Shown: positions 1 to 64,000 of the stretch, in pieces | Layout of the letters: each line of letters opens with the position of its first letter | How positions within the stretch are numbered: the first letter of the stretch is position 1 | Virus record (IMG/VR): IMGVR_UViG_3300027908_000023 | Location: 6,369 to 70,368 of that record | Length of the DNA: 64,000 bases | Strand: one strand, 5' to 3' | Origin: a virus | Position numbers and translations under genes: made by a program | The notes under the pieces: generated by a model | Told to the model about the DNA's origin: nothing | Database searches by the model: none | The model's input: the letters and a program-made list of their open reading frames with translations, nothing else

Positions 1-294
1 TCATGCCACCATCAGGGTTTTCACGAAGATCCAGGTTGTCGGTTGCCCATTGCTCCAAGACATCCTCGACAGCATCCAGGCATTCCAGAAACGTCCCATA
101 ACCGTTGCGAAATGGCGTTACGCTGTCTTCAGGGAAATGCACGCTCCATACATGGTCATCCGATCCTTGCGCAGCACCAACCGCCGTGCCAAGACTCCCA
201 CGAGGGGAGATGTTTCTGTGGTGGCCAGCCAATTCCCACCATTTGCCATTCGACTTCCACACGCATCCCGCCAGGAAGTGAACCGCGACCTCGT

Positions 295-525
295 TCATGG
301 CGACTCCTCAGGTTTCGCCAACGACCCTCCGGCAAACCGCCTTGCCAGCACGCCGATAAGCCAGGTCATCTCCTCGCTTGGCGAGCAACCTGTCTCCTTC
401 TCGCAATCGGCACGAAGCCACTGCGTCAGTCTGTTGACACGCTCATCGATGTCCTGGCAACGGCAAGGACCGTCGCAGCGTGAGGCAGCACAACCCGGCC
501 AATGAGTATCCATCGGATTTTTCAT
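295..525 (-). CDS. hypothetical phage protein
   Basis: Part of a chain of minus-strand ORFs with ATGA start/stop overlaps. Confidence 0.55.
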   Translation of the reverse strand: MKNPMDTHWPGCAASRCDGPCRCQDIDERVNRLTQWLRADCEKETGCSPSEEMTWLIGVLARRFAGGSLAKPEESP

Positions 526-737
526 CGCGATTCCTCTGGCTGTTTGGCTTCAATGGTGTTACGCTGAACTTCGGTCAAGAGATCAATTACCTTCTGGGCG
601 TCCTCCCATGAGATGACACCGGTATACATCAGGGCTCCGAACCTCTTGGCTGGTCTGGCATCCACTCCGATGCAGACGAGAACCTTACCATCTCGCGCGG
701 CCTTGTCATGCTGCTCTTTGGTGTTCTGCAACTTCAC
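522..737 (-). CDS. hypothetical phage protein
   Basis: GGAGG SD upstream; overlaps the next gene. Confidence 0.6.
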   Translation of the reverse strand: MKLQNTKEQHDKAARDGKVLVCIGVDARPAKRFGALMYTGVISWEDAQKVIDLLTEVQRNTIEAKQPEESR

Positions 738-800
738 GTCTTGTCCTCCTTTCCTTCACGGATCAGATCCCCATAGCCGTCGCGCGCCTCACTCATGGCA

Positions 801-1004
801 TCAATCTCCAGTTTTCATGAAGCGCCGCAAGACATTTTCGGCAACTCGATTATGGATGTCATCAACCTCCTTGCACAGCCGATCCGCCTCCGCTCCGTCG
901 ATGTGAGACAGCAGATTTCCGGCCCGCCATAGATAATCCATCGCCCGGCAGGCAAGGAGAATCGGCGAGGAGACGGCAACTGGCTCGACAGGATCAGGCA
1001 TCAA
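801..1004 (-). CDS. hypothetical phage protein
   Basis: Co-oriented small ORF in the gene chain. Confidence 0.5.
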   Translation of the reverse strand: MMPDPVEPVAVSSPILLACRAMDYLWRAGNLLSHIDGAEADRLCKEVDDIHNRVAENVLRRFMKTGD

Positions 1005-1057
1005 TTATCTTCCCGTGTTTGTGACCAAGTTCCCGAGCCAGTGATCATCCATCAGGT

Positions 1058-1294
1058 TCACTCCTGCGTCTCGCGCTCGGCACGCAACGCCGCGTTCAGT
1101 GTCACAACCTCGCGCTCCATGTGGGCGATGCGCTTGCGCTTCATCTCCCCGAGAAGTCCAGGCAGAGCGTGCAGGAGTTGCCTGGCATCGTCGCGCTCCA
1201 GATAGACGGTCGCCGTTGAATACGTGCCAATGATCTTCAGCGTGCCGTCATCATCCACGACAACCACCATGCCTTTGGAATCACTCATCGCCAT
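1058..1294 (-). CDS. hypothetical protein with C-terminal coiled coil
   Basis: GGGAGG SD; protein-like composition. Confidence 0.6.
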   Translation of the reverse strand: MAMSDSKGMVVVVDDDGTLKIIGTYSTATVYLERDDARQLLHALPGLLGEMKRKRIAHMEREVVTLNAALRAERETQE

Positions 1295-1459
1295 CCTCCC
1301 TTGTCTTTTCTCTGACCCAGCCTATCCAGATAGTGCTGAAACTCATCCTCGAACCAGACATAACCGATGGCCGGGAAGTACCAGGCGCCACAACCACGCT
1401 GATAGTTGCAATCTTCCTGCCATTGCACTGGCTGTTGTTACTTTGAGTAGGATCATGGT

Positions 1460-1708
1460 TCACACTCCTCCCGTCGCAACACTCGAAAACTTGGCCGTCC
1501 AATCCTCGCCGTGTTGAAGCTCCACGATGACAGGTCCAGCCTCGATGGCTCTCACAAGGTCCACCAAGTCCCCGGTTTTGCCGTCAAGATTCCATCCGGC
1601 ATCAATCAGGTATTCAGCACCCAGCGCGTTGGCAAGCTGCACCGAGATCCGGCCAGACCCGGCGATGATCGTCGTACTGCTCAACGTGCCCTTGATTGGA
1701 CTCATCAA
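1460..1708 (-). CDS. hypothetical phage protein
   Basis: ATGA overlap with the upstream ORF. Confidence 0.55.
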   Translation of the reverse strand: MMSPIKGTLSSTTIIAGSGRISVQLANALGAEYLIDAGWNLDGKTGDLVDLVRAIEAGPVIVELQHGEDWTAKFSSVATGGV

Positions 1709-1912
1709 TCACCATTACCTTTATCTTGCTTCATTTTTTCGTCGTAGCGAATCTGCATGTCGTTGCGGAGATAATCGTATAGCGCCACGAATTGCTGCTT
1801 GTGGTCGTTGATCTGCTGTTGCAGCCTGACGATGGCGGCGGTGACCGCCAAGACTCCTATGACGGCCAGAATGAAGATTAAGGTCAGGATTTCCACCATC
1901 GTCATTACTGCC

Positions 1913-2398
1913 TCACTTGGGAAACTCGATCTCGAACTTCGAGAAGGCGTCTCGGATGAGATCGTTGTCCTTGTAATCGTACTTGTAGACACCGGGAACC
2001 TTGTCCTTCCACGCTTTCTCAAGCTTGTCGCTTGGAATGGATTGCGCCTCCTTGCCCCAGGTGAACCAGCCTGGCAGGATGACCTTCTTGCCGGCCTCCA
2101 TCCACATCAGCTTCGGATTATCGGTCTGGCCATCCCACCATTGATCGGTCGTCATCAGGACAACATCCGGCGTGCCGTCCCGCTTGAGCGAGTAGGCGGC
2201 AACCCACATCCATCGCAGTCCTTCGATCCTCCGCGTTTTTCTCCACAGGTCACGAGTTCGCTGCTGCGTTGGCCACTCGTTTACGTGGATCTTGTCTGCG
2301 GAGTCATTTTTCGGTTCAGGAGAAGGCGATTGCGGCGATTCGCGCCGACAACCGACCAACGCGAACACGAACAAGACTGACATCACGATTTGTCTCAT
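1913..2398 (-). CDS. putative lipoprotein
   Basis: Start moved to MRQIVMSVLFVFALVGC, a signal peptide with a lipobox-like ALVGC; follows the promoter motif at 2468-2496. Confidence 0.7.
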   Translation of the reverse strand: MRQIVMSVLFVFALVGCRRESPQSPSPEPKNDSADKIHVNEWPTQQRTRDLWRKTRRIEGLRWMWVAAYSLKRDGTPDVVLMTTDQWWDGQTDNPKLMWMEAGKKVILPGWFTWGKEAQSIPSDKLEKAWKDKVPGVYKYDYKDNDLIRDAFSKFEIEFPK

Positions 2399-2492
2399 CG
2401 CTACTCCGATACTTGGGGTTTGAGCCACGGTTTCCGCGTGTCAACGTCGGCCTCTCTATCTACCATCTTGTTCGCTCGCTGTCTAGCGACAT

Positions 2493-2756
2493 TTAACCGT
2501 CACCGAAGATTTTCCACGCGGCAAGATGCTCAGCGTCGGCACTGTCCATCGTCGTGACACCATGACGCTCCTGCCAGACACCGCAGCAGGCTGACCAGCA
2601 AACACAATCCTTGACCTCGCCATAGCGGCAATCGCGAACATCCCGGCATCCATCACACCTGCCAGCCACGATGGCAGTACCGTCCGGCATGTGGAGATGA
2701 CCTCCATAGACGGTCGGCGGATGACCACAGTGTATGCAGTTGCGCGTGACGGTCAT
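2493..2756 (-). CDS. Cys-rich hypothetical protein
   Basis: CIHCG..GH.H..AG.C..CR motif shared with ORF 56294-56755. Confidence 0.6.
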   Translation of the reverse strand: MTVTRNCIHCGHPPTVYGGHLHMPDGTAIVAGRCDGCRDVRDCRYGEVKDCVCWSACCGVWQERHGVTTMDSADAEHLAAWKIFGDG

Positions 2757-2946
2757 TCGCCCCTCGCTCGTATCAAGGCGGCTATCTCCAGCGCTACCGC
2801 CTGCTTGGCTTTGCATTCCATGAGCCTCAGCGTGTTGCATTGGCCGGTCAGCCGTCTCTCGTTCTCGACATCGCGCAAGTAGACAAGATTGGCCTCATGG
2901 GCGCACAAGTCGCGCTCTTCCGCAACTGCCTGTTCTGATGGCGTCA

Positions 2947-3195
2947 TCACGCAACTCCCCTTCGACGAATCGCGGACGCGATGTCGTACTTGGTTCCGTA
3001 GAGTTCTCCGTCCCGACCGCAGTTGGAGCATGTCGGCCAGGCATCGCAGTAGACCTTGTGGCTCTCTGCCAGGCTGGCGCATGCCTCGCGTTCCTCCGCG
3101 ATGGCTGCCTCCACGATGCCGATGATGGTTTCCTCGCCGGGCTTCTCGCAGCCATACTCGTCGAACAACATCGTGACACGTTCTCGGGCTGTCAT
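2947..3195 (-). CDS. hypothetical phage protein (EEREACA motif)
   Basis: AIAEEREACA..IASAIR pattern common in phage small proteins; a similar motif occurs in the adjacent ORF ending at 2753. Confidence 0.6.
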   Translation of the reverse strand: MTARERVTMLFDEYGCEKPGEETIIGIVEAAIAEEREACASLAESHKVYCDAWPTCSNCGRDGELYGTKYDIASAIRRRGVA

Positions 3196-3593
3196 TGCTT
3201 GTCCTCCACACCGTTGACCAGCCGTGCCAACTCGTCGCGATAGGCGATGGCGTCAGCCTCAGTGTCGAAGCGGATCGGCTTGGTCCGCGTATCGTCCAGC
3301 CTCACGTCAACCTCATAGTAGGTCGGCCCCGGCAATCCTTCTGAGTCATCTATGCTGATCGTGCGGACATCCTCCGGCCGTATCCAGTCGCCGTTCCGTA
3401 ACTGGATGAGCCGCGCCGGATTCTCTTTCGGCCGATTGAGCAATCCCTTGACGACCTCGACCTGGCTCGCTAAGAGTTCTTGAGGGGCGTCGTTGCCATG
3501 CTTGCCGAAATATTCCCTGATCAGTCCGTAGGCCGCGAAGTCTCTCAGGTAGGCCAGCAGGGTGTTGATCTCGTTTCTTTCATGGCTGTTCAT
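3192..3593 (-). CDS. hypothetical phage protein
   Basis: 133 aa ORF with ATGA overlaps. Confidence 0.65.
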   Translation of the reverse strand: MNSHERNEINTLLAYLRDFAAYGLIREYFGKHGNDAPQELLASQVEVVKGLLNRPKENPARLIQLRNGDWIRPEDVRTISIDDSEGLPGPTYYEVDVRLDDTRTKPIRFDTEADAIAYRDELARLVNGVEDKQ

Positions 3594-3997
3594 CGACTTC
3601 CACCTCCTCGTACACCTTCACGATCGCCTTGCGTTTCTGCTCCGCTTCCCATACTGCCGCAATGCCGAAAATCTCCTGCCCGGGATAGATCCTGCCCGTG
3701 GCATCGCGCGGATAATACCACCAGCCAAGATGCTGTCGCCAGCCTCTATCACGGAGAATCTTCTGCCTGGTCACGGGTTGTTTCCCGGCGACTTCACCTG
3801 ATCGGCCAGATTGGAAGCTCCAATCAACAAGTGGGCAAGTTCCCACCAGTCACGCCAGGCTTCGTTGTGTTCAGCGGCAAGACATTCCTGCTGCCATTGA
3901 ACCATGTAGGTCAGCGAATCGAGGACAGCCGGCAAGCCGAAATCGCGAACCAAAGGGCTGAGCCTTCTGGTCAAGTCAGGATTGTTGTCATGAGCCA

Positions 3998-4486
3998 TCA
4001 CGCTTCCTCCTCGACCCCGCAATGAATGCCACACCCCGTATCCCGACAGCCACCCTGACCACCGACGGCACGCGCCGCCTCGGAGGCACGCAGCGCGGCA
4101 GCATCGCTGATCTGGCTGAGTTCATGGAACCCATGCACAGAGTAACCGATGAGTTGCGCGAACTGTTCCTGATCGGCCTGGGGGAACTTGAGCCGATGCG
4201 CCGCGATGGCCAGCGTATTGAGATCGCATTGCCAACCGTTACAGGCACAGTGGAAAAGGTGCCGAACCACCGCGTTGCAGCGCTCGGGATGATCTAGATC
4301 CGCACCGATCAAGGCACGAAACTGCACCGAGTCCTCATCCGGGAAGTAGAGGCGTGCAATGTCACCGAGATCGCACTTGCGACCCGCGCTGGCCTCCTCG
4401 ACGACATGCTGAACAATGGCATTGCCACGGAAGCGGGCACGGCCGTTGGCGTCGAGGTAGACTGGTTGCATGGGATGCTTCGTCAT
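3998..4486 (-). CDS. hypothetical phage protein with an internally duplicated core
   Basis: MTKHPMQP start; two NA(I/V)V..CDL..FP..D..QF..LIG units. Confidence 0.7.
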   Translation of the reverse strand: MTKHPMQPVYLDANGRARFRGNAIVQHVVEEASAGRKCDLGDIARLYFPDEDSVQFRALIGADLDHPERCNAVVRHLFHCACNGWQCDLNTLAIAAHRLKFPQADQEQFAQLIGYSVHGFHELSQISDAAALRASEAARAVGGQGGCRDTGCGIHCGVEEEA

Positions 4487-5121
4487 CGGGTATTTTCCTT
4501 GGTAATTGTAGGCTACACATGCCGTTGCGTGATCTCGCGCACCCGCCGGCACGTCGGGCAACTGGCCTCAAAGGTCAGCTCGTCGATCTTGTCCAGCGCC
4601 TCGCGCGCCTCGAACAGTCGCGGCTTCTCGTCGCGCTTGGATGTCGAGAAGAACTCCTCGACATCCTCGGCGGTCTTGCCTGTCCGCTCCGCTTCGGCGG
4701 CGCACAGGCGAGCGAATGCCTCGGTGTCCAGCATGTGGTGTCGCAGGTCGGCATCGAGCGGGATGCGCTTGAGCACGTAGAGCACGGCGGATTGCGCCGT
4801 GGTCAGGGTAGGCGGAATGATGATTTCTTCGTCACGCATGATTGTTACTCCTGTACTTTCTTTCTGCCCCCAACGGGCTTCCTCAACCGATAACCGAAAC
4901 TGACGTGAAAGCACACCCGGCACGCCTCGCAGCGGAGACTGCCACGCACCCGCGCCGCCGGTCCACCGCAGTAGGGGCAGAACGCCACCTTGCCAGGTGG
5001 AGTCAGGAACAGAGGGCGGTCTGTGGTAGGCGTCAACTCATGTTGCTGCTCAGTCATGCTTTGCCTCCACGGAGTTATTCGTCGCTCGCCGGCCGGGATT
5101 TAATCCGCGCCTTGATTTTGC

Positions 5122-5403
5122 TCACCACTCCTTGTATGCCGGTGGAAGGTTCGCCTTGAGCCATTCGTCATCAACCTCCCAACCGTCATCATCCAGCGTG
5201 AACGGGATGCCGGCCAGCCTGAGAATCGTCGGTGTATCGCTGCTGGTCGTCGGATGACTGCCATCGGTCAACACGGCCAGCAATGCCCTGATCTGCCCGC
5301 TGACGTGGTTGATGTGGAAACTGTTACAGGAGTCCGTACAGGCGATGATTCTGGCGACGAGCAGCGCCTTGATCTGTGGTTCGGTCAGCATGGTTACTCC
5401 CAC
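5122..5403 (-). CDS. hypothetical phage protein
   Basis: Co-oriented ORF in the gene chain. Confidence 0.55.
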   Translation of the reverse strand: MGVTMLTEPQIKALLVARIIACTDSCNSFHINHVSGQIRALLAVLTDGSHPTTSSDTPTILRLAGIPFTLDDDGWEVDDEWLKANLPPAYKEW

Positions 5404-6206
5404 TCCTCTCCATCAGCACGCCGTTCCGCCATGAGATACACGGCCAACCTGGCATCCTCGTTGAGATCCGTCCACAATTCCCGTAACTCATGCGGCACAT
5501 GGTTGCGCCAGTCATGGACGCGGCTCGTGGTCCTCCAATCGGGACGGAGGATGTCCTCCACGGCATCGCGGTCGAGACTGATCGCGCTGACGGAGCCGTC
5601 ATCGTCTGCCAGGCGTTCCAGGAAGTCGCGTGCCGTCATGCCTACGCCCTCTCGTTGTTCCGATGGGTCAGCAACTGTTGACCGTACCACCTCATCGTCC
5701 ATCACCGCTGCCATACTTCGTCTCAAACCTGTTCTCCCTGCCCTTGCCGGCCGCAATCGCCCGCGCGATCCGCAGACGGCTAATCTCCTGGCTCGACAGT
5801 CCGGGCGGCAACTTCGCTTTCCAGGCCAGATAGACACGGTTCTCACAGAGTACGCAGCGGGCATGCTGAGCGCGGCGCCAACCCTGGCAGTCGGGACAGA
5901 TCGGCAGCGTAGCAACCAGGACCGCCAGCGCGTCTTGCACGATGCTGAGAGGCAGCAGATCGCCAGCCTTTGGTTGCCAGGATGCGACGGCCTCTGACCA
6001 CGGCACGACCCTCCACTTGCCGGCCCTGGGAAGCGCGCTGGCAAGTTGCGCGGAGATTGTCAGGCGCTGGATACTCTGCTGAGAGTCAGCATGTGCCAAC
6101 TCAGGCGGCGTGGCCTGTCTGGGATGGAGCAACCTCGTATGCTGGGCCTTGATGTCGTTGGGCGACAGACGGGCGACGATGTAGATGGCTTCCATACTCT
6201 GGCCTC

Positions 6207-6650
6207 CTAGCGCTTTTTGAGATCGAAGGATTCCATCGTCTGCCGGCCGGACTTTAGAGCATCGCCGATCATGGCGAGCCTGGCCTCGTACATGATCTCG
6301 AACAGGGTTCTTGCCTTGGCACCGTTTTTCTTGGCCTTGTGCCAGGCAAGCAACATCTCCTGTTCGCAAAAACGCCGGCCGTCCCAATCCTGGCAGTAGC
6401 GAAACTCTGGATGGTCGCTGAACAAGGCATACAGATCGATGCGCGGGAAGCCTTCCACCTTCATGCCGTCGAACTGAGGTTCGGCTTCGCCCGTCTCAAC
6501 GATGCGATAACTGACAACCTTCTGCGACTCCTCATCGTTGGCATGGTAGACACCGCAATAGTCGCAGGCCCAGCCGGTCTGAATCTTAACGGACGGCATC
6601 GGTTTGCCGGTCCGGGGATGGAATCGTGGCTCCTGGCCGAAGACTTTCAT
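6207..6650 (-). CDS. hypothetical protein with CxxC motif
   Basis: GGAGG SD; ends in a TAG that overlaps the next SD. Confidence 0.7.
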   Translation of the reverse strand: MKVFGQEPRFHPRTGKPMPSVKIQTGWACDYCGVYHANDEESQKVVSYRIVETGEAEPQFDGMKVEGFPRIDLYALFSDHPEFRYCQDWDGRRFCEQEMLLAWHKAKKNGAKARTLFEIMYEARLAMIGDALKSGRQTMESFDLKKR

Positions 6651-7040
6651 GTCAGATCCTCCGTGAGAAAAGCATGGCCGCGCCGTGACTCGTCCGGGTT
6701 ATCATCCACGTTACGTACCATGATGAGCCCTCGCCTCTTACTGCACGCGGCCATGTCTCCTGTCGCCAGACATTTAACCTGTCACCGGGAAAGAATCAAG
6801 GTCAGTTGCCCGTCTCTATCCATGCCGCAGCCAGGGCACGGATGCATGCCTGGCAGTGCGGGCAATTCACACGCGCAAGATCGGTGGTCTTCAGCACCTT
6901 GCGGATGCAGTCAGTTCCTACCTCGCATGCATCTGCCCTGATGATGACGCGGCGAATCGCGCCGCAGATGGTGGTTCGACCAGCCGGCTGGTAGTGCCTG
7001 AACGTCATATCTTCTTCATGGGTCGGCATCGGTTGATCCT

Positions 7041-7244
7041 CTAGGGCTTGTCCTCGCGGCGTTCATCGTCCTGCGCCTCGATCTCCAGCGCCTCTTGAGC
7101 CGTGTAGGATCGGCCGTCCCGGCTAGTGATGATGCTGGGCGCCAGTGGTCGATACCAGGCACCGAACAGGCCGCGCCGCCAGCCTCTCGCGAGCAGGAAA
7201 TCGGTGCATTGTTGCCATTCGCGGTCAAGAGCTTCGTCGATCAT
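7041..7244 (-). CDS. hypothetical phage protein
   Basis: Co-oriented ORF ending in TAG. Confidence 0.6.
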   Translation of the reverse strand: MIDEALDREWQQCTDFLLARGWRRGLFGAWYRPLAPSIITSRDGRSYTAQEALEIEAQDDERREDKP

Positions 7245-7247
7245 GGG

Positions 7248-7532
7248 TCACTCGGCCTCATCTAGTCGCCTGCGAAACTCATCCACGCTCTCCGGCTGCT
7301 GCATCACCGCCACGTCGATCCAGCAGCGGTATCCGAGCCACTCCGCGATGGCGTTTCCGGCGGCGTAGATCCGCTCCGCTGTCGTCTCTCCCCTGAAGTG
7401 CGACCGCACGACAGTGGAGATTATTCAGAGCGTTCCGTCCCGTCTGATGATACCCTGGTCAGAATCCAGCCAGGCTTTCTTTGCCGCCCGTTTGTCGGCG
7501 GCAGTCAGCACAATGGTAGCCTCACGGTTCAT
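7248..7532 (-). pseudogene. 95-codon ORF interrupted by one in-frame TGA (7425-7427)
   Basis: GGGAG SD and ATG; MNREAT...DGTL*IISTVVRSHF...RRRLDEAE fills the gap between two genes exactly. Confidence 0.6.
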
Positions 7533-7535
7533 GTC

Positions 7536-7964
7536 TCAACTCTCCCTCTTGTCCTTCGTCGGGTTCTCTACAACCGTCGCGCCATGCCGAGCCTGACTCT
7601 GGCCCTCCGTGGTCTGCGCCTGCGCTTCTTCGTCCGCGAACGCGAAGCAGTGCGTGACCGCTCCATCGTCGCGCACGATGCCGACCGGCGAAACCCTGAT
7701 CAGCCCATACCCCGCATAGTCGCATGGCTTCGGCACGTCGGCGCGTTCGCCGAACGCCTGCCTGACCTTTTCGCGCGGCATGTAACGACCGATGCACTCG
7801 CACAGCGCCCGGTCCGGCGTTGCGCCCTGGTCCTGGTAGGGCCGAAAATCCTCCGGGGTGGCCACATTGCCGCAGATCGGGCACGCGAAGCGCCAGGTCA
7901 TGCGGTCGGGGCCGAAAAGCCGCTCCCCTGCCTGGTTCCATTCCGCTTCCGTGATGGTCTTCAT
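7536..7964 (-). CDS. VVA0879-like Cys-rich phage protein
   Basis: W...G.RLFG.D...W.F.CP.CG..CIGR..CDY..YGL pattern, recalled family resemblance. Confidence 0.55.
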   Translation of the reverse strand: MKTITEAEWNQAGERLFGPDRMTWRFACPICGNVATPEDFRPYQDQGATPDRALCECIGRYMPREKVRQAFGERADVPKPCDYAGYGLIRVSPVGIVRDDGAVTHCFAFADEEAQAQTTEGQSQARHGATVVENPTKDKRES

Positions 7965-7965
7965 G

Positions 7966-8322
7966 TCACGTCTCCTTTACGGGGTCCTGAACCACGGTCG
8001 GCTCCATGCCGACCTTGACCCGCGCCTGATTCCACGCCTCATCTGTTGGTGCCTCGATCACACCCAACGCACAGAACGCCTGCAACTGTACGTCACGCGC
8101 GCCACGGCACAGATGCGCCGGCAAGCCAGTGCGGCGGTTGATCGCGTTGTCTTGGCCGGTCGAATGGCAGATACGACTGCTATGATTGAGAGCGCTCTCG
8201 GCCAGACCATCGGCCAGGTAGGCATAGGGGCTTCCCGGGCGAAACGGGCAGGTCCCGCACATGGTTGCACGCAGGGGTATGTTGCCGATGGTCATGTCTG
8301 GATTCCTTTCTGGCGATGGCAA
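7966..8322 (-). CDS. hypothetical Cys/His-rich protein
   Basis: CxTCPF, CH, CRG motifs. Confidence 0.6.
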   Translation of the reverse strand: MPSPERNPDMTIGNIPLRATMCGTCPFRPGSPYAYLADGLAESALNHSSRICHSTGQDNAINRRTGLPAHLCRGARDVQLQAFCALGVIEAPTDEAWNQARVKVGMEPTVVQDPVKET

Positions 8323-8358
8323 CTATTCGGCCGTTCCGAATAGTTGCCCTTACCATTC

Positions 8359-8712
8359 TCACACGCTGGCAATCAACCGCGTGACGGCCACGACCTGTCC
8401 GTCCTTCCTGATGGCGCCATCGTTGGGACCGGTTCCCGGAGCGAACACGTCGGAACGTGTCACGCGCGCCAAGACCAGCGCGCTGACAAGGTAAACCGTG
8501 CCCTCATCGGCGGCCGGTATGCCCTCCACGTCGCCGTATTGGGTCGGTCCAGCAACCGGGATACTGACACCTGACGGCGTCAGGGATCGCAGCGTGACGG
8601 CACCCGGGATGCTGGCCACGCGGGCAACCTGTCCGCTCGGCGGAATCACCATCTCCTGCCCGCTCGGGAACCGCAACGTAATGGCGTGCGGCATGAGGTT
8701 GATGATGTTCAT
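8359..8712 (-). CDS. small NLxPH-family protein, candidate Crn4-like ring nuclease
   Basis: INLMPH..IPPSG.VARV..YGDVEGIP..YLVS..R.DVFAP pattern; has its own promoter motif at 8780. Confidence 0.55.
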   Translation of the reverse strand: MNIINLMPHAITLRFPSGQEMVIPPSGQVARVASIPGAVTLRSLTPSGVSIPVAGPTQYGDVEGIPAADEGTVYLVSALVLARVTRSDVFAPGTGPNDGAIRKDGQVVAVTRLIASV

Positions 8713-9179
8713 GGGACTTTTCCTTTCAGGTCCGGCAACCGGCCGGAGCGGTCAGAGGAGTTGTGTTCCCTCTGGAGAGTAATTCGTCGCTCGCGAGCCG
8801 TCATTTTGACCAGCCGGAAAAATATGCCTGGCGATAGCGCTCGCGCAGGCCGATGTCCTTCATCGTCTGCCTCCAACGGCATCGTTGTCATATAGATCCG
8901 CCCCGCCACGGAGGCGAGGTAATCCTCTGCCATCTTCCGATCCGCCGCGTAGGCTTGCGCGGCCAGGCTGGCATCGCGGGCCACTTCTAGCCGATAGTCA
9001 CGGCTAAAGAGCATCTCCACCATCGTCAGGTCAATGCCGGCCTGGCTGTCCTCCAGCCACGCCTCCAGAAGTCGCCTGAACAACCCTGGCGGGACAAAGT
9101 GAAGGCGCTTCGTTGATCGGCCATAGCCGACGACGAACGTGATGGTCTTTCTGGTTGTGTCCTTGATGCGCAGCATCAT
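8709..9179 (-). CDS. hypothetical phage protein
   Basis: Start moved to MMLRIK; ATGA overlaps. Confidence 0.55.
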   Translation of the reverse strand: MMLRIKDTTRKTITFVVGYGRSTKRLHFVPPGLFRRLLEAWLEDSQAGIDLTMVEMLFSRDYRLEVARDASLAAQAYAADRKMAEDYLASVAGRIYMTTMPLEADDEGHRPARALSPGIFFRLVKMTARERRITLQREHNSSDRSGRLPDLKGKVP

Positions 9180-9371
9180 CGTCCCTTCCGCTTGCTCTTG
9201 TGGTGGTCCGACTTCGGCCGCCGCGATGCGTTGCATCCCGAGTGCGGCGGGCAGCGGTCGCACTTCAGGTGCCCCAGGCTTTCAGCGACGCGCTTGCGTG
9301 CCGCCTTGACCAGCCTCGATTCTGCGCTGGCTCCCATCTGCCACCGTCCTTTCACCAGGTATACGCGGGCT

Positions 9372-9443
9372 GGCTTTGCAACGGAATGGGCTTTGCAACG
9401 GAATGTCGCCGCGCAACGGAATGCGGCGGGGCGCAACGAAATG
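9372..9443 (+). repeat. subterminal repeats of the transposon left end
   Basis: GGCTTTGCAACGGAATG twice (9372, 9389); GCGCAACG(G/A)AATG at 9411 and 9431. Confidence 0.85.
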
Positions 9444-9463
9444 CGGAAGCCATCCGGTTCACC

Positions 9464-12079
9464 TCAGAAGTGCATGGTAGCGAGATAGCGGTCGAGCATG
9501 TCATCCAGCTTCTTCTTTGCCTGTTCCAGCTGCTCCCTCTTCTCCAGGAACGTTGTGAATCGCTCGGCTGTGGCCTTCTGTGCCTGGACATCAAAACTCC
9601 CATCCGGCTTGACCGGAATCGGCACGGCAAGAACCCTCATCTTCGCCAGGGAGGCGCGGAAAGCCCGGTTGAAACTCGATTCAAAGCGCAGGACATACAG
9701 CGCGTGAAGCATGTATTCCGGGACGATCGCGGGGTCTATGATCTGAATCACCCCGCAATGATCGGTGGTGGCGAAGGGAGTTTCGGGCTGGATCAGTTTG
9801 TAGTTGAAGAGGCTATTGTCGATACTCCAGAGGATGGCAGGATGGCTGAATTCCTCGATATTGCTCTCCTCTACATACCCCATCGGCGCAACGGCATTAG
9901 CGCTGTAGAGCGGAATTTTCGTGTCGTCGTCGGTCACGTCCTTTTTCAAGACTCGCTTGCCGATGAACAGATTGAAGAAATCCTGATCGCTCAGCTTCAC
10001 TTCCCTGGTTGGCCTCTGCCGCAGAGGATTAGCGGATACGAATGATCCGTAATCGGCCAACAGCGTGTTGAATTCGGTCAGCAAGGAAGTTACCTGATCC
10101 GAGTCGGCATATTCGGCAGACTCTTCCGCGCCGGCAGCGATCCGCTCAGCGCGGGTCCACCAGCGATCAACGACCCAATGATCTTCATCTCGAAATCGCT
10201 GGATGTCTTGAATCTTGCATCGTCCCGTCCCGCTTTCAAGCAATTCCTTGGCAGCCGCGCCGACTGCGGAAAAAATCTTGTACCGCCCTTCCATCTCGGG
10301 CAAGTCGTCTTCTTCTATGTCCTCTCTCTTTACACTCCTCAATCGCTCGCCGATGTTCGTGATTAGGTAGGTGAAAACCGGCCGAGTCTGAACGTCGGCA
10401 GCATCCTGCTTCTTGGTCAATGCAAGGATATAGGTATGCTCGTTATTGGCGTAGAAGGTCTTGAGTGGAAGGGTAATGATGGCGTCAAGGTAGCACTCTC
10501 GGAGCATGTGGTTCCGCAGCTTCTTCCCGCCGACCCGTCCGAGGATGCCGTCAGGAACGATGATAAACGCGCGGCCTCCCTGTTTGAGAGACTTGATGAT
10601 CCACTCAACAGACAACCCCTCAAGCCCCAGCGCGTTGATCGGGTATTCGTTCATCGTGCGTGCGGATCGCTTGATCTCCTCCTTGATGATGCTCGACCCA
10701 CGGGTGACATAGGGCGGGTTGCTCAAAATCAGATCGTACTTCTGTTCTTCGTCCTTGATGATATGCCCGAAGGTCCCGAGGTTGTCCTTGAAGAGGGTGA
10801 ACGTCTCGTTGAATGCCCGCGCGAATTCCTGGGAGCATTGTGGGTTGGCGAAGAGGAGTTCTGCCAGATAGATCAGCATGTTCGCCTTGGCGAGGATTAT
10901 GGTCCGCTCCTCATCTCTCTCAAACCCCTTGTCGAATCCGTTCAAGACGAAAGGCGGAGAAATCACGCCACGATTACCGGGCTTATAGCAGGCGTGCATA
11001 CTCTCATTCATGTTGAGTATTTCGAGCGGGAAGCCACCAACCCCGCAATAGGGATCGCAGATCCGCTTGCCGGCGTACTGGAATGTCGGAAGATCGATAC
11101 CGGCCATGCGAATAATCGACTGGATGACCTTGCGAGGCGTGAAATACTGCCCCAATGCCTCAACTTCTTGGTTAAGAAAACTCTCGTAAATCCTCGTTTT
11201 GAACTGCTTGTCGATCTTCGTCAGCCCGCCGAACTCTTCGGCGTACTTATGAAGGTGCTCCAGCGAGCGGCGGAACAAGACGGCTTGAGAGAGATTCGCC
11301 TCGCCGTTCTCGGCGACAAAAATGGTCCCGTTTATGATAGTCGTGCCGTCTTGTGCCGGAGGGAAGAGTTTATAGATCCTCTCCCGCGAGTTCCGCGCAT
11401 AAAAATCAAGGGCATCTTCGGGGTCCGCCACCGCCTTCTGGCGAATGCGGTTGAACGCGATGTCTTCTGGCAGAACCTTCAAGTCGCTCAGAAACTTGAA
11501 GATGAACAACTCGACCACGTTGTACAGGCACTTGACGGGAGATTTCCCGGTCGCCACCCAGATCGTTTGCCATAGCCGGGTCGCCAGCGGCATCGGGTCG
11601 ATAAGTTTCGGTTGCCGAACGGTGGAATTCGTCGCTGTGATCGAGGCGTCTACTTCGTCAAGCAGGTGCTCAAGCGCCGTCGCGTTCTTCACACCGAAGG
11701 CATGAAAGACTGTCCGCAACTCGTTGCCACTGATGTCCCGAATACGCTCGCCGTTCATGGCGTTGATCCAGAACGTCTTCGTGGAATCCGTCACGATGAA
11801 AATCTTCGACAGCGCGCGGGCAACGTCGATTTCTTGAGTGATCGCCTTCTGTATCGCCTTCTCCGAGCCGAGTTCCTTCGGCTGCTTGTACTCGACAACC
11901 GCCTTAATCTTGCCGTGATGGACGACCAGGCCATCGGGCTTCTTGGCCTCAATCTTCGAGTAATCCTTTTTGGGAATGATTCCGGCGTCCTTGAGTTGCC
12001 CGAGGGTGGTGCTGCCCAGCCTGTAGTAGGTGTACTTGCCAAGCTGGAACGGGATGGTCTGAAGCAACTCTTCGCTCAT
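9464..12079 (-). CDS. Type IIG-like fused restriction endonuclease / N6-adenine methyltransferase / specificity protein
   Basis: N-terminal PD..EYK nuclease motif (KPDGL..VVEYK); GQYFTP; DPYCGVGGF (motif I); NPPY (motif IV); C-terminal TRD-like region. Confidence 0.8.
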   Translation of the reverse strand: MSEELLQTIPFQLGKYTYYRLGSTTLGQLKDAGIIPKKDYSKIEAKKPDGLVVHHGKIKAVVEYKQPKELGSEKAIQKAITQEIDVARALSKIFIVTDSTKTFWINAMNGERIRDISGNELRTVFHAFGVKNATALEHLLDEVDASITATNSTVRQPKLIDPMPLATRLWQTIWVATGKSPVKCLYNVVELFIFKFLSDLKVLPEDIAFNRIRQKAVADPEDALDFYARNSRERIYKLFPPAQDGTTIINGTIFVAENGEANLSQAVLFRRSLEHLHKYAEEFGGLTKIDKQFKTRIYESFLNQEVEALGQYFTPRKVIQSIIRMAGIDLPTFQYAGKRICDPYCGVGGFPLEILNMNESMHACYKPGNRGVISPPFVLNGFDKGFERDEERTIILAKANMLIYLAELLFANPQCSQEFARAFNETFTLFKDNLGTFGHIIKDEEQKYDLILSNPPYVTRGSSIIKEEIKRSARTMNEYPINALGLEGLSVEWIIKSLKQGGRAFIIVPDGILGRVGGKKLRNHMLRECYLDAIITLPLKTFYANNEHTYILALTKKQDAADVQTRPVFTYLITNIGERLRSVKREDIEEDDLPEMEGRYKIFSAVGAAAKELLESGTGRCKIQDIQRFRDEDHWVVDRWWTRAERIAAGAEESAEYADSDQVTSLLTEFNTLLADYGSFVSANPLRQRPTREVKLSDQDFFNLFIGKRVLKKDVTDDDTKIPLYSANAVAPMGYVEESNIEEFSHPAILWSIDNSLFNYKLIQPETPFATTDHCGVIQIIDPAIVPEYMLHALYVLRFESSFNRAFRASLAKMRVLAVPIPVKPDGSFDVQAQKATAERFTTFLEKREQLEQAKKKLDDMLDRYLATMHF

Positions 12080-12282
12080 TTGTCATTTCCCCGTTTTTCG
12101 GCATAGTCGTCACGATGCCGTTCCACATATTCCGCCAATGCCGCGTCTATCAGCTGCGCCCGCGTCGGTTTCGGCCGCATCCCCTCGCGGATCGCGTCCA
12201 GCGCGGCTACGGTAACAGGATCAATCCTCGTGTAGATCACGATTTTGGCGTCGGATTGCGGACGCTCCTTTGGCTTGCTCAT
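12076..12282 (-). CDS. ribbon-helix-helix (CopG-like) regulator
   Basis: IVIYTRID..TVAALD..TRAQLIDAAL.EY; its stop overlaps the R-M start codon. Confidence 0.65.
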   Translation of the reverse strand: MSKPKERPQSDAKIVIYTRIDPVTVAALDAIREGMRPKPTRAQLIDAALAEYVERHRDDYAEKRGNDK

Positions 12283-12288
12283 GCCAGC

Positions 12289-12316
12289 AGTGTAAAGGAA
12301 TGTCAAGCGCTGTCAA
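12289..12316 (-). promoter_or_regulatory. sigma70-type promoter, probably leaderless, for the RHH/R-M operon
   Basis: TTGACA-N16-TACACT ending 6 nt before the ATG; a second TTGACA lies in the spacer. Confidence 0.55.
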
Positions 12317-12427
12317 GAAAAAACTCCTGAGAAATCCAACCTACCAACCTGTACGTTTCTTAACGACTCTGTACAATGTAGGCCGCGTTAAGAGACGTTA
12401 AGAAAACACCAGCAACAGGAGCCTATC

Positions 12428-13750
12428 ATGAATGCACGCGAAGAGCGCGGACTGGTCATCGCGGCGGTCTGCAAACTCAACCCCACTCCCGAAGGTTGGC
12501 TTGTCCCCTCGCAGTCCGGCGAGCGCATCTACACGGTCGATGTCAAGAAGCAGACCTGCACTTGCCCGGACCATGAGGCGGGGCACAAGTGCAAGCATAT
12601 CTACGCCGTGGAATTCACCCTCAAGCGCGAGGTAAACAGCGACGGCACGATAACCGACACGAAGAGCATGACCTTCACCGAGAAGGTAACATACCGCCAG
12701 GACTGGCCTGCCTACAATCTCGCGCAGAGCATCGAGAAAGACCGTCTTCAGGAACTCCTGCGCGACCTTTGCCGGGGAATCGAGGAGCCGGCGCACGACG
12801 GCATGGGCCGCAAGCCGCATCTGGTCAAGGATTGCATCTTCGCGATGGTGTTCAAGGTCTATTGCACGCTGAGCAGTCGGCGCTTCTCCAGCGACCTCCG
12901 GGAGGCGCACGCACGCGGGTACGTCAGCAAGGAGATCCCTGGCGTGAAGGTGTGTGCCTTCATGGAGAACGCGGCCTTCACGCCGCTGCTCAAGAGCCTG
13001 ATCTACCAGAGCAGCTTGCCGCTCCGCATCGTCGAGACGAAGTTCAGCATCGACAGCAGCGGTTTCTCGACCAACAAGTTCATGCGCTGGTATGACGAGA
13101 AGTACGGCGTCACCCGGCAGAAACACGCCTGGGTCAAGACGCATATCATGTGCGGGGTCAAGACCAACATCGTGACGGCTGTTCGCATCCTGGACAAGGA
13201 CGCGGGAGACTCTCCGCAGTTCATCCCTCTCTTGAAGGACACCCGCAAGGGTTTCACGATCGGGGAAGTCAGCGCGGACAAGGCATATGCGAGCCTGGAC
13301 AACTTCGAGGCGGTCGCGGAGTGTGGCGGGACTGGCTTCATGGCCTTCAAGAAGGACGCAACGGGTGGCGTGGGCGGCATGTTCGAGAAGATGTTCCACT
13401 ATTTCCAGTTCCGCAAGGACGACTTCCTGAAGCACTACCACCTTCGCTCCAACGTCGAATCCACCTTCAGCATGGTCAAGCGAAAGTTCGGGGACCACGT
13501 TCGCAGTAAGGGCGAAGTCGCAATGACGAACGAGGCACTGTGCAAGTTCGTCTGCCATAATCTCTGCTGTCTGATTCAGGAGCAATGCGAACTCGGCATC
13601 GAGCCGATCTTCTGGACGGACGGGCAATCGGTTAAGCTGGTCGCTGGCGATGGGGAGGCTGCGTTGCCGGCGCGGCTGGCGTTGCCCGCGCCGAAAAAGC
13701 CGGACCCGCCGCCGCCCCCGTCGTTCGGGAATGTGATCTATGTCGGTTGA
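12428..13750 (+). CDS. DDE transposase (IS5/IS903-like) with N-terminal SWIM zinc finger
   Basis: CTCPD..CKH (SWIM); IDSSG, SADKAY, RSNVESTFSMVKRKFG catalytic motifs. Confidence 0.9.
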   Translation: MNAREERGLVIAAVCKLNPTPEGWLVPSQSGERIYTVDVKKQTCTCPDHEAGHKCKHIYAVEFTLKREVNSDGTITDTKSMTFTEKVTYRQDWPAYNLAQSIEKDRLQELLRDLCRGIEEPAHDGMGRKPHLVKDCIFAMVFKVYCTLSSRRFSSDLREAHARGYVSKEIPGVKVCAFMENAAFTPLLKSLIYQSSLPLRIVETKFSIDSSGFSTNKFMRWYDEKYGVTRQKHAWVKTHIMCGVKTNIVTAVRILDKDAGDSPQFIPLLKDTRKGFTIGEVSADKAYASLDNFEAVAECGGTGFMAFKKDATGGVGGMFEKMFHYFQFRKDDFLKHYHLRSNVESTFSMVKRKFGDHVRSKGEVAMTNEALCKFVCHNLCCLIQEQCELGIEPIFWTDGQSVKLVAGDGEAALPARLALPAPKKPDPPPPPSFGNVIYVG

Positions 13751-13768
13751 AACGGAACTTGTTGCGGC

Positions 13769-13804
13769 GCAACGGAATATGTTGATTTTGGCATATTCCG
13801 TTGC
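13769..13804. repeat. 13-bp perfect inverted repeat at the transposon right end
   Basis: GCAACGGAATATG / CATATTCCGTTGC. Confidence 0.85.
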
Positions 13805-13848
13805 AAAGCCACGCGGGCTGGACACCGTTCTTGACACGAAAAAGAAAA

Positions 13849-13919
13849 ACAAGCCGGCGGGGGTCGAACCCGCATCCGCTCACTTAGAGTCAGCGGATAA
13901 ACCCAGACGCTTCGGCCGT
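13849..13919 (-). ncRNA. degenerate tRNA-like RNA with a CUA anticodon loop
   Basis: T-arm GCGGG-TTCGACC-CCCGC; loop CTCTAAG on a long stem; only 5 acceptor pairs; no CCA; followed by a U-run. Confidence 0.5.
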
Positions 13920-13988
13920 GGCAGGCGGCCATCGCCCAGGAGAACCGCGATAGGCGGTTCGCCCTTCCTCTGCCAGTCGCTCATGATT

Positions 13989-14208
13989 TGGAGATCGCAC
14001 GGGGCGTCGAACCCCTCAGCTCAGGTTACCATCACGGCCAGCCTTCGTGCCCCCAGGTGCCCCTGGGGGGTTGCGAGAGGCATCGCAAGCCTCTCTGGCC
14101 GACCGTTACTCTACCCTCACCTAGCCGGCTGGCGCGGATGCGATTCCGCTTTTAGCCGGCGGGAACCTTGCGGGTTCCCACCCATCCACGCATGGGCATG
14201 ATGCGACC
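13989..14208 (-). ncRNA. 220-nt tRNA-Cys-like RNA (8/4 fold, anticodon GCA, U73, CCA) with a 145-nt variable-arm domain
   Basis: Acceptor GGTCGCAT/GTGCGATC followed by T-CCA; D-stem GCCCAT/ATGGGT; anticodon stem GGGAAC/GTTCCC with loop CCGCAAG; T-arm GGGG-TTCGACG-CCCC; promoter motif at 14243-14270. Confidence 0.75.
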
Positions 14209-14286
14209 GTTTGTTTCCTCCGGGCGATTGCTCCTACCTTAGTTATTCGCTGCTCACGAGCGAATCTTTGGGCGATGGTTGTTTTT

Positions 14287-14670
14287 TCATCTCGCCAGCA
14301 ACGCAACCCCATCAGCAGATCCAAGTACGGCCGGACGGTTGCGATGGTCCACGGTCAGCCGCGCCTCGGGAAACTTTTCCACGAAGTCCGCGACGGCAAG
14401 CCACTTCGCCTTGACTCGCCCGCACTCGTCTTCCGTGAACGTCTCAACTTGTTTCCATCTGCTTCCTGCCAGCCGTGGCAGCACCTCGAAGCGCTCCACC
14501 TTGGCTCGCTTGGCCTCCTGATAGGCCGCGATGCTGGCGTCCAGGTCGGCCTGCGCTTTTGCATCGCGCTAGGCCTGTCCGGCCGCATTGCCGCTTGGCC
14601 GATCTGTTCCGTCATCGCGCGCCTGGGCGTCCGCCGCGATGCTACGCTGTCCGCCGATTCCGAGAGACAT
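14287..14670 (-). pseudogene. 128-codon ORF interrupted by one in-frame TAG (14569-14571)
   Basis: GAGGAG SD and ATG after promoter 14710; ..AAGQA*RDAKAQADLDASIAAYQEAKRAKVERFE.. continues in frame. Confidence 0.6.
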
Positions 14671-15035
14671 GATTTGCTCCTCTGGTTGCTGGTCTTGGCC
14701 TCTGTAGAGTAGTTCGCTGGCCGGGAGTCTCCATTTGATCAGCCAGCGAATTTCCTCAACACCAGTGCCCACACTTTCCGCACTTCGGCACCATGAGAGA
14801 CAGCAGAGAATAGTCATGGCTGCCGCATCGCGAACAGGTGAACGGTGAAGGTATCTCCTCCACTTCGACACGGTATTGCCCGGCAAGCTGCCGCGCCAGG
14901 TCGCGATCAACGGCGACGCGCCGGCCTTGATCGCGACTCCACATCGGCTCGCCCTCGTAATCCTTGCCGGCGTACCAAATCCGTCCCTCGGGAAATTCCC
15001 GCCAGACATAGTATCGGTCCATAGCCTGGCCTCCA

Positions 15036-15563
15036 TTAGACGCACTCGCAAGCATGGGCCGCCTCATCGCCACGACAGTAGCGGCACGGTTGCTGGATCG
15101 GCCGCGCCAGAGCATGCGCGGCCCAGAATTCCGCGCTGCGTTCCCGATCTGCTGGCGTTGCCAGCGCCAACGATGGGTCGTTGACCTCTTTCGGACTGGC
15201 ATGCCCGCCGAACACCGTATGGAGAATGCAGGCGTGCTCCTCGTGCGGCACGGCAATCACGGTGAGCAGGTTCGTCGGCCTCGGTTCGAGGTCGATCAGG
15301 CGCGACGGCCGTTCCCTGCCGATCAGGCAGGCGTAATACACCATGTCATCCGTCACGGGCGGATCGCCGCACATCGGCCCATAGAGAGCACTCGTCAGGC
15401 CGACGGCCAAATCGGGCGGCAGCATGATGCACTCGACGAAGAAGCCTTGACGGTCGCGGAACCTGCTCTCCACATAGGCAAGCAACGCCTCAGAAACATG
15501 GTCGCAATGGCTCAGGCCACGAATGATTTTCATAGGGCTTTCCCTCTGGGTTGCAGGCGACAT
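15036..15563 (-). CDS. hypothetical phage protein
   Basis: Likely start at MKIIRG; co-oriented. Confidence 0.65.
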   Translation of the reverse strand: MSPATQRESPMKIIRGLSHCDHVSEALLAYVESRFRDRQGFFVECIMLPPDLAVGLTSALYGPMCGDPPVTDDMVYYACLIGRERPSRLIDLEPRPTNLLTVIAVPHEEHACILHTVFGGHASPKEVNDPSLALATPADRERSAEFWAAHALARPIQQPCRYCRGDEAAHACECV

Positions 15564-16088
15564 GGACTATTAACGGCGGGGCGGCCGATCTGTCCGGGTT
15601 TGCTGTTACCTTGGCTCGGTTTCCTGATGAGCAGCCATCGCAAAACCAGCCATCGTGCGGGCGCGCTCAAGGCTCTGGTGATAAAGTCCTCGCGCGGCCA
15701 ATTCGCCAAGGCGTTCCGTCAGGCGAGCCAGCGCGGCCCAATCGCCGGCCTCGACGGCGCCAAGGATGCGAACCGTGACGAGTTGGCTGGCTTCGGCCTG
15801 GATGGATTGGCTGGCAGTGGTCATCGTGGCTCCTTTGGGGATGGATCTACCATGTAATTCGCCGGCCAACCGTGGATATTTAACCACTCTCGGAAAATTT
15901 CCGCACTGCCTCCTTGCCGGCCTCCGTCAGTTCATGCTCCCACGTCAGCAACCCGCGCTTGACCAGCGCCCGCACGGTGCCGTCCAGCCCGCCATAGTCG
16001 CTTTGACTCCGGCAATGGTAACTGATCGATCGTCCCTTGAAGACGTTCACCAGCGCTCGCAACATGGAGGGAGAGAGCTTGTTGGCCA

Positions 16089-16295
16089 TTAGTAGTCTCC
16101 GGGTTGTTCGTCTACCTTCATGACCAGCGGATAGAAGCGCGTCGGCACGCTTGCCAGCGCGGCCGTCGCCTCGGCCTCCGTCTCGAACCTCCGGGCTTCC
16201 CTGATGTTCGCCGTCCAGGTCATGAGGAAGCATGCCTCGGGCGCTTGCTTCACCCATGCGGCACAGCCATCGCGACGGCCGTAGATCACCCACAT
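16089..16295 (-). CDS. hypothetical phage protein
   Basis: GGAGG SD. Confidence 0.6.
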   Translation of the reverse strand: MWVIYGRRDGCAAWVKQAPEACFLMTWTANIREARRFETEAEATAALASVPTRFYPLVMKVDEQPGDY

Positions 16296-16311
16296 GATAC
16301 GTTCCTCCCAT

Positions 16312-16500
16312 TCACGCCTCCACCCATGCCACCGATTCCCCGGGCTTCACCCACACCAGCCGGCCGGCGCGATAGACATACGCCGTCGGATCTCCCTTCA
16401 TGGCCGCGCCCATATAGGCGAACACCGGATAGTTGCCGTGCGTGCCATCGGCGAACCGGACAAGCTGCTTGTTCATGGTGCCCTGATAGACTGCGTTCAT
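16312..16500 (-). CDS. hypothetical phage protein
   Basis: ATGA overlap, SD present. Confidence 0.6.
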   Translation of the reverse strand: MNAVYQGTMNKQLVRFADGTHGNYPVFAYMGAAMKGDPTAYVYRAGRLVWVKPGESVAWVEA

Positions 16501-17797
16501 CGGTTACTCCCCTTCAGATGGCCGATCAACTCCGCCACGCTACGAAACTCTCCCAGCTCCCAGGACGCCTCATCCTCCTCGACCCACTGATTGAGAATCA
16601 GTCGCCGGCCAGCAATCTGCACATCGCGATTGCCGCTGAGGAACACGCCGGCATCCGCCGCATCATCGCGTTCCGAATGGCTCAACACAGCGATTCCGGC
16701 AGCGGATAGGCAAGCGGCGAGGTTCTTGGCGGTCATGATCGAGGCTCCCTTGTGGTTTGCTTTCATCCCGTCCATCGTTATTCGCTGCTCACGTCCCGGC
16801 ATTTAACCCGGCACCGATTATTTTTCAAGGCAAAATGAACAACCAAAAGAGCAAGAGAGCCACAAGCGCGACACCGAGCAAGCGAAGTTCCATCGTCTTG
16901 TCTTCCGGCACGGGAGAATCCAGACAATCACGGCAGACACGGGCACCATCGTCACTCTCGTAAAGCTCATCGCTGTCAAGACCGCAGATGTCGCAGCTGG
17001 CTCGATAGGGAGTTGTCATGATTGGATTCTCCTTCACGCTGGCCGATAAACCCGTGCCGATACGCCGGTCATCACGATACGATCCGTCTCCCGGATCGGC
17101 TCCGCTGCCAGGTCACGCTTGCCGCGCGGTCGTTCTGTAACGTGCCGGCCGTCGTCTGTCCAGCCCAGGAAGTGCGGGCACGGCACCTGGGCGTCGGCCG
17201 GGCAGAACGGACACTGGAAGCCAGTGACATACAGGTCGCTCATCTGTTTGCCTCGCTTTCGTGGGCGGTTCTTGCGCCGGCGATGGCCTCACCTGAGCGC
17301 CTCACGTTCGGCTCGTCGTCGCCTTCCACGTCGCGCATTGATGCTCCAAACGCAGCGAACAACAGCCCCAGCAGCATGGCAATCACCAGAACAACTGCCA
17401 TGCCGATATACCAGACGACAATCAGTTTCTTGAGCATGATTCCTCTCTGGGCCGATGATAGCCTGCCGCACCGTGCAGCAGACACATTAACTATCCTACG
17501 CCATGTGCCACGCCATCTCCTGCTCTGCGGGCGTCAACACGGCCCACAGAGCGTCAAGCTCATCAATCCACGCTTGATTGTGGCCGATGAAGTTGTGCTG
17601 CATCCACAGATAGGTCAAGAGGTTGTCGGACATGGTTCGTTCTCCGTTGGGGTTGCTCGTCTCTCCAGAGAGTATTTCGTCGCTCGCGCCGGCTCCTTTG
17701 AACGAAATCGAGAAATCTTTCGTGATCGCTACCACGCTGGTGCCGTGGCTGTTGTGCAGGGTCGGCATGGGGGACTCTTGGGTTGAGATTGTGCCAA

Positions 17798-17819
17798 CCG
17801 GCCGCAACGTTGCGGCCGG
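17798..17819. repeat. 22-bp perfect palindrome
   Basis: CCGGCCGCAACGTTGCGGCCGG. Confidence 0.8.
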
Positions 17820-18100
17820 CATTGTGATTGACGCTCACGAGCCAGCCGGCATCAGGCTTCGTGCGGCCTCATGCATCGCAACGGCACGGTCATGGTAGAG
17901 CCAATAGAGACGCGATTCGTATTCCTCAGCGTCGCGCTTGGCCTCCCATGTGCTCGCCAGGTCGATCAGTTGCTTGATCTGAAAATCCACGGTTGCTTGT
18001 GTCATCTGAATCTCCACAAGTGGTTCCATCGGTTCTGTCTACAGTGTTATTCGCTGGTGCCGACCCGATATTTAGATCGGCACCAGGATTATTTCCGCCA

Positions 18101-18397
18101 TCATCGCGCCGCCTTGGCCTCTTCATACTGCCGGCGGAACTCTTCTGGCAGCGGATAGCAGGCGATGCGTGCCTGCCGGCGTCCGTGATAACCGTTGACG
18201 TTCTTGCGTACCTCGACCTGGCTTCCGCTGCCGTAGTGAGCGATGTAGACGCCCGCGTAGGCGTTCCCGAGCCGGCGCCGAGCCAGTGCCTTCAGCTCTC
18301 CGAGCGTGATCTGTGCCGGGTAGTCGCCGCCAGGCCGGCCATTGTCGGCGGTCAACAGGGTCGTGTCGGGAACCTGAATCTGGATTGTGGTGGCCAT
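18101..18397 (-). CDS. hypothetical phage protein
   Basis: Follows promoter 18439; GAGG SD. Confidence 0.7.
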   Translation of the reverse strand: MATTIQIQVPDTTLLTADNGRPGGDYPAQITLGELKALARRRLGNAYAGVYIAHYGSGSQVEVRKNVNGYHGRRQARIACYPLPEEFRRQYEEAKAAR

Positions 18398-19278
18398 TGC
18401 GATTCCTCTTGCGGGGTTGTGGTTGTGTCTCTGTATGGTTATTCGCCGGCCGGACCGGCGGATTTAACCGCCGGGCGAAGAATTTCCTCCATCAATGCAT
18501 TTCATATAACTGCCGGCCAGCATCCCAGGTCCAGCAGCCGTCGCGGGTCCAGAGCGGTTGGAACCATTCCCATTCGCTCACCAGCCCGAGCGGATTGGAC
18601 TCGCAGGGTTCCGGCCAGGCGAAGCCACGCTTGAGATTCCAGTTCATCTGGGCGTCTGTCATGGTTCGGGTGCTGGTTGCCGGCATGGTTTCTCTCCCGT
18701 GTGGTTGTGTCTGTCTCATCTATAGTATACTTCGTTGGCTGTCTACCGACATTTGAACCGCCGCTCACTTTTTCTCGAAAAGATTCCGCCCTCCGGCCTC
18801 TTGACCGGCCGCAAGAAACAACTCGCACAGTTCCATCCTGACCGCCTGCGCGGCCATCACGGATAGCTTGCCACGGTCCGGCGGGTTGCTACCGCTGTCG
18901 TCTCCACCGACCGCAAGCCAGGCCGCGTAACGGACCGCGTAGGCTTGCTTCTTGGCATTGCGGATGCGGGCGATGTAGCCTGTGATGGTGGTCATGAGTC
19001 TTTTCTCCCGTGTTCTATCTCCAGCGTGATGAACGCCCAGCACACGACCAGCATGCCGGCCTCGTCCAGCCAACCGCATGACCAGCGCTTCGCCGGAGCG
19101 AGCGTAACGCTCAGGCGCGGTGTTACCAGCGAGAGCGTGAGGAGCGGGCCATACCAGCGAATCGCGTTTGCCAGGGTGGTCAGCATGGGTGGTTCTCCGG
19201 GGCGGTTGTGTTCTCTACTAGGTTATTCGCTGCCGGCGCGGCCTTATTTGAACCGCGCCGGGATTTTCCTCCCGTTTC

Positions 19279-19476
19279 TCAATACTGATCCTTCAGCATG
19301 TCGGCCGCACTCTCCCTTGTGTTCACAGCATAAAGTTTCGCGCCGTATGGCGTGGTTGCTTGCCAGCGCGGCCCAGCATGCTTCGGGTCGCATGCGGCCA
19401 GATCAGTTACCAGCCCGATGAATCTACCGTACACCGATACGCTGTACACGCCCGCACTGCGATAGTTGATACTCAT
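19279..19476 (-). CDS. hypothetical phage protein
   Basis: Follows promoter 19515. Confidence 0.65.
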   Translation of the reverse strand: MSINYRSAGVYSVSVYGRFIGLVTDLAACDPKHAGPRWQATTPYGAKLYAVNTRESAADMLKDQY

Positions 19477-19614
19477 GCCTGTCTCCCGTGATGGTTGTGG
19501 TTACTTCTACTAGGTAATTCGCTGGCCGAAAGCCGGGATTTGATTCGCTGGCAAGGAATTCGGGAGATTCCATGCGCGCCGGTTTGACCGATTGGGGAGA
19601 GATGGGGTAGAAAG

Positions 19615-20220
19615 CAGATCAGCTAGAGCCGATTGGCCCTAGCTGAAATGTCCCGAGCTGGTCACAACTCCACCCGGGAAGTCTGTACGGTGTTGCCGGC
19701 CGAACAGCGAAGGCCACTTTAGCAAGCCACTTCGCAGCCGTCAACCCCAATCCAGACAAACAACCTAGTCAACCAAATCAGCGATGCGGCAACCGCTGAC
19801 CAAAGAACAGCCGCTAGATACTGACAGCCAGGCGATCTAATCCACCGACTGGCCGTAGGTATCGGGGAGCAACGGAAGTATAGAGCGGAGAACAAGTACC
19901 CTCCGAGCCGACATGAGTTTCTGTCAGGGGTCGTAAAACCGGACACTCGCGGGGAATGCCGATCGAAGCGTATGGCCCATGCACAGCAGCCAAGCCATAA
20001 CCCTTCCAGCAACGTGAGGCAGACCAGCGCAGTTCTGACCGGATCTAGCCCGGTCAGATCACGAAGGGCGACCGTGAAGGAAACGATTGAAAGCTGCGAC
20101 GCAATCCCGGTGCAACCGCCAGCAGGACGGGCGATGATCTGACCGGTTGATCCATGCGTGCGAGGTTTCAGTACCCAACCTGTACAATTGCACCCTCAAA
20201 GGAGGTAATACCTCCGGGGA
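19615..20220 (+). ncRNA. candidate structured non-coding RNA or origin region
   Basis: About 600 nt with no convincing ORF; TTGACC-N18-TAGAAA upstream; several hairpins (19620-19645, 20035-20057, 20201-20215). Confidence 0.35.
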
Positions 20221-20227
20221 ATAGATG

Positions 20228-20269
20228 GCCTACGCCTACGCCTACGCCTACGCCTACGCCTACGCCTAC
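20228..20269 (+). repeat. (GCCTAC)7 tandem repeat
   Basis: Seven perfect 6-mers directly after the ATG at 20225. Confidence 0.95.
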
Positions 20270-20325
20270 GCTATTAGGTCCAATGGGTCGATGCCCCTTG
20301 TGTTGGCCTCCCTAGAGGAAGAAGC

Positions 20326-20778
20326 ATGCACGCCGTGAACTGGTGCCAGGCCAACGGATGCCGGAACAACGCCAAAGCGGGACAGACCTATTGCCGACTC
20401 TGTGCCAGGAAGCACCGGCCAGCCGGTAAGGTGCCGGCTCCCATGCCAGCAAAGAAGCAATCACCAAAGAAAGCACCAGCAAAGCCACGCCCGTCAAGCA
20501 AGCGGAATCGTCTTGTATCGTCCAAAGGCGCCCATCCCTACCTCACGTCCGGCATCTGGGCCTACACTCCGTTGCCACTGATACCCGGCGAATATCTCGA
20601 CTCGCTCGTCAAAGGCCGTCTCGTCAACGATCAGGCATGCGAACGCCTCACGGCCGAAATCAACCGTCGCCGGAAACTCGTCAAGGACATCATGCCTCGG
20701 ACCGATCCGCGCTCCCTTGACCTACTCCGTCTGATTCAAACAAGCATGCCGGAACATCATGAACTAGCCTTGACATGA
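20326..20778 (+). CDS. hypothetical protein with an N-terminal zinc-finger-like motif and a Lys/Pro-rich linker
   Basis: CQANGC..YCRLCARKH; GAGG SD; one of the few plus-strand genes. Confidence 0.55.
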   Translation: MHAVNWCQANGCRNNAKAGQTYCRLCARKHRPAGKVPAPMPAKKQSPKKAPAKPRPSSKRNRLVSSKGAHPYLTSGIWAYTPLPLIPGEYLDSLVKGRLVNDQACERLTAEINRRRKLVKDIMPRTDPRSLDLLRLIQTSMPEHHELALT

Positions 20779-21006
20779 GAAAATTCCAAGCGCCCGCAAA
20801 TTCCTACATGCTTTCCATTTTTCCCACTTCCGAGAATCCATTCTCAATTCTGAGAATTATTCTTCTCCGCGTAGGCTTCCACGAGCGAAACGAGCCGATC
20901 CCGCGCCGCATCAAATCGCGCAAGCAACCTAACGGCAACATCTTCCGGCACGCAGGCGGTTGCATCCTGGCGGACCTCTGCATAATCAATCGCGACCTAT
21001 AGAATC

Positions 21007-21375
21007 TCATCCACGTTCCTTCTCCTTCAGATCCAGTTCTGCCTTGCACCACATAGCGCGAAGCGTCTCGATCACGCTCATAAAAGATTCATAGAGCAAT
21101 GTCCACTGGAGATACCCTTCAGAAAGAACTAGCCAGCAGGGAACGCCAGATGCGATCCAGCGATGCACGAACGAAGATTCAGCGACAAATCGCGCGTAGC
21201 GGCAATACGGAATCGTCAGGGTGCCTTCGGCCGTGCCATCGTGTGAGCGATAGCTGATACGAAGATGAAGTCCGGCCGGATCGTGACGAGTATCGACGAC
21301 CATTTCCAGGGACGTGATAACGCCAGGCCGTGCCTCGCCGCCGTTGGCCGTCCAATAATCGAGGGATTCTTTCAC
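21007..21375 (-). CDS. hypothetical protein
   Basis: GTGA/ATGA overlap chain. Confidence 0.5.
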   Translation of the reverse strand: MKESLDYWTANGGEARPGVITSLEMVVDTRHDPAGLHLRISYRSHDGTAEGTLTIPYCRYARFVAESSFVHRWIASGVPCWLVLSEGYLQWTLLYESFMSVIETLRAMWCKAELDLKEKERG

Positions 21376-21680
21376 GTGCCGGACTCCATCCGATCCAGTT
21401 CACGCGAAATAGCGTCCAGCACGGCAGACCAGCATGCCGGAACCAGACGCCATTCCGAAGGATGCCGAACGATCCAGCACGGGATATTGACCAAAAAAGG
21501 ATGCTTCATCCGGCGAACGATCGACTGGCAACAAATGGCAATGTTGAACCTGCTTCCATCCGGCGCGTGTGCGATGGTGCAAACGATCCAACCATCGGTG
21601 ATCGACAGACCGACGGCAGTGATGCGTGCCTGTTCGACGCGGTGTCCTGAACTGATCAGGGTATCGAGCACGTCTTTCAC
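21372..21680 (-). CDS. hypothetical protein
   Basis: Overlap chain. Confidence 0.5.
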   Translation of the reverse strand: MKDVLDTLISSGHRVEQARITAVGLSITDGWIVCTIAHAPDGSRFNIAICCQSIVRRMKHPFLVNIPCWIVRHPSEWRLVPACWSAVLDAISRELDRMESGT

Positions 21681-21910
21681 GGCTTGGCCTCCCCACGGAT
21701 GGCATCGCGCGTGCCCTGGCGGATGGCCTCAAAAACTTCAGCGCGGCGGAATTCTTGCCGGCTTCCGAGTGCGTCCGCGATCGCGTCACGGATACCGTGG
21801 CGGATGGCTTCGAGCAGGTCGGCGGATGAGACAGCGGGGAGCGATTGGATGACGCCCTCGCGTATGGCGTCCAGCAGTTCGGTTGCCGTGATTCGTGGTA
21901 GGTCGGGCAT
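21677..21910 (-). CDS. small helical repeat protein
   Basis: Three (E/D)(L/V)(L/F)(D/E)AIR.G units. Confidence 0.65.
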   Translation of the reverse strand: MPDLPRITATELLDAIREGVIQSLPAVSSADLLEAIRHGIRDAIADALGSRQEFRRAEVFEAIRQGTRDAIRGEAKP

Positions 21911-22395
21911 CGTCGGGGTACTCCAGAGGCGAATGGGTGGGTGGAATTAGCCAAAAATGTTCCGTTGCAGGCCCGGGAGCGGGTGATTCACCCACGAGTG
22001 TTCGCCAGCATGGCCGGCACGGCTCGCTGCCGGGAATCGATCCGTCCTGGCATTCTTCCCACGAATGCGGGCAACGATGACCATTGCCACGAAACCCGCT
22101 CGGACCGCGAGCATCGCACCATTCAAAGACGCTCTGGTTAATCGCCATCTCTGCAATCCTCCAGTGGCGACGGCCTTGCGAAGCCGTGAGTTAACGGGTC
22201 CGCGTAGAAAACCTGGCCTCGTTCGGCCATCCGGTGCTCTCCCGCCGGATCGCCCGGGTGATAGTCAGAAATCCAAAATTTTGTGAAGCAACACCGGCCC
22301 AGATTATCAGTGCCGCTATGGTATTCGATCCGCATAGCTCGCCTAGCTCGCATCTGCTCAGATCCTCCAGAGGGGCGACAGTGGGCGAATGGTGG

Positions 22396-22740
22396 TTAGC
22401 GGGGGAATCCTAGCGCCGATGCTAGCTCCTTGGCCGCATCTACAGCACTCACGAAGACGCAGCCACCGTGCGTATAGCGATAGTCGTCCTCTGGCAGTCT
22501 GGAATCAGCCGTATGGCCGTCACCCGCCCCTACGGGGATCAGATGCACCCCCGAATGCCCGCGAGGGTCGTAATCGTCCTCGCCACATGTTGGAAGCTCA
22601 ATCACGTACTTCGCGCGGTGAGTTCCGCCGCAGCAGTAATCGCCGGATTGGCCGCCGCAGGCAATCACCACGGTCAGGCCATCACAGCGGCTGCCCATTT
22701 TGGCCAGCCGCTCAAGCTGGCTCGTCGAGAAACCTGTCAT
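22396..22740 (-). CDS. hypothetical phage protein
   Basis: Follows promoter 22804; GGAG SD. Confidence 0.65.
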   Translation of the reverse strand: MTGFSTSQLERLAKMGSRCDGLTVVIACGGQSGDYCCGGTHRAKYVIELPTCGEDDYDPRGHSGVHLIPVGAGDGHTADSRLPEDDYRYTHGGCVFVSAVDAAKELASALGFPR

Positions 22741-22944
22741 CGTCTCGATCTCCTCTTTGTGTCGCCGGCACGCGGCCGGGACTGGTCTTGGATCTCTGTA
22801 ATGTTATTCGCCGGACCGGAGGCGGGATTTAATCCACCTCCGGATTTTCTTCTCGTCATGCCGCCATCGCATCCGCCAGGAGGCGTTCCGCCGTCGCGTT
22901 GCGGCTGGCACCTCCTCCCATCATGGCCCAGCAATCGGGGCCGA

Positions 22945-23730
22945 CTATTTCCGCATCTTGCCTTGAAGGTATCGGATAGCCATTCGCAAGAGAGCGGGAT
23001 TATCGCGAAAATGGCCAATAGCCTGATTGCATGGTGTGCAAAGAATGCCGCGAAGCTCGCCGGTCTGATGGTCATGATCGACGGCAAGAGCCCGCTTGCC
23101 AGGCGGCGCGCCGCAAATCTGACATTTATGCCGGCCGTTCCTCTCGATAAAGCGCTCAACTTCATCCGGGTCGATACCCTTGGCTTTCCAGCCTGACCGC
23201 AATGCCCAACGCTTGGCGCGATCAGGATTCCGCTTGTTGTATTCCTTCTTCTTCCTTGATCGCTCCTTCACGCGCTCAATCGGCGATGTCTCGCGATCCA
23301 GTTTTGCAGCCGCACAATCGCACTCTTTGCAGCGAGACCGTCTCTTTGACTTTCCGTGCGAACCAGGACGCCAACCATAGGCGTCAATCGGATAAAGAGT
23401 ATTGCATCCGCGACAAATCTTCTCGCTCGGTTCAATGTCGCGACAGGCTCGACACTGAACCGAGCGCTGATCCTTCAAACCGCCGCACCCACAAAGGCTT
23501 TTCGTCTTAAGACTGCTGGAGCAGGCGCGGCAAAACTGCTTCATCACGAATTTGTAGTTGCCGCAATCGCAACGATTCTTCTCCGTCGCGCATGCCCGGC
23601 ACATCAGCGATTTCCGCCACTTCTCCCGTCCACATTTCGGGCACGGATTGGCGGCGGGTTCTCGGCCAAGAGGAGGAAAAACCGGATGCGGCGGGAACAA
23701 TAGTTTTTGGGTAGGAATCTCATCGCTCAT
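22945..23730 (-). CDS. recombination endonuclease VII-family (HNH-like) nuclease with N-terminal Cys repeats
   Basis: CQICG..LAVDHDH.TG.LRGILC..CN.AIG.F.DN; three C.CG..K......CRAC repeats. Confidence 0.85.
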   Translation of the reverse strand: MSDEIPTQKLLFPPHPVFPPLGREPAANPCPKCGREKWRKSLMCRACATEKNRCDCGNYKFVMKQFCRACSSSLKTKSLCGCGGLKDQRSVQCRACRDIEPSEKICRGCNTLYPIDAYGWRPGSHGKSKRRSRCKECDCAAAKLDRETSPIERVKERSRKKKEYNKRNPDRAKRWALRSGWKAKGIDPDEVERFIERNGRHKCQICGAPPGKRALAVDHDHQTGELRGILCTPCNQAIGHFRDNPALLRMAIRYLQGKMRK

Positions 23731-23772
23731 GATACACTCCGAAAAATGCCAGACGGTGAATCTCTTCATCGT

Positions 23773-23801
23773 ATGGTATCACGCAGAGTGTTAGCATGCA
23801 A
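23773..23801 (-). promoter_or_regulatory. sigma70-type promoter
   Basis: TTGCAT-N17-TACCAT upstream of the endonuclease. Confidence 0.5.
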
Positions 23802-23816
23802 GCATGGTAGGCCGCA

Positions 23817-24041
23817 TCATTTCGAGTCATCTGCAAGCAAAGAATCGACGCTGGCCGACATGATCGAGCACAGGCGATGCACAATCGCCAATGGTGGCGA
23901 TCGCGTGCCCTGCTCGTATGCCCGCAATGACCGGAGGGAGATCATTGCCAGACTTGCAAGCCCGGATTGCGTCAGGTCGCGGCTTTCCCGCAATCGCTTG
24001 AGAGCCGATCCGAACGCTTGTTGCGTCATGATGAGATTCAC
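23817..24041 (-). CDS. XRE-family HTH regulator
   Basis: LKRLRESRDLTQSGLA..SLRAYEQG.RSP. Confidence 0.85.
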   Translation of the reverse strand: MNLIMTQQAFGSALKRLRESRDLTQSGLASLAMISLRSLRAYEQGTRSPPLAIVHRLCSIMSASVDSLLADDSK

Positions 24042-24059
24042 AGTCTGGGCGACTTGATA

Positions 24060-24088
24060 ATCATAGGCTTGCCGTCATTATGCCGCAA
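24060..24088 (-). promoter_or_regulatory. sigma70-type promoter
   Basis: TTGCGG-N17-TATGAT upstream of the XRE gene. Confidence 0.55.
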
Positions 24089-24545
24089 GGCCCATTGACT
24101 GCAAGCAATCTTCGCCGAATCCGCTCTCGATCGAGCTAGGCACCGTGAGCGTTCTGCCGCATTTTCCGCATCGTCCCTCATGGTGGACCTTCCAGCCAGC
24201 TGCCTCGATCTTGTGGCCTTCTCCGGCCATCAGGCAGGCCAGGATACGCTTGAGGATTACAATGGGCTGGCTCTCGTCGTGTGGGCTCTTGCGCGTCAGG
24301 ACAAGCTGGCCCGTCTTGGCATCCAGAAGGCCGACGTAGGCGTAATCCTTCGTGTTCTGGGGGCCGACCAACAGCGAGACGAACCAGTTCTCGCGATAGC
24401 CGTTCTGGGCCGGTTTGTGCTGGATTCTGAACGTGTAGTGAGGTTTCACCTCCACGTCACGCCGGAGATTGGCCTCAATGTAGTTTGAGGCGGGTTCCAC
24501 GGTGAAGATCGCGTTGCCGGCGGTCAGGAATTCGCGTCCGATCAT
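24078..24545 (-). CDS. DUF6011-like protein
   Basis: C-terminal CGKCGRTLTVPSSIESGFGEDC. Confidence 0.7.
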   Translation of the reverse strand: MIGREFLTAGNAIFTVEPASNYIEANLRRDVEVKPHYTFRIQHKPAQNGYRENWFVSLLVGPQNTKDYAYVGLLDAKTGQLVLTRKSPHDESQPIVILKRILACLMAGEGHKIEAAGWKVHHEGRCGKCGRTLTVPSSIESGFGEDCLQSMGLAA

Positions 24546-25580
24546 GGTGATTGCCCTCTTGTGGTTGTGATTGGCCTTACACAAGAGTATTCGCCGGAGC
24601 GGTCCCGGCATTTAATCGGAACCATTGTTTTTTCCATCAATCGCGCAGGAACTTTTCCGCTGCCCGCCTGGCACCGCTGTAGGTTCGGTACGCCGCGCTG
24701 CACGTCCGGCATCCTCGGAACCACATTGCCGGGCTGTCCTGGTCGCTCGGATCGCTCGGGCTCATATAGCCGACCCAGACGTGAAAGCAACCATCGTAAT
24801 GGCTGATGATCGCCTTGCGGCAATTGCAGGTCAGTTCGACCGATCCAGAGCCGAGAACCGATGTTGCGATCTTCGCCGTGTTCGCCTTGCGAGCGACGGC
24901 CAGCAATTCCAGGTCATCCATCGTCATTCCCTCCCATGCCTGGCGCGGCCAATTGTTGATTGATGCTCAGGATTGCCAGCAGACAATTCCGACCCGGGCC
25001 AATGATTCCCAGCAAGGCTTTATCCGGCGCCGATTCCAGCAGAGCCGTTAACCGGCCGATGGCCGATAGCGGAATCGTTGACATGCTGGCAAACATGGTG
25101 GTGATTTCGTCCAGCTTGCTCAAGATGGCTGCGTTCATGTGGTGGTCCTCGGTCTGGGGATGGGGGCGATTCGTGGTTGTTACGCGCTCGCCGGCCAGCG
25201 CGGCCTGCCAGGCATCCTCGCTACTGTCCGTGTTGCCCTGTGCGCCCATCTGGATCGCCAGGGCTTCCAGGTAGCCCATACTCCAGCCGGTTGCGTAGAC
25301 GGAATCGAAGTGTTGCGCCGACACGTCTTCCGGACAGGTTAGCGTCATGGTGCCGTGAGCGAAGCCGAAGTTGTACTCCGCGTTGTCACAGCCCTCGCGG
25401 GCCGTCTTGGCCGCATCGTGGTAGCCCCAATTGAAACGGACGCGCGGCTCAGTCTTGTGGATCGTTTCCTTCATGGTCTTCATCGGCTGGATTCCTTGGA
25501 GGTTGTTTGCTCGTCTCATCACAATAGGTAATTCGCCATCCATCCGGCACCATTTAAGCGCCGGATGGATTTTGTTGAGA

Positions 25581-26114
25581 TTAGACCAGAGCCAGCGTCG
25601 TCTCATCGGCACGAATGCCAGCATCAATCCGCGCGATCAGTTCCGGAGTCGCTGGGTTGCGAAGCGCGTAGGAATGTTACTGGTCGCGACTGTATCCCAG
25701 ATCGCGAGCAACCCCGAAGCGCTTGCCGGTCGCCAGATAGCTGATCCATTCGGAGCGCTCTTCCCGTTTCGTCAGGAAGGCCGGGCAGTCCTCTGGCGTG
25801 TCGGTCGTCCAATCCATGCCGTTTTGTGCCATGTGATGCCGCGCCGCCCGCAAGGCGTCCTCTTCCGCGTCATAGGCGCCATTGCCCCATACCTTGCCTT
25901 CCGTGACACCGTGTTCCGGACTCACGATACCGCGATAGTGCCAGCCGGACGGCTCCCGGTAGATCAGCATCGACCAGCCGCGCCAGCTGATGATGGTCGG
26001 CGTGTAGTGGCCTTTCAGCGCTGATTCGATCTTGCTGCCGGCATCGCGCTTGGCCTCCGTGACGGTCCGGCCTTCGCCCGACATGCCAAAATACTCGATT
26101 GTGACTTTTGACAT
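25581..26114 (-). pseudogene. early gene with a probable premature TAA at 25677-25679
   Basis: MSKVTIEYFG...YSRDQ*HSYALRNPATPELIARIDAGIRADETTLALV; protein-like in-frame tail of 31 codons. Confidence 0.45.
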
Positions 26115-26572
26115 TGGTGAATCTCCTGTCAGCGGGGTTTGTTGATTGCTCTCTGACAGGTTGTTCGCCGGTTGTCGGCGGACATTTAATCGGTCTGTTG
26201 TTTTCTCTCGAAATCGCTCACGCGCCGGATCACCCAGCCACGGACACAATCCCGCCGCGCGGCCCGCTGGGTCGCGTAGCGCTTGGCCTCCGCGATGTCA
26301 TGGGTGAATCCACCAGAGCGGATTAACAGGCCAAGGCATTCCAGGACGTACATGGGTGGGGTTCCTCATGATGGTTTTTTCGGGAATAGCTTGGCCAACT
26401 TTCGATCCAGTCCACCCAGCGTATCGGCCTTCGCCAGATCGACGACAGGCTCGCCGGTTCCGTTGCCACCCAGAAAGGCGTGGTACTTGCGGTCATGCCG
26501 GCCATAGCCGGTGCGGATGATGTTGACGTTATGCTTCTTCTGGAGTTGCTCTCTGGTCATCATCGTGGTTCC

Positions 26573-26806
26573 TCAATGGGACTTGCCGTCGTCCACAATA
26601 TCGTATTCGTCTTCCGCTTCCTCTTCCGCCCGGCATTCATCGCAGCCATGCCGAGCATGTTCCGGATGGTCTGGACAGATTTCCTCGATGGTCAGGCCGT
26701 CCTCTGGATCATAGTGCGTGTCGATTGCCATGCGGGCAAGCTCCCGGTCGTAGAAGCCGCCCTCGACAAGTCCCTCATCGTTGAATAGGCCGTATTCGAT
26801 GCTCAT
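26573..26806 (-). CDS. acidic hypothetical protein
   Basis: GGAGG SD; D/E-rich; CxxC. Confidence 0.6.
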   Translation of the reverse strand: MSIEYGLFNDEGLVEGGFYDRELARMAIDTHYDPEDGLTIEEICPDHPEHARHGCDECRAEEEAEDEYDIVDDGKSH

Positions 26807-27099
26807 GGTTGCTGCCTCCCCGGTTCGGCTCGCTGGTCGCGCCGGCTGGCCTCGTCGCGCTGCTGTTGATTGATGCTCTGGTCGATGGCGGCATACCAGG
26901 CGTCTTGAGCTACCCGGCGATGCCGGGCGATGCGTTCATGGCCTTCGCGGAACAACTCACCATCTGGCCGGCAGGTCTTGGCACGGTAGGCTTCCCACCA
27001 TTCATTGAACGTCATTGCTTGGCCTCCATCACTGGTTCCTTGATCCGTCTCTACCATGTTGTTCGCTGGCCGATCAATGGCATTTAACCCGCGCCAGGA

Positions 27100-27429
27100 T
27101 CATCCCTTGGATTCTCTCCAGTTGAGCCATTGCTCCATCCAGTCCGCCATCAGCCTGACCTCGTTGCGGACAATCTCCGCTGGCGCGCCCAGCGCCATTA
27201 ACCTCACCATGCGCACCAGCCCATCGCCGATCTTCTGTACCAGATCATCAGCGCGGATGCCAGCAACCGATTCCTCGACCGGTTCACCGAAGTATTCTTC
27301 GTCCATCTGGCCCAGAGTCAGCAGCGATAGCGCTTCCTCTGGGTTCTCTGCTTCGACGTGATTGGTTCCGTCAGAGGCAACCCAGACGTTGCCCTGACGG
27401 GTCACCGTGTAGTGATCGGGTTCGCTCAT
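27100..27429 (-). CDS. hypothetical phage protein
   Basis: GGAGG SD. Confidence 0.65.
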   Translation of the reverse strand: MSEPDHYTVTRQGNVWVASDGTNHVEAENPEEALSLLTLGQMDEEYFGEPVEESVAGIRADDLVQKIGDGLVRMVRLMALGAPAEIVRNEVRLMADWMEQWLNWRESKG

Positions 27430-27431
27430 GG

Positions 27432-27959
27432 TTAGTCATCCTCCACGCTGGCCGGTTCGCACGAGCATTCCTCCGACTGGCACTCCGCACACCAGTTATC
27501 GGGCTGGTGGTACTCCACGGTGTCATGCTCGCCGGGGTTGCGCTGGCTCCCCGTGGTGTGCTCAGTCCGGTGAAGGCCGCACAGACGACAGTGAGAGCAA
27601 AACGTCATGGAGGTTCCGCCGGTTGACCAGACGCCCGGGTTCTGGTCGCAACCGCCCTCGCCCTCGCTGGTCCAGTCGTGGTCGCACTCCGTATCACCGC
27701 CGGCCGCACTGATGAGCGCGTCGTGGTCGGGTTCGATCTCGACCGTGACGCTTCCCCGGTCCAGTTCGTCGCCGTCCTCATCGGAGATGATGTACCATGC
27801 GTCGATGCGGGCACCATCGTCGCCCCAGGAGCCGCCGGCAACCCATTCAGCAGTCTCGTCGCTGGCTTCTTGCCGGCACTCCTGGAGGCTATCCGCCTCA
27901 ATCGTGATCGTCTCGCCGCCCTGGCACTCGTCTCTCATCTCGACCGTGTAGCTTGGCAT
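27432..27959 (-). CDS. highly acidic Cys-containing protein
   Basis: About 43 D/E in 175 aa and no Lys; follows promoter 28006. Confidence 0.7.
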   Translation of the reverse strand: MPSYTVEMRDECQGGETITIEADSLQECRQEASDETAEWVAGGSWGDDGARIDAWYIISDEDGDELDRGSVTVEIEPDHDALISAAGGDTECDHDWTSEGEGGCDQNPGVWSTGGTSMTFCSHCRLCGLHRTEHTTGSQRNPGEHDTVEYHQPDNWCAECQSEECSCEPASVEDD

Positions 27960-28238
27960 CGTGGAATCTCCATCGTCGGGGTTAGTGGTTGGCCTGTCTG
28001 TAGAGTAGTTCGTCGGTTGTCGCCGGACATTTTACCGGCCAGCAGATTTTTTCCTAGCCCGCCAGCGCGGCCCGGTATCTCGCGATCCTGTAAGCAAGCC
28101 TCTCGGCCAGTTGCTCGCGCCAGAGATGCCAGGCAGAGCGCTCCGGATGGTCCAGGTATCCGGCCAACAGGGCTTCTGCTTCATCGGCATGGCCTCTGGT
28201 GAGGCGTTCGTCGGCACTGGCAAGGAGTAGGTCAAGGC

Positions 28239-28733
28239 TCATGATCGGGGTTCCTGAGCGATCCTGGACGATTCCGACAGCGGATGAACCGTTTCCGGCT
28301 CGCCGTCCGGTCCCTCGCGCAGATGCTCCGTCTGACAGACCGGGCAGACCGGGTTGCTGATCTCCTGCCCGCGATCCCAGAAGGACGGTATCCAGTCGGC
28401 CTCAATGGCGGCTTCCACGCCGGGCATCGTGGCATCGCAGAAGCAACACTCAATCAGGCCGTCCGGGATCGGTTGCGATGCGGCCGGTTCTGGCGCGAAA
28501 TCTTCTGGTTCGTGATAGAGCCTCTTGACCATCGCTTCCGCCTCTTCCCGGCCGACTAGCGCGACCAGATTACTCCACGCCTGACGGCGCAGCTCAATCT
28601 GCGACAACGCAATCTCTCGTCCGCCCTGAAGATCGCGGATCAAACTCGCCAGCGTCAGCGGACTCGCGCTGGCAAAGAAGGTTGCGAGGTTCGACATGGT
28701 CGGGATTCCTTTTGGCGAAGGTGTGGTTATCAT
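28239..28733 (-). CDS. hypothetical protein with a C-terminal zinc ribbon
   Basis: CCFC..CPVC; likely start at MSNLAT. Confidence 0.6.
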   Translation of the reverse strand: MITTPSPKGIPTMSNLATFFASASPLTLASLIRDLQGGREIALSQIELRRQAWSNLVALVGREEAEAMVKRLYHEPEDFAPEPAASQPIPDGLIECCFCDATMPGVEAAIEADWIPSFWDRGQEISNPVCPVCQTEHLREGPDGEPETVHPLSESSRIAQEPRS

Positions 28734-29524
28734 CTCAATTGGTTATTCGCTGCCCGGTTCGTAAGATTTAATCCACCATTGAGATTTCGCCGACGGTTTC
28801 CCGATGGATAAACTCCGCGCACGATTCCGCGACATACTTCCCCAGATCGGTGGCGCCGTTGCGGTCGAGCAAGCCCTTGACGGTCAGGGAATCGATGGTT
28901 CGGCAGGCGACCTTTGCTGTCGCGGTTCTCCAGGCACCCGGACCGCCAAGATGATAGAGCCGCATGGCATCAGCCTCTTTGCGCGTGAGGCGCAGCATGC
29001 CAGGCCAGCCGAACAGTTTGGTTTCAAGAACGGGAATCAGGATCACGACGGCGGACTTATTGGCTTTCATGGAGGAAACTCCGGGCGAAGGTTGTGGGTT
29101 GTCTATGGAGTAATTCGCTGGCCGATCCGGGAGATTTGATCGGCCAGCGAAAAATCTCAATAGCCGCCGACCGGCTCGACGCGATTGCGGCACGACCAGC
29201 CCTTGTAATCCTTGATTCTCGGGACGATGATTTCCCGACCGGCCGCATAGGGGTATTCCGGTTGGCCGGTCGGCACATTCTCGCTCAGCATGACACGGAT
29301 CGATTTGCCGTTGATCTTCGCGACCGTGCCGATGCCATCATAGCCGGTTCCGCAATTCGTCCAGACAACCCGAACCGGTTGGCCGATCACAAGAGTTGTC
29401 TCGAAGTCTACAACGGTTCGATATTGTTCGCCGGTCATTGTTCTATTCCTCTGCTGTCGGGCGACAAGAGGTAATTCGCTCGCGGCCGGTTGGCATTTAG
29501 ACCGCGAGCGAATAATCTCCGTCA

Positions 29525-29917
29525 TCAATCCTCATCGGGAAGCATGATGGTAATAACCGGCTCGGCATCGTCGCCAGGTCCACAAATCGACTTGAGCCGA
29601 ACCAGCGGCGGCGTTCCGCGCCGATTCGTGTTCCGCACATGGAGACTGTACAGAACCGTATCGGTGCCGTCCTTGCTCCGCGCGATGGCGCACTTCAACA
29701 TCCAAAGAATGTCCCACAAGCGCCCGGCCTCATCCTGGCACTGGACACCTTCGGGCACCGTCACGTAGCGGGCGTGAACCGCGCTGGTCAGCGCTATCGG
29801 GAACTTGAACCCGGCCTCGCGCGCCATCTCCGATACATCAACAAGCGTGCCATCCTCGATGGCCTGCGCTCTGGTGTAGCGGGAGATGATCTCCGCGCCG
29901 TCGAAAAGATTGCTCAT
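29525..29917 (-). CDS. DUF6573-like protein
   Basis: YTRAQAIEDG.LVDVS..AREAGF..P.A.T..QDEAGRLWDILWM. Confidence 0.75.
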   Translation of the reverse strand: MSNLFDGAEIISRYTRAQAIEDGTLVDVSEMAREAGFKFPIALTSAVHARYVTVPEGVQCQDEAGRLWDILWMLKCAIARSKDGTDTVLYSLHVRNTNRRGTPPLVRLKSICGPGDDAEPVITIMLPDED

Positions 29918-29997
29918 GGGACTTTCTCCGATACAGGGTTGGTTGATCTCTATGGTGTTATTCGCTCCCTGTCGCCGGACATTTAGACCAGCAACTA

Positions 29998-30306
29998 TTA
30001 TTTTTCGTTGGCATTATGGCCGACGCATCCCGACACTTGCCGGAGGATTTCCGCCATGTATCGCCTCTCGTCGAAGTCGGCCAGAACATCGGGCCGCGTC
30101 CAGAAGCGTCCGCCGACCTGGACGAACATGGAGGCCACCTCCCGCCCATCGTCCAGAGAGCACAATAGTTCACCCAGCGCGAAGGCTTGGCCGTGCCAGC
30201 GTAAGGGCGGGACGGCTCCAAGCATGGCATGGTATCTGGATTCCGCGATCTCTTCCCACGGGTTAGCGGCCAGTTCTTCAACGGTGTGGGGATATTGAAT
30301 CTTCAT
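29998..30306 (-). CDS. hypothetical phage protein
   Basis: GAGG SD; co-oriented. Confidence 0.6.
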   Translation of the reverse strand: MKIQYPHTVEELAANPWEEIAESRYHAMLGAVPPLRWHGQAFALGELLCSLDDGREVASMFVQVGGRFWTRPDVLADFDERRYMAEILRQVSGCVGHNANEK

Positions 30307-30328
30307 CGGTCTGACTCCTCAATGGTGA

Positions 30329-30655
30329 TTAGGATTTACCTTTGGCCTTCGCCACAATCGCCCGCGCCGCAGCGATAGCCGGCGCATCCCGAAGCAGGTC
30401 AAGCGCTCCAAGGCATACGCATTCCTCCAGAACGGCGAGCATCTCCGGTGCCAACGCCATCAAGCGAGCGTTCGCCTCTGCTTCGATGGAGGAGATTCGT
30501 CCCGCGTAGCTCACGTCTTCATGGTCGCAGTAGGCCGTTGCGATCAGCTTTGGGTTTTCTGCTTCCGGCATCTGATAGGCAAGCGCGATGTCATGGAGCG
30601 CTTCGGAGGTTGCTGATTCAACGGTCCACGGGCCGGGAGTATGACTATTGCTCAC
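30329..30655 (-). CDS. HTPGPW-family phage protein
   Basis: GTG start overlapping the upstream TGA; SHTPGPW..ANARLMALAPEML. Confidence 0.7.
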   Translation of the reverse strand: MSNSHTPGPWTVESATSEALHDIALAYQMPEAENPKLIATAYCDHEDVSYAGRISSIEAEANARLMALAPEMLAVLEECVCLGALDLLRDAPAIAAARAIVAKAKGKS

Positions 30656-30954
30656 GAATGTTCCCCCTTTGCTTTGGCGATAGCCTCTTTCATGGCGACG
30701 ATTCGCTTGCGCATAATCGCAGAGCCGACATAGCCATCCGTCTCGACAACGGCGATGCACGCGGCCAGCAAGTCCGGCGCGGCAGCGATCAGGTCAGCAT
30801 CGGCGCGGGCTTGATCGCAAGTGTCGGTTTCCAGGTTCTCCGTCAGCACCAGCGCGACTTGCGGTCCGCAACTTCCATCATCGTCCCGCATATAGATGCC
30901 GATGGACTTGGCATCCTCGTAAGGCATCCACGGTCCAGGAGTGTGATTGCCCAT
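30652..30954 (-). CDS. HTPGPW-family phage protein
   Basis: NHTPGPW..ADADLIAAAPDLL..AIAKAKG. Confidence 0.75.
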   Translation of the reverse strand: MGNHTPGPWMPYEDAKSIGIYMRDDDGSCGPQVALVLTENLETDTCDQARADADLIAAAPDLLAACIAVVETDGYVGSAIMRKRIVAMKEAIAKAKGEHS

Positions 30955-32220
30955 GGTTAGTTCTCCTCTCCGGCCAGCCTCTTGGCTTCCGGATACTGGT
31001 GTCCCAGGTTCATGTATTCAACAGCAGACAGCGGGCGATAGAGGGCAATGGACCGTAACGCGCTCATGCGCTGCTCGCGCCAGTAGGCGAACTCGGGAAG
31101 CCCGCTCGTCCGGGCGCACCAGTCATTGAGTTGCTCAAGGCGCGATTCCAGTTGCTCCGGCATGGCGTTGGCTCCTTTGGGGCGACGGGTTGCTCTGTAG
31201 TGTTATTCGTCGGCATCGTGCCGGCATTTAACCGCGTCCACCGATTCTCCGATCTGAGGCGGACAGGTCGGGCAATAATGCCTGTCGCCGATATGGACAT
31301 AGGAGTATGGGTCGCGCGTCCATGAATTCGGCAGCGTCGCGCCGCAGCCGGCGCACAACTCCGCTCTCATCATCGGGCCGATAGTCACGCCCGCAACCAG
31401 ATATTGAGGATCGCCATAGCTTTCCTCATGCTTGCCCGTGAAGGCGTAGAGTTGTCCAGGCTGGCCGTTCGTGACATAGCGAATCGCCGACAGGCCGGTT
31501 ACTTCTTCGACGAACGCCATTGCCATCTGAAGCGTTTCGCGGCGGACAAACAGCGGGTTGCGGCTGGTCTTGCTGCGATGGATGATGACGATGAAAGGGC
31601 AGTAGTTCGGATGGGTGTCTTGCTTCTGGAGGCGCTGAGCCTCATTGTCGATGTTGATGATCATGGCTTTTTTCCGTATGGTTGTCGGTTGTCTCTGTAT
31701 GGTTATTCGCTCCCCATCCACGGATATTTACCGGTGATACTTCAGAAGCGATCCGTCCGCCAGCGTGATCTGCGTTCCACGGCGAATCATCTCCTGCCCG
31801 TCCGATCCGGCCAGCACATAATAGGTCGGCTCCCAGGTGGCGGACTTCTGCTGAACCTCCACGATCTCATAGATTTCGCTGCTGATGACCAGGGCACCGG
31901 ATCGCAGCTTTACCTTGTCGCCGACGCCATAGAGGCCAAGTGTCATGGCTGAATCTCCTGATGATTGTTTCGTGTTCTCTACATGGTTATTCGCTCGCCA
32001 TCCATCCGCATTTAACCCGGTCGCAGTTTTTCCATTGAGCGCTTCCAATCCCTGAAGCAATCCTGCCAGCTATCCGCCTCATACCCGGGCGGTTGCCGGT
32101 CGATCCAGGCGACCCAGCGGGCTCGCGCTTCGGCGATCTCTGCATAGCTATCGGTGCCGAACAGCCGGGCTTCTGTGCTACCGGCAAGCGTGATGGCCTC
32201 GTTGATGAGGCGTAGTTTTG

Positions 32221-32496
32221 TCATGGTTGTTCTCTGTTGTCGGCCAGAATCGAGCCGGCCGCAAGCGATTGCTCTTCAGCCGCCATGTATTCAGCTTCAT
32301 TCGCATCATAGGTCACGTACAGAGCGACACGCTTGAGGAAATCGCCATCTCCCCACATCCAGGCCGTCGTCTCTTCATCTGCCTCATCTTCGACGTGATT
32401 GCGGATCTTGCAGGCGCGTTGAAACGCCGCCAGATCGACCGCGTTCGCGTTATCGCCCAGATCAGAAATATCCATCGTGCGGAACGTGGTTGGCAT
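32221..32496 (-). CDS. hypothetical early protein separated from its promoter by IS607
   Basis: GGGAG SD before MPTTFRT. Confidence 0.6.
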   Translation of the reverse strand: MPTTFRTMDISDLGDNANAVDLAAFQRACKIRNHVEDEADEETTAWMWGDGDFLKRVALYVTYDANEAEYMAAEEQSLAAGSILADNREQP

Positions 32497-32582
32497 CGCG
32501 ATTCTCCCGGTTATGGTTGTTCCCGTCATCCGATACCTTTCTCGCTACTCTTTGTTACCAAATCATAGCGGCATGCACCGCA

Positions 32583-33698
32583 CTATGCGGCGGGGGTATC
32601 TCCCAAAGCACGCAGGTAGATCCCGCGTGCGCCGTTGATGTCTCGATCCATCGAGACGCCATCCGAACCGTTGATCACCCGCCGACCTCCAAGGTTAGCG
32701 ATGATCTCTCCCGACCAGCTACAGGTCTTCGACGTGTAGGCTTCGTTGATGATCCGCACCGTCTTACCCTCCTGATCCGCCTTGGCTATCAACCGCATGC
32801 GGAACCGAGAATGGGCCAATCCCAACATGCTCCGCACCGACTTCTTGCGAAGCCGGCGCTTGGCACGACAGGACATTTCCTTGGCCGAGAAGGCCGGTAT
32901 ACAGATCACGTCGAAGTTGTCGAGCAAGAACCGGATCGACTTCCAGTGAAGCTCGTCGATCAGGTTGTTGATCTTTCGGCGCAGCCGATTGATCCCCAGC
33001 GTGAGCCGGCGCTTGCCACGGCCGTCCGCCTTGGCGCGCCGACCCATCAGACGATCCAGGTGGAACAACAACCGCACAATCCTTTGCTGCGACTGATCGC
33101 CGATCTTGCCGACAAGCGCGGGCGAATAGAAGGTCAGGAAGGTTCGGACGCCGGGGTCCAGCGCGACCATGCGACCTTGGTTCTCGGTCGTTTTGTGCAT
33201 GGTCACGCTGAACGATACCGACAGATACCATGCGCCATTGTCCCAGACGAGTCGGGAATCCCGATGCTGCTGGGGGACGGGTTCTGCGGCCCACAAATCC
33301 CCGGCGATTCGTGGATAGATGCCGATGGAACGATCTCCGGTCGGCTTGATCGCACTATGAGGAATAAAACAACTCTGCGTCGGATTACGCCGGCTGCGAA
33401 AATGCATCTCGAAACTCGGGATAATACCCTGCTTTACTCTGAGTTTCTGCGCCGTGAAGGCCAGGCAGGCATCCTTGACCGCAATGGATTTTACCTGAAA
33501 CGGTACGTCGCGAAACCATGCCGGCGTGCCGGACAGGATCATCTTCTTGACCTGCATCCAATGCGGCCGCGATCCATCAATACCATTGAGATACTCAATC
33601 GTCTGATTGTATGCCCAACGGCTACCGGCCATCCAGTGCCGGAACGTCTTGGCCTGCTCCGGCGTCGGCGAGAGTTTGATCCGCCGCGATTTCGTCAC
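32583..33698 (-). CDS. tnpB: TnpB RNA-guided nuclease, IS607 type with Fanzor-like rearranged RuvC
   Basis: ALDPGVRTF (RuvC-I), VICIPAF (Pro instead of Glu), NEAYTSKTCS, DRDINGA; GTG start inferred. Confidence 0.85.
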   Translation of the reverse strand: MTKSRRIKLSPTPEQAKTFRHWMAGSRWAYNQTIEYLNGIDGSRPHWMQVKKMILSGTPAWFRDVPFQVKSIAVKDACLAFTAQKLRVKQGIIPSFEMHFRSRRNPTQSCFIPHSAIKPTGDRSIGIYPRIAGDLWAAEPVPQQHRDSRLVWDNGAWYLSVSFSVTMHKTTENQGRMVALDPGVRTFLTFYSPALVGKIGDQSQQRIVRLLFHLDRLMGRRAKADGRGKRRLTLGINRLRRKINNLIDELHWKSIRFLLDNFDVICIPAFSAKEMSCRAKRRLRKKSVRSMLGLAHSRFRMRLIAKADQEGKTVRIINEAYTSKTCSWSGEIIANLGGRRVINGSDGVSMDRDINGARGIYLRALGDTPAA

Positions 33699-34230
33699 GG
33701 TACTTGCGGAGGCCGTGCATCCGGGCTCCAAAGACAGTGAGGATGGCAAGCAAGTCTCCGACAAGTTCATCGTAGGGGCCGGCATGATCGCGCTTACCGA
33801 GAACCACGATCTCGCCTCCGGCACGGCGGATCTGGTGATCGATAAGCTCGAAGCCGAACCGAGCCAATCGGTCGCGGTGGGCAACCACAACCCGCAACTT
33901 AGCGCCGCGTGCCGCGCGGTCCAGTAGGGCGAGCAATCCTTTTCGCTTGAAGTTGAGCCCGCTGCCGATGTCGCTGACGATCTCTGCGTCATGATACTTG
34001 CTCTTGAGGTATTCCACCTGTCTGGCCAGGTCGTCCTTCTGCCTGTGACTACTCACCCGGGCATACAGAATCGTGATCGTCTCGCCACTCAGGAAACTCG
34101 ATATGTCAAAATGCCTTGCTCCGTTCGGCATCCGGATGCACGGTATCGTACCGTTATCCGCATACTTGCGGAGCGTGTTGGGGTGAAGTCCGGTTGCCAG
34201 CACGGCCTTTCGTAGCGGAACGTAACTCAT
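33622..34230 (-). CDS. tnpA: IS607 serine recombinase TnpA
   Basis: MerR-like HTH (LHPNTLRKYAD) plus YARVSSHRQKDDLARQ, DIGSGLNFKRKGL, HRDRLARFGF. Confidence 0.95.
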   Translation of the reverse strand: MSYVPLRKAVLATGLHPNTLRKYADNGTIPCIRMPNGARHFDISSFLSGETITILYARVSSHRQKDDLARQVEYLKSKYHDAEIVSDIGSGLNFKRKGLLALLDRAARGAKLRVVVAHRDRLARFGFELIDHQIRRAGGEIVVLGKRDHAGPYDELVGDLLAILTVFGARMHGLRKYRDEIAADQTLADAGAGQDVPALDGR

Positions 34231-34238
34231 GTCAGGTA

Positions 34239-34267
34239 ATGGTAGCGGAAAAGCTAACGGTTGTCAA
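34239..34267 (-). promoter_or_regulatory. IS607 sigma70-type promoter
   Basis: TTGACA-N17-TACCAT, 8 nt before the tnpA ATG. Confidence 0.65.
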
Positions 34268-34326
34268 CCTCCGACACAGAGCTATTCGCTGCCGGTCGGA
34301 GGATCTTTGCGCCGGTAGGATTTTTC

Positions 34327-35154
34327 TCATGCGGCCAGTGCGGTTTCCGCCGGCACTTCTGATGTTTCCGGTTCGCTGTCGGCCATGCGCCGCAACTCTT
34401 CCCCGAACTCGATCTCTCTCCGCCATTCGTCCCATCCGGTCAGATTCTCAACGGCCTTCTCGCCGCGCTGCCGTGCTGCCAGGGCATCGACACCAGCGCC
34501 AACCGGAGCCGCGTCATCGTTGGCGCGCCAGGCATAAGGCATCAGCGCTGCAACGGCGCGTTGCGTCCCGTTCGTGGCACGAACCACCATCGGCGCACCG
34601 TTGGCGTGAATCTCAATCGTCACTGCCGTGCCGTCGCCGGAGAAGTGCTTCAGAACCTCCAGCAGTTCGGCCAGCAGATCGGCGCTGACGTGCTGCGCGG
34701 CGACCGGTTCGCCTTTGGGCAGGACGTGATCCGTGTTCGGATAGCGCCCGTCCACGTTGCGCGGTTGTCGGACAAGGTTTGATTCCAGATCCGTGGTTGC
34801 CAGGGTTGAGACTGCTTCTCCCATGACGCAAGCCACGCTCTGGAGCGCCGGCTTGCCCTTCTTCGGGCATTCCTTGAAGGCGCGCTCGAATTCCTTTCCG
34901 GGAATTAGTGCGGTTGTCTGCCCGTTCGGCGCGGCATCCAGAGCCGGGATGGAGGGATACTCGGCAGGGTTATCGACGTTGGGCCCGGATACCCTGATGA
35001 GCCTCTTGCCGTCCGTCGCTTCGACCACATAGCCGGCCGGTTGGGTTTCCGTGGCGGGTGTCTCGGAAACCTTTACACCCGTCAAGGCGAAACGTGCCGA
35101 TTCGCTGGCCGTGATCTTGACCAGGGAAGCGAGATTGCGAGGAAGAAGAAGCAT
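34327..35154 (-). CDS. truncated DNA polymerase III beta-clamp-like protein
   Basis: RFALTGV, EATDGKRL, DGRYPNTDHVLP resemble DnaN domains II-III. Confidence 0.65.
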   Translation of the reverse strand: MLLLPRNLASLVKITASESARFALTGVKVSETPATETQPAGYVVEATDGKRLIRVSGPNVDNPAEYPSIPALDAAPNGQTTALIPGKEFERAFKECPKKGKPALQSVACVMGEAVSTLATTDLESNLVRQPRNVDGRYPNTDHVLPKGEPVAAQHVSADLLAELLEVLKHFSGDGTAVTIEIHANGAPMVVRATNGTQRAVAALMPYAWRANDDAAPVGAGVDALAARQRGEKAVENLTGWDEWRREIEFGEELRRMADSEPETSEVPAETALAA

Positions 35155-35256
35155 GGTCGTGGTCCTTTCGAGCGATGGTTGTGAAAGCTGTCTGTATGGT
35201 TATTCGTTGGCGGGCGATTGATATTTAGATCACATGGGGATTTTTCTCCTGCCCGG

Positions 35257-35970
35257 TCAGGCTCCCAGCAATACCGCGCATTGATGCGCCATCTCGGCAG
35301 CGTGCGCCATGCCACGAAAGGTCTTGCCCAGAGCCAGGCGAACAATCTTCATCAGGCCGTGTTTATGCCCGGCAAGAGGCAGCGTTTTGGTCTTGCGGCC
35401 GAAGTCGTGCTGTTCCTCGATGACTTCAACATCACGGACGGGCACCTGGAATTCCACATGGACATAATGACCCTCCGAGCCGCCAGTGACCGGCCAGGCC
35501 GCGATTCGCCAGTAGTCGTGCGGAACAATGGTGGTTTCCTTGTCGTAGGTATCCGGACCGCCGAAATACTCATCGATGAACGAGTAGAATTCGCCGCCGC
35601 AATCGGCTCCCTGTTCTGGCGGAACATGGTGGGTCAGGTCGCGGTAACAGTCATCTTCCTTGACCTTGCGCGCACCGCACTTGTCGCATACCAGATAGTC
35701 CAGGGCATCGCGCAGGTCGGCGTGAACCTCCGAGAGCGTGCGCATCTTGACGCGCTTGAGATGGCCGGTCTTCTCTTTTGTCTCTGGGTCCAGGACATAG
35801 GCCCATACGTCCAGCGGAATGGACTCCGTGCCGATGGGGATAACCTTGCCGGATGCGTCAAGCATGGCATGCCGGGCATAGGTGCGCGGCGCGGGTGGGA
35901 CGATCTCGCCCATGATGCCGCGCCGGATCTCATCGGGCGTGAAGGCGTAACGGTCGATTGTGGCTGGCAT
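35257..35970 (-). CDS. hypothetical phage protein
   Basis: Follows promoter 36015; start at MPATID. Confidence 0.7.
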   Translation of the reverse strand: MPATIDRYAFTPDEIRRGIMGEIVPPAPRTYARHAMLDASGKVIPIGTESIPLDVWAYVLDPETKEKTGHLKRVKMRTLSEVHADLRDALDYLVCDKCGARKVKEDDCYRDLTHHVPPEQGADCGGEFYSFIDEYFGGPDTYDKETTIVPHDYWRIAAWPVTGGSEGHYVHVEFQVPVRDVEVIEEQHDFGRKTKTLPLAGHKHGLMKIVRLALGKTFRGMAHAAEMAHQCAVLLGA

Positions 35971-36066
35971 GGAGGCTTTCCTTTCAGTGTGGTTGGCTCT
36001 GGTTGTCTGTATGGTTGTTCGCCGGCTGTCCCGCGACATTTAGACGCGGGACGGGATTTTTCTAGA

Positions 36067-36564
36067 TCAATCACGCATGGAATCAATCCAGGCTTCATGC
36101 GCCTCTTCTTGATCCCGTTCGATCCTCTCCGCTTCCTCGCAAGCCGGGTGATAATGCTCCTGGCCGGCGCGAAGGCGCTTTTCGCAACGGAGACACTTGC
36201 CGGCATGCCTGGCGCGAACCCGCGCCATTGCCTCATCGGTGCAAACGTGCCCCGGCAACTTGTTGCCGTCCGGGTCGGTATTCCAGTCGCCGCACATCGG
36301 GCAGCGCATGCGGTCTTCGATCACCTTGTTGACGGCGCGAAAAAGGCAGAGTTGCACAAACCTTCCACCGGCTTCGCTGGCTTCGCGAAGCGATCCGTAT
36401 CCGGTATCGGAAGTGTAGATCACTTCGCGATTCAGCAACACGGAGAAGAGATAGTAGGGCGATTCATGATCGCCGAAGGCGTCGATTGAAATGTCCATTG
36501 AGGCTTTCCTTTCACTAGAGATTGATTCTGAACGCTCCGCGATGGTGCATGGCTTCCAGGGCAA
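36067..36564 (-). CDS. hypothetical Cys-rich protein
   Basis: Likely start at MDISID; CPMCG and CLRC motifs. Confidence 0.6.
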   Translation of the reverse strand: MPWKPCTIAERSESISSERKASMDISIDAFGDHESPYYLFSVLLNREVIYTSDTGYGSLREASEAGGRFVQLCLFRAVNKVIEDRMRCPMCGDWNTDPDGNKLPGHVCTDEAMARVRARHAGKCLRCEKRLRAGQEHYHPACEEAERIERDQEEAHEAWIDSMRD

Positions 36565-36725
36565 TCAGGATGGCGATTGAGACTAGTATGGTCAGCATGG
36601 CTGATTCCTTTCGCATGGTGTTTTGTCTGACCATTGTTATTCGCTGACCATCCAGGATTATTGAGACGAGAGACGAAAAATCCCAGCGGCTTCCTTTCCG
36701 CCGGGATCGCGCTGGTATTCAAGTC

Positions 36726-37274
36726 TCAGTTCCCGGTTCGGCAAACCGCCTTCGTCTGAGCGAATTCTGCCTTGTTGTGGATCTCGCCGAATGCCGCAAG
36801 CCCGAGGCTCAATCTTGCTTCGTGACAGCCCGCGCCGACGAAACCAGTCGTCTCGCAGACTCCCTCTTTCGAGAGCGTCAATACTCCGCCATCTGGATGG
36901 TATACGGTAATCCCTTGCGGCGTGCGTTCCGCTTGCCAGCCCAGCAGTTCTGCCTGTCGGAGCGTGTGTTGAATCGTGTATTCTTCCTTGAGCAACGGCA
37001 GTTGCGACTGATCGCCCCAGTAACCACCATAGGCGTCGAAGGCCAGCTCACCATCGGGGCGCAAAACCAACGGGTGATACCAGTAATGCTTGCCCTCATG
37101 CTCATGGTAGCCGTTGGCCATCGGCAGGCGAAAGCCCCAGCCCGATTGAACCGTATCGCCCAGGCTATGAGTATCCGCCCAACCGTACCAGATGCCGCCC
37201 ATCGCCAGGACGGCCGCGCGAAGCGTTTCCGGGTCGCGATACTCCACCTTCACCGTGACGGTATGGCTGGTCAC
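36726..37274 (-). CDS. DUF1257 (Ycf35-like)-DUF2997 fusion protein
   Basis: SHTVTVKVEYRDPETLRAAV N-terminus; EG..ETTGFVGAGCHEA C-terminus; start uncertain. Confidence 0.55.
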   Translation of the reverse strand: MTSHTVTVKVEYRDPETLRAAVLAMGGIWYGWADTHSLGDTVQSGWGFRLPMANGYHEHEGKHYWYHPLVLRPDGELAFDAYGGYWGDQSQLPLLKEEYTIQHTLRQAELLGWQAERTPQGITVYHPDGGVLTLSKEGVCETTGFVGAGCHEARLSLGLAAFGEIHNKAEFAQTKAVCRTGN

Positions 37275-37330
37275 AACAGCCGGTCCAAGCGTATTCAGAA
37301 TCGGACCGAACCGGCAGAAGAACCGGCCGC

Positions 37331-37357
37331 CCTGTGCCCTCTCGAAAGAGGGACAGG
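37331..37357 (-). terminator. strong intergenic hairpin with a TTCG loop
   Basis: CCTGT-CCCTCT/AGAGGG-C-ACAGG; no clear U-tract. Confidence 0.35.
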
Positions 37358-37374
37358 TTCGCGGGCAAGAGAAA

Positions 37375-38496
37375 CTATGCAACATGACTTGTCTCCGGGA
37401 CGTTGTTGGTGTTGATGCTGGCCTCTTCCTCGAATGGAAGTTCCATCATCTGGAAAGTAGTTCGTCGCGGGGCGATGTATATTGCTTCCTCTTCGTGGAT
37501 TTCTTCTGGATTGTTGCTTGTGGCCTCCATGCTGGCCGGAGTGCTCACGGCCGGTTCCTCGCTCGCCAGTTCCGCGCCGTCGTCGAAGCTGATTCTTCGC
37601 TTCGGTGCCGTCACGATGTTCTGGTCAATCTGCTGCGAGAGCGTCTCAATACCGGCCTTGATGTCCTGGCGGAGTTGCTCGTTGGTTCGCAGCGCCTGCG
37701 AAGTGACACCAGAAACCAGCCCTTCCGCTTGCTTCACCAGCGCATCCAGTTCGGGATTTGAACGCACCGAAAGACTCTGGAATCTCCCGAAGAATTCCCG
37801 GAAATTATCAATAGCGGTTGAAGAGAGAATCTTCCGCCCCTCCGGCCCATCGGTGAGCCTCTCCTGAAGATGGTTGACCAGCTTGGCGAATTCTTCCGCG
37901 AACATACTCTCTGCCATCTGTACGGCCTGATCGAAGCGTGCCGCGATGCGCTGGCGCTCCTGCTCGTAAAGAGCCGGATTGAGGTTCTTGAGGTAATCCG
38001 GTGGCTCGACGCTGGGGTATTCCCATTCGATGGCGAAAAGATTGCTCACGGTTTCCGGGTAATCCTTGGCATCAAAGAGCCGACCGAGACGGACGGCGGC
38101 TTGCTCTCTGACCGTGGCATAGTGGTCCGCGAAGTCGGCAACCGCGCCGGCCAGTTGAGAGCGAAACTCCGTCATCTGGGCATCGAATTCGGCGACTTGC
38201 TGCTGACGCAAGAGCCGGATGCCAGGTTCCGGGAAGGGCAGCGTAGAGTCTTTCCAGAAGGTCCGGATTCTGGAGCGGAGCGTGGTCAAGACCTTGTATA
38301 CCTTGTCCTTGGTATTGATGAGCTTCTTCGATGCGCTGATGGCATCATCACTGGCCCCGAAGGTATCGGCGGCTTCATGGGCATGGTCAGCAGAAAGGCG
38401 CTTCGTGGTCCCCATCCACGTAAAGCTGATCCTCACCGCTGCCGCGTTGACGCGAAGTTCCTGCGCGGCATTGTTGTTCGTGGTGTTCTCGGACAT
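37375..38496 (-). CDS. DUF3150-like protein
   Basis: AVRISFTWMG..SKKLI..STLPFPEPGIRL..IEWEYPSVEPP pattern, recalled from planctomycete mobile elements. Confidence 0.6.
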   Translation of the reverse strand: MSENTTNNNAAQELRVNAAAVRISFTWMGTTKRLSADHAHEAADTFGASDDAISASKKLINTKDKVYKVLTTLRSRIRTFWKDSTLPFPEPGIRLLRQQQVAEFDAQMTEFRSQLAGAVADFADHYATVREQAAVRLGRLFDAKDYPETVSNLFAIEWEYPSVEPPDYLKNLNPALYEQERQRIAARFDQAVQMAESMFAEEFAKLVNHLQERLTDGPEGRKILSSTAIDNFREFFGRFQSLSVRSNPELDALVKQAEGLVSGVTSQALRTNEQLRQDIKAGIETLSQQIDQNIVTAPKRRISFDDGAELASEEPAVSTPASMEATSNNPEEIHEEEAIYIAPRRTTFQMMELPFEEEASINTNNVPETSHVA

Positions 38497-38618
38497 GGTT
38501 GATTCCCCCTTGCATTGATGTTTTCGGTTTCTTGTCCCCACAAGAAGTATTTCGCTGGCGAGTTAGCAATATTGAGGAAATCCAGAACAACTATTCTGGA
38601 TTTCCTCAATGGTAACTT

Positions 38619-40124
38619 TCACGCATCACCGGCGATGCGCCGGCCCGACGGCCGATGAGATTCGGCGGGATCGTTGGCCCTTCTCAAACTGCTGGCCGCG
38701 TGCCGCATGGCGTCCAGTTGCGCGGTCTGCGTCCGGCTTGCCGGCGAGTAACCCTCGCAAACCTCCATGATGCTATCGGAGGTCGGCTTGCGCTTGGTGC
38801 GCCGGGCAACGGACGGGCAAAGGTATTCGGCGATCTCGCGGGAAGACCAGCCTTCCGTCGCCTGCGCGGCCGCGAGAGCGGCTTCCTCGATATTGTCACA
38901 ACCGAGCCTTGTGAAGTGGATGCGTGCCACGTCTCGACGCTCGGAAAGTCCGCCCAAATCGTAAAAGAATCTGGCCTGAAACCGACTCTCAAGGGCCGCG
39001 TCCAGCTTGTCGAGCCTATTGAGAGTCGCGACCACAAGCGCCATACTCTTGCTTTCCTGAAGCCAGGTCAGCAACTCGGCGAACATGCCGGAAGAGGTTC
39101 CACCGTCAAGCCCTTCCCTGGCAATGGTGTCGATTTCATCAATCACCACGACCAGCGGGCATTCCATTGACAGCGAATCAATGGTCGAAAGCGCCCGTCT
39201 CAATGCCTGTTCGGAGGCGCCAACAATGCCGGCCTTGAGGCCAGAGATGGAGAGGCGCACCGTTTCCGTATTGAGTTGCTGGCCGATCCAGCGGGCGCCA
39301 TAGCTCTTCCCCGTCCCCGGCAAACCAGCGCAGAGGATGCGCCGCACGGCCAATTGCGGATCACGTACCCACGGCACAACCTCTTGCGTGACATAATCGC
39401 GGAACCCAGACAACCCACCCAGATCCGCAACAGAAGGCCAGAGTTCCAGCCCGGCAGAGCGCAGTAGCCTTGCTCGCTCACCACGCAAGTAAGCCGGGTC
39501 CCAGGTGCCCTTGCGCGCCGCCAGGCACTCAGCGGCTGCTTGCTCTGCGACATCGCTATCCAGTCCGCCCAGAGCGTCAAGGACCGCCTCCGCATCGCCG
39601 TTGAGCGTATGCAGACTGGCCGCAATGGCTCGCAACGATTCCCGGCCGATGGCGGGAAGTCTCAATACCGGGATCGCGCCCCGCAGCGGGTTGGCCGGAG
39701 TCAGTTCCCACGAAGGTCCGACGAAGACCACCAGCGAGGCGGGATCGCTTGCCCCTGCGCCTTTGGGGCTGCGCAGGCCAGGCAGGGCATCGATCAGTTT
39801 CCGCCAATGGCCGGCCGAATTGATGAGCGTGTGGAAGTCATAGACCAGAAGCAACCTTCCCGGCGCTGCCTGTGCCCATGAGATACCACCAGCCAGGCCG
39901 GTAACGCCGTTCTCCGGTCTTCCCGTCCTGGCATCCTTGACGGCCTCGCTTGGCGCCGCCACGGTGCAGACCTGCGCGGCAGATGGTAGTTCGCTCAATA
40001 TCTGGCGAAGGAGCCGGGACTCTTCTCGTGTCTCGACCAGCACGGCACCGGTGCCGGCACGGTAGTGGCTGAGAATGAGCGGAGTTGGCTTCTGGCTGGT
40101 CTTGTTCTGAGTCGTGGTCGTCAT
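38619..40124 (-). CDS. Ycf46-like AAA+ ATPase
   Basis: Walker A GLPGTGKS, Walker B VVVIDEID, second region of homology ATLN..LDAALESRF; degenerate N-terminal domain. Confidence 0.8.
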   Translation of the reverse strand: MTTTTQNKTSQKPTPLILSHYRAGTGAVLVETREESRLLRQILSELPSAAQVCTVAAPSEAVKDARTGRPENGVTGLAGGISWAQAAPGRLLLVYDFHTLINSAGHWRKLIDALPGLRSPKGAGASDPASLVVFVGPSWELTPANPLRGAIPVLRLPAIGRESLRAIAASLHTLNGDAEAVLDALGGLDSDVAEQAAAECLAARKGTWDPAYLRGERARLLRSAGLELWPSVADLGGLSGFRDYVTQEVVPWVRDPQLAVRRILCAGLPGTGKSYGARWIGQQLNTETVRLSISGLKAGIVGASEQALRRALSTIDSLSMECPLVVVIDEIDTIAREGLDGGTSSGMFAELLTWLQESKSMALVVATLNRLDKLDAALESRFQARFFYDLGGLSERRDVARIHFTRLGCDNIEEAALAAAQATEGWSSREIAEYLCPSVARRTKRKPTSDSIMEVCEGYSPASRTQTAQLDAMRHAASSLRRANDPAESHRPSGRRIAGDA

Positions 40125-40222
40125 GGCTTTCTCCCTGGATCTTGCCGTCTTGCGGCGTGGTTGATTGTTCTATAGATGTATTCGCTGGCTGTCCGCCGAC
40201 ATTTAAGCGATAGAGCGAAATA

Positions 40223-40627
40223 TCATATTTTGCCGGCGCGAACAAGGGCAGTTGTGGCGCTGATATGCTTGCAATGTCCGTGAGCCTCGAAGCCCTTGCA
40301 GTCGCAGCACGCCGGCCCCTCATCGACGATGGTTTCTCCTTCCGGGCTGGTCATCACCGTGCCACCCGGACCGCCGATGTTGGTGTGATAGACCTCGCCA
40401 CCCTGGGCGAAGAACTTCGTCCAGCGCACGGCGAAGCCCCAATCGCTGGGGATGACGCAAAGCCAGTAGAGCGTAGACTTCTCGGAGCGCGGTCCGCGCT
40501 CCAGGATCTCGACCATGCACTCCTGGCCGCGCGAACGGCGCGTCAAGAGGCGGATCACGCGGGATTTCGGCTTGCGGCCGGACTTGGCCTTGACGGGATG
40601 GGTGTCGGAACCGTAGGTTACGGTCAT
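40223..40627 (-). CDS. SWIM zinc-finger protein
   Basis: CDCKGFEAHGHCKH. Confidence 0.75.
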   Translation of the reverse strand: MTVTYGSDTHPVKAKSGRKPKSRVIRLLTRRSRGQECMVEILERGPRSEKSTLYWLCVIPSDWGFAVRWTKFFAQGGEVYHTNIGGPGGTVMTSPEGETIVDEGPACCDCKGFEAHGHCKHISATTALVRAGKI

Positions 40628-40757
40628 GGTGAACGAGCCTCCAAGAAGGTTGGTTTACCGATCCGGCCGGTGTTACGAGCACTGGCCGGATCATTGTTTT
40701 CTCTACATGGTTATTCGCTGGCCGGTAGCGATTATTTAATCCAGCCAGTAGCTTTTC

Positions 40758-40908
40758 TCAGATTTCCTCATCGTTCGCCGGCCTGCCGAATACCCATCTC
40801 TCCACACACGTACAGACAATCAGCGTGCCGAACGGCAGCCAGGCCCACGGCGATACCGTGAGTGCCAGCGCGGCCAGGGCAGCCAGAGTACAGATACGAA
40901 TGGTGGAC
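40758..40908 (-). pseudogene. 50-aa membrane protein whose ATG is split by the TnpB element
   Basis: Joining 42231-42232 (AT) to 40908 (G) restores GGAGG-N7-ATG and MSTIRICTLAALAALALTVSPWAWLPFGTLIVCTCVERWVFGRPANDEEI. Confidence 0.8.
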
Positions 40909-42230
40909 GTGACTACTCCACCGCGTTAACGCGGCGGCTTCTTGGCGGACGCTTGGCCCGTTGGCCTACGTTGACCGCCACTGGCGCAGTCCGCGCCAGT
41001 CCTCTTGCGAGGATGTTTCGAGCAGCATTGATGTCCCGATCAAGAGAGAGCCCGCAGTGATGACAGTGGTGCCATCTTACCGTGAGATCCTTGACCACCA
41101 GCGCGCCGCATTCGGAGCAGCGCTGCGTGGTTCCACGGGGATCAACCTCCACGAACCGCACTCCGGCTTTTTCAGCCTGGCAGCGCAGAACGCTCAGGAA
41201 GCCGGCCCAGCCGGCGTCACTGATCGACCGGGTGTACCTGCCGGTCGCCAACATCCCCTTGATGTCGAGCGCTTCGGCAGCGATAAACCCGGACGAGAGC
41301 ACCAAACGACGGGCGACCTGAAGGTGATGCTCGCGCCTGAGATTCTTCACGCGAGCGTGAAGTTTCTGCAAGCGCTTCACGGCCTTGCGGCGGTTCTTGC
41401 CGCCCTTCTGTTTGCGGACCATCGAGCGACCGGCGCGGCGCAGTTCAGGCAGGGCGGTCTTGAGGTAACGCGGGTTGGCTTCCGTGGTCCCCTCGCTGGT
41501 GGTCAGGAAGTGGGTCAGGCCAACGTCGATACCCACGGCAGGCAAACCGTTATCGACAATCACCACGTCGGGCAACTCACAGGAGAAGACCACGAACCAC
41601 TTGCCCGCTTCGCGCTTAATGGTGACGGTCTTGATCGTGCCTTCAACGGGCCGATGCAGCTTGACGCGAATCGTGCCGACGTGCTGGACATAGAGTTTGT
41701 TGCCGGTCAACCTGGTGCCGTCGCGGTAGGCTGGGAACTCGAAACTGTCGAAGCGGTCGCGTCCCTTGAATCGCGGAAAGCCGGCCTTGCCCGTGCCCTG
41801 GCTGACACGACGGAAGAAGTTGGCGTAGGACTTGTCGAGACGGCGCATCGTGGCTTGCGCACTGGAGAAGTTCAGGCGGGCGAAAAAGGGATTGGTGGCC
41901 CTCTGTCCCTTGAACCATCCCGATTGATCAGCATACTTCACCGAAATCCCGGTGGATTCGTAGCCGATGATTCGCTGCTCCAGACAGGCGTTGTACAGCC
42001 TGCGATGAGTTTCTAGGCAGGTAGCGAGTTCGCGCTCCTGGTTGGCGTTGGCGAACAGACGGTAGCGGAAGGCGCGGCGCATCGATTCTCTCGCGTCAGT
42101 AAACGGGCGTCCATGATGTCATCATATCCCTGGCAGACAGCGAGTCAAGAGTTGTTGGCGGATTTTATTTGAAGCGATGTCCGGCAATGGGACCGTCGCG
42201 TGAACGCGACGGTCCCATTGCCGGGAATTT
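40909..42230 (-). mobile_element. IS200/IS605-family solo-TnpB element (IS1341-like), 1322 bp
   Basis: Left-end 20-bp perfect hairpin at 42181-42224; right-end hairpin ending TCAC at 40909; no tnpA. Confidence 0.85.
40913..42082 (-). CDS. tnpB: TnpB RNA-guided nuclease
   Basis: AFRYRL, GIDVGL (D), AEAL (E), CSECG..CHHCG, DRDINAARNI (D). Confidence 0.95.
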   Translation of the reverse strand: MRRAFRYRLFANANQERELATCLETHRRLYNACLEQRIIGYESTGISVKYADQSGWFKGQRATNPFFARLNFSSAQATMRRLDKSYANFFRRVSQGTGKAGFPRFKGRDRFDSFEFPAYRDGTRLTGNKLYVQHVGTIRVKLHRPVEGTIKTVTIKREAGKWFVVFSCELPDVVIVDNGLPAVGIDVGLTHFLTTSEGTTEANPRYLKTALPELRRAGRSMVRKQKGGKNRRKAVKRLQKLHARVKNLRREHHLQVARRLVLSSGFIAAEALDIKGMLATGRYTRSISDAGWAGFLSVLRCQAEKAGVRFVEVDPRGTTQRCSECGALVVKDLTVRWHHCHHCGLSLDRDINAARNILARGLARTAPVAVNVGQRAKRPPRSRRVNAVE

Positions 42231-42260
42231 ATGGTGATTCCTCCCGCGCCGGTTGCCAGA

Positions 42261-42464
42261 TCACGCCCAGCAGATCCCCTGCGCCAGCATGTAGGCTTCG
42301 CGTGCTTTCTTGACAGCATCAATCTCAGCGTTGATCTTGCGAACCTCCGGCCAGTTGAGGCTCTTGCGCGCCCGGTAGAGGCGCTTGCCCAAAGCGAACA
42401 ACTTGTCGCTCAGACGGTTGATCTCGGCTTCTTGTTCGGGCGTCCAGACGGCAGTGACGAGCAT
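42261..42464 (-). CDS. small coiled-coil protein
   Basis: Follows promoter 42501. Confidence 0.6.
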   Translation of the reverse strand: MLVTAVWTPEQEAEINRLSDKLFALGKRLYRARKSLNWPEVRKINAEIDAVKKAREAYMLAQGICWA

Positions 42465-42784
42465 GGTTGTTTTCCTGATCTCAAAAGCGGCGACATGAGG
42501 TTATTCGCCGCACCGCCATTTAGATTTAAGCGCCGGTACGGTTTTTCTTTCGCCGGCATGGATGCGGATAGCTTCCCGGCTCGAAGACATCCACCTCCTG
42601 GATCGGCCGCAACAGCGCGGCCGAATCGCAATGACACGGTTGCCCGGCCAGATTATTACCGCCGAAACTCTCCTGGCAACCGCAACGGTCGCAGAAAAAC
42701 ACCCGAGCCGAGAATTCAGCCCACTCTTCCGCGAAGGTCCTCGGGACAACAATGTGGTCGTCTTCCATGTTCGCTCTCCCTCTC

Positions 42785-43585
42785 TCAGATCAACCCGCCA
42801 GCCCGCATCGCCCGGCGGATCAACTCCGCCATCGTGGTATCGTTGTCGAGTGCCCGTCTCTTCAATGCTCGGTGTTCCGTCTCGCTGACCTTCAGCGCCA
42901 TGGTGACCAGTTGCTCTTCCGTCGCCGGTTGCTCGCCATCCTCCACCAATCCGCCCAGCGCGGCCAGTACGTCACTCTGTTTGATAAATGTGCGCCCCAC
43001 CACCAACCCGCCGCGTTCGCGGTCCGGCCTCACGCGACCCTGCGCCGGTTGCTTCTTGTGATGACCAGTACCGTTTTTCATCGCCCGGGATTCCAGCCAA
43101 AGAATCTGCTCCTCTTTGGATCGCTTGTGGTCATTGGCAAAGACCTGGAGTCTTTGGCTGTTATCCAGCTTCGTCGGATCGTGCTGCCGGTCAGTCCACA
43201 CATCGCCCTGGCGTACCACCAGCGTGACCGTCTCGCCGCGCGCAAGCGCCTGCTGATCGGTCAGCGGCAGACCAGCCACTTTCGAGATGAGCGGCGGATA
43301 TTCGGCGAACCGCGCCACGACCGGAGGCCAGAGCCTGCCGCTGGCGATCTGCCGGAGGTAGGTGAGCAGCGGCAATCTCAATTCCGAGATGTCCTCGCCG
43401 CGCTCTTCCAGGGTTCGCACGATCAGCGCCAACCTCAAGAGACTTGCGGCCGTGATACTGAGACTATCGGCCAGTGCCTGGCGCAGCTCTTGCGTCGAGA
43501 GGGCGACAATGCGCTCTTCCTCCCCGCTAGGTAGCAATTCCTGCATCGGCAGGGCGCGCAAGACAAGGGTTCCGTTGGTGTTCAT
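42785..43585 (-). CDS. hypothetical protein, possibly with a C-terminal RHH-like segment
   Basis: 266 aa; MALKVSETEHRALKRRAL..MAELIRRAM at the C-terminus. Confidence 0.65.
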   Translation of the reverse strand: MNTNGTLVLRALPMQELLPSGEEERIVALSTQELRQALADSLSITAASLLRLALIVRTLEERGEDISELRLPLLTYLRQIASGRLWPPVVARFAEYPPLISKVAGLPLTDQQALARGETVTLVVRQGDVWTDRQHDPTKLDNSQRLQVFANDHKRSKEEQILWLESRAMKNGTGHHKKQPAQGRVRPDRERGGLVVGRTFIKQSDVLAALGGLVEDGEQPATEEQLVTMALKVSETEHRALKRRALDNDTTMAELIRRAMRAGGLI

Positions 43586-44265
43586 TGGGTTTGTTTCTCC
43601 TCAATGTTAGTTATCTCATCCAGTTGCTTCCCGAGCCGCGCCGCATAGACGATCTGCCGGCGCTTCTTATTGATCTCGTTGCTGTTGCGCCGCACCGCTT
43701 CGTACTGGCAATGCGGCTTGTTGCATGTCTTGCGGAAGTTATGGCCGACAAAAGGCTCCTGGCAGATCGAGCAAACAATCTCCACCTTGCGCTCCGCAGC
43801 GCGTGCCCGGTTGCGCGCCAGGGATCTGCGCATCATCTCCTCGCGGTATTCATCGCTCTTGGCGTTCCAGCGCTCCAGCGCCAACCTCCGCCTCCGCTCC
43901 ATGTCGCAATCCGTGCTACAGGTGCGCGAACCGTGGTAACCGTTCCAGCCGCGCCCGCAAATCTCACAGATGTTGAGGCGCTCTTCCCGGTACGCCTGCA
44001 CCCATTCCTCGATGGCAGGCTTGCCCCAGCGCCGCCAGCGCTCATTGTGCATGTGGCAGAGTCCAGAGCGAGCCACGGCCTTCAGGCAACATACCAGACA
44101 TTTCCTCTCCGGTACGCGATACGCTGGGATGCCGAGCCGCTGCCGGCGACGGTTCAGCGTCGTCTCATTCATGCCGATGCGCCGGGCCAGCACGGCATCC
44201 GGCATGGTGCCCAGCAGCGGCAGGATCTCCGGCCAGCGGTCCTCTGGGGGCTTGGCTTCGCTCAT
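43582..44265 (-). CDS. HTH and zinc-finger-containing protein
   Basis: DAVLARRIG..LNRRRQRLGI; several CxxC..CxxxC motifs. Confidence 0.65.
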   Translation of the reverse strand: MSEAKPPEDRWPEILPLLGTMPDAVLARRIGMNETTLNRRRQRLGIPAYRVPERKCLVCCLKAVARSGLCHMHNERWRRWGKPAIEEWVQAYREERLNICEICGRGWNGYHGSRTCSTDCDMERRRRLALERWNAKSDEYREEMMRRSLARNRARAAERKVEIVCSICQEPFVGHNFRKTCNKPHCQYEAVRRNSNEINKKRRQIVYAARLGKQLDEITNIEEKQTQ

Positions 44266-44270
44266 TGCCG

Positions 44271-44870
44271 TTACTCCTTGACGACCAGCGGCTTCGCGGC
44301 CGGTTCCGGCCCGTTCCAGTTGCACGGTTGATTGCTGTTTCCCTCAGACAACGGCACGCCGCCGCAATCGCTGTTGCACTGGTAGACTCCGGCATCCAGG
44401 TCATAGCCGAACGCCCAGCCACCACATTGAGGGCAGCGAAACTCACCGGTAGTGGTTTCTTCGGCGTCCAGGTCTTCCGCAAACGCCGGATCGGATGCCA
44501 GCACTTCGCTGACCTGCGCGGCGAAGCATCTACGTATGTCGGCCAGCAGGCGTCCCTGGCGCTCCCGGTAGTGCTCGCCGGTCGGCCAACCGCCGACGTG
44601 CCGGCAAGGATCATAGGCCGACAGGGCACCGGCCAGTTCCACCGCGCTGGCGAACCACTCGGCGTGGTTGTGCCCTGGCTCTCCCTGATATTGCGAGCGG
44701 TAGGTGATGCACAGAACCCAGAGATTGTTGTCGGTCGTATAGATCGACACATCATGCCAGCGCGACTGCTCCTTGCCGAGCAAGCGACGGCCCTCGGATT
44801 CGCTTACCAGTTCGCCCGTAAAGCGCAGCGGCGCTCTGCCGCTGCGCGAGAGAATGAATGACTCAGACAT
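44271..44870 (-). CDS. hypothetical protein with a C-terminal zinc ribbon
   Basis: Start at MSESFIL; CPQCG. Confidence 0.65.
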   Translation of the reverse strand: MSESFILSRSGRAPLRFTGELVSESEGRRLLGKEQSRWHDVSIYTTDNNLWVLCITYRSQYQGEPGHNHAEWFASAVELAGALSAYDPCRHVGGWPTGEHYRERQGRLLADIRRCFAAQVSEVLASDPAFAEDLDAEETTTGEFRCPQCGGWAFGYDLDAGVYQCNSDCGGVPLSEGNSNQPCNWNGPEPAAKPLVVKE

Positions 44871-44892
44871 TGAGATTGCTCCTCTTGATGGA

Positions 44893-45993
44893 TCAGACAA
44901 CAGAAATAGCCGCATCGACCACCGCGCCGCCGTGCTCTCTCCTGCCAGCATCGCACAGCGCATCAAGGATAATTGCCATCTCAGTATTTGCCTTGAGGCC
45001 AACCGAGCCAGCCAGATCCTTCCGGCTCAGCACCTTCTCGCCCTTGGCCAGATCGCGATACTCGCCATCAACCTCCACAACCATGACCTTATGCGTGCCG
45101 ATGCCGGTTCCGCGCTCCTGCCGGACGGCGATCAGGTCCAGAACCTCGGAACCGTCCTCCAGATAACCGGCCGGTTCCGCGTCCAGCACAACCTCATCCC
45201 GGTAGGTGTCCAACGAGCGAGCGCTCACGGTATCCATCCAGTCGCGCCTTACGGTCATGGTGTGGACGCTCTCCTGTTTGCGGAACGTGCAGCGTGAGGA
45301 GTATTGCTCGCCCTTGCTCATGTGCGAAGTTGCGCCGGGCGCAACTTCCGTGCCGGGCGGAAGGACCACCACGCGAACCGCATGCCCCTGCTTGGCCGTG
45401 CGATAATCGCAAGAGTCATAGGCAGCCCGGACACCGCTCCGCGCCGGCTTCTCCAGTTCGCGCTGACGGTCATAAGCTTTCCGGCGACGCGCTTCCTCGC
45501 GGGCAGCCAGACGGCGTTCTTCCGCGACCTCAACGGCCAGAACCGCGACGGCTTCTTGCACGACCGCTTTTCGCTCGTATTGAAGCAACTCCTGCGTGTA
45601 GGTCTTGTTCGCCCGCGCTGCCATCAATGCCAGCGTGTGGAAGCCAGGATCGGCCAACAACTCCGTTGCCGTCATGGGCCGGCGATCGCGGATGCGTGCG
45701 GCCAGCGCTTCGGCCGACAACTTGGCCGGGCAGCGGTCCGCGTTGCGGTCCGTGATCCGCCAGTATTCCTTCCTGATGGCCTGGCGAACCGCGCCGGGAG
45801 CATCAGAGGCAGGACTCATGCCGTGGAAAAAGTTGTGGTTGGTAAATTGCTCAATGCTCACCGACAACTCGGTATAGCCGCGAACGCGCACCAGTGCGTC
45901 GGCCGGCATCGGCAACGGGAAGTCCGGGCAAAGGTCGGACAAGAGGTAGACGGTATCGGTGTAGGTGCTGGCGCTGACGGAAGAAGTGCTCAT
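44893..45993 (-). CDS. hypothetical protein
   Basis: Follows promoter 46078; C-terminal ILDALCDAG resembles a planctomycete motif. Confidence 0.7.
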   Translation of the reverse strand: MSTSSVSASTYTDTVYLLSDLCPDFPLPMPADALVRVRGYTELSVSIEQFTNHNFFHGMSPASDAPGAVRQAIRKEYWRITDRNADRCPAKLSAEALAARIRDRRPMTATELLADPGFHTLALMAARANKTYTQELLQYERKAVVQEAVAVLAVEVAEERRLAAREEARRRKAYDRQRELEKPARSGVRAAYDSCDYRTAKQGHAVRVVVLPPGTEVAPGATSHMSKGEQYSSRCTFRKQESVHTMTVRRDWMDTVSARSLDTYRDEVVLDAEPAGYLEDGSEVLDLIAVRQERGTGIGTHKVMVVEVDGEYRDLAKGEKVLSRKDLAGSVGLKANTEMAIILDALCDAGRREHGGAVVDAAISVV

Positions 45994-46199
45994 CTGAAGA
46001 TCCCTTAGCCAAGTTCTGCGTTGGCTTCGCATTGCCAGACAAGGCGGCTGGCTCGCTTCGTTTGTCTTTCTATCAAGCTATTCGCTGGTCGTCAAGGGAG
46101 ATTTGAGCGGAAGAGGAGATTTTTCAGAAAAGCGCTGGTTCGTCTTTGCGAACTTGAAGCGACGAAATTCGTCGTTTCAAGACGTGGCCGGTTGGCCTA

Positions 46200-46568
46200 T
46201 CAATACTTCCGTTTCCAGATCGGGAAGTAATCCAGGCCGGCGCGGCGCAGATGTTGCCAGCACCATTTCCCTTTGCTGCCGGCACTTAGGAATGATTCGT
46301 ACATGCCAACCGTCACGCCAACATACTGGTATTCGCTGCCAGCGCCAGTCTTCGCCCGGTTGAGGAACCGTACTCGCAAGATCCCCGCCGTGCCCGGTAC
46401 ACCGCCGCCATAGAAGGCGAACGAATGCACGTTGCTGGATACAACCTTGATCCATGCTTCTGATGTCGCGAAATACTCGCCGGGCGTGTATTCAATAACC
46501 TGAAGCCGCGCCAGATCGATTTCCTTGGCACGGCCGAACAGGCGACGAAAGGTGTCGCGAATGGACAT
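46200..46568 (-). CDS. KTSC domain protein
   Basis: SSNV...Y...LRVRF...Y.Y..V....Y..FLSAGSKGK. Confidence 0.75.
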   Translation of the reverse strand: MSIRDTFRRLFGRAKEIDLARLQVIEYTPGEYFATSEAWIKVVSSNVHSFAFYGGGVPGTAGILRVRFLNRAKTGAGSEYQYVGVTVGMYESFLSAGSKGKWCWQHLRRAGLDYFPIWKRKY

Positions 46569-46570
46569 GA

Positions 46571-46825
46571 TTAATCTTCGCTCGGCAGGGTCGCTTCGGC
46601 GCGCTGCCAGATCGCCAGCGCGACGGCGTTCTGTGGCCGGTTCAGGTCTTTGCGGTCCTGGCAATCATAAAGCGCCATGCGCAATACAGACTCTTCGGTT
46701 TGTAGCACTGGAGTGTTTGCGTTGAAGTACGGAGCGTTAAGGATCAAGGTCGCCTGCGCCTGAAATGCTGGCGTCATCACCAGATCCGGGTCGGCCGGGA
46801 AATGGTTGCCGGTTGAATTATTCAT
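46571..46825 (-). CDS. hypothetical protein
   Basis: ATGA overlap with the portal stop. Confidence 0.6.
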   Translation of the reverse strand: MNNSTGNHFPADPDLVMTPAFQAQATLILNAPYFNANTPVLQTEESVLRMALYDCQDRKDLNRPQNAVALAIWQRAEATLPSED

Positions 46826-49215
46826 TGAGATTCCCCGTCGCGGCGCTCCATCGATCCGCCATCTGGGAACCCAGGCTCACCGTGCGCCTGGCCGTTCGCC
46901 GGCTGAATCCCATCAGGCAGCGCCGGTTGCGTCACGGCAAAAGGCAGTGATGACGGCAGTTCTCCATTAAGGCGTTTCTCGATAATCTCCGGGATGCTGA
47001 CCGGCTGCTCTGGTGCCTGCGCCGGTTGGCTGTCTGACTCTGGTGCCTTGGCCGGTTGCTCTTTTGTCTCCAGCGGCAAGCTATGCTTCACCTTGTCGCG
47101 ATTCGAGAAGATCACCCGCCGGACCGCGAGACTCTCCCCCTCCAGCCCGGATGGTCCAACATATTTTTCCGCCGTGCCGGCGCGCAAATAGCCAAGCGTG
47201 ATATGCGGCGCATAGCGATCCTGTGTCTGTACGTGCGGCAGATGATCCGCCAGGTAGGCATGGAGCGCATGCAGATCGTCTCCGCCAACGTCCACCTTCA
47301 CGACTTCACCATCACCAGTATCCGGGAAGATGGAGATACTTCCGAGCGTGAAGCTGATCGGACCAACGCCCAGAACCGTCTTGCGCACCACGTCAACGTC
47401 GTCATCGATCAAGCCATGAAGCACCGTCAGGTGATAGTCCGATCCCGCTTGTCGGCCCTTGTCGGCCAGTTCCTCATCGGGCAGCGCATCACTGAGGAGT
47501 TTGAGCTTGGAGGCTAACGGCTCACCGATGGGTAGCATTAGGCAGCCATAGCGTTTCTTGCGCTCCTCGGCCAGTTGCTTGGCTCTTTCGGGCAGTGTGA
47601 GTGTAACGCCCTGGCTCCAACTCCTGATGGGCTTGGCCTCTGGCGGCAACCACTTGAGCGGCATCGGTTGCGACGGCGAAGAGATCGGCGTGCCAGGACC
47701 ACCACCACCCGGATGGCCACCCGGTTCTGGTGGCATGCCGGGCAGCGCCGCGCCGGGTCCGACCGGCGAACCAATCGCTGATGGAGCGCCAGGCCCAGCA
47801 GCAGCCATCGGCGCGCCCGGACCACCACCACCCGGTTGCGGCGGTTGCTCTTTCATGAGTTTCGAGTAGAGTTTCTTTTCCTCTTCACTCATGGGTTCGT
47901 TGTCGAACTCGACTCTCGCTTCATCATCAGTGAGCAAACCATATTTGAACTGCTGCTCCCTGTCAGCGCGCCGCTGTTCCGGCGAGCTATCCACCGGGTT
48001 GGGCCACCATACCCTGAGTCTTTCATCCCAGAGTGTTGCTACTTTGGTTGTCACAACCGCGCCGATGTACTGGAGCTTTGGCTTGATACACTGTTCGTGG
48101 AACTGTGTCAGTGGCCCCCACATCGCTATCTGACTGCCGGCATCCTGAAGACCCGCTATCTGTTTTGGCACTCTGAAAGTGGCCAGAATGGAGTCTCTGA
48201 GTTGATCGAAACTGCCCGTGAAATCACACTCGCTGGGCATGATCTTGAGCGGCGTGAACTTGGACCCAGATGAGAGCAAGAGCGGTTTGCCGTGGTTAAA
48301 TTCTCCCTGGAACCTGGCATAGAACTTCTCATAGTAGCGCTCCAGCACGTCATCCGATGGGTCCTGATTGCCCTCCGGCATCTCGATCACGCCCAACGGT
48401 GCCAGGACGTTCTTCATGCTCCAGAATCGCGATTGGTCGATGCTCTCGCCAACATCGATCCACTCGCTGATAGCCCGTTGAGGGCTCCAACCGCCGATCT
48501 TGGAGAGCGGGCTCGGCAACTGGAAATAGACGATCTGTTCCCACGGGATAAAGAGCGTGCCGGCGCTGGTTGGGAAGGGCCGAACCACTACTTGCAGGAT
48601 GTCGTTCTGCCCGGTCTGAATCCAACACCAATGAGAGGGCACGGTCCAGAGTTCTGAGATTTGCCCCGTGTGCGGATCGGGAATCATCCACCAGAACGCT
48701 TCTCCAGACAGGCAAAGGAACTGTATCGTCTGTGCCAGGATGTCTGAGAAGCCCGCCGTGTCCCAGGTGTTTGGGCGCTTGAAGAGCCGCATCAGCGGAT
48801 GGTTCGGCGGGACGTGCGTTACCTTCTCGTGTGGCTTGATCGTGTTGTTGGTCTTGACGTAGCGCCTGATGCGCATCGCCTTATGAATCTTCGATCCGTG
48901 ATTCAGCGAATTGCCGTCGTGCTCGACCCAGGCAACCTCGGGCTCTCTTCCCCGGATGTCATCCATGATGGCGTTGACCGCAACATAGGTCCAGTGCTTG
49001 AAGTGCTGCGGAAACTCAAGCCGCTCCCGCGACCACATGCCGGGCCAGCCCCAGCCACCCGTGGCACTGGCGAGGATGCGCGAGAAGAAGGATTCTCCAA
49101 CGCTGGTTTTTGGCCGGTTGCTGGCGCGGCTGGTGATCTGGCGCTGGTGACGCCACTGGTTGGCAGCACGGCCGGCGCGTTCGACGAGAGACAGCGTGGT
49201 ATCGAGGAAGCCCAT
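46822..49215 (-). CDS. phage portal protein fused to a C-terminal 2H phosphoesterase domain
   Basis: Lies downstream of terL; portal-like motifs (LSGEAFW, GWSP, IAGL); Pro/Gly linker; HLT and HIT motifs. Confidence 0.8.
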   Translation of the reverse strand: MGFLDTTLSLVERAGRAANQWRHQRQITSRASNRPKTSVGESFFSRILASATGGWGWPGMWSRERLEFPQHFKHWTYVAVNAIMDDIRGREPEVAWVEHDGNSLNHGSKIHKAMRIRRYVKTNNTIKPHEKVTHVPPNHPLMRLFKRPNTWDTAGFSDILAQTIQFLCLSGEAFWWMIPDPHTGQISELWTVPSHWCWIQTGQNDILQVVVRPFPTSAGTLFIPWEQIVYFQLPSPLSKIGGWSPQRAISEWIDVGESIDQSRFWSMKNVLAPLGVIEMPEGNQDPSDDVLERYYEKFYARFQGEFNHGKPLLLSSGSKFTPLKIMPSECDFTGSFDQLRDSILATFRVPKQIAGLQDAGSQIAMWGPLTQFHEQCIKPKLQYIGAVVTTKVATLWDERLRVWWPNPVDSSPEQRRADREQQFKYGLLTDDEARVEFDNEPMSEEEKKLYSKLMKEQPPQPGGGGPGAPMAAAGPGAPSAIGSPVGPGAALPGMPPEPGGHPGGGGPGTPISSPSQPMPLKWLPPEAKPIRSWSQGVTLTLPERAKQLAEERKKRYGCLMLPIGEPLASKLKLLSDALPDEELADKGRQAGSDYHLTVLHGLIDDDVDVVRKTVLGVGPISFTLGSISIFPDTGDGEVVKVDVGGDDLHALHAYLADHLPHVQTQDRYAPHITLGYLRAGTAEKYVGPSGLEGESLAVRRVIFSNRDKVKHSLPLETKEQPAKAPESDSQPAQAPEQPVSIPEIIEKRLNGELPSSLPFAVTQPALPDGIQPANGQAHGEPGFPDGGSMERRDGESQ

Positions 49216-49336
49216 GAGGGGAGATTATGCGAAAGAGTTTGACAAGGGAGCAACTTATAGCGCAGGCAGCAGCGGAACCGATCTGTTTCGGATCGGTGCC
49301 AACAGTTATGATAGCGCACCGACAACCTCATAGGAG

Positions 49337-49675
49337 ATGACCGGCATGAACGATGATAAATCCACCAATCACGCCAGAGCCATTCGCCGATTTTCATTCC
49401 TCAAGAAGTTGAAATCGGCAAGAGAAGTGTGCAGTTTTTTCTACAGTCTCAACAACAGAATCGCTACATGGAAGCCAGACGAATATCCTATTGGCAAGAT
49501 TGATAAAATGCTCCACTATTTTGGCATGGCAGCCGAAGTCAGCCCGGTAGAACTGACTCGTCTCGATGGCTTCTATCGGCGAGTCAAGGCAAGTCTTAAT
49601 GATCGCATGGGAAAAGAATGGACGGCGAGATTCCTAGCGAAACATCCATTCGGCAAGCCAGTTAAAACCAGTTGA
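49337..49675 (+). CDS. hypothetical lower-GC protein in inverted orientation between terL and portal
   Basis: AGGAG SD; more AT-rich than its neighbours. Confidence 0.55.
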   Translation: MTGMNDDKSTNHARAIRRFSFLKKLKSAREVCSFFYSLNNRIATWKPDEYPIGKIDKMLHYFGMAAEVSPVELTRLDGFYRRVKASLNDRMGKEWTARFLAKHPFGKPVKTS

Positions 49676-51224
49676 AGACTTTCTTCCGCACCGGATAGAA
49701 GGCCAGACATAATGCATCCGCATAGTCTGGTGAACGGACGCCGCGCTTGCGCATGTCTGGTTTGCTCTCGACTTGAATCTTACCGTTGTTGAGACGCTTG
49801 TGCAGCGGCATGCTCAGTTGTGCGATCAACTGATGACAGTTCGGGATGCTGATACACTCATCATCGGGATGGGCAACACCCTGAGTCACGCGCTCATGCG
49901 TCTTCTCGAAACGTCTCCGCAACGTCCACCACATTTCATCTCTCAATCGTGCGAATAGTTCCTTCGCCTTGCGATTGTTGGCCTCCGGCCAGATGCTTTC
50001 GCTCGGGCTTGAGCCGGCCTGCACGGCGACAACCTCGAAGGAGAGTTTTGTCTCCATGTTGTTCCACACGCCCTTGACGCCGGAACCGACTCCACCCACG
50101 TCATAATAGACGACCGATACACCGTTCTTTTCGGCATGGTCGCGAGCCTTGTAGGAAGTCTGAGTTGTATCCAGGTGATTCCAGGCGATGGGGTCTTTGA
50201 CGACCGGTCCGGCACGCCAGATAAAGACACTCTCGTTATCGCCTTCATCGGCAACGTCCAGACCGGCTGACTTCTGTGCGCTCTCTTCCAGCGGCAGATT
50301 GATAGCGGAGCGAACCCATGCGGCCGGGATCGTGATGCCCTGTACGGATGCCGTATAGTCGATGTCGATGTTGCTCGCTACCGTCACTTCATCATAGGTA
50401 TCCCGCATGTGTTGATACCAGGCAGCATCCTTTCTCGGATCATCGGTCCATTTCAGAGTAAAAATACGCTCATGTGCAAAAGAGAATCGCTTGCGCGCGA
50501 ACGAGTTACCTAGACCATTAGGGGTTGAGACATTGACTCTCAATAGGGCATTGCTAAGAAGCGAACTGTCCACCAGATCAGGATGCGGGATGAAGGCGGC
50601 TTCGTCGATAAAATAAACTCCGGTACGCCCGCCGCGCCCTATACCGTCACCACCTTCGCCGCGAATCGTGGCATCATTGGTCGGATTGATCAGTTTGCCT
50701 TCGGCGGAGTGTTTCTGAAAGCTGAACCGGCGCGGCCATAGCCAGAGCGGTAAGCCACGGATCAGCATTCTGAGCTTCTCAAAAATGCTGTCCGGGTCGC
50801 CGATGGTATCGACCAGTTCCAGAATTCTACTGCCAAAGCCAACCGAGTATCCAGGTCGGAACAACCAGCCATGAATCGCATAGAGACAACACAGCCACGT
50901 AGCGCCCATCTCGCGGGATTTCTCAACGATGACTTCTTGATCGTGTCGCGTCTCCACTGCCTGGCGCTCGTGCATGGCCAGCCAACGGAGGAACTCCCGT
51001 TGCTTGGGAAACAGGTTGAACGGGATAACTTTCTCGACACCCTTGGGATCGTAGGTGTTGACCCAATGATCCGCGAACCACTCGATGGAGGCTTCGCAAT
51101 AGGCGCGCTCCAGAACGTAGCTGCCTTCCTTCTCCACCTTGTTCGCATAGGCCCAGCGCTCATCAACATTGAATCCATGAGGCGCTGTCACAGGAGTTTT
51201 CTCGGTTGATCGCATGTCGCTCAT
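49662..51224 (-). CDS. terL: terminase large subunit
   Basis: EKSREMG (Walker A), FIDEAAF (Walker B), STPNG, GLDVA and SPDYADA nuclease motifs. Confidence 0.92.
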   Translation of the reverse strand: MSDMRSTEKTPVTAPHGFNVDERWAYANKVEKEGSYVLERAYCEASIEWFADHWVNTYDPKGVEKVIPFNLFPKQREFLRWLAMHERQAVETRHDQEVIVEKSREMGATWLCCLYAIHGWLFRPGYSVGFGSRILELVDTIGDPDSIFEKLRMLIRGLPLWLWPRRFSFQKHSAEGKLINPTNDATIRGEGGDGIGRGGRTGVYFIDEAAFIPHPDLVDSSLLSNALLRVNVSTPNGLGNSFARKRFSFAHERIFTLKWTDDPRKDAAWYQHMRDTYDEVTVASNIDIDYTASVQGITIPAAWVRSAINLPLEESAQKSAGLDVADEGDNESVFIWRAGPVVKDPIAWNHLDTTQTSYKARDHAEKNGVSVVYYDVGGVGSGVKGVWNNMETKLSFEVVAVQAGSSPSESIWPEANNRKAKELFARLRDEMWWTLRRRFEKTHERVTQGVAHPDDECISIPNCHQLIAQLSMPLHKRLNNGKIQVESKPDMRKRGVRSPDYADALCLAFYPVRKKVFNWF

Positions 51225-51859
51225 CAGTTGTTTCCAGTGCCAGCCGTGCCGCCGTCTACCTTCCAGTTCGCATTCCTCTCTCTCAATACCCGCATCTTCT
51301 CCTCCTGAGACAGCGCGCTGAACTGTTCCGCCGTCATGCCGTTGTGCTTGACGTTGATATCTCCACCCTCAGCGCCGGTGTGCTCGATCCTCATATTTTC
51401 CCTGAACTCGCCTGGCTTGTGCGCCTTGAGCAAGAACATCAACAGCGCATCGGAAAATCTCCTCTGCATGATCGGGATGAACTTGGCACCACCAGCGCCT
51501 GGACGAACCTGATTGCCGTCCTGATCAACCCAGAAGCCAACAATCTGCCCCTTGTACAGAATCGGCTCCTCAACGCCTTCAAAGGCGCGCCGTCGCGCTT
51601 CCAGTTTCAACTTGTCGATGGAGTCTTCCAGCGCGTCCTTGCAGTCCTGCTCAAACGCTGGATCGAGCTTGCGGGCACGGTAATAGGTGCCGCGCTTGAC
51701 ACCAACCTTGGTCAGCGCCGCCCAGGTGTTGGCCGTCTTGCGCAACTCTTCCAGAAAGATCGGCTTCCAGTCCACGTCCTTGGGAAGCCTGACGCGCACA
51801 TAGGTTTCGCCCGCGCAGTATTCGGCAATGTTGATGTCGTAGGGGTGTTTCTTGGACAT
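51224..51859 (-). CDS. terS: terminase small subunit
   Basis: HTH (GVKRGTYY.AR..DPAF), EARRRAFEG, SDALLMFLLK; adjacent to terL. Confidence 0.8.
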   Translation of the reverse strand: MSKKHPYDINIAEYCAGETYVRVRLPKDVDWKPIFLEELRKTANTWAALTKVGVKRGTYYRARKLDPAFEQDCKDALEDSIDKLKLEARRRAFEGVEEPILYKGQIVGFWVDQDGNQVRPGAGGAKFIPIMQRRFSDALLMFLLKAHKPGEFRENMRIEHTGAEGGDINVKHNGMTAEQFSALSQEEKMRVLRERNANWKVDGGTAGTGNN

Positions 51860-51934
51860 GGCCTGGACTCCTGGGAAACTATGTTTCCAGATTGTCGGCT
51901 ATGATTTGCCTCTTCGCAAATCGCTTCACTTCCC

Positions 51935-52705
51935 CTACTCGCCAGCCTCTTGTCCTCGGCGCGCGGCCATCTCCTTGAGGAGCTTGGCATGGATGCTGGC
52001 GACTTGCTTCTGGATCTGCTCCAGCGACCAGCCGTCATTGACGAGCCAGCGGCAGGCTGTGTTGATGTGGTTGTTGGCGCTTTCGAGCTTCTTGGCACGG
52101 TCTTCCTTGGCCTCGCGGTTCTCGCGGGCTTTCTCGCGGGCACGAGCCTTGGCCGCGTCCTCGCGCGAGATGGTCGCCATCAGGGTTGGGTCGAGCTGGT
52201 CCATGAGCTTTGAGGTTTCGCGCACCGATGCGGGATCTTCGGAGGCTTCACGCACGGAGTCAACCGCTTCGCTGACGGTTTCTGCCGTCATGGTCTGGCC
52301 TGGTGGCGTGGCCGCGTGAGCGATATCGAGAACCTCTTCGCGCTGGTCATCGTTCAGAGCGATCAGTTCGCGCATGAGCGTTTCCGGCAACGGCGAATAA
52401 GTGTCTCCTATAGGAGACACTTTTATCTCGCGGTCGAGCCTGGCGGCGTCGAGCAACCGGTAGATATGCCCGCGAGACGTGTCGAATTCCTCGATACAGC
52501 ACTGGCGGAAACCTTTGTAGCCCAGCGCCTTCCAGCCCTGTGCCTCGTAGAAGCGCAACAACTCTGCCCGCGCGCTGTCGATCTGATCGCCGGCCTGTGC
52601 GATGTGGTGCTTGATCTGCTGAATGCTCTGCTGCGCCTGACTGGTCGTCATCTCGGCTGGGAGAACCATCGACGCCACGGGTTGCTCTAGGATGCCAACG
52701 GACAT
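51935..52705 (-). CDS. hypothetical phage protein (DUF3102-like N-terminus)
   Basis: GWKALGY.GF..CC.EEF..SRGHIYRLL; charged C-terminus. Confidence 0.6.
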   Translation of the reverse strand: MSVGILEQPVASMVLPAEMTTSQAQQSIQQIKHHIAQAGDQIDSARAELLRFYEAQGWKALGYKGFRQCCIEEFDTSRGHIYRLLDAARLDREIKVSPIGDTYSPLPETLMRELIALNDDQREEVLDIAHAATPPGQTMTAETVSEAVDSVREASEDPASVRETSKLMDQLDPTLMATISREDAAKARAREKARENREAKEDRAKKLESANNHINTACRWLVNDGWSLEQIQKQVASIHAKLLKEMAARRGQEAGE

Positions 52706-53385
52706 GGAATTTGCTCTTTTGGTTGTTGGAGTGATACAGGGAACGGTTTGATTTGTGGAACCTGACCGCTTTTCTCAAGGATTGGTTCCATGCGTTTGCG
52801 GAACGCTTGAAGTTTTGCGCGCTTCCGGATCGGCATTTGTTCAACGAGGTCAACGAGCCACTGATGAACCGATAGGGTCTTCTTCATCCGACTAGCGCGC
52901 TCTTGTTCTTCCGTCATCGGTTCGCCACACTCCTTGCGATATTCAGCGCGCACCACCAATTTATTGTTGCGCAAAATCCAGTCCTTGGGATGCCAGAGAC
53001 AACACTGCCTTGATTCGCGCTCGATCAAGGCTATGGCACGATCACTCTGGCTCAATGCCGTCAACGGGATATGATCCTCGGGTGGGTCCAGGTACAGTTC
53101 CGGCGCTGCTTTGCCGGCAACGACGGTCCACACTTGCAGATAGTCTTTCAGGTCCTGTTGTGACCACTCCTCCACGTTTTTGAAACGCTTGAGCCGTTTG
53201 CCGCGCAGCTTCCATTGCTCCAACTTGATGAGGAATTTCTTTTGCCGGCGCCTCTCCTCTTTAGTCTCTTGCTTCTGCCGGCGTTCGATCTGCGCTGGCG
53301 TCGGTTCTGGCCTGGGACGCGGTGGCGCTGGTGCGCGTCGTGACGGCGGTTGAGGCAGTAACGTGACAGCCGATGTTTCGGACAT
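52687..53385 (-). CDS. hypothetical basic protein
   Basis: 232 aa, co-oriented. Confidence 0.6.
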   Translation of the reverse strand: MSETSAVTLLPQPPSRRAPAPPRPRPEPTPAQIERRQKQETKEERRRQKKFLIKLEQWKLRGKRLKRFKNVEEWSQQDLKDYLQVWTVVAGKAAPELYLDPPEDHIPLTALSQSDRAIALIERESRQCCLWHPKDWILRNNKLVVRAEYRKECGEPMTEEQERASRMKKTLSVHQWLVDLVEQMPIRKRAKLQAFRKRMEPILEKSGQVPQIKPFPVSLQQPKEQIPCPLAS

Positions 53386-53391
53386 TGATGC

Positions 53392-53703
53392 TCAGGAAGC
53401 GAGTGCCTCCAACCTCCGTTCATGCTCATCGTCTTCGCCGTCCAGCGCTACCGTGGCGCACTCTTGATGCTGCCTGGCCCAACCGGCAAACAGGCATCGA
53501 CCATCCGCGAGCCATCTCCTTGATTGCCTGGTATGGCCGACCATGCCCTCTAGCGTCACACTTGCCAGGTGATAACCGAGCGGTGTGGTCGAGAGGATGA
53601 GCCAGACGAACGGCAGGTCGCCGAAGTGCGCCACGGCCAGCCGGCGCAGGGCTGGTTGAGCGTTGTTGAAGTCGGTGGCAGTGAGATCGTGCATGGCGGA
53701 CAA
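53392..53703 (-). CDS. hypothetical protein
   Basis: Co-oriented ORF after an AT-rich intergenic region. Confidence 0.5.
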   Translation of the reverse strand: MSAMHDLTATDFNNAQPALRRLAVAHFGDLPFVWLILSTTPLGYHLASVTLEGMVGHTRQSRRWLADGRCLFAGWARQHQECATVALDGEDDEHERRLEALAS

Positions 53704-54745
53704 TCACAGTGAAACTAATTTGCGTTTTACGCGCCATCGGCGCAATAGCTTGTTCTGATTGTCTGGGAAGAAGTGGGGCGATAAAAGATAAAATGTGATC
53801 AAAACGTGGTAGTGATATGTCGGAAAGGTTGGATTGTAGCGGATGGGCAAAGTTTAACGCTGGTCTGCGTTGAAATCAGGCCACAGCGATTCGAGCCGGC
53901 CTTCATTCTCGCGCTGCTTGAGTTCCTCCAGCATGCGCTGTTCCTGTTCCTTCATGGCGCGAATGATCTCATCAGGCACCAGGGTCGTGATGTCGATCAT
54001 CTGATGAAGGACTTCACGCATCTCGCGATTGCGAGTCTGCACGGCTGTAAAGTATTCCGGTCTGGTGGCTTCAAGGACAAGCAAGCGCTCCCGGCGGCGC
54101 CGCCAGGCGGTGTTGATTTCGTCTCTGGTCATGGTATCATCTCCTTGATCAACCGGGCAGCACACCATGATACTCGTCCCGCCACTTCTTGCTGAGCTTC
54201 TCGCGAATCAGATACAGGTCATCGAAAATCCCTCGCAATCGCTCCAGGTATTCGCGCTGGCTCGGCTCGCCATAACCCGTCTTGATCAGCAGTTCAAGCA
54301 ACGGGTCATGGCCGCCTTCAAGGCGAACAAGAAACTGCGCGAAGGTTTCATCGGCTCTCGGCCTGGGATGCGCCGGCGCTTCCTGATAGGCATCGTACAC
54401 GACTCGCGGCTTGGCCTTGCGGCCACGTCCGGTCTTCGGCATGGCTGTTTCTCCTGAATGACGATTACTATATGGTTCAACATTCAGACTCACGATGCAT
54501 CGCGGCATCGAGCAACGCTTTCCCGTGGCGCTTGTGGCAGCCGTCGATGTACCGGTGGATCATCCCGCGAAGCGTGTTGACCTCAACCTCCGTCAGTTCG
54601 CCAATCGCGTCCGCCGCGCTATCGTGGCTTGGCCGCAATTTACTGTAGTGACCGGCGGCGAAACTGATGTAGACATTGACACGTCCAGTCTGAGTATGAG
54701 ATTTCATCGAGACTACTCCCGGGCGAAACAGGGGCGACTTCTTGG

Positions 54746-55591
54746 TTACACTCCTACTAGCTCCATCTCTTCTACCACGACCGGCAGCTTCCCCACTTGC
54801 AAGGTCACGACTTCGTAATCCGCCAGCGTCAACTGCTCCAGCGACTTCACATGATGGAGATCGCATACCCGGCTGATGCTGATTTTCCGCGTCTGGCACA
54901 ACCGCTTGATAAAGTGTACCTGATCGTCCGTGATAATGCTTGCCGGATCGGGCTTCGCTTCCACGGCATGACCGTTGCCATTGTGGCCGTTCGTGCCGTT
55001 GGCATGGTGCCCGTTGCCGGTTCCGGAAAGCCTCGGTGTCTGGCTAAACTGCCGCTTCCTCGGATCGTAGTCGTACCAGTCTGCCTTGATCCGGTAGAGA
55101 TAGCGGCCGATGCCGAACTTCACGGCCGCGCGTTTGTGGGCATCGGAGAACGCTGCCTTGCGGCGGTCCCCCTCATCGTCCTGCTGGGAAGGGCTACCGA
55201 CATCCTGCTTCTCGATCCATTCTCCACCGATGCGCACCCGCAATCGGCAGATCACGCTGCCCATGATGACCTCTTCTCCAAGGATCATCTCGTCGCAATC
55301 GTTGCCGTCCTTGTCCTTGACTGTCCTGCCAGTCTTCTGCATGGCCGGCACGCGAGCATCGGGAAGAACCTCATATGAGGTTTCCCAGCCGCCAATGCCG
55401 AGAACTTCGTCAAGGCGATCCTCAACGGTGCGGACATCTACATAGGCAAAAGCGAGAGCGCGATTGCCAACGGTCTTGCCGGGAAGAAACTTCACGTCCT
55501 CAATGTCGAACGGTGCGGCCAGCGCGGCAGCGATGGCCTGGACATCAATGGTGGTCTGCGTTGCAGTAGTCCCGGTGGTTGCTGTCGTCAT
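54746..55591 (-). CDS. Rad52/Rad22-family single-strand annealing protein
   Basis: LAAPF..AYVD.R.V..RLDEV.G..GW..KAAFSDA.KRAAVKFGIGRYLY; follows promoter 55635. Confidence 0.85.
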   Translation of the reverse strand: MTTATTGTTATQTTIDVQAIAAALAAPFDIEDVKFLPGKTVGNRALAFAYVDVRTVEDRLDEVLGIGGWETSYEVLPDARVPAMQKTGRTVKDKDGNDCDEMILGEEVIMGSVICRLRVRIGGEWIEKQDVGSPSQQDDEGDRRKAAFSDAHKRAAVKFGIGRYLYRIKADWYDYDPRKRQFSQTPRLSGTGNGHHANGTNGHNGNGHAVEAKPDPASIITDDQVHFIKRLCQTRKISISRVCDLHHVKSLEQLTLADYEVVTLQVGKLPVVVEEMELVGV

Positions 55592-56293
55592 GGCGTTTAT
55601 CCCCTGGAAGGCGATGCTTCATCTCTTCACAGGGTTATTCGCCGTTAGCCGACCGGGATTTAATCCGCCAGGAAGTTTTTGTCGATTTTCAAGATCCTCT
55701 GGTGCATCCGCTCGATGACCTCGAAGAACAGAACATCATCGTAGGCCAGCGCATGCCCGCGAGCCTTCCGCTCATGGTTGGCTGCTTCCATCGCCATTGC
55801 CTCAATCCTGGCAGCGACGATGGCTTCCTCGATGGCCAGTTCCTTCATACGCTGATCATGGTCGCTCATCGTCTTTCTCCGCCTTCATGGTTACCTCTAC
55901 CAGCGCCACGTCCTTGAGGTAAAACCATACCTTCCCGTCTCCGGGCGCGCCGTTATCTGCTGCCGTGCCCGTTCAACGACCTCAGAGAATGTATCCGTGC
56001 CAAAGGCTCGCTCATAGCCGTGGCCGACAAGTTCCTGATTCACGGCAGCCAGCGCAGACATCTCAATGCAGGCCAACAATATGAGCGAATGCATCATCTC
56101 AGCAACTCATCTATGCTCATCTGCTCCAGCACAGCGATTCTCCGTTGCCGGATGAGATCAGCCGCAAAGGCCAACAGAACAGCGCCGGGAACCTCGAACG
56201 ACTCATCGCAGCGCAGGTCGGAAATCTCGACCGTGCCCGAATAGTCGCCGTTGGATGTGAAGGTAAAGTCACCGTAGGTCCTGGTGTGCATTG

Positions 56294-56755
56294 TTACTTC
56301 GCCCCCTTCATTGGCTTGAGGCCATCGCGTTCTTTCCACGGTCCGAAACAACCCTGGCAGGCTGGGTATTTTTCTTGGCCGACCAATCCCTTATCCCGGC
56401 ATGCCTGGCAATGCCCGGCGATCACCTTCTGATCTTGGCAATGGACATGGCCAGTCCAGATCACCGGCGCAGCGCCGCAATGAATGCAGGTAGCCGTCTG
56501 GAGGAATAACGGCCCGGCCGGCTCTCTGGCTTCCTCCAAGGCGTTGACACGCTTCTGTAAATCCTGCGCTGCGCTTTGGAGTTGTTGAACTTCTACGATG
56601 CTTGGCTTGGGCTCCAGTGTAAACAACAGATCAGCATGCCGCTTCTCGATCCTGGACATGTGATCCCGGAGATACCTCGCATCATTAGCCAGCGCGCCGA
56701 TGAGAACAAACACGGTCAGGAACACGAACGAGACTACCAGATTACGCATAGACAT
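56294..56755 (-). CDS. membrane-anchored coiled-coil protein with a Cys-rich C-terminus
   Basis: N-terminal TM; CIHCG..GHVH..AGHCQAC. Confidence 0.65.
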   Translation of the reverse strand: MSMRNLVVSFVFLTVFVLIGALANDARYLRDHMSRIEKRHADLLFTLEPKPSIVEVQQLQSAAQDLQKRVNALEEAREPAGPLFLQTATCIHCGAAPVIWTGHVHCQDQKVIAGHCQACRDKGLVGQEKYPACQGCFGPWKERDGLKPMKGAK

Positions 56756-56764
56756 CCCTCCTGA

Positions 56765-57262
56765 TTACAGCATCACCGATACCTTGTTTTTGCCACGACC
56801 TATCTCTAAGTAGAGACAAGACTCCCTTCCGACCAGCTTCGGTTTCTTGCCGCTCTGAAGCGTCTCCTTGACGGCCTGCAAGGTTTCCGGGTCGCGCCAT
56901 CTCAGCGCCCGCGCAATCGCGCCGGGGATCTGCTCGCGAATTGGCGCTTCCACGAGGTCAGCGATCTCGGCAGCCAAGGCGTTCTTGAGTTTCTTCACTC
57001 CCTCATCGGGAGCGTTCTTGATCTGACACTCTCCCCAGGCTTCATAGCCCATCCATATCAGCATCGGCACGCGCTTGTCGGCCTTCATCTTCTCCAGCAA
57101 CAGAGAGTAGAACTCCCTGATCTGCCGGATCGGCGCGGCCAACAAGGGGCCAAGCAACTCATCGGCCTTGGCATCGGCCGCATCGTAACTGTCCTTGTCG
57201 TGGGCAAGAACCATTCCGACAATGGCCTCGATCCAGGCATCGGCAAGAGCCGGAACATTCAT
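56765..57262 (-). CDS. hypothetical protein
   Basis: Likely start at MNVPAL (GGAG SD). Confidence 0.6.
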   Translation of the reverse strand: MNVPALADAWIEAIVGMVLAHDKDSYDAADAKADELLGPLLAAPIRQIREFYSLLLEKMKADKRVPMLIWMGYEAWGECQIKNAPDEGVKKLKNALAAEIADLVEAPIREQIPGAIARALRWRDPETLQAVKETLQSGKKPKLVGRESCLYLEIGRGKNKVSVML

Positions 57263-58432
57263 GGAGATTCTCCTTTTCGTGGAAGCGTGGCCGTCCAGTG
57301 CATAGCGTAACAGCGTGCCAAGAAATTTCGCCCGCGCGACCGGGCTGTTGCGCTTCATCGACACGGCAAATTTGCCGGCCTCCAGAGAGGCCATGACGGC
57401 GGTGCGGATGCCAATTGGCATGGTTACTTCTTCTTTCTCTTCTTGACCTTCTCAAGTGGCAACTGCCATTTTCCGGCCAGGATCAGGTTGACGATGGCTT
57501 GCAGGGCTTCACGCTCTGATGGAAAATAAGTGTTGATGCCGTCGTTGCTGTCCGCTGCATAGCGCCCGTTGACTCGCGGAAACAGCATGTCGCGCGGCAT
57601 CAACTCCGGCCGGTAATGGCGCATGGCAATCCGCGCATCGAAGAACCATGTCCAGCCTGCCGATCTCTTGGCTGGCCAGCGCTTCATGTTGGCCAGCCAT
57701 CGCCACGCCTTGCCGACAACTTTACAGGTCAGTAGCCCGGCGGGCTTTGCGTTGCAGAGTAACCGATTGCGTTGCGCCTTCGGGAATTGCGTTGCAAGTG
57801 GCAATTGTGTGTCAAAGCCGCTTTTCCTTGCTCCAGAGAAAACGCAATCAGCGCTCAATCGGTGTCTCAATTGCGTTTTCATCTCTCTTCCGATGCGGCT
57901 CCTTCTTTGGCCGTGACATCCGCTCTGCCACGTAGCGCTCAAAGTCGGCATGATCCATCTGCCGTCTCACGCTGGCAATCGGCCCGTCCGGGTCGATCGG
58001 GATGATCTCGTCAGCAATCTTTCTCATGTCTCGAACCGCTTGCCGGGGCGTCTTGTTGCGGATGATCGCTTTCCACGACATCGCACCCATGTGTTCTTCA
58101 TGCAAGCGCACCGCATCTGCCGCGCCTGGATAGCGCTCCCGGCATTCTGAAAGGCTCATCGGCATCAAGAAACCTCCTGTCTGTGTTCGCGCCGGCCAAC
58201 GCGCGAGACGATCTCGTTGGCGATCAACTGTCCCGATGCGGCCCAAAGGTGAACCAGGATAAAACGCCTGCCGTGGTAACGCTGGGTGCGAAACCGCGCG
58301 GCACCGACATCGTTCATGCCGGCGAGGTCTTCAGGAATGGTGGTGATACTCTGGCCGAACGAGAACCGTTCGGCCAGGATACGAATGAGAGACGGGGCTT
58401 TCATGGTGGACTCCTCCCGGCGGTTATCTCCA

Positions 58433-58987
58433 TTAACTGAGCGCTTCCATCAGCACGCGCATCTTCTCCGCGCCGATCTGCGAGATCATCGCCTTGACGG
58501 TCTTGAGATCGTCCAGCCGGAACATGCCTGGATCGCCAGCGACATTGGCCGGCAGCGCTGCCGATGACGATGGAGCGACGACGCACGGTGCCGACGTGAG
58601 CGGCTCGACAATCGCCGATGTCGCAACCACTTCGTTGCGGATTGTCGGGATGAGATTTACCGGCTCCGGCGCGGCGGGAACCGTGGCGATCAGACCAGAG
58701 AGCGGCGCATCGGTCACGTCCACGCTCTTGCGCGGCCGGCCGCGCGGCTTGGGCGCTGCATCACCGGACTCTTCCGCGCCGCCATTCTTTGGCTTGGGAT
58801 GGAGCGTCTGGCCCTTGTAGGTGCTGGCCATCGCGGGCGTGATCTCGACATCATAGGTAGCCTTGACGTATTCCACGATCGCGGCCGGCTTGGCGTCGCG
58901 ACCCAGCGCATCGAGCGCCCGGCGGACAGAATCGACCTTGCTGATAGTGGCTTTCCCGTTGGCTTCGACTTCTGCTACTGCGGACAT
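58433..58987 (-). CDS. planctomycete-type putative nucleoid-associated protein
   Basis: SK.D.VRRAL..LG.DAKP..I..Y.K..Y..E.....ASTYK N-terminus; LDDL..VK.M...IG C-terminus. Confidence 0.6.
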   Translation of the reverse strand: MSAVAEVEANGKATISKVDSVRRALDALGRDAKPAAIVEYVKATYDVEITPAMASTYKGQTLHPKPKNGGAEESGDAAPKPRGRPRKSVDVTDAPLSGLIATVPAAPEPVNLIPTIRNEVVATSAIVEPLTSAPCVVAPSSSAALPANVAGDPGMFRLDDLKTVKAMISQIGAEKMRVLMEALS

Positions 58988-59018
58988 TATCACTCCCGAA
59001 TTCTTGATGGTTGTTCAT

Positions 59019-59071
59019 CATGGCAATTGCCATGCATTAGTTTATCCTAGCGGCGCGAGGATGGTTGTCAA
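59019..59071 (-). promoter_or_regulatory. sigma70-type promoter with a downstream 16-bp palindrome
   Basis: TTGACA-N16-TAGGAT (59044-59071); CATGGCAATTGCCATG (59019-59034). Confidence 0.55.
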
Positions 59072-59320
59072 GGAAATTGTCGCGGAAAACCCAGATTGTT
59101 TCTCAGTGTTGCTCGCGCCACAGGATCATTACCGCGCCGTCAATAGCAGCCTGCAACGACCAATACCTGTCATAGATTTCCTCTCCGTCATAGAGATACC
59201 ATCTTGCAGGGCATCCTGGCGTTGGATGCGCCACCGTGAATCGCTTGTCCCGCGAGCGCTGCTCGGTTGTCCGGCCAATATGATCGTGTTCAATGTCCCA
59301 CATGATCGACGGCATCACGC

Positions 59321-59884
59321 TCATTTCTCCCCGGCAATCTGGTTGACGATTCGTAACAACTCGCGCACGATGACCAGACGTTGCTGCTCGCTCTGCTGTC
59401 GCCAACCATGCTCCAGCGGTGTCATGCGAAACGCCTTCTCGAACGACTCATCAATCTTCAGCATCTCGACAATTGAGGTATCATCGCTCTGCCGGTATTC
59501 CGATTGCGGAGCCACAAACCCGAGCCGCTTGGAGATTTCCAGCATGACGCGATGATAGCGGTTCTGGATCGACTCGCGACCCAACCTGAACTGCTCTGAG
59601 TCGTTGGCGAACTTCTCGAATAACGCATGGAGGTAATCGCGATCTTCGAGGAGACTCTTGACGTATTCTACCTCCATCATGCCGTTGGCACGCGACCTGG
59701 CCAAGAGACGAATCCCAACGAGGGCACCTTCGGTCAGCGGCGATCCAGGCAAATTAGCGGTGATCATGGATCGCAGGTGAGCGGCGATCTTGTGCTTGAC
59801 CGTTTCAACCTCCATCGGCTCAGTCATCGGCAAGGCGCGAACCACGACGGCGAGGATTTCAGCGGCGTGTTCTTCGATGGTCAT
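59321..59884 (-). CDS. hypothetical phage protein
   Basis: 187 aa in the overlap chain. Confidence 0.6.
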   Translation of the reverse strand: MTIEEHAAEILAVVVRALPMTEPMEVETVKHKIAAHLRSMITANLPGSPLTEGALVGIRLLARSRANGMMEVEYVKSLLEDRDYLHALFEKFANDSEQFRLGRESIQNRYHRVMLEISKRLGFVAPQSEYRQSDDTSIVEMLKIDESFEKAFRMTPLEHGWRQQSEQQRLVIVRELLRIVNQIAGEK

Positions 59885-61159
59885 CCATCATCCTCCAGTA
59901 GCATGACCTTGCGTCCGGAGTTGCCGAGTTCGATGGCCTTGGCTTTGGCCGATGCGGCGTCCGGCTCAACATAGACCGGAATGCCGACAAGTGGAACGAT
60001 GCCGCCCTGATCCACTTCCGGAATCAGTCGGCGGATGATCTGCCATTGCGCATTAGTGCAGACCATGACATCGTGAGAGCGCAAGGCAAGAACTGAGCGA
60101 CAGACAGTGAGAATGTCTTCCAGTGTCATCATGGCCTCTTCCTCCACGTCGCCGTCAGTTCCCCATCCTCATCCGCGCCGTGCCCGTCGATGCGCCATAG
60201 TTGTTTTTCGCGCCATCTTCCCCTGACCTCCACACCCCACGCCGTCATGTCAACGTCGTCGCCATCCTCAAGAGTGCATTCCGCGACGATGAGTGTTCCC
60301 AGCACCAATGACCAGTTGCCGAACCATTGTTCTCCCTCATACCAGCAACTCCACCGCGAGTCATCGTGGAACTCACACGTACAGGGAACGCCATCCCACA
60401 CCAGATCCCATCTGCCGACAATCGCCTTGTCGGTCACGGCTGGCCTTGATCGCGGAAACGGGATCGGCGCACCGAACGCACCGCCGAGATTGAGCAGGAA
60501 CGCCAGGCAAACGATCAGCGCGATGATCGCTGCCGTGAGCATCACGATGCAACCGCTATCAGGCGACGGCACGGTTGGAGTTTCATGGGGCGCTGCGAAC
60601 AGCTTCGGATCGCACCTTCGGCAGATCCACAACAGGGAACATTGGCGCTGGCTGATGTCCTGCAAGAAGCAGGTGACACCACAACGCGAGCAGCGGTGAG
60701 TTTGCGCGATCATGCAATCACCACTTTCTTTTCCGGCGCGGCTGGCTTAATGGTTGCGCCGGCTGGCAAGCGCTTGAGTTTCAGGTCATGCTTGATCATC
60801 GCTCTTGCCTCGCCACGGGTGTGAGCCTCCGCGCTGTAGCGTTTGGTGCGCTTGGCCGTGGCATCGTAGAAATAGAAGTCGAACTTCTTGATCATGTCTG
60901 TTCCTCCAACCCATCGAAAAGGTCCACCTTGCGCCGTTGTTCCGGCGTGGTTGTTTCCTGGCGTTGCCGCTTGGCGTAGGCTTCCTTGGCGATCCCGAGG
61001 CAGACCTTGCAGAGCAAGTTACCTCCATAGAGCGTCAGCGCTTCGGAGTCGCGATGGCAACCTTCTCCGGCACACTTCTGTTTGTCAGGCATGGTGGTTT
61101 CTCCCGTGAGCGTCTTCATCATTTTCGGCAGAAGTGTTGGCGGAAATCAAGAGCAATCG

Positions 61160-61429
61160 TCAATTGCCATTGCCAGAATCCTCCACCGGAACCGTCAGGA
61201 CGCGAATCTTCAACCATTCGCGAACGCGCTCGCGATCTCCCCAGCAGTTCCGAGGAAGGTTGCTCCAGATCCACTTGACGATGTTCGGCAGTGCCACGAT
61301 GTTATTATCGTCCGCACGGCCAACAGCGTCGAACAGATCGTTACTCAGCACGGCAGCGAGAAAGCTGCCGGTCGGAACATGGTTAGCGGCGTAGCGCTCC
61401 AGGGATGCTTGGATGTCGCGTGGGATCAT
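61160..61429 (-). CDS. hypothetical phage protein
   Basis: PTGSFL.AVL.NDL..AV.RAD..N pattern typical of phage small proteins. Confidence 0.65.
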   Translation of the reverse strand: MIPRDIQASLERYAANHVPTGSFLAAVLSNDLFDAVGRADDNNIVALPNIVKWIWSNLPRNCWGDRERVREWLKIRVLTVPVEDSGNGN

Positions 61430-61977
61430 GTTGATTGCTTCTCCTTGAGTTTCGTGTGCCTCTCAGCCAAGTAATCCGCCAGTTCCCAGAGTCGGCGTTG
61501 GAAGTATTGTCTTGGCGTTTCTGGCTTCTGGGTTTTCTTTTTCCTCCTGTCGAAGAAGATTACCTTTTCCCGCCGGATGAATCCTGTGTCCGTGTCCAGG
61601 ACATTTCGGTAAACCTCTTTCTCCTGTCTTGGCAAGCGCTGCCAGATTGCCACCAGCTTCCAATCTCGCCATTGTGCCCCATCATTGGCACCTTCAGTCA
61701 GCACGTATAGCCGCAGCGTCCTCATCCCGGTCGTTGGCTTCAACCACACTCGTTGCCCATCCGGCAAGACGATCCCATCCGTGTTATAGTTCACCAAATT
61801 CCCGGAATATCCAAAGCCAAGATCAAGCGCCTGAGCGAGCCAACCACGCATCCGCCACTTGGCGGATTCCAGTTCCTCGCCGCGATCTTCGTACCAGTCG
61901 GCGCGCACCAGCCAGGCAAGCGGATCGTCGCTCGGCTCGAAGGGATCAACGATCTTGTGGCCAGGGGTCTTTGGCAT
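61426..61977 (-). CDS. TIGR02996-like domain protein
   Basis: DD...WLV.ADWYEDRG motif. Confidence 0.55.
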   Translation of the reverse strand: MPKTPGHKIVDPFEPSDDPLAWLVRADWYEDRGEELESAKWRMRGWLAQALDLGFGYSGNLVNYNTDGIVLPDGQRVWLKPTTGMRTLRLYVLTEGANDGAQWRDWKLVAIWQRLPRQEKEVYRNVLDTDTGFIRREKVIFFDRRKKKTQKPETPRQYFQRRLWELADYLAERHTKLKEKQST

Positions 61978-62192
61978 CGCGGTATTCCTTGCACTCGCAT
62001 CCATCCACGTCGCACGGTTCAGGATTAAAGCCATAGTGTTTGCGGCATGGATGCCCACAGACACAAAGGATCTCGCACTCGCCTGGCTCTCCCCAATGTC
62101 GGCAGAACGGCCCACTGTCCCATTCTTCGCGCTCCGGGTCGGCGCCAAGGTCAACTTCATCGTCGTCAACAGACATAATCGTTACTCCCCTC

Positions 62193-62600
62193 TCATCGTA
62201 GATACTCCGGCAGCGCCGCGTAGGCGGCCTCATATTTCGCCTGGCATTCCTCGCACTTCTTGAGTGGTTGGTGACAGCGCCACTGCGAGCACCACAAACA
62301 GGTATAATGCGCCTCTCCAGGCTGGCGCTCCACAGGCATCACCCAACGGTTAGCGATCGCGACCGTCATCTTGCTGCCAGCCTCTTCCGCCATCTCGCCG
62401 CGCTGCTCAGTCTCTGCCGGCGTTCCACCGGCGACTTTTTCAACCGGTGTCAATAATCCAAGCACTCGCAGAACGGATCGCACCGACAGCAGCGACACGC
62501 CAAGTTCCCGGGCGATTTGCTTTTCGCCCATGCCATCGTGATGCAGACATTGGATGGCTTCGCGCCGGTCGTGGATCATCTGCCAGAACTGTTTGCTCAT
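62193..62600 (-). CDS. HTH plus zinc-finger protein
   Basis: MGEKQIARELGVS..VRSVL; CLWC..C..CEEC. Confidence 0.65.
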   Translation of the reverse strand: MSKQFWQMIHDRREAIQCLHHDGMGEKQIARELGVSLLSVRSVLRVLGLLTPVEKVAGGTPAETEQRGEMAEEAGSKMTVAIANRWVMPVERQPGEAHYTCLWCSQWRCHQPLKKCEECQAKYEAAYAALPEYLR

Positions 62601-63394
62601 GCTGCCTCCATGCCAGACCTTGCCTTGTCCAGCACATCACGGATTTTCTTGACCTTGATCCTGGCAAATTCGGCCATCGCCTCGCGGCCATCTTCGGCCG
62701 TGACGCCCATCTCCTTCATCAGGATGATGGGAGCCTGTTCGAGCTTCTGAGAAATCTCGAAAAGCTCTTCCTGCAACCCGGCTCGCTCTTTCCTCTCTGC
62801 CCGGTCCTCGATGATGTCCTGGCGCGTGATCGTGTAGCGCTTCTTGATCTTGCGGTTGCCGATTTCGTAGCCGTCCTTGTTAAGTTGGCGATCCTTGTAC
62901 GAACAGGCGACAAGCGAACAACCGTCGTCGTTGAACGATGTCACTTCCACCTTCTCGCCATGCCAGGTGAACTTGGCTCCGACGTGGAGGCGCTCCTTGG
63001 ATTGTTTGCCACGATCACCGTGGGTGTGCCTGCCGCCGTAGTAACTGACAACCTCAACCTCGTCGGCGATGAACGGCTCTCTGGGTTTGTATTCTTCGTA
63101 TGCCTTGATGGCCGAAGTGTTGGCCTGACGGATCGCGTAAGCATACACCCACTCATCTGAGGAAGACATCCAGTAACCGCCGCGAAACTCGCGGCAGACG
63201 GCGCGGAGGTCATCCGGCGTGAAGGGGAAGCCGGAACCGATGGCCAGTTGTAGCGCGTTGTGCATGGCATGGTTTAAGCGCTCCCAGCTATGCCCGGTGC
63301 CCGTGTTGGCCTGGCGAAAGACCAGAGCAAGCATGGCATGGACGGGTGACTCGGGCGGTTCAACGGGTTTTTTCGTCATCTCTTTCTCCATCAA
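62597..63394 (-). CDS. hypothetical phage protein
   Basis: 265 aa, co-oriented. Confidence 0.7.
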   Translation of the reverse strand: MMEKEMTKKPVEPPESPVHAMLALVFRQANTGTGHSWERLNHAMHNALQLAIGSGFPFTPDDLRAVCREFRGGYWMSSSDEWVYAYAIRQANTSAIKAYEEYKPREPFIADEVEVVSYYGGRHTHGDRGKQSKERLHVGAKFTWHGEKVEVTSFNDDGCSLVACSYKDRQLNKDGYEIGNRKIKKRYTITRQDIIEDRAERKERAGLQEELFEISQKLEQAPIILMKEMGVTAEDGREAMAEFARIKVKKIRDVLDKARSGMEAA

Positions 63395-63676
63395 AAACTA
63401 ATGTATTCCTTCTCTGGATCACCACCCGGCCGACGCCGACCGGTGTGGGGATCTCGCATCCAACCTTGCGGCTCGCCATCACCGGACCAGTCGTTCAAGG
63501 CAGCGACCGCTGCCTCAATGGTGTCGTATCAGTATTCGGTTTCTGAATAACCTACCCCACGGCCAACGCTAAGCCGCGCCCGTCCATAGGTCAGGCCATA
63601 GACGATGGCAATTTTACCATCAGGAAAGAGCCGTACTGCCAGATAGCCGAACCACTCGGGATGTGCCATAACGTCT

Positions 63677-63985
63677 TCAAGTGTCGGTTTCATGGTTGGC
63701 GTCATCTATAGGTTTGATCTTTCCACACTCCATCATGCTCAACTCGCTCGGAAGCATACCTCTCCGCGCTGCCTCAGCGCGCAGTGTGCGGTTAGCCTTG
63801 AGGCGTCGCGCCCGCATCCTCCGTCCCGCCTCGATCCAGGGGAACATCTCATCTGGCACTCGTCCCGAACCTTCGCAGCGCGAACAATGCAGCGGGACGT
63901 TGACGGCACCCTTGCCATCGGCATAGCGAACGTGGTTCGCTACAGAGATACCGGAGCCACGGCAATCAGGACACGGTACGGGCAT
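63677..63985 (-). CDS. DnaJ-type zinc finger plus XRE-like HTH protein
   Basis: CPDCRGSG..CSRCEGSG; TLRAEAARRG..PSELS.ME.G. Confidence 0.7.
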   Translation of the reverse strand: MPVPCPDCRGSGISVANHVRYADGKGAVNVPLHCSRCEGSGRVPDEMFPWIEAGRRMRARRLKANRTLRAEAARRGMLPSELSMMECGKIKPIDDANHETDT

Positions 63986-64000
63986 TCTTCTTCTCCGCTC

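Follow-up and report, generated by a model that had tools for sequence, protein, structure and literature searches.

Repeated minus-strand promoter-like motif in a soil phage, probably read by an alternative sigma factor of its likely Gemmataceae host

Several phages encode sigma factors with promoter sets of their own, among them SPO1 (gp28 and gp33/34), T4 (gp55) and phiEco32 (gp36). Among bacterial factors, the sigma-28 family (FliA, SigD and WhiG; group 3) recognises promoters of the form TAAAG(TTT)-N11-GCCGATAA, in the register (-36)TCTAAAG(-30), (-15)GCCGATAA(-8) (PMC12784957), and in paralogues from the Actinomycetota the central CGA is kept and the rest is varied, as in GCCGAACT (PMC12871210). 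The iron-starvation box of PvdS, an ECF sigma of Pseudomonas, reads TAAAT-N16-CGT (PMC2235872), and SigI, which is confined to the Firmicutes, uses an A-rich -35 element and a CGAA -10 core in the arrangement AAA-N13-14-CGWA (PMC4711584).

A 36-copy minus-strand motif is a real feature of the window, i.e. the whole stretch of 64,000 nucleotides of phage DNA analysed here, and in a weight-matrix scan it takes the form gAAAAAt-N~10-G.TTAAAT-N14-(A/G)GCGAATAAC-N4-TAGAGA. The strict pattern AAK-N16-CGAATAA matched 18 times against 0.10 expected, with 17 of the 18 matches on the minus strand. An iterated weight matrix, run over the whole 98.5-kb record at a threshold of 12, returned 37 sites scoring 24-56 bits, all of them on the minus strand; the plus strand had none, and 20 Markov shuffles gave no site at all, with a top score of 9.4. 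Within the window there were 36 sites, the T of TAAAT lying between 2495 and 55662, and one weaker site lay beyond it, at window-equivalent 66059. This agrees with the original prediction of 36 co-oriented minus-strand copies between 2468 and 55663, and the AA(T/G)-N16-CGAA geometry that it described was found in every site, as were, more generally, its upstream A-tract (positions -18 to -14 counted from the T of TAAAT, at most 1.3 bits), its ACAACC-type leaders and its motif-free gap at 46106-55635, there being no site between 46105 and 55662. Copies follow one another at a median spacing of approximately 900 bp and are highly uniform as promoters (approximately 25-30 bits), and sigma-70-like sites are scarce in the motif region (4 vs 7.2 expected).

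Comparison with the described systems revealed partial likeness in each case. The motif shares with sigma-28 promoters a TAAA-type -35 box, a 16-nt interval between TAAA(G/T) and the central CGA and a long -10 box with a TAA end, and, counted from the predicted start, TAAAT at -34 to -30 and CGA at -13 to -11 fall in the sigma-28-family register, with A-11 as in the Pseudomonas open complex (PMC12784957). However, the phage -10 box is GCGAATAAC rather than GCCGATAA, its CGA being followed by an additional A and lacking the preceding C; the last base of the -35 box is T rather than G, and the motif serves non-flagellar genes. The PvdS box has the same -35 pentamer and the same 16-nt spacing (PMC2235872), but the phage motif has CGA in place of CGT and is extended by a long, conserved ATAAC stretch, the probable host belongs to the planctomycetes and not to the pseudomonads, and there is no link to iron genes. 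The resemblances to sigma-28 and ECF promoters that had been noted earlier hold in geometry, whereas the one to SigI does not extend to spacing, which is 3-4 nt shorter in SigI promoters (PMC4711584). As in the promoter sets of phage sigma factors, many near-identical, co-oriented, non-sigma-70 promoters stand ahead of phage gene groups, but no sigma gene was detected in the contig, the promoter is conserved in uninfected host genomes, and of the two phage contigs with multiple copies only the distant relative, G001, has a sigma gene.

Recognition by a sigma factor typically shows as a pair of dissimilar boxes whose distance is constant (here 16 nt) while the spacer sequence varies, and each copy is probably a bacterial-type promoter used by the host RNA polymerase together with an alternative sigma other than the housekeeping one. 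The placement of the copies supports the promoter reading, given that nearly all are intergenic and that they stand at a fixed distance ahead of SD and ATG: most sites lie 10-30 nt past the preceding stop codon, at 23 sites the predicted start is 24-47 nt ahead of SD and ATG, and most promoters have one or two genes each. From these features we infer that the motif acts as a promoter with its start at the predicted position. The copies are given here in the direction of transcription, all on the minus strand, each with the T of TAAAT, the weight-matrix score and the distance from the predicted start to the ATG. Those with recognisable genes downstream are 55628..55680 (T 55662; 50.9; SD and ATG at 37 nt), ahead of a 281-aa gene that is Rad52-like by a Rad52_Rad22 Pfam match (55591-54746); 46071..46123 (T 46105; 52.6; 78 nt), ahead of the operon after the portal gene, which comprises a 366-aa gene (45993-44893) and three more; and 40171..40223 (T 40205; 47.0; 47 nt), ahead of a 501-aa AAA ATPase (40124-38619; AAA Pfam match). 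Between the last two stand 42494..42546 (T 42528; 38.7; 30 nt; 67-aa gene 42464-42261) and 40704..40756 (T 40738; 54.9; 77 nt; 134-aa gene 40627-40223). With a Rad52-like gene, an AAA ATPase and the post-portal operon in the set, the early timing first proposed for the regulon is no more than a possibility.

Further along, a weaker copy at 37451..37503 (T 37485; 28.6; 66 nt) lies within the end of a 373-aa gene and precedes a 219-aa gene (37385-36726), and the copy at 36630..36682 (T 36664; 35.8) is followed by a short ORF and then a 143-aa gene (36498-36067). There follow 36008..36060 (T 36042; 53.2; 38 nt; 237-aa gene 35970-35257), 35193..35245 (T 35227; 53.7; 39 nt; 275-aa gene 35154-34327) and a weaker copy with a CAAAG box, 34275..34327 (T 34309; 31.9), which has a TTGACA-type site after it and no clear SD and ATG. 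The next group comprises 31980..32032 (T 32014; 53.6; 34 nt; 72-aa gene 31946-31728), 31696..31748 (T 31730; 30.3; approximately 31 nt, with a weak SD), 31196..31248 (T 31230; 40.5; 33 nt; 68-aa gene 31163-30957), 29951..30003 (T 29985; 55.4; 34 nt; 130-aa gene 29917-29525), 29465..29517 (T 29499; 42.8; 27 nt; 93-aa gene 29438-29157), 29104..29156 (T 29138; 51.3; 34 nt; 100-aa gene 29070-28768), 28736..28788 (T 28770; 40.8; 39 nt; 152-aa gene 28697-28239), 27999..28051 (T 28033; 52.1; 40 nt; 175-aa gene 27959-27432), 27052..27104 (T 27086; 45.1; 37 nt; 70-aa gene 27015-26803), 26154..26206 (T 26188; 52.2; 40 nt; 145-aa gene 26114-25677), 25522..25574 (T 25556; 36.7; 39 nt; 189-aa gene 25483-24914), 24580..24632 (T 24614; 38.7; 35 nt; 155-aa gene 24545-24078) and the top-scoring copy, 22797..22849 (T 22831; 56.3; 57 nt; 114-aa gene 22740-22396).

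Small genes also follow 19508..19560 (T 19542; 43.0; 32 nt; 65-aa gene 19476-19279), 19216..19268 (T 19250; 53.7; 30 nt; 64-aa gene 19186-18992), 18721..18773 (T 18755; 48.4; 35 nt; 64-aa gene 18686-18492), 18432..18484 (T 18466; 47.4; 35 nt; 98-aa gene 18397-18101), 18040..18092 (T 18074; 49.9; 35 nt; 56-aa gene 18005-17835), the weaker 17666..17718 (T 17700; CAAAG box; 35.1; 33 nt; 45-aa ORF 17633-17496), 16771..16823 (T 16805; 45.9; 35 nt; 79-aa gene 16736-16497), 15848..15900 (T 15882; 51.9; 24 nt; 72-aa gene 15824-15606) and 14703..14755 (T 14737; 49.1; 33 nt; 33-aa ORF 14670-14569). The weaker copy at 14236..14288 (T 14270; CAAAG box; 26.7) has no ORF or SD and ATG after it, and ARAGORN called no tRNA there. 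The copy at 8773..8825 (T 8807; 42.4; 61 nt) precedes a 117-aa gene (8712-8359) whose product has a homologue, 52% identical, in G001. At 5068..5120 (T 5102; 52.9) the ATG of a 70-aa gene (5057-4845) is only 11 nt away, and for the last copy, 2461..2513 (T 2495; 48.9), the gene served is uncertain.

Approximately one-third of the copies contain inverted repeats of 7-13 bp with TTAAAT in the loop, and stems of at least 8 bp occur in 11 of 37 copies compared with 5.5% in mismatched-flank controls. Examples are the 13-bp repeat of the 25556 copy, with TTAAAT in its loop, the 11-bp repeat at 18074, the 10-bp repeats at 22831 and 19250, and the 8-bp contiguous repeats around the -35 box at 29499 and 29138 (12 and 13 pairs in the fold, respectively). 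Read on the plus strand, such copies resemble a hairpin followed by a T-run terminator, and the phage genes are arranged as cassettes, both of which would suit cassette-boundary elements (recombination sites, RNA processing sites or terminators) instead of promoters. That explanation is highly improbable, as the hairpin is absent from two-thirds of the copies, conservation resides in the two boxes and not in the stems, the boxes are still arranged as in a promoter, with a start context of pyrimidine-purine, the repeats match no Rfam family, and host copies keep a fixed distance to the orthologous chromosomal genes that they precede, where cassette structure is absent.

The host of this soil phage is probably a member of the Gemmataceae (Planctomycetota). 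The best matches of its IS transposase are from Planctomycetota/Gemmataceae (68-71%), and the closest relatives of its TerL (50-53%) are prophage-like loci in Gemmataceae genomes, compared with 37% in isolated phages and 42% in IMG/VR. Support for the assignment comes from similarities that are moderate (50-71%) and from the sharing of the motif. Across 61 Gemmataceae genomes, TAAAT-N16-CGAATNAC had 40 occurrences, compared with 6 of the reversed control. AAAT-N16-CGAA was present no more than 200 nt upstream of a conserved membrane coiled-coil gene of approximately 265 aa in 25 of 28 genomes, and in 17 of 28 it stood within the same distance ahead of a second conserved gene, of 143 aa, against a background rate of 0.003-0.004; the host consensus, AAAT-N14-cgGCGAATaAC, agrees with that of the phage. 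Retention of the motif at two host gene families suggests that the phage copies a host alternative-sigma promoter, which favours the host option of the two originally offered, an alternative host sigma or a phage-encoded one. The rRNA promoters of the Gemmataceae are canonical (TTGACA-N17-TAAAGT/TAATAT, with T-rich UP elements), so the phage motif is not of the housekeeping type, in line with the non-sigma-70 class first proposed for it.

A sigma encoded by the phage itself, its gene lying in the missing approximately 18% of the genome or too divergent to recognise, is decidedly unlikely as the reader; in that case the phage sigma would mimic the specificity of a host sigma, to which the host copies of the motif would belong. 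The uniformity of the promoters is typical of phage-specific sets, the contig is approximately 82% complete, with neither capsid nor tail genes recognisable in it, and among the many unidentifiable small proteins there could be a highly divergent sigma. The upstream block at 62-98 kb, which has no motif but does have a few good sigma-70-like sites (e.g. TTGACA-17-TATCAT), shows a pattern that would suit a switch from early to middle expression. Further, the only other IMG/VR contig with multiple motif copies (approximately 12), G001, encodes a 162-aa ECF-like sigma with Sigma70_r2 (1e-12), r4_2 and Sigma70_ECF matches. However, the recommended search of the rest of the phage genome came back empty: translation of the 98.5-kb record in six frames showed neither Sigma70_r2 nor a T7-type polymerase domain, and no other sigma domain or homologue of the G001 sigma was found in it. 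That sigma is itself an orphan, for which 1.84 billion representatives contained a single relative, at 50%, and nothing connects it with the motif. The motif at conserved genes of uninfected host genomes indicates that a host reader exists.

As to which host sigma this might be, the near-universal, non-flagellar FliA/WhiG-like sigma of the Gemmataceae is tentatively put forward as the candidate. A FliA/WhiG-family sigma above the curated cut-off was found in 57 of 61 genomes, at 80-100% identity across genomes, and flagellin in only 16 of 61. Flagellin promoters in the family are canonical sigma-28 promoters (CAAGTT-N14-CGATAA) and form a class separate from the phage motif, and the 1.5 kb around the universal FliA/WhiG-like gene contained no motif copy that would link this sigma to the motif directly. 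An ECF-type (group 4) sigma of the host, such as an envelope-stress factor, is an unlikely reader in its place, one that infection stress would switch on and with it the phage genes. The AAT-N16-CGA spacing matches the ECF rule AAC-N16-CGT, the geometry fits ECF promoters equally well, the motif is nearly a PvdS box (PMC2235872), and the Gemmataceae possess dozens of ECF genes. The motif-bearing host genes encode membrane or envelope proteins, including the transmembrane coiled-coil protein, LolA-like periplasmic proteins and, in some genomes, FloA (PF12127). In Bacillus subtilis, floA and pspA are members of the regulon of the ECF factor sigma-W. Against this, no ECF gene with a conserved upstream motif was found, although autoregulation is usual for ECF sigmas, and at the one ECF gene that adjoins a copy the motif is not kept in 28 other genomes. 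In addition, the -10 box, with its nine bases and its ATAAC end, exceeds the typical ECF -10 in length and resembles GCCGATAA, and the -35 box lacks the AAC of ECF promoters.

Under the favoured reading of a host alternative sigma, each unit would carry, at approximately -51 to -47, an A-rich tract resembling an UP element, then a (G.T)TAAAT -35 box at -34 to -30, a free spacer and an extended -10 box (A/G)GCGAATAAC. Transcription would start at the A of TAGAGA, with 5' ends expected 5-7 nt after CGAATAAC, and a short ACAACC-rich leader would lead into SD and ATG. Such units would head approximately 36 gene groups, each with one to a few members, and account for almost all transcription in the 53 kb that follow the replication block. 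The Gemmataceae use the same signal at a small conserved gene set, and three dozen strong phage copies would compete for a host sigma that has only a small regulon of its own. Most likely, then, the phage borrows a specialised sigma from its host and needs none of its own.

The motif, a TAAAT-type -35 box and a CGAA-type -10 box separated by 16 nt, was sought across the whole source record (G000; 98,536 bp, 82% complete according to CheckV). The strict pattern AAK-N16-CGAATAA matched 18 times, 17 of them on the minus strand, against an expectation of 0.10, and a weight matrix seeded with TAAA(T/G)-N16-CGAA and iterated over the record at a threshold of 12 converged on 37 sites scoring 24-56 bits. 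No site exceeded this threshold in 20 Markov shuffles, for which the top score was 9.4. The window contains 36 of these sites (position of the T of TAAAT, 2495 to 55662), and a weaker 37th lies just outside, so that the copies in the original prediction are real in both count and range; rather than being equally frequent on the two strands, all 37 sites are in minus orientation, with no site on the opposite strand. The information profile comprises an A-tract 14-18 nt 5' of the motif T, a -35 region with consensus G.TTAAAT, a GC-rich, unconserved spacer, and a -10 region of (A/G)GCGAATAAC followed five bases later by a conserved T-A-G-A. The usual -35 box is TAAAT or CAAAT (30 of 37 copies), with A invariant at positions 2-3, and the 16-nt spacing between the boxes is invariant across copies.

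The motif occupies a distinct part of the genome. Approximately 200 ORFs were called, 197 of them on the minus strand, and transcription proceeds towards lower coordinates. The initial block (record 98-62 kb) encodes DnaB, replication initiators, RecE/Erf/Rad52-type recombination genes, endonuclease VII, methylases and Thg1, and contains no motif, although a few good sigma-70-like sites are present in the appropriate orientation. The small terminase, large terminase and portal genes follow, and downstream of the portal is a stretch of approximately 50 kb made up of small genes, most of them unknown, IS elements and TnpB, across which the motif is essentially the sole promoter-like signal; a generic scan of the motif region returned fewer sigma-70-like sites than expected (4 versus 7.2). 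Most copies sit in short gaps 10-30 nt past the preceding stop codon, and at several the TAA of TAAAT doubles as that stop codon. With the A of TAGAGA taken as the transcription start, the predicted start would be an A or G located 5-6 nt beyond CGAATAAC, followed by a Shine-Dalgarno sequence and ATG 24-47 nt away at 23 sites and within 80 nt at most others. The median distance between copies is approximately 900 bp and most serve one or two genes. The copy at 14236-14288 (T at 14270) has no ORF after it, and ARAGORN and Rfam searches found nothing in the window. Terminase and portal aside, no capsid, tail or lysis genes were recognised anywhere in the 98.5-kb record using Pfam and PHROGs. The left contig end stops within a DDE transposase fragment, so the assembly break was probably caused by an IS copy.

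The large terminase lacks close viral relatives, with best identities of 37% to isolated phages and 42% within IMG/VR, and its closest relatives found anywhere are prophage-like loci in 4 of 151 Gemmataceae genomes (50-53%; loci L443-L448, in genomes G084, G125 and G052), the contigs of which carry no copy of the motif. The IS transposase within the phage has its best matches in Planctomycetota and Gemmataceae MAGs (68-71%). An alphaproteobacterial host, suggested by the GcrA-like and DUF1419 matches, was dropped, as the IS, terminase and motif evidence points to Gemmataceae.

Across 61 Gemmataceae genomes, TAAAT-N16-CGAATNAC occurred 40 times, compared with 6 occurrences of a reversed control. 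The host gene most often carrying the motif, which lies behind several of these sites, encodes an uncharacterised protein of approximately 265 aa with one transmembrane helix, a long coiled coil and no Pfam family, which is present in 47 of the 61 genomes (loci L224-L253). AAAT-N16-CGAA was found within 200 nt upstream of this gene in 25 of 28 genomes, against a background of 0.0037 per equivalent stretch elsewhere in the same loci, placing the predicted start 58-93 nt ahead of the ATG. For a second conserved gene, which encodes a 143-aa helical protein, the motif is retained in 17 genomes out of 28, and floA carries it in five or six genomes, the arrangement elsewhere being an operon of nfeD then floA. 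The host consensus is the same as that of the phage, including the upstream T/A-rich tract and the pyrimidine-purine step at the predicted start, and uninfected hosts should therefore possess a reader, that is, a sigma factor recognising this promoter. On the basis of these occurrences, the phage motif appears to be shared with a small conserved regulon in Gemmataceae, which upholds the earlier proposal of a promoter for an alternative sigma. The coiled-coil gene is followed by a gene for a conserved, helical, repeat-rich protein of approximately 417 aa in 25 loci, and by a Ser/Thr kinase gene in 9. In a Pirellulales family, counts of the pattern mostly reflected an unrelated GACGAAT-type repeat and carried no information; genomes G070 and G071 from this order contain many dispersed, near-identical copies of TAAATGACGAATGACGAAATTCGAATGAC with GACGAAT-like units, an accidental match to the pattern that looks like a separate repeat family.

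Approximately one-third of the phage copies also contain a 7-13 bp inverted repeat, with TTAAAT in the loop, one arm between the -35 box and the A-tract upstream of it, and the other within the spacer. Stems of at least 8 bp were found in 11 of 37 copies, compared with 5.5% of mismatched-flank controls, and copies with the repeat include those at window positions 18040-18092, 19216-19268, 22797-22849, 25522-25574, 29104-29156 and 29465-29517, among others. As most host copies do not have the repeat, the promoter code does not include it. One possibility is that it marks the RNA 3' end of the upstream cassette, for which it could act as a terminator or insulator; another, from its plus-strand reading as a hairpin with a T-run after it, is that it halts antisense transcription.

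The motif was compared with known promoter types. In four of the five complete Gemmataceae genomes examined, the 16S rRNA operons are preceded by TTGACA/TTGACT-N17-TAAAGT/TAATAT/TATATT behind T-rich UP elements, with a weaker TTGTGC-N16-TATTGT in the fifth. As these host promoters are canonical and the phage boxes match the housekeeping sigma-70 consensus (TTGACA-N17-TATAAT) poorly, the motif is not simply the housekeeping promoter of an unusual host, and its original placement outside the sigma-70 class stands. In the Escherichia coli sigma-28 promoter, TAAAGTTT-N11-GCCGATAA, the distance from TAAAG to CGA is 16 nt. The phage motif has this same spacing from TAAA to CGA, as had been pointed out from the sequence, and matches the sigma-28 -35 box TAAA(G) except that its last base is T, not G; the central CGA likewise falls 16 nt past this box at -13 to -11, a register that rests on the inferred start. 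The sigma-28 -10 box GCCGATAA is not reproduced, (A/G)GCGAATAAC agreeing at 6 of 8 bases when right-aligned or reading as GCCGATAA with a one-base insertion. Relative to the predicted start, the phage boxes lie at T-34 to T-30 and at C-13, G-12 and A-11, which, given that start, is the register of the Pseudomonas sigma-28 open complex, with (-36)TCTAAAG(-30), (-15)GCCGATAA(-8) and A-11 flipped out (PMC12784957). Sigma-28 paralogues of Actinomycetota also keep the central CGA while the rest of the box varies, e.g. GCCGAACT (PMC12871210). Taken by spacing and register, the geometry of the motif would be that of the sigma-28 family.

ECF promoters fit the spacing as well as sigma-28 does, both by the general rule AAC-N16-CGT and in the PvdS box, TAAAT-N16-CGT (PMC2235872). 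The motif has the 16-nt spacing cited for ECF promoters in the original prediction, with boxes of AAT and CGA where the rule has AAC and CGT. The likeness to SigI was not borne out, the SigI arrangement AAA-N13-14-CGWA (PMC4711584) being 3-4 nt shorter than the AAA-N17-CGAA of the phage. Flagellin genes were found in 16 of the 61 Gemmataceae genomes, behind promoters of the form CAAGTT-N13/14-TTCGATAA, which is the canonical sigma-28 arrangement. The motif as a host flagellar FliA promoter was rejected on this evidence, given that the flagellin promoters make up a class of their own, CAAGTT-N14-CGATAA, and that flagellin is missing from most of the genomes. Collectively, these comparisons suggest that the motif represents a class of promoters read by an alternative sigma.

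Whether the phage supplies this sigma itself was addressed by several searches of the 98.5-kb, 82%-complete record, within which no sigma gene was found. Six-frame searches detected no Sigma70_r2 or T7-type polymerase domain and a single weak r4_2 match in a 135-aa ORF; Pfam and PHROG annotation identified no sigma or polymerase among all 197 called proteins of at least 50 aa, and two custom HMMs, one of 24 ECF sigmas and one of 30 FliA-like sigmas from the hosts, had no match in the phage. The 135-aa ORF (window 62193-62600; weak Sigma70_r4_2/GcrA match) was rejected as a hidden sigma, having only an N-terminal HTH and resembling generic phage HTH proteins. The motif-free upstream block also encodes a 116-aa protein (locus L011:10236-10586, minus strand; record 80235-80585) with a weak match to Pfam GP67 (E = 0.054). 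The GP67 family includes a Staphylococcus phage protein that binds region 4 of the host sigma, and a sigma-directed factor would be relevant here, but the match is too weak to rely on.

A further comparison is provided by G001, the only other contig with several copies of the motif in pattern scans of all IMG/VR contigs; a control scan with the wrong spacing returned 17 matches, all single. This contig (93.7 kb, 72% G+C) has approximately 12 copies, most followed by a Shine-Dalgarno sequence and ATG, and has in common with the phage a replication module at 36-42% identity and a few small proteins. The motif was absent from the terminase relatives of the phage in IMG/VR. G001 encodes a 162-aa ECF-like sigma (locus L155:2071-2556, minus strand; G001:C1:22071-22556), whereas none was detected on the phage contig, including when the G001 sigma was used as query. 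This sigma is an orphan, with one relative (protein P0003, 50% identity) among 1.84 billion representative proteins and only approximately 30% identity to host ECFs; P0003 itself had no match in viral and metagenome scans. The G001 sigma gene lies directly upstream of a homologue of a 123-aa phage protein (record 79919-80290), and has no motif upstream of it. A 198-aa protein common to the phage and G001 was excluded as a sigma, being an HD-domain nucleotidase. The unassembled part of the phage, approximately 20 kb, may encode its own sigma, as G001 does.

The reader is most likely host-encoded. An autoregulated host ECF sigma would be expected to carry the motif upstream of its own gene, and in the loci examined, host ECF genes had no conserved motif ahead of them. 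In one genome a motif copy is followed 120 nt later by an ECF gene, but the motif is missing from the orthologues of this gene in 28 genomes, indicating chance. A search of the 61 Gemmataceae genomes using the FliA_WhiG model and its curated cut-off identified a FliA/WhiG-family sigma, scoring approximately 250-270 bits and above the cut-off, in 57 genomes. Flagellated genomes have a second, lower-scoring and more divergent FliA near the flagellar genes. As the FliA/WhiG sigma is present in 57 of 61 genomes but flagellin in only 16, with the second FliA located beside the flagellar genes, Gemmataceae appear to have a non-flagellar sigma-28 paralogue. This near-universal sigma has regions 2, 3 and 4 and is 80-100% identical across 30 genomes (loci L323-L352), a conservation that would explain one promoter code in phages of 58% and 72% G+C. 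It is the best candidate for the reader, and since no motif was found near its gene, the link is one that we infer from promoter resemblance and distribution. A tentative reading, to which we give somewhat less than even credence, is that the phage, without a sigma of its own, takes over this near-universal non-flagellar Gemmataceae sigma of the sigma-28 family, the regulon of which would be a handful of membrane-associated genes, and floods it with approximately 37 consensus promoters.

To our knowledge, hardly any promoters or sigma regulons have been mapped in Planctomycetota, and phages of planctomycetes are nearly unknown. The phage is in effect a natural amplifier of a single class of promoter, its 37 aligned copies defining the boxes, spacing and start context and thereby allowing the same signal to be found at conserved host genes. 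The result is a testable promoter code for a Gemmataceae alternative sigma, a possible compact strong promoter for planctomycete genetics, and a probable example of a phage that depends on an alternative rather than the housekeeping sigma of its host. If the takeover of the host sigma is correct, it would provide three things: a promoter code, together with the first regulon members, for a planctomycete sigma not yet characterised; the first description of a transcription programme in a planctomycete phage; and an instance of a lytic-type phage that uses an alternative sigma of its host to run most of its genome.

Follow-up and report, generated by a model that had tools for sequence, protein, structure and literature searches.

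A predicted 220-nt tRNA-shaped RNA with a 145-nt folded domain at the variable-arm position in a phage genome from soil

The DNA analysed here (64,000 nt; hereafter, the window) corresponds to bases 6369–70368 of a linear 98.5-kb virus record in IMG/VR (IMGVR_UViG_3300027908_000023), which is estimated to be 82% complete and has genes for a terminase and a portal protein. The locus under study, which we term RNA1, is located in the early, small-gene part of this phage genome. Other copies of the locus, all identical, were found in a 132.6-kb ENA scaffold and in JGI soil contigs, and its sequence is present in two soil metagenome DNA runs, with no RNA run amongst those listed. In the genes of the phage, Cys codons amount to about 2%. 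The nearest relatives of the transposase encoded by a neighbouring IS occur in Planctomycetota and Gemmataceae MAGs (68–71% identity), which makes a planctomycete a reasonable guess for the host, though no more than a guess.

RNA1 sits on the minus strand in a non-coding gap, with a promoter-like motif ahead of it and a terminator behind it, and both its sequence and its coordinates (14208–13989) are as given in the preliminary description of this DNA. The gene callers placed no gene over RNA1 in two independent assemblies. An overlapping open reading frame of 153 aa on the plus strand has no Pfam match and its GC content is flat by codon position, by which we rejected a coding function for the region. 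The genes adjoining RNA1 have no Pfam matches, and genes for CysRS, a CCA-adding enzyme, RtcB or a tyrosine integrase were not found in the phage record. The features of the locus are listed in Table 1.

Upstream of RNA1, the preliminary description had predicted a promoter. A generic sigma-70 scan gave no consensus match there; what stands at this place is a copy of a motif specific to this phage, TTAAAT-N15-GCGAATAAC, which occurs in about 24 copies, on the minus strand only, each located 30–45 nt before a ribosome-binding site and start codon. In the copy some 33 nt upstream of RNA1, the downstream box (GCGAATAAC) is perfect and the upstream box (CCAAAG) is weak. The start of the 5′ leader was placed by the position of this −10-like box, which ends at 14242. 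At the other end, a terminator-like hairpin followed by a U-run lies about 140 nt downstream of RNA1, and the terminator scan found no such site between RNA1 and a second, weaker tRNA-like element that we call RNA2. The latter has a good T arm, while its acceptor and D arm are poor; at its default threshold, ARAGORN does not call it. Further downstream, a 9-bp target duplication, ACGCGGGCT, flanks an IS903-like transposon (9363–9371 and 13811–13819) with a SWIM-DDE transposase and an N6-methyltransferase as its cargo. As this duplication occurs directly beyond the terminator-like site of RNA2, the IS inserted beside the RNA unit and not within it.

Table 1. Features of the RNA1 locus (positions are those of the window; pairing and processing are predicted).
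Feature	Position	Strand	Basis
Phage-specific promoter-like motif: −35-like CCAAAG (14271–14266), 15-nt spacer, GCGAATAAC (14250–14242)	14242–14271	minus	motif repeats
5′ leader of RNA1, inferred, about 27 nt	14209–14236	minus	position of −10-like box
RNA1, 220-nt tRNA-shaped RNA	13989–14208	minus	fold, z-score, pair probabilities, composite-motif chance test
Acceptor 5′ strand, 8 nt (partner 14000–13993)	14201–14208	minus	pair probabilities 0.82–1.00
D arm: 6-bp stem, loop GCGUGG with GG dinucleotide	14180–14197	minus	fold and pair probabilities
Anticodon-like arm: 6-bp stem, loop CCGCAAG (C33)	14161–14179	minus	fold and pair probabilities
Extra hairpin A: helices of 7 bp and 5 bp separated by an internal loop; AUCGCA at the apex (14144–14139)	14124–14160	minus	fold
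Extra arm B: long, irregular helix (purine-purine mismatches) that opens into a three-way junction carrying hairpins B1 and B2	14017–14123	minus	fold
Hairpin B1 of arm B	loop UUGCGAU, 14088–14082	minus	fold
Hairpin B2 of arm B: 8 bp, GGCA tetraloop		minus	fold
T arm: 4-bp GGGG/CCCC stem, canonical 7-nt loop UUCGACG	14001–14015	minus	fold, chance test
Acceptor 3′ strand (14000–13993), discriminator U (13992), encoded CCA (13991–13989)	13989–14000	minus	sequence
Spacer, 69 nt, with two small hairpins, probably co-transcribed	13920–13988	minus	fold; no terminator between RNA1 and RNA2
RNA2, second, weaker tRNA-like element, loop CUCUAAG (CUA)	13849–13919	minus	ARAGORN at relaxed threshold only
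Terminator-like site: T-arm hairpin of RNA2 (13873–13857) and U-run (13852–13839)	13839–13873	minus	terminator scan
IS903-like transposon (context, outside RNA1)	9363–13819		target duplication, terminal inverted repeats

The tRNA-like elements that had been described from the letters, i.e., an 8-bp acceptor (which includes G2-U and U8-G wobbles), a U discriminator, an encoded CCA, a 6-bp D stem, a 6-bp anticodon stem and a 4-bp T stem, are all in the fold predicted by RNAfold. Between the anticodon-like arm and the T arm, where a tRNA has its variable arm, lies an insert of 145 nt (14160–14016), and its description as a folded domain stands as well: unconstrained, the minimum-free-energy fold recovers its helices along with all others of RNA1. 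In RNA1 numbering, hairpin A spans residues 49–85 and arm B residues 86–192, and a single A separates arm B from the T stem. The free energy of RNA1 is −122.6 kcal/mol; dinucleotide shuffling gave −95.4 ± 5.3 kcal/mol (z = −5.18), and not one of the shuffled sequences (0/200) folds as well. The acceptor, D, anticodon, A, middle B, B1, B2 and T helices have pair probabilities of 0.82–1.00; at the base of arm B, where the helix is irregular, the values are 0.37–0.85. When the leader and the trailer are included, the predicted fold rearranges around the T arm. This structural model is built on one sequence.

The acceptor and T stems share 12 bp, split 8/4, to give the canonical acceptor/T stack. 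A193 stands opposite G209, which excludes a 7/5 fold, so that 8/4 is the sole 12-bp arrangement, in agreement with the Sec- or allo-tRNA-like body proposed in the preliminary description. The anticodon arm proposed there was borne out in its 6-bp stem and its CCGCAAG loop; the open 7-nt loop was not, since the fold favours a seventh C-G pair (C36-G42 in RNA1, equivalent to C32-G38 in a tRNA; probability 0.96) by which the loop is closed to 5 nt. This pair comes on top of the C at position 33, which had already been pointed out as a caveat. With C33, a Watson-Crick C32-G38 pair would destroy an anticodon loop. The six helices meet in a junction in which the unpaired linkers measure 3, 0, 0, 0, 1 and 0 nt; with linkers nearly absent, a true L-shape is not assured for RNA1. 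Set against the canonical tRNA, RNA1 has the UUCRANN T loop, the GG of the D loop, the 12-bp stack and N73-CCA, and it lacks U33, unpaired positions 32 and 38, and recognition by tRNA models.

Two loops of the insert are complementary to each other: AUCGCA, at the tip of hairpin A, matches the B1 loop (UGCGAU) perfectly over 6 nt, for which loop shuffling gives a chance of 0.009. This suggests a kissing contact. The B1 loop (UUGCG) is also complementary over 5 nt to the anticodon-like loop (CGCAA), and alternative states may possibly exist. To estimate how readily the tRNA-like ends could arise by chance, we defined a composite motif in which a 4-bp stem capped by a TTCRANN loop is followed by 8 nt, any nucleotide (N) and CCA, and in which a fully paired 8-mer lies 60–400 nt upstream. 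The real 98.5-kb genome contains this motif at one T-arm site, and 2% of 200 genomes simulated with a first-order Markov model contain it too, the D and anticodon-like arms being left uncounted.

RNA1 is not recognised by the models for known RNAs. ARAGORN at its default threshold returned 0 genes, and Rfam 15 gave no match either at gathering score over the whole window or at E ≤10 in slices of 701 nt and 228 nt, a negative result that spans the tRNA, tRNA-Sec, tmRNA, intron and ribozyme models. Hence, no known family or intron model explains the insert, and the earlier statement that RNA1 fits no described class holds for the Rfam families and for the papers that we searched. After removal of the insert in silico, ARAGORN produces a mis-registered 7/5 fold only, and this at the relaxed threshold only.

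Homologues were sought by several routes. An exact 27-mer, a spaced pattern of the loops only and a two-strand pattern of the irregular helix all failed to find a relative of RNA1; of the four pattern scans, two covered both IMG/VR and the JGI metagenomes and two IMG/VR only. A pattern of the T arm followed by N8 and TCCA has six matches in IMG/VR: three are ordinary tRNA-Gly and the other three, judged by eye, resemble the antisense of a gene start. Using blastn against 50,697 phage records, the sole match was a 35-nt stretch in the T arm of RNA2. A covariance model (CM) of the single RNA1 sequence returned nothing convincing from 24 distantly related viral records, nor from 453 genomes (151 each of Gemmataceae, Planctomycetota and Acidobacteriota). 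One acidobacterial CM match (E 0.05 per genome) was discarded, as it has a D-arm-like hairpin alone in common with RNA1 and no T arm. Synteny was followed through the neighbouring proteins: amongst 5.8 billion proteins, the one of 175 aa has two homologues, both encoded on short contigs without RNA1, and those of 127 aa (TAG read through) and 155 aa have zero.

Since RNA1 is known from identical copies only, covariation support for its helices is unavailable. The preliminary description had itself named a lack of covarying homologues as grounds against its proposal, and on this point the outcome formally goes against it; the absence of homologues, nevertheless, reflects the rarity of this phage in the databases and is not evidence against a function. 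In all, what had been observed in the sequence is confirmed and how it was interpreted is partly supported. Some other identities were tried and rejected. An origin from a planctomycete tRNA-Cys was dismissed for two Planctomycetota MAGs, in both of which tRNA-Cys is a canonical 73-nt class I gene with a 7/5 fold; the one from the MAG whose transposase is closest shows no sequence relationship to RNA1 and does not encode its CCA. RNA1 is not a tRNA fragment of the attP type either, as both acceptor strands are present and no tyrosine integrase was found in the phage record. A tmRNA-like tag was rejected too: the open frame between GCA and UAG, 16 codons long and located within helices, is not significant, as a run of 16 codons without a stop has a probability of about 0.46.

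Amongst the known systems, RNA1 can be compared with the allo-tRNAs and selC* tRNAs. Allo-tRNAs of the 8/4 and 9/3 types are processed and used in E. coli, while some irregular tRNA forms with a five-stem junction are not translated (Mukai et al. 2017, PMC5389517). The same work describes 8/4 tRNAs in phages, polycistrons from soil that combine irregular with suppressor-like tRNAs, and an association with transposons (PMC5389517). RNA1 shares with the allo-tRNAs and selC* the 12-bp acceptor branch split 8/4, the long D and anticodon stems and an enlarged variable region, and with selC* tRNA-Cys, the combination of U73 with GCA, albeit in a loop of abnormal geometry. Its setting resembles that of the irregular tRNA polycistrons in soil origin, in the carriage of 8/4 tRNAs by phages, in the nearby transposon and in the polycistronic arrangement with a partner like a nonsense suppressor. 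The class has one hairpin as its V-arm and a tetraloop in the D arm. In RNA1, the D and anticodon stems are both 6 bp but the D loop is 6 nt, and the variable region of 145 nt forms two arms, one of them with a three-way junction. Unlike the class, RNA1 has C33 and an anticodon loop that can be closed, its phage record provides no selB*/cysS* context, and it does not match the tRNA-Sec covariance model. As it lacks U33, the Sec context, a V-arm made of one hairpin and a match to the tRNA-Sec model, RNA1 is not filed as a member of the allo-tRNA/selC* class.

The closest functional analogue, by analogy of design, is found in the engineered tRNAs that carry an aptamer on the V-arm, which demonstrate that the V-arm site tolerates cargo (Mukai 2020, PMC7590224). 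Like RNA1, the V-Spinach tRNAs and the allo-tRNA chassis fitted with aptamers or pseudo-anticodon arms in the V-arm consist of a tRNA body with a folded module at the variable-arm position, and such modules can recruit proteins or be sequestered by them (PMC7590224). The engineered molecules are synthetic, with hairpins of ~20–50 nt, whereas RNA1 is natural, with 145 nt and a predicted tertiary contact of its own. A further comparison is with tmRNA. RNA1 has in common with it an acceptor ending in CCA, a T arm and a large body at the variable-arm position of class II tRNAs; it differs in that it keeps the D and anticodon arms, has G2-U71, is about 220 nt long, has neither pseudoknots nor a single-stranded tag frame, and is not matched by ARAGORN or the Rfam tmRNA models. 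In tmRNA, one finds G3-U70, pseudoknots and a tag reading frame, no anticodon arm, and a length of about 360 nt. Its body reportedly (Bessho et al. 2007) leaves the tRNA-like domain at the position of the long variable arm.

Several readings of RNA1 have to be weighed. It could be a working, cysteine-accepting 8/4 tRNA-Cys of the selC*-like type, charged by the CysRS of the host and serving translation or non-ribosomal aminoacyl transfer. G1-C72, U73 and GCA are the main CysRS identity elements (PMC5389517), the former two are common to RNA1 and the planctomycete tRNA-Cys examined, and the 8/4 body with its 6-bp D and anticodon stems fits the type; moreover, the phage genes contain about 2% Cys codons, and allo-tRNAs with aptamer-tipped V-arms are still active in E. 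coli (PMC7590224). We nonetheless consider this reading unlikely. The near-universal U33 is a C in RNA1, and the loop is closed by C32-G38 (0.96); the V-region is several times longer than any variable arm described for a tRNA, and the engineered V-Spinach tRNAs are only marginally active (PMC7590224). The phage is without CysRS, CCA-adding enzyme and RtcB, the sequence of RNA1 is unlike the tRNA-Cys of the planctomycete MAG examined, and the models for tRNA and tRNA-Sec miss RNA1 even at a cut-off of E ≤10. The description of RNA1 as an aminoacylatable tRNA-Cys has G1-C72, U73 and the GCA triplet as its sole basis and is unproven. The failure of ARAGORN and Rfam to recognise a tRNA also speaks for a structured non-coding RNA of the phage, or the 5′ part of a transcript of ~370 nt, that would act as an sRNA, by base pairing or by binding protein, would not be processed like a tRNA, and would resemble one partially and incidentally. 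The rearrangement of the fold around the T arm when leader and trailer are included, and the tight six-way junction without the usual linkers of a tRNA core, are in keeping with this. Such a coincidence has the joint occurrence of the T loop, the D-loop GG, the 12-bp stack and N-CCA against it (composite chance about 0.02), and also the fact that RNA2, in the same transcription unit, is likewise tRNA-like; we do not expect it to be the answer.

Two more readings take the insert as something added to a tRNA gene. If a small structured mobile or repeat element had disrupted an 8/4 phage tRNA gene, RNA1 would be a decaying pseudogene, in which C33 could be a mutation of decay. The IS just downstream testifies that the locus receives mobile DNA, and a CM match over B1–B2 falls on a palindromic repeat of ~105 nt that one Planctomycetota MAG contains at least 42 times. 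The profile HMM made from 32 copies of this repeat, however, misses RNA1 (the lowest E-values over this region are 6.6 and 25), and we rejected the identification of the insert with it. The insert recurs neither in the phage nor in about 450 genomes, its two ends (14160/14016) show no target duplication, and its removal leaves a variable loop of 1 nt; furthermore, all helices are intact and two of the insert loops are mutually complementary. Decay after such an insertion is, on these grounds, quite improbable. The insert could also be an intervening sequence at a non-canonical position of a pre-tRNA, to be removed by splicing or by excision of the RNase III type, with a two-piece tRNA as the product. 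The long helix of arm B could be a substrate for a double-strand RNase; this reading is highly improbable. Bacterial tRNA introns are located in the anticodon loop, and the insert of RNA1 lies between the anticodon and T arms. No model of a group I or group II intron or of a ribozyme matches, the phage is without RtcB, and excision leaves no usable variable loop. The probability left over beyond these readings and the preferred one that comes next falls to chance or to something not considered.

The explanation that we prefer, tentatively and at somewhat less than an even chance, is that RNA1 is an early tRNA mimic or scaffold of the phage, processed like a tRNA, of which the extra domain is the functional part. 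The analysis shows the sequence features of RNA1, its thermodynamic fold, the non-coding surroundings and the promoter-like and terminator-like signals; for its transcription, processing, L-shape, kissing interaction and function, we infer the following course. RNA1 would be transcribed early as a non-coding RNA on an 8/4 frame of the allo-tRNA type, in which the T loop and the GG of the D loop could form the tRNA elbow. RNase P of the host would cut off the leader of ~27 nt and 3′ trimming would halt at the CCA, to yield a stable, tRNA-like and possibly chargeable molecule. The variable region would have grown into the two-arm domain of 145 nt (hairpin A and the three-way-junction arm B), which is probably locked by the 6-bp loop-loop kiss between A and B1. 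The tRNA body would supply processing, stability and access to tRNA-binding proteins, and the extra domain would be the working part that binds a protein of host or phage; a possible role is the titration of a tRNA-directed enzyme or of a defence nuclease early in infection. Ordinary decoding by RNA1 is unlikely in the light of C33, the predicted C32-G38 closing pair and the six-helix junction with four unpaired linker positions; RNA1 probably does not decode.

A variant of more ambitious scope, which we regard as improbable, takes RNA1 for a natural fusion of a tRNA and an aptamer, in which a Cys-chargeable 8/4 body carries the 145 nt as a sensor or adaptor. It would be a switchable, self-masking tRNA: the UGC of the B1 loop would pair either with the GCA in hairpin A or with the GCA in the anticodon-like loop, and the self-masking would regulate charging, sequestration or delivery. 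If true, this fusion would, in structural terms, be an intermediate between class II tRNAs and tmRNA that is still living.

As evidence, the case of one sequence without relatives is weak. In the literature searched, we came across no natural tRNA whose variable region reaches this size and, if RNA1 is transcribed and processed as proposed for the tRNA mimic or scaffold, it would be the largest natural elaboration of a tRNA variable arm found, built on an 8/4 body, a rare type for which the allo-tRNAs are the known case so far. It would mean that the tRNA frame serves phages as a vehicle for large folded RNA modules, a design that synthetic biologists would then have reached independently.

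The second tRNA-like element, which follows the 220-nt tRNA-shaped RNA (RNA1) in the same unit, is called as a tRNA(CUA) by ARAGORN at a relaxed threshold only. Its 3′ half includes a 35-nt match (91%) that is found in two Methanoculleus viruses. The element could be a weak suppressor, the remnant of a tRNA 3′ half, or simply a terminator. Directly upstream of the unit containing this CUA element lies an ORF interrupted by an in-frame TAG (14571-14569), beyond which the reading frame remains protein-like for 93 further codons; a homologue of the read-through product was searched for and none was found. TAG is the stop codon of approximately 11% of the confident minus-strand ORFs, and, therefore, there is no wholesale recoding of TAG in the phage.

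Coordinates of the features described in the phage window and in bacterial genomes
Feature	Position	Strand	Remarks
IS903-like transposon	9363-13819		9-bp target duplication (ACGCGGGCT)
Second tRNA-like element	13919-13849	minus	loop CUCUAAG; good T arm, poor acceptor, poor D arm
TAG-interrupted ORF	14670-14287	minus	own promoter-motif copy (14717) and RBS
Portal protein	46822-49215	minus	extra C-terminal segment, residues 590-679
Promoter-like motif, example sites	14717, 15862, 18446, 29118, 31710, 40718	minus	
GC-clamped 135-nt element, Acidobacteriota genome (G341)	L134:1501-1635	minus	weak covariance-model match, 20.5 bits
tRNA-Cys 3′-half copies, Gemmataceae MAG (G026)	L107:1370-1440; L109:1470-1545		anticodon loop to acceptor

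In the acidobacterial element matched by the covariance model of RNA1, the first hairpin, GCCCAU-GAGUGU-AUGGGU after AAU, is a near copy of the D arm of RNA1; the 135-nt element has no T arm, and the match is probably due to chance. The two tRNA-Cys 3′-half copies in the Gemmataceae MAG are not accompanied by a matching 5′ half, and ARAGORN called no tRNA at either of them; they are probably attachment-site scars left by elements that integrate into tRNA-Cys. A Planctomycetota MAG (G025; L050-L084) harbours an intergenic palindromic repeat of approximately 105 nt in at least 42 copies (82-91% identity), which is REP- or MITE-like; the two copies tested gave no Rfam match at E ≤ 0.1.

The IS903-like transposon is bounded by perfect terminal inverted repeats of 16-17 nt and encodes a SWIM-DDE transposase and, as cargo, an Eco57I-like N6-methyltransferase of 871 amino acids. 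The additional C-terminal segment of the portal protein shows a weak match to the RNA-ligase/2H-type PHROG phrog_755 (E = 1.2e-4). The same phage is also represented by an ENA scaffold of 132,578 bp (L035), exceeding the IMG/VR record by approximately 34 kb, so that the record that was searched falls short of the true genome size.

A phage-specific promoter-like motif, TTAAAT-N15-GCGAATAAC(C)ATACAGAGA, occurs at approximately 24 sites in the window, all of them on the minus strand, and each copy is followed 30-45 nt downstream by an RBS and a start codon. This repeated motif looks like the early promoter class of the phage.

Follow-up and report, generated by a model that had tools for sequence, protein, structure and literature searches.

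A soil phage IS607 insertion sequence encoding a Fanzor-type TnpB that lacks the zinc finger

A tnpB gene carried by a soil phage raises the question of whether a TnpB with proline at the RuvC-II glutamate position and a degenerate zinc finger is a Fanzor-type nuclease (TnpB2/pro-Fanzor) belonging to an intact IS607 element, and whether its guide and target can be read from the flanking DNA. The window analysed here is a stretch of 64,000 nucleotides (positions 6,369 to 70,368) from the 98.5-kb IMG/VR virus record IMGVR_UViG_3300027908_000023, derived from a soil metagenome. It contains a portal gene (46822–49215) and a large terminase gene (49662–51224), which together with its source as a virus record identify it as phage, in agreement with the original prediction. 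The window also encodes a clamp-loader-like ATPase and a DNA methyltransferase, and the minus strand holds nearly all of its genes; an 871-aa protein with DNA-methyltransferase PHROG hits (9464–12079, minus strand) is a large phage-encoded methylase for which an anti-restriction function is possible. A megablast comparison of 25 kb of the window with GenBank phages returned no match. The same phage is present in a second data set (ENA ERZ28653432 scaffold_31, 132,578 bp; locus L004), with an identical TnpB and the insertion sequence at the same place; this scaffold is longer than the 98.5-kb record (CheckV 82%) and may be a more complete genome.

The phage has two further TnpB genes. One (40913–42082, minus strand; L002 1426–2595) encodes a canonical 389-aa protein with a DVG motif, DRDINAA, a RuvC-II glutamate at its usual site (AAEAL) and an intact CxxC..CxxC, and no transposase is visible alongside it. 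The other, beyond the end of the window (L003 1243–2661; G000:C1 about 84018–85436), encodes 472 aa with a canonical D/E/D triad and a zinc finger, such that a single phage of about 100–130 kb carries three unrelated TnpB elements.

The tnpB gene of interest occupies 32583–33698 on the minus strand, exactly where it had been placed, and its ORF translates to 371 aa plus a stop. The GTG start at 33698 is assumed from alignment with homologues; 24 codons further upstream there is an ATG in the same frame. The product matches NF040570 (guided_TnpB) with 108 bits (cutoff 100) and contains HTH_OrfB_IS605 and Cas12f1-like_TNB domains. Its key motifs are ALDPGV (Asp181, codon 33158–33156), VICIPAF (Pro268, 32897–32895), INEAYTS (Glu319, 32744–32742) and MDRDING (Asp353, 32642–32640), all on the minus strand. 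[quoted passage not shown] In a phmmer search of all PDB chains the first match is mimivirus L79, the Fanzor2 protein ApmFz2 (9b0l; E 2.9e-21), with canonical TnpB and Cas12f chains reaching only ~1e-5, and residues D181, P268, E319 and D353 align to D324, G416, E467 and D501 of 9b0l. The ApmFz2 structure shows a D324/E467/D501 triad (PMC11832414), and the D324A and E467A substitutions abolish its cleavage (PMC10530073). An AlphaFold2 model of the phage protein built with 26 homologues (mean pLDDT 85.3) also has 9b0l as its top Foldseek match in the PDB, followed by the ISFba1 and ISDra2 TnpB proteins and Cas12f.

This arrangement extends across the family. The four columns read D, P, E and D in all 121 of the nearest homologues, and among 151 representatives clustered at 50% identity these residues occur in 147, 144, 146 and 144, respectively, with the proline of the DPG motif (Pro182) present in 141; given this constancy, the active-site signature is not a chance occurrence. 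Replacement of the RuvC-II glutamate by proline or glycine together with a displaced glutamate defines 'TnpB2' (Jiang 2023, PMC10530073), and 'pro-Fanzor' denotes the displaced-glutamate site with DPG and an IS607 association (Yoon 2023, PMC10711439). The phage protein has the proline, an alternative glutamate downstream (taken for TnpB2 as about 45–50 residues beyond the old site), both aspartates and the DPG of RuvC-I, which supports assigning it to the TnpB2/pro-Fanzor type; the original prediction had read the signature in the same way.

The IS607 association, likewise predicted, is borne out by the neighboring gene. The tnpA gene (33622–34230, minus strand) lies upstream of tnpB on the same strand with a 77-nt overlap, and encodes a 202-aa IS607 serine recombinase with an N-terminal MerR-like HTH (residues 12–41) and a resolvase catalytic domain (PF00239, 5e-19; residues 54–176); it scores 162.5 bits against NF033518 (transpos_IS607; cutoff 110). 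TnpB itself scores just 35 bits against NF038280 (IS607_TnpB; cutoff 350), and this shortfall was considered as an argument against IS607 membership and rejected because the model is a narrow 'exception' model. A putative sigma-70-like promoter (TTGACA-17-TACCAT; 34239–34267, minus strand) matching the consensus at 10/12 positions is located at the left end just upstream of tnpA, and its TTGACA box is kept in the related elements L005 and L009. The gene pair is flanked on one side by a 275-aa gene (35154..34327, minus strand) with weak sliding-clamp/RusA-like hits and on the other by a small ORF, and the element is co-oriented with the phage genes of this replication-gene region.

Alignment with related elements places the whole element at 32530–34269 (minus strand), a length of 1,740 bp that counts the GG at both junctions (34269–34268 and 32531–32530), one of which is supplied by the target. 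At the right end, similarity to three elements with 65–70% identity passes the tnpB stop codon, runs for ~50 nt more and stops abruptly after ..AGCGAG-A-AAGGTATCGG at 32530, with conservation ceasing exactly after ..GGTATCGG. Across the family, about 116 loci have an (A/G/T)TCGG terminus after the tnpB stop, with unrelated sequence beyond, and the TCGG is invariant in 45/45 aligned elements. At the left end, conservation starts at GG followed by TTGACAAC (34269/34267) in L005 and L009, and from GGTTGAC or GGTTAGC in other family members, with variable bases before. Two relatives assembled as collapsed repeats, of 1,739 and 1,750 bp, begin with GGTT.. and finish with ..ATCGG. Apart from the GG, the flanks have nothing in common, and the longest inverted repeat of the region links the two ends (32527–32548 with 34242–34263; 22 nt, 77%). 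The element has GG at both junctions and imperfect terminal inverted repeats without a longer target duplication, in keeping with IS607 elements, in which crossover occurs at GG dinucleotides (PMC10711439). It appears to be an intact and probably functional insertion sequence, situated in the replication-gene region of the phage.

The phage has one copy of the element. Relatives of the upstream 275-aa protein were searched in IMG/VR for an uninterrupted site and none was found, and contigs of four sequencing runs yielded no empty site. The runs listed as containing the locus are two soil-metagenome DNA runs, which may be the source of this DNA, and include no RNA run; their contigs have the IS-bearing form only, and two reported 'joints' were disregarded, having 21-nt sides and lying in unrelated short contigs. 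A suggestion that the element had inserted at the downstream gene's start codon (ATG 32529) was rejected, as the gene caller and a better Shine-Dalgarno sequence place the start at Met12 (32496), and the insertion is thus intergenic. The right end puts GAGAAAGG (32537–32544) 7–14 nt before ATG 32529, the called start at Met12 has its own GGGAGA site, and the element may still alter the 5′ UTR of this gene.

The 3′ part of tnpB and the right end together encode a predicted RNA that is conserved, structured and covarying, and the adjoining flank would supply its guide. In an alignment of 45 elements covering the final 220 nt as far as the right end, RNAalifold yields two helices, both intact in the window copy. 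Helix 1 (32608–32630, minus strand) is within the codons for GARGIYLRA (in the family, G-A-R-G-I-F/Y-L-R-A) and covaries at synonymous third-codon positions, with one pair occurring as AU13, UG9, GU8, UA5, CG5 and GC3. Helix 2 is a long-range pairing between GAUAC (32596–32600) and GUAUC (32532–32536), both on the minus strand, with the 3′ arm immediately preceding the GG that terminates the right end; 97% of its cells are paired and compensatory changes occur in 3/5 pairs. Overall, 94.9% of helix cells are paired compared with 78.1% in shuffles, and the covariation score is 0.459 versus 0.133 in shuffles (0/500 reach it) and at most 0.082 with partners slid by 1–3 columns. A covariance model (R1) made from 38 elements, leaving out the window and three close kin, has a single match in the window at 32530–32638 on the minus strand (67.4 bits, E about 1e-12, a score that comes partly from conserved coding sequence). 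This segment would be the 3′ portion of the omegaRNA/reRNA scaffold; it overlaps the last 18 tnpB codons and extends as far as the right end, and by analogy the RNA probably begins near 32680–32700. An Rfam scan of 31500–35000 found no omegaRNA family and just a sub-threshold chance match to the P10 sRNA. The reRNA of ISXfa1 requires a long-range pseudoknot (Yoon 2023, PMC10711439), to which helix 2, located beside the guide, corresponds.

The predicted guide is ATGACGGGAACAACCATAAC (32510–32529, minus strand), immediately 3′ of the conserved right end, and it has no other occurrence in the window with up to 3 mismatches allowed. The original prediction had the right end and this guide flank (ATGACGGGAAC...) correct, but its left end needs to be moved 3 nt further in, to GG followed by TTGACA, and the TAM side that it gave as ..GTCGG then reads GAGG. 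Under the corrected boundary the TAM-side flank is ..GTGTCGGA+GG, and the predicted TAM, GAGG (34268–34271, minus strand), is composed of the G and A of the left flank and the crossover GG. The two bases preceding the left GG are purines in related elements (A9/G6/C1 and G9/A6/T1 in 16 non-redundant elements), and earlier regex lists of left flanks have the same bias, although these overlap the 16-element set and are not an independent count; altogether about 16–20 left flanks obtained by motif search underlie the TAM assignment. GAGG fits this purine-purine-GG pattern and the alternative TCGG does not. Because the right end is invariantly TCGG, a TAM of the RRGG type would mark the empty site and spare the occupied one. 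G-rich TAMs are documented in both characterised relatives, with the ISXfa1 IS607 TnpB depleting GGG (PMC10711439) and ApmFz2 having TGGG (PMC10530073), and the TAM is taken to be of the RRGG type, GAGG in this phage.

The position of the left end deserves comment, as the boundary first proposed, between 34271 and 34270, would give a TAM side of ..TGTGTCGG and an element beginning AGGTTGACA. A GG is also present at 34272–34271, and the GG-crossover rule alone cannot decide between the two. However, relatives are conserved from GGTTGAC or GGTTAGC with variable bases before it, the collapsed-repeat contigs begin exactly at GGTT, and a TCGG would be off-pattern, with C and T each found in 1/16 elements at those positions; the outer boundary is therefore rather unlikely. 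The two versions predict different empty-site joints (..GTGTCGG joined to ATGACG for the outer boundary, ..GTCGGAGG joined to ATGACG for the corrected one), and exact-pattern scans of viral and metagenome contigs found neither.

The zinc-finger region bears directly on whether the nuclease is active. The four zinc-finger positions are C326, S329, G344 and G347 (CSWSG..NGSDG), with 1/4 cysteines kept, so that the degeneracy originally described is present. The protein could accordingly be viewed as a decaying or nuclease-dead relic that has lost three of four cysteines and has proline at the RuvC-II glutamate, with the element a fossil fixed in the phage; its single copy and the failure to find an empty site in viral and metagenome contigs would be compatible with this. 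The homologues argue otherwise. An exhaustive search gives 962 clusters at 50% identity (E≤1e-30). In the aligned homologues, nearer relatives read TSKT-[CAVN]-SW-[ST]-GE ... DG and distant ones retain CxxC...CxxC. In a FastTree phylogeny of 150 sequences, rooted with the two canonical TnpBs of the phage and containing no bona fide eukaryotic Fanzors, the sequences without the finger fall into a single clade (70 rows, SH-like support 99) that arises within finger-bearing TnpBs with DPG and the alternative glutamate. The clade sharing this motif spans several phyla and is multi-copy in genomes, D181, E319 and D353 are invariant in the 121 nearest homologues, tnpA and both omegaRNA helices are intact in the phage copy, the zinc-finger region is modelled at pLDDT 75–86, and loss of the finger in large TnpB branches is also described by Altae-Tran 2023. 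Loss of the finger might impair the nuclease, although conservation throughout the clade argues against this. Judged from these alignments and the tree, loss of the zinc finger is a trait of the clade, neither decay nor a peculiarity of the phage copy, and a relic is unlikely.

The tree places the window TnpB inside the superclade with DPG and the alternative glutamate, in the derived subclade without the finger and not among the lineages nearest to giant-virus genes; the Fanzor2-like genes of giant viruses (GVMAG) branch with more basal finger-bearing lineages. Within the subclade it clusters with L010, L005 and L009 (support 99), each of which lies on a phage-like contig. The three closest relatives (65–70% identity; L008/L010 on a 172-kb IMG/VR contig, L009 and L005) are also located in phage replication/recombination modules, with RecA and a 5′-3′ exonuclease, or ERF and YqaJ, as neighbors; at L008, tnpA is called with only 155 aa and the left end appears to differ. 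Among genomes, relatives are found in Chloroflexota, Cyanobacteriota, Pseudomonadota (Chromatiaceae, Thiotrichaceae), Poribacteria, Latescibacterota and Bacteroidota, and at least 109 are carried on IMG/VR contigs. Genomes often have several copies, including at least six loci in one Caldilineaceae chromosome and four in Anabaenopsis, indicating that the family is mobile. A 222-kb viral contig (IMGVR_UViG_3300045988_152231; L037, L038, L039) has at least three copies of a finger-less relative with ~40% identity, and the family can thus multiply within a single large phage genome.

The published search for pro-Fanzors required CxxC..CxxC and described them as exclusively cyanobacterial (Yoon 2023, PMC10711439). 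The phage protein has the E319-to-C326 spacing of that pattern, in which the glutamate is six residues before the finger, but its finger positions are C..S / G..G and its source is a phage from a soil metagenome and not a cyanobacterium. A clade lacking the finger would be invisible to such a pattern. A survey of all TnpBs (Altae-Tran 2023) reported clades with rearranged RuvC-II, branches enriched in viruses, and some large branches from which the zinc finger has been lost; given its scope and the losses it reports, the finger-less clade is very probably within that census.

The most probable reading by a wide measure is that this is an IS607/OMEGA mobile element with a TnpB2/pro-Fanzor nuclease, whose anatomy is read from the DNA; its RNA 5′ end and TAM are predictions, and its cleavage and homing are extrapolated from characterised relatives. 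TnpA would excise and insert the element as double-stranded DNA by crossover at GG dinucleotides. A transcript covering the 3′ part of tnpB together with the right end would give an omegaRNA with a scaffold ending ..GUAUCGG and the adjacent phage flank (ATGACGGGAAC...) as its guide. The TnpB active site would be composed of Asp181 (DPG), Glu319 (displaced, on the beta-5 side) and Asp353, operating without a zinc finger, and TnpB with its omegaRNA would cut the element-free allele at GAGG followed by ATGACGGG..., while the right-end junction (..TATCGG plus guide) would be spared, since TC stands there in place of the purines of the TAM. Repair from an IS-bearing copy would then follow in an emptied donor or in a co-infecting phage genome free of the IS, so that the element is kept and spread by homing, which in a phage would take place mainly between co-infecting or replicating genomes. 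That TnpB is instead an RNA-guided DNA binder recruited by the phage for regulation or inter-phage conflict (TldR-like), as the three TnpB genes, the co-orientation with phage genes and the closest relatives all being on phage-like contigs might suggest, is very improbable, since exapted TnpBs typically lose the catalytic triad (PMC10691335) that is conserved here, and its own TnpA, both IS ends and the flank-derived guide form a standard mobile architecture.

The element belongs to a large and already surveyed family, so that it serves as a good specimen and does not constitute a new kind of system. It is a clean natural example of a Fanzor-type (TnpB2/pro-Fanzor) nuclease, in which the transposase, guide RNA module, predicted target and two element ends can all be read, and with this anatomy the TAM, guide and catalytic mutants are directly testable. 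The Fanzor-like site of DPG and displaced glutamate is also found in a big clade without the zinc finger, indicating that the finger is dispensable for maintaining the lineage; this clade extends well beyond cyanobacteria and is often met on phage contigs, which bears on published ideas of Fanzor origin. Genome-editing groups could also take an interest in a predicted RNA-guided nuclease of 371 aa that is zinc-free and has a G-rich TAM. A more speculative proposal, which we regard as possible but doubtful, is that the finger-less TnpBs with DPG and the alternative glutamate constitute a large unnamed sister assemblage of the 'pro-Fanzors', missed by the zinc-finger-requiring search of Yoon 2023. 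If so, the Fanzor-type active site would be widespread across bacterial phyla and trafficked by phages, the phage lineage (window, L010, L005 and L009) would use an RNA-guided homing drive between co-infecting genomes, the argument for an exclusively cyanobacterial origin of Fanzors would be weakened, and a 371-aa zinc-independent nuclease with an RRGG TAM, probably without collateral cleavage, would be on offer.

Among known systems, the TnpB2/pro-Fanzor proteins (PMC10530073; PMC10711439) share with the phage TnpB the DPG of RuvC-I, proline at the canonical RuvC-II glutamate, the alternative glutamate six residues before the first zinc-finger position, an IS607 serine-recombinase partner with GG junctions, and a guide RNA derived from the right end with a long-range helix next to the guide. 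They differ in that the phage protein is without the CxxC..CxxC zinc finger, is phage-borne, and belongs to a derived subclade that extends beyond cyanobacteria to Chloroflexota, Pseudomonadota, Poribacteria and others. ApmFz2 of Acanthamoeba polyphaga mimivirus (Fanzor2; PDB 9b0l) is the best PDB match both by sequence (E 2.9e-21) and by Foldseek (E 1.5e-19), and its triad aligns residue by residue; however, identity is ~22%, it is 520 aa long compared with 371 aa, and it has glycine instead of proline at the old glutamate site, an intact zinc finger and an extra N-terminal domain with an NLS.

The IS607 TnpB-reRNA system of ISXfa1 (Xylella fastidiosa) has, by its published description, the same IS607 architecture and GG crossover, with a reRNA of about 150 nt that reaches past the right end, pseudoknot-type long-range pairing near the guide and a G-rich TAM (GGG); its activity has been demonstrated, whereas that of the phage element is predicted. 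The canonical IS200/IS605 TnpB proteins (ISDra2; PDB 8exa/8h1j) have the same WED/REC/RuvC fold (TM about 0.6–0.7) and an omegaRNA encoded at the 3′ end of the gene, but match the phage TnpB by sequence at an E value of only ~1e-5, and in contrast to it have a zinc finger and the glutamate on beta-4, recognise a T-rich TAM, and are partnered by a Y1 transposase in elements that move as a single strand by peel-and-paste transposition.

Follow-up and report, generated by a model that had tools for sequence, protein, structure and literature searches.

The window, a 64,000-nucleotide stretch of the IMG/VR virus record IMGVR_UViG_3300027908_000023, contains an open reading frame (P0001) at 46822–49215 that joins a phage portal domain to a C-terminal 2H phosphoesterase domain (797 aa from 797 codons, the stop included in the coordinates). 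This gene and all the features of the window located below lie on the minus strand. The sequence-only reading had proposed such a fusion, and we found that the two domains lie in one open reading frame and that both Pfam models, PF04860 and PF13563, score above their cut-offs. The two halves share a single frame, with 7–12 stops in each of the other frames, and gene calling on 6 contigs gave the identical protein. The gene comes from an uncultured ~132-kb soil phage (132.6-kb contig) whose lineage is poorly sampled.

The portal gene and its neighborhood

The Phage_portal model PF04860 matches aa 137–435 (47911–48807) with an E-value of 1.6e-28 and 100.3 bits against a cut-off of 39.1, covering model positions 33–318 of 321, and the PHROG portal families phrog_2662 and phrog_12 reach to about aa 465. 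In a PF04860 search of the 98.5-kb record, which is estimated to be 82% complete, P0001 was the sole match. By sequence, P0001 is the portal protein of this phage, of the HK97 type; portals form the ring by which DNA passes into and out of the capsid. The next same-strand gene upstream encodes the terminase large subunit (49662–51224, phrog_2 at 7e-30) and is preceded by the terminase small subunit gene (51224–51859, phrog_4044 at 2.4e-32), yielding the order TerS-TerL-portal with the portal gene beside the terminase. Neither an HK97-type capsid (PF05065) nor an S78 or ClpP protease was matched in the 98.5-kb record or in two further stretches of the 132.6-kb contig. A scan of IMG/VR for close relatives using the portal part returned no match, and a profile scan of the same resource returned 26 distant portals, only one of which (L009) carries a 2H domain. 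The portal part was modeled with low confidence in the full-length AF2 monomer because its alignment is shallow.

Downstream of the portal gene lies an 84-aa gene with no assigned function (46571–46825); the sequence ATGA contains both its start codon and the stop codon of the portal gene. Two genes downstream is a KTSC-domain gene (46200–46664, Pfam KTSC at 2.4e-6) that phmmer matched to aa 1949–2020 of P0033 and aa 1106–1176 of P0008. These homologous segments reside within polyvalent proteins that also bear the same 2H clade as the portal fusion. Scans for sigma-70 promoters and terminators around the portal gene gave hits at chance level.

Following the portal domain is a low-complexity linker rich in Pro, Gly and Ala (aa 461–545, 47581–47835; 25% Pro, 22% Gly), close to the Pro/Gly-rich segment placed earlier at about 47650–47850. 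In the full-length AF2 model its pLDDT is below 50 across aa 461–536. Other portal-2H fusions have low-complexity linkers comparable to this one. The protein ends in an 82-aa tail (aa 716–797, 46825–47070), also of low complexity and rich in Pro, Glu, Gln, Ala and Gly, for which no family match was found; its pLDDT is mostly below 50 and it contains a single short helix at aa 742–749.

None of the three frames contains a stop in the linker, so a single indel there would escape notice and the sequence alone cannot rule one out. Such an indel in the GC-rich linker could falsely fuse two separate genes, one for a portal and one for a 2H protein, and an assembly or frameshift artefact of this kind had been named as a result that would overturn the fusion. 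It was not borne out. Logan contigs from two soil runs span 46500–49500 with 0 differences at ~16x depth; since the runs may derive from the source sample, they count as an independent assembly and not as an independent sample. A second assembler thus rebuilds the stretch without a difference, which argues that the fusion is not an assembly artefact. A separate 2H gene would also need a start of its own, and we found no internal start led by a Shine-Dalgarno (SD) sequence within the ORF. In addition, unrelated phages have in-frame portal-2H fusions, which involve two portal families. We consider a false join to be extremely improbable; the portal-2H fusion is real.

The 2H domain and its relatives

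The C-terminal domain spans aa 556–715 (47071–47550), in agreement with the ~150-aa domain expected at about 47100–47560. PF13563 (2_5_RNA_ligase2) matches aa 594–683 with 42 bits for the domain alone, compared to a cut-off of 27. The AF2 model of the domain has a pLDDT of 93.5 and a pTM of 0.87 and shows the two-lobed alpha+beta 2H fold. The top structural matches from Foldseek, a check suggested by the sequence-only reading, and from VIA are all 2H enzymes, with Acb1 in the first two places of the Foldseek list. Members of the 2H superfamily carry two H-x-T/S-x motifs spaced ~70–85 residues apart. Outside the portal part P0001 has only two HxT motifs, H595 and H671, 76 residues apart, and these are the two 2H motifs noted earlier: H595-L-T597-V (47422–47433) and H671-I-T673-L (47194–47205), the latter within Y-A-P-H-I-T-L-G-Y. 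Among 51 homologues with 34–43% identity overall to the 2H domain, the His and Thr of the first motif and the Pro and His of the second are invariant and the Thr of the second is nearly so. Judged from these residues the 2H catalytic tetrad is intact, and on the combined sequence and model evidence the assignment of the C-terminal domain as a 2H phosphoesterase holds.

Acb1 proteins cleave 3'3'-cGAMP, cA3 and other CBASS signals. The anti-CBASS nucleases of this family include T4 gp57B and the protein of Erwinia phage FBB1 (PDB 7T26/7T27) (Hobbs et al. 2022, PMC9117128), and a further entry in the group is the phosphodiesterase of Burkholderia phage BCSR5 (PDB 9Q2G/9Q2Y). The T4 gp57B motif DDYTPHITLSY, quoted in the sequence-only reading, is present in the T4 record. 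When the PDB was searched with the 2H profile, the best sequence matches were 9q2g (2.8e-6) and 7t26 (7e-4), with a LigT-type CPDase at 0.61, and hhalign of the 2H domain with Acb1 gave 94.5%, the alignment including both motifs within its 100 columns. By sequence profile, phage Acb1 proteins are the nearest solved relatives, and this part of the proposed Acb1-like identity stands. The proposed identity is supported only in part, however: the domain scores 15.4 bits against the Acb1 model PF23474, below the gathering cut-off of 27, and in the predicted fold LigT-type enzymes match at least as well as Acb1. PF23474 matches 45 of the 51 clade members at E≤0.01, and those scored individually (20–24 bits) also fall below the cut-off.

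The two enzymes share the 2H fold, the HxT/HxT tetrad and a phage origin. In Acb1 (T4 numbering) the ligand is contacted by base-stacking Y12, W74, F107 and W147 and, at the adenine, by E141. The hhalign alignment covers Acb1 columns 40–139 only; within it W74 corresponds to an invariant F630, preserving an aromatic residue at that position, and F107 corresponds to Gln, where the clade consensus has His. The aligned region does not reach Y12, E141 or W147, the last of which is in the lid. Acb1 differs in being a free protein of ~150 aa, whereas the 2H domain described here, ~160 aa, is fused to a portal.

The alternative of a LigT-like enzyme fared unevenly as well. The score for the ThpR/LigT model TIGR02258 is 26.9 bits, where the cut-off is 65.7, with an alignment confined to the second half, and enzymes of this type (E. 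coli ThpR 5LDI, Thermus TT0787 1IUH, Deinococcus CPDase 5H7E) rank far below Acb1 by profile. An hhalign comparison with an enterobacterial ThpR alignment gave 2.8%, a weak control given the low diversity of that alignment (~79% mean column identity). ThpR/LigT proteins are cellular stand-alone enzymes and not virion proteins.

We found 4050 cluster representatives of the 2H clade at E≤1e-3. Large proteins predominate among the best 150 of these (130 exceed 400 aa and 83 exceed 1000 aa), and relatives carry LPD38, ART-PolyVal, ddrB-ParB, SNF2, Zeta toxin, RelA_SpoT, MuF, KTSC and lysozyme domains, KTSC being present in 1 of 17 long relatives. The best homologues, at 34–50% identity, are giant proteins with LPD38, ART-PolyVal, SNF2 or MuF domains and fusions to Portal_Mu or Phage_portal. 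A survey of how often the fusion occurs, as had been suggested, identified 9 portal fusions and 3 MuF fusions among 47 mid-sized relatives (P0001 included). The portals of these 9 fusions belong to two families (Portal_Mu, Phage_portal), which together with the MuF fusions indicates that the fusion arose more than once. Homology places the 2H domain in a clade of polyvalent head-packaged effector proteins. A word-index search for homologues of the 2H region recovered P0001 alone, and searching 50,697 GenBank phage records with the domain by tblastn yielded only two weak matches, both in unannotated uncultured jumbo phages.

Fusions of 2H domains to portal and MuF proteins were described previously among polyvalent and head-packaged effectors (Iyer, Burroughs, Anand, de Souza and Aravind 2017, J Bacteriol, PMC5512222), and the same architecture was restated by the same group (Viruses 2022, PMC9503650). 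The fusions were proposed to be packaged and injected, and to degrade defense nucleotides or act on RNA (PMC5512222, PMC9503650). P0001 has the same N-terminal portal, low-complexity spacer and C-terminal 2H domain of the same clade, and the same role can be proposed for it; it is another instance of a known architecture and introduces no new principle. P0001 differs from the published cases in details only: its portal is of the HK97 type and comes from a ~132-kb soil phage, its Pro/Gly linker is unusually long, and it ends in an additional acidic tail of 82 aa. In place of further fused domains, KTSC is encoded by a gene of its own, two genes downstream. Our literature search found no report testing a portal- or MuF-fused 2H member, and nothing relevant on Acb1 with portal or capsid packaging or polyvalent proteins, nor on the BCSR5 phosphodiesterase.

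Proposed role of the portal-borne enzyme

Each portal subunit is predicted to carry an active 2H enzyme at its C-terminal end, behind a flexible Pro/Gly tether of ~85 residues. In solved portal structures the C-termini, which form the crown, point into the capsid, which would place as many as 12 copies of the 2H domain inside the head near the DNA end. The enzyme might be freed by linker cleavage and ejected along with the DNA, or it might act around the portal. Its substrates could be cyclic oligonucleotides of the CBASS or type III CRISPR type, or 2'-5'-linked oligonucleotides, which it would hydrolyze by a metal-independent two-His mechanism as in Acb1. We tentatively favor a virion-borne counter-defense enzyme on a portal tether that hydrolyzes host immune nucleotide signals, a reading to which we give a little less than an even chance. 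A more specific version is doubtful in our estimation: the portal ring would serve as a delivery vehicle whose 12 tethered Acb1-like phosphodiesterases are cut free, leave with the DNA and destroy the host's cyclic-oligonucleotide alarm signals as soon as the DNA enters and ahead of any phage gene expression, the KTSC gene and the 2H domain being pieces of a "disassembled" polyvalent effector.

The same head-carried enzyme may instead act on RNA. It would then be a 2',3'-cyclic phosphodiesterase repairing the tRNA or mRNA ends left by anticodon nucleases or abortive-infection nucleases of the host, or else a Usb1-like RNase, and would work at DNA entry or late in the producing cell. We regard this as possible though rather unlikely: the TIGR02258 score is far under its 65.7-bit cut-off, Acb1 proteins stand well above LigT-type ones when the PDB is searched with the family profile, the comparison with the low-diversity enterobacterial ThpR alignment gave 2.8%, and this 2H clade was never seen associated with RNA ligases by Iyer et al. 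(PMC5512222). An operon link is also absent, since the sole RNA ligase found (PF09414, L037:8732–9613) is ~52 kb from the portal gene on the 132.6-kb contig and the Thg1-like and HAD_SAK_2 genes are ~22 kb away. A role coupled to that ligase, considered because one is present in the genome, was dropped for want of any linkage between that ligase and the portal gene.

It is also conceivable that the enzyme is never delivered and that, late in the producing cell, free or procapsid-bound portal mops up cyclic nucleotide alarms when late proteins trigger defense, the fusion tying the expression and amount of the enzyme to those of the portal. The portal of studied phages is a fixed ring that stays behind at ejection, neither a protease nor a cleavage site was identified in the 98.5-kb record and two further contig stretches, and the 2H domain lacks a separate translation start. 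A free enzyme such as T4 Acb1 would nonetheless serve a late-only role just as well, and the same 2H clade occurs in polyvalent proteins alongside MuF, ART-PolyVal and other domains for which packaging and injection are known from the studied prototypes; we consider non-delivery improbable. Catalysis by the domain is itself predicted from sequence, and some proteins of the 2H fold, such as AKAP18, bind nucleotides with no known catalytic role, so that the domain could be an appendage of the portal crown that has a structural or nucleic-acid-binding function and no catalytic one. The invariance of H595, T597 and H671 and near invariance of T673 across the 51 homologues, despite their low identity, make this very unlikely.

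To our knowledge, the characterized anti-CBASS and anti-signaling nucleases (Acb1, Apyc1) are all free proteins made after infection starts. If the favored counter-defense reading is true, an enzyme built into the portal could act ahead of any phage gene expression, which would close the period in which abortive-infection signaling works. Head-packaged, ejected phage enzymes include the T4 Alt ADP-ribosyltransferase and effectors fused to MuF/SPP1 gp7 (PMC5512222). Like these, P0001 would put an enzyme cargo in the head via a head- or portal-associated module; the known examples use separate portal- or scaffold-binding proteins, whereas the cargo of P0001 is covalently attached to every portal subunit. 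The idea of delivery by the portal has been in print, as a prediction, since 2017.

A portal protein and a 2H domain in one reading frame

A single unbroken ORF of 797 codons (window 46822-49215, minus strand) encodes both a portal and a 2H phosphoesterase domain, as a sequence-only reading had proposed. The Pfam Phage_portal domain covers aa 137-435 (E = 1.6e-28; 100 bits, cut-off 39), PHROG portal families match aa 114-465, and the 2H-superfamily domain PF13563 covers aa 594-683 (42 bits when the domain was scanned alone, cut-off 27). Both catalytic motifs noticed in that reading are present, H595-L-T597-V and H671-I-T673-L. A linker (aa 461-545) of 25% Pro and 22% Gly separates the two parts, and a low-complexity tail rich in Pro, Glu, Gln, Ala and Gly (aa 716-797), with no family match, forms the C-terminus. 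The portal is complete and the 2H domain, by its residues, catalytically intact. Because the gene follows those of the terminase small and large subunits on the same strand, and is the sole PF04860 match in the 98.5-kb virus record (82% complete by CheckV), its product is taken to be the phage's working portal rather than a spare copy.

The portal and 2H parts share one reading frame, and the other frames each hold 7-12 stops. Within the linker no frame is closed, and an indel there could pass unnoticed in the sequence alone. However, six contigs of 50-200 kb carry the identical product, and the longest of them is a 132,578-bp ENA soil-metagenome scaffold. Logan contigs from two soil-metagenome runs, built with a different assembler, cover 46500-49500 with 0 differences at ∼16x depth; these runs may be the source sample and hence provide an independent assembly, not an independent sample. 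Unrelated phages also have in-frame portal-2H proteins, and together these three observations weigh against the fusion being an artefact. Ahead of the 2H domain there is no ribosome-binding site paired with an internal start codon, and the domain is therefore expected to be made solely as part of the portal protein.

Fold and nearest relatives of the 2H domain

Across an alignment of 51 homologous domains with 34-43% identity to this one, H595, T597, P670 and H671 never vary and T673 hardly does. The AlphaFold2 model built from this alignment is confident (pLDDT 93.5, pTM 0.87), and a Foldseek search of the PDB returned almost exclusively named 2H enzymes, so that on the model the 2H fold is beyond doubt. 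Erwinia phage FBB1 Acb1 took the top two places (7T27 and 7T26, E about 3e-6), with LigT-type proteins, the Burkholderia phage BCSR5 phosphodiesterase, AKAP18, plant CPDase and Usb1 lower down. These model-based matches do not decide between an Acb1-like and a LigT-like enzyme.

The sequence-only reading had called the domain Acb1-like. It scores below the cut-offs of both the Acb1 family PF23474 (15.4 bits, cut-off 27) and the ThpR/LigT family TIGR02258 (26.9 bits, cut-off 65.7). The most balanced comparison was a search of all PDB sequences with the 51-sequence profile, which matched 9Q2G (Acb1-type, phage BCSR5) at E = 2.8e-6, 1FSI (plant CPDase) at 6e-4, 7T26 (Acb1, phage FBB1) at 7e-4, 2D4G (YjcG) at 0.06 and 5H7E (LigT-type CPDase) at 0.6; E. 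coli and Thermus LigT were absent from its PDB matches. With hhalign, the 2H clade aligned to a 12-sequence Acb1 alignment with 94.5% probability (E = 7e-8; 100 columns, both motifs included), and to an enterobacterial ThpR alignment with 2.8%, a weak control given the low diversity of that alignment. Acb1 contacts its ligand through Y12, W74, F107, W147 and E141 (Hobbs et al., PMC9117128). Only the W74 position aligns to a conserved aromatic here (F630), whereas F107 aligns to Gln, and Y12, W147 and E141 lie beyond the alignable region. We read the domain as belonging to a separate clade whose nearest characterised relatives are the Acb1 enzymes, a kinship that stands without family membership and does not give the substrate.

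The clade is very large. Searched exhaustively by HMMER with the domain as query, 1.84 billion cluster representatives yielded 4050 proteins at E≤1e-3, 1881 of them at E≤1e-10; among the best 150 of the 4050, 130 exceed 400 aa and 83 exceed 1000 aa, with a maximum of 5127 aa. In seventeen of the long relatives the accompanying domains are LPD38 (found in "large polyvalent proteins"), ART-PolyVal, ddrB-ParB, SNF2/Strawberry-notch helicase, Zeta toxin, MuF, KTSC, lysozyme and NUDIX. A set of 47 mid-sized relatives (this protein counted) includes five with Portal_Mu, four with Phage_portal and three with MuF, and others with ART, RelA_SpoT, Zeta toxin or topoisomerase IB. Scored singly, P0076, P0093 and P0120 combine Portal_Mu with 2H, while P0127 (L039:6001-8772), encoded directly behind a terminase on an 87.6-kb contig, joins Phage_portal, 2H and a GGACT gamma-glutamyl cyclotransferase-like C-terminal domain, and P0129 joins Phage_portal, 2H and a further, unassigned C-terminal domain of ∼145 aa. 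Where these last two have a third module, the present protein has only its disordered tail. A low-complexity Pro/Gly/Ala/Gln/Glu spacer runs from portal to 2H in all fusions examined. Two different portal families carry 2H, so the fusion has more than one origin; its occurrence is sporadic, as among 26 distant portal relatives in IMG/VR the closest alone has 2H.

Possible roles of the portal-borne enzyme

The C-termini of solved portal structures form a crown facing the capsid interior. By analogy, up to twelve enzyme copies would be suspended within the head, next to the end of the DNA, each adding about 36 kDa to its portal subunit; in the full-length AlphaFold2 model the 2H domain is well folded and the tether and tail are unordered (pLDDT below 50). 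The company kept by its clade suggests that the domain is cargo for the next host, and we think it improbable that it works solely late, within the producing cell. The domain might be freed by a cut within the linker and then leave together with the DNA; alternatively, it might be active at the portal. The cleavage step is purely inferential, because no capsid protease was found in the sequence inspected (the 98.5-kb record and parts of the longer contig).

We tentatively favour an Acb1-like activity, the hydrolysis of defence signals that are cyclic or 2'-5'-linked oligonucleotides. That the domain instead heals RNA ends or acts as an RNase seems rather unlikely; this role is kept open by RNA-repair genes elsewhere in the phage, but these are not linked to the portal gene, the Thg1-like and HAD_SAK_2 genes lying ∼22 kb away and a PF09414 ligase ∼52 kb away. 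The 98.5-kb record contains no second 2H gene and no match to RtcB. The portal-2H architecture was described earlier by Iyer, Burroughs, Anand, de Souza and Aravind (2017), who, under "The 2H phosphoesterase domain", noted that the 2H version of polyvalent proteins is never seen together with RNA ligases and proposed either a Usb1-like RNase or breakdown of nucleotides made by host defence (PMC5512222). In 2022 the same group suggested that 2H domains of phages, when joined to MuF or portal proteins, are likely packaged in the head and injected, countering (oligo)nucleotide immune signalling (PMC9503650). The sequence-only reading is borne out in part: the kinship with Acb1 is close, and the counter-defence role it proposed is reasonable but already in print; our literature search found no published test of a portal-2H or MuF-2H fusion.

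Genomic surroundings

An 84-aa gene follows whose start codon overlaps the stop codon of the portal gene, and two genes past the portal gene lies a stand-alone KTSC-domain gene (window 46200-46664, minus strand). Because the latter is homologous to internal segments of the polyvalent proteins P0033 and P0008, both of which carry the same 2H clade, the portal-proximal genes resemble a polyvalent effector protein split into pieces. Nothing resembling a capsid, scaffold or protease was matched by the genes past the portal (window 42785-46825, minus strand; 84, 154, 379, 243, 247 and 266 aa); here the 243-aa product was covered by Pfam scan only and the 84-, 247- and 266-aa products by precomputed contig annotation only. 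HK97-type capsid, S78 and ClpP had no match in the 98.5 kb and a further ∼19 kb. Non-structural genes surround the packaging genes, and those for head and tail have either diverged strongly or lie within the remaining ∼15 kb. A 112-aa ORF (window 49337-49675, plus strand), called as a 109-aa gene without recorded family match on the ENA contig, occupies the opposite strand of the 446-bp terminase-portal gap.

Just past the window's right end, two genes apart, are a Thg1-like tRNA-His guanylyltransferase (L004:6810-7625, minus strand, G000 76809-77624; phrog_4717, E = 1.7e-80) and a 'HAD domain in Swiss Army Knife RNA repair proteins' gene (HAD_SAK_2, PF18143, E = 1.9e-18; L004:8961-9470, minus strand, G000 78960-79469), a pair that resembles a module for repair of RNA or tRNA. 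Absent from the 98.5-kb IMG/VR record and present on the 132.6-kb contig (ENA scaffold_31) are genes for the 293-aa PF09414 RNA ligase (L037:8732-9613, plus strand) and an HD_4 (RelA/SpoT-type HD) protein (L037:11026-11553, plus strand). The largest ORF (window 9464-12079, minus strand, 871 aa) encodes an Eco57I-type N6 DNA methylase (PF02384 at 5e-25, PF07669). Besides TnpB elements in the window, a further transposase lies at L004:4062-5354 (plus strand, G000 74061-75353; phrog_506, E = 1.4e-42), and the phage genome holds several IS-type elements.
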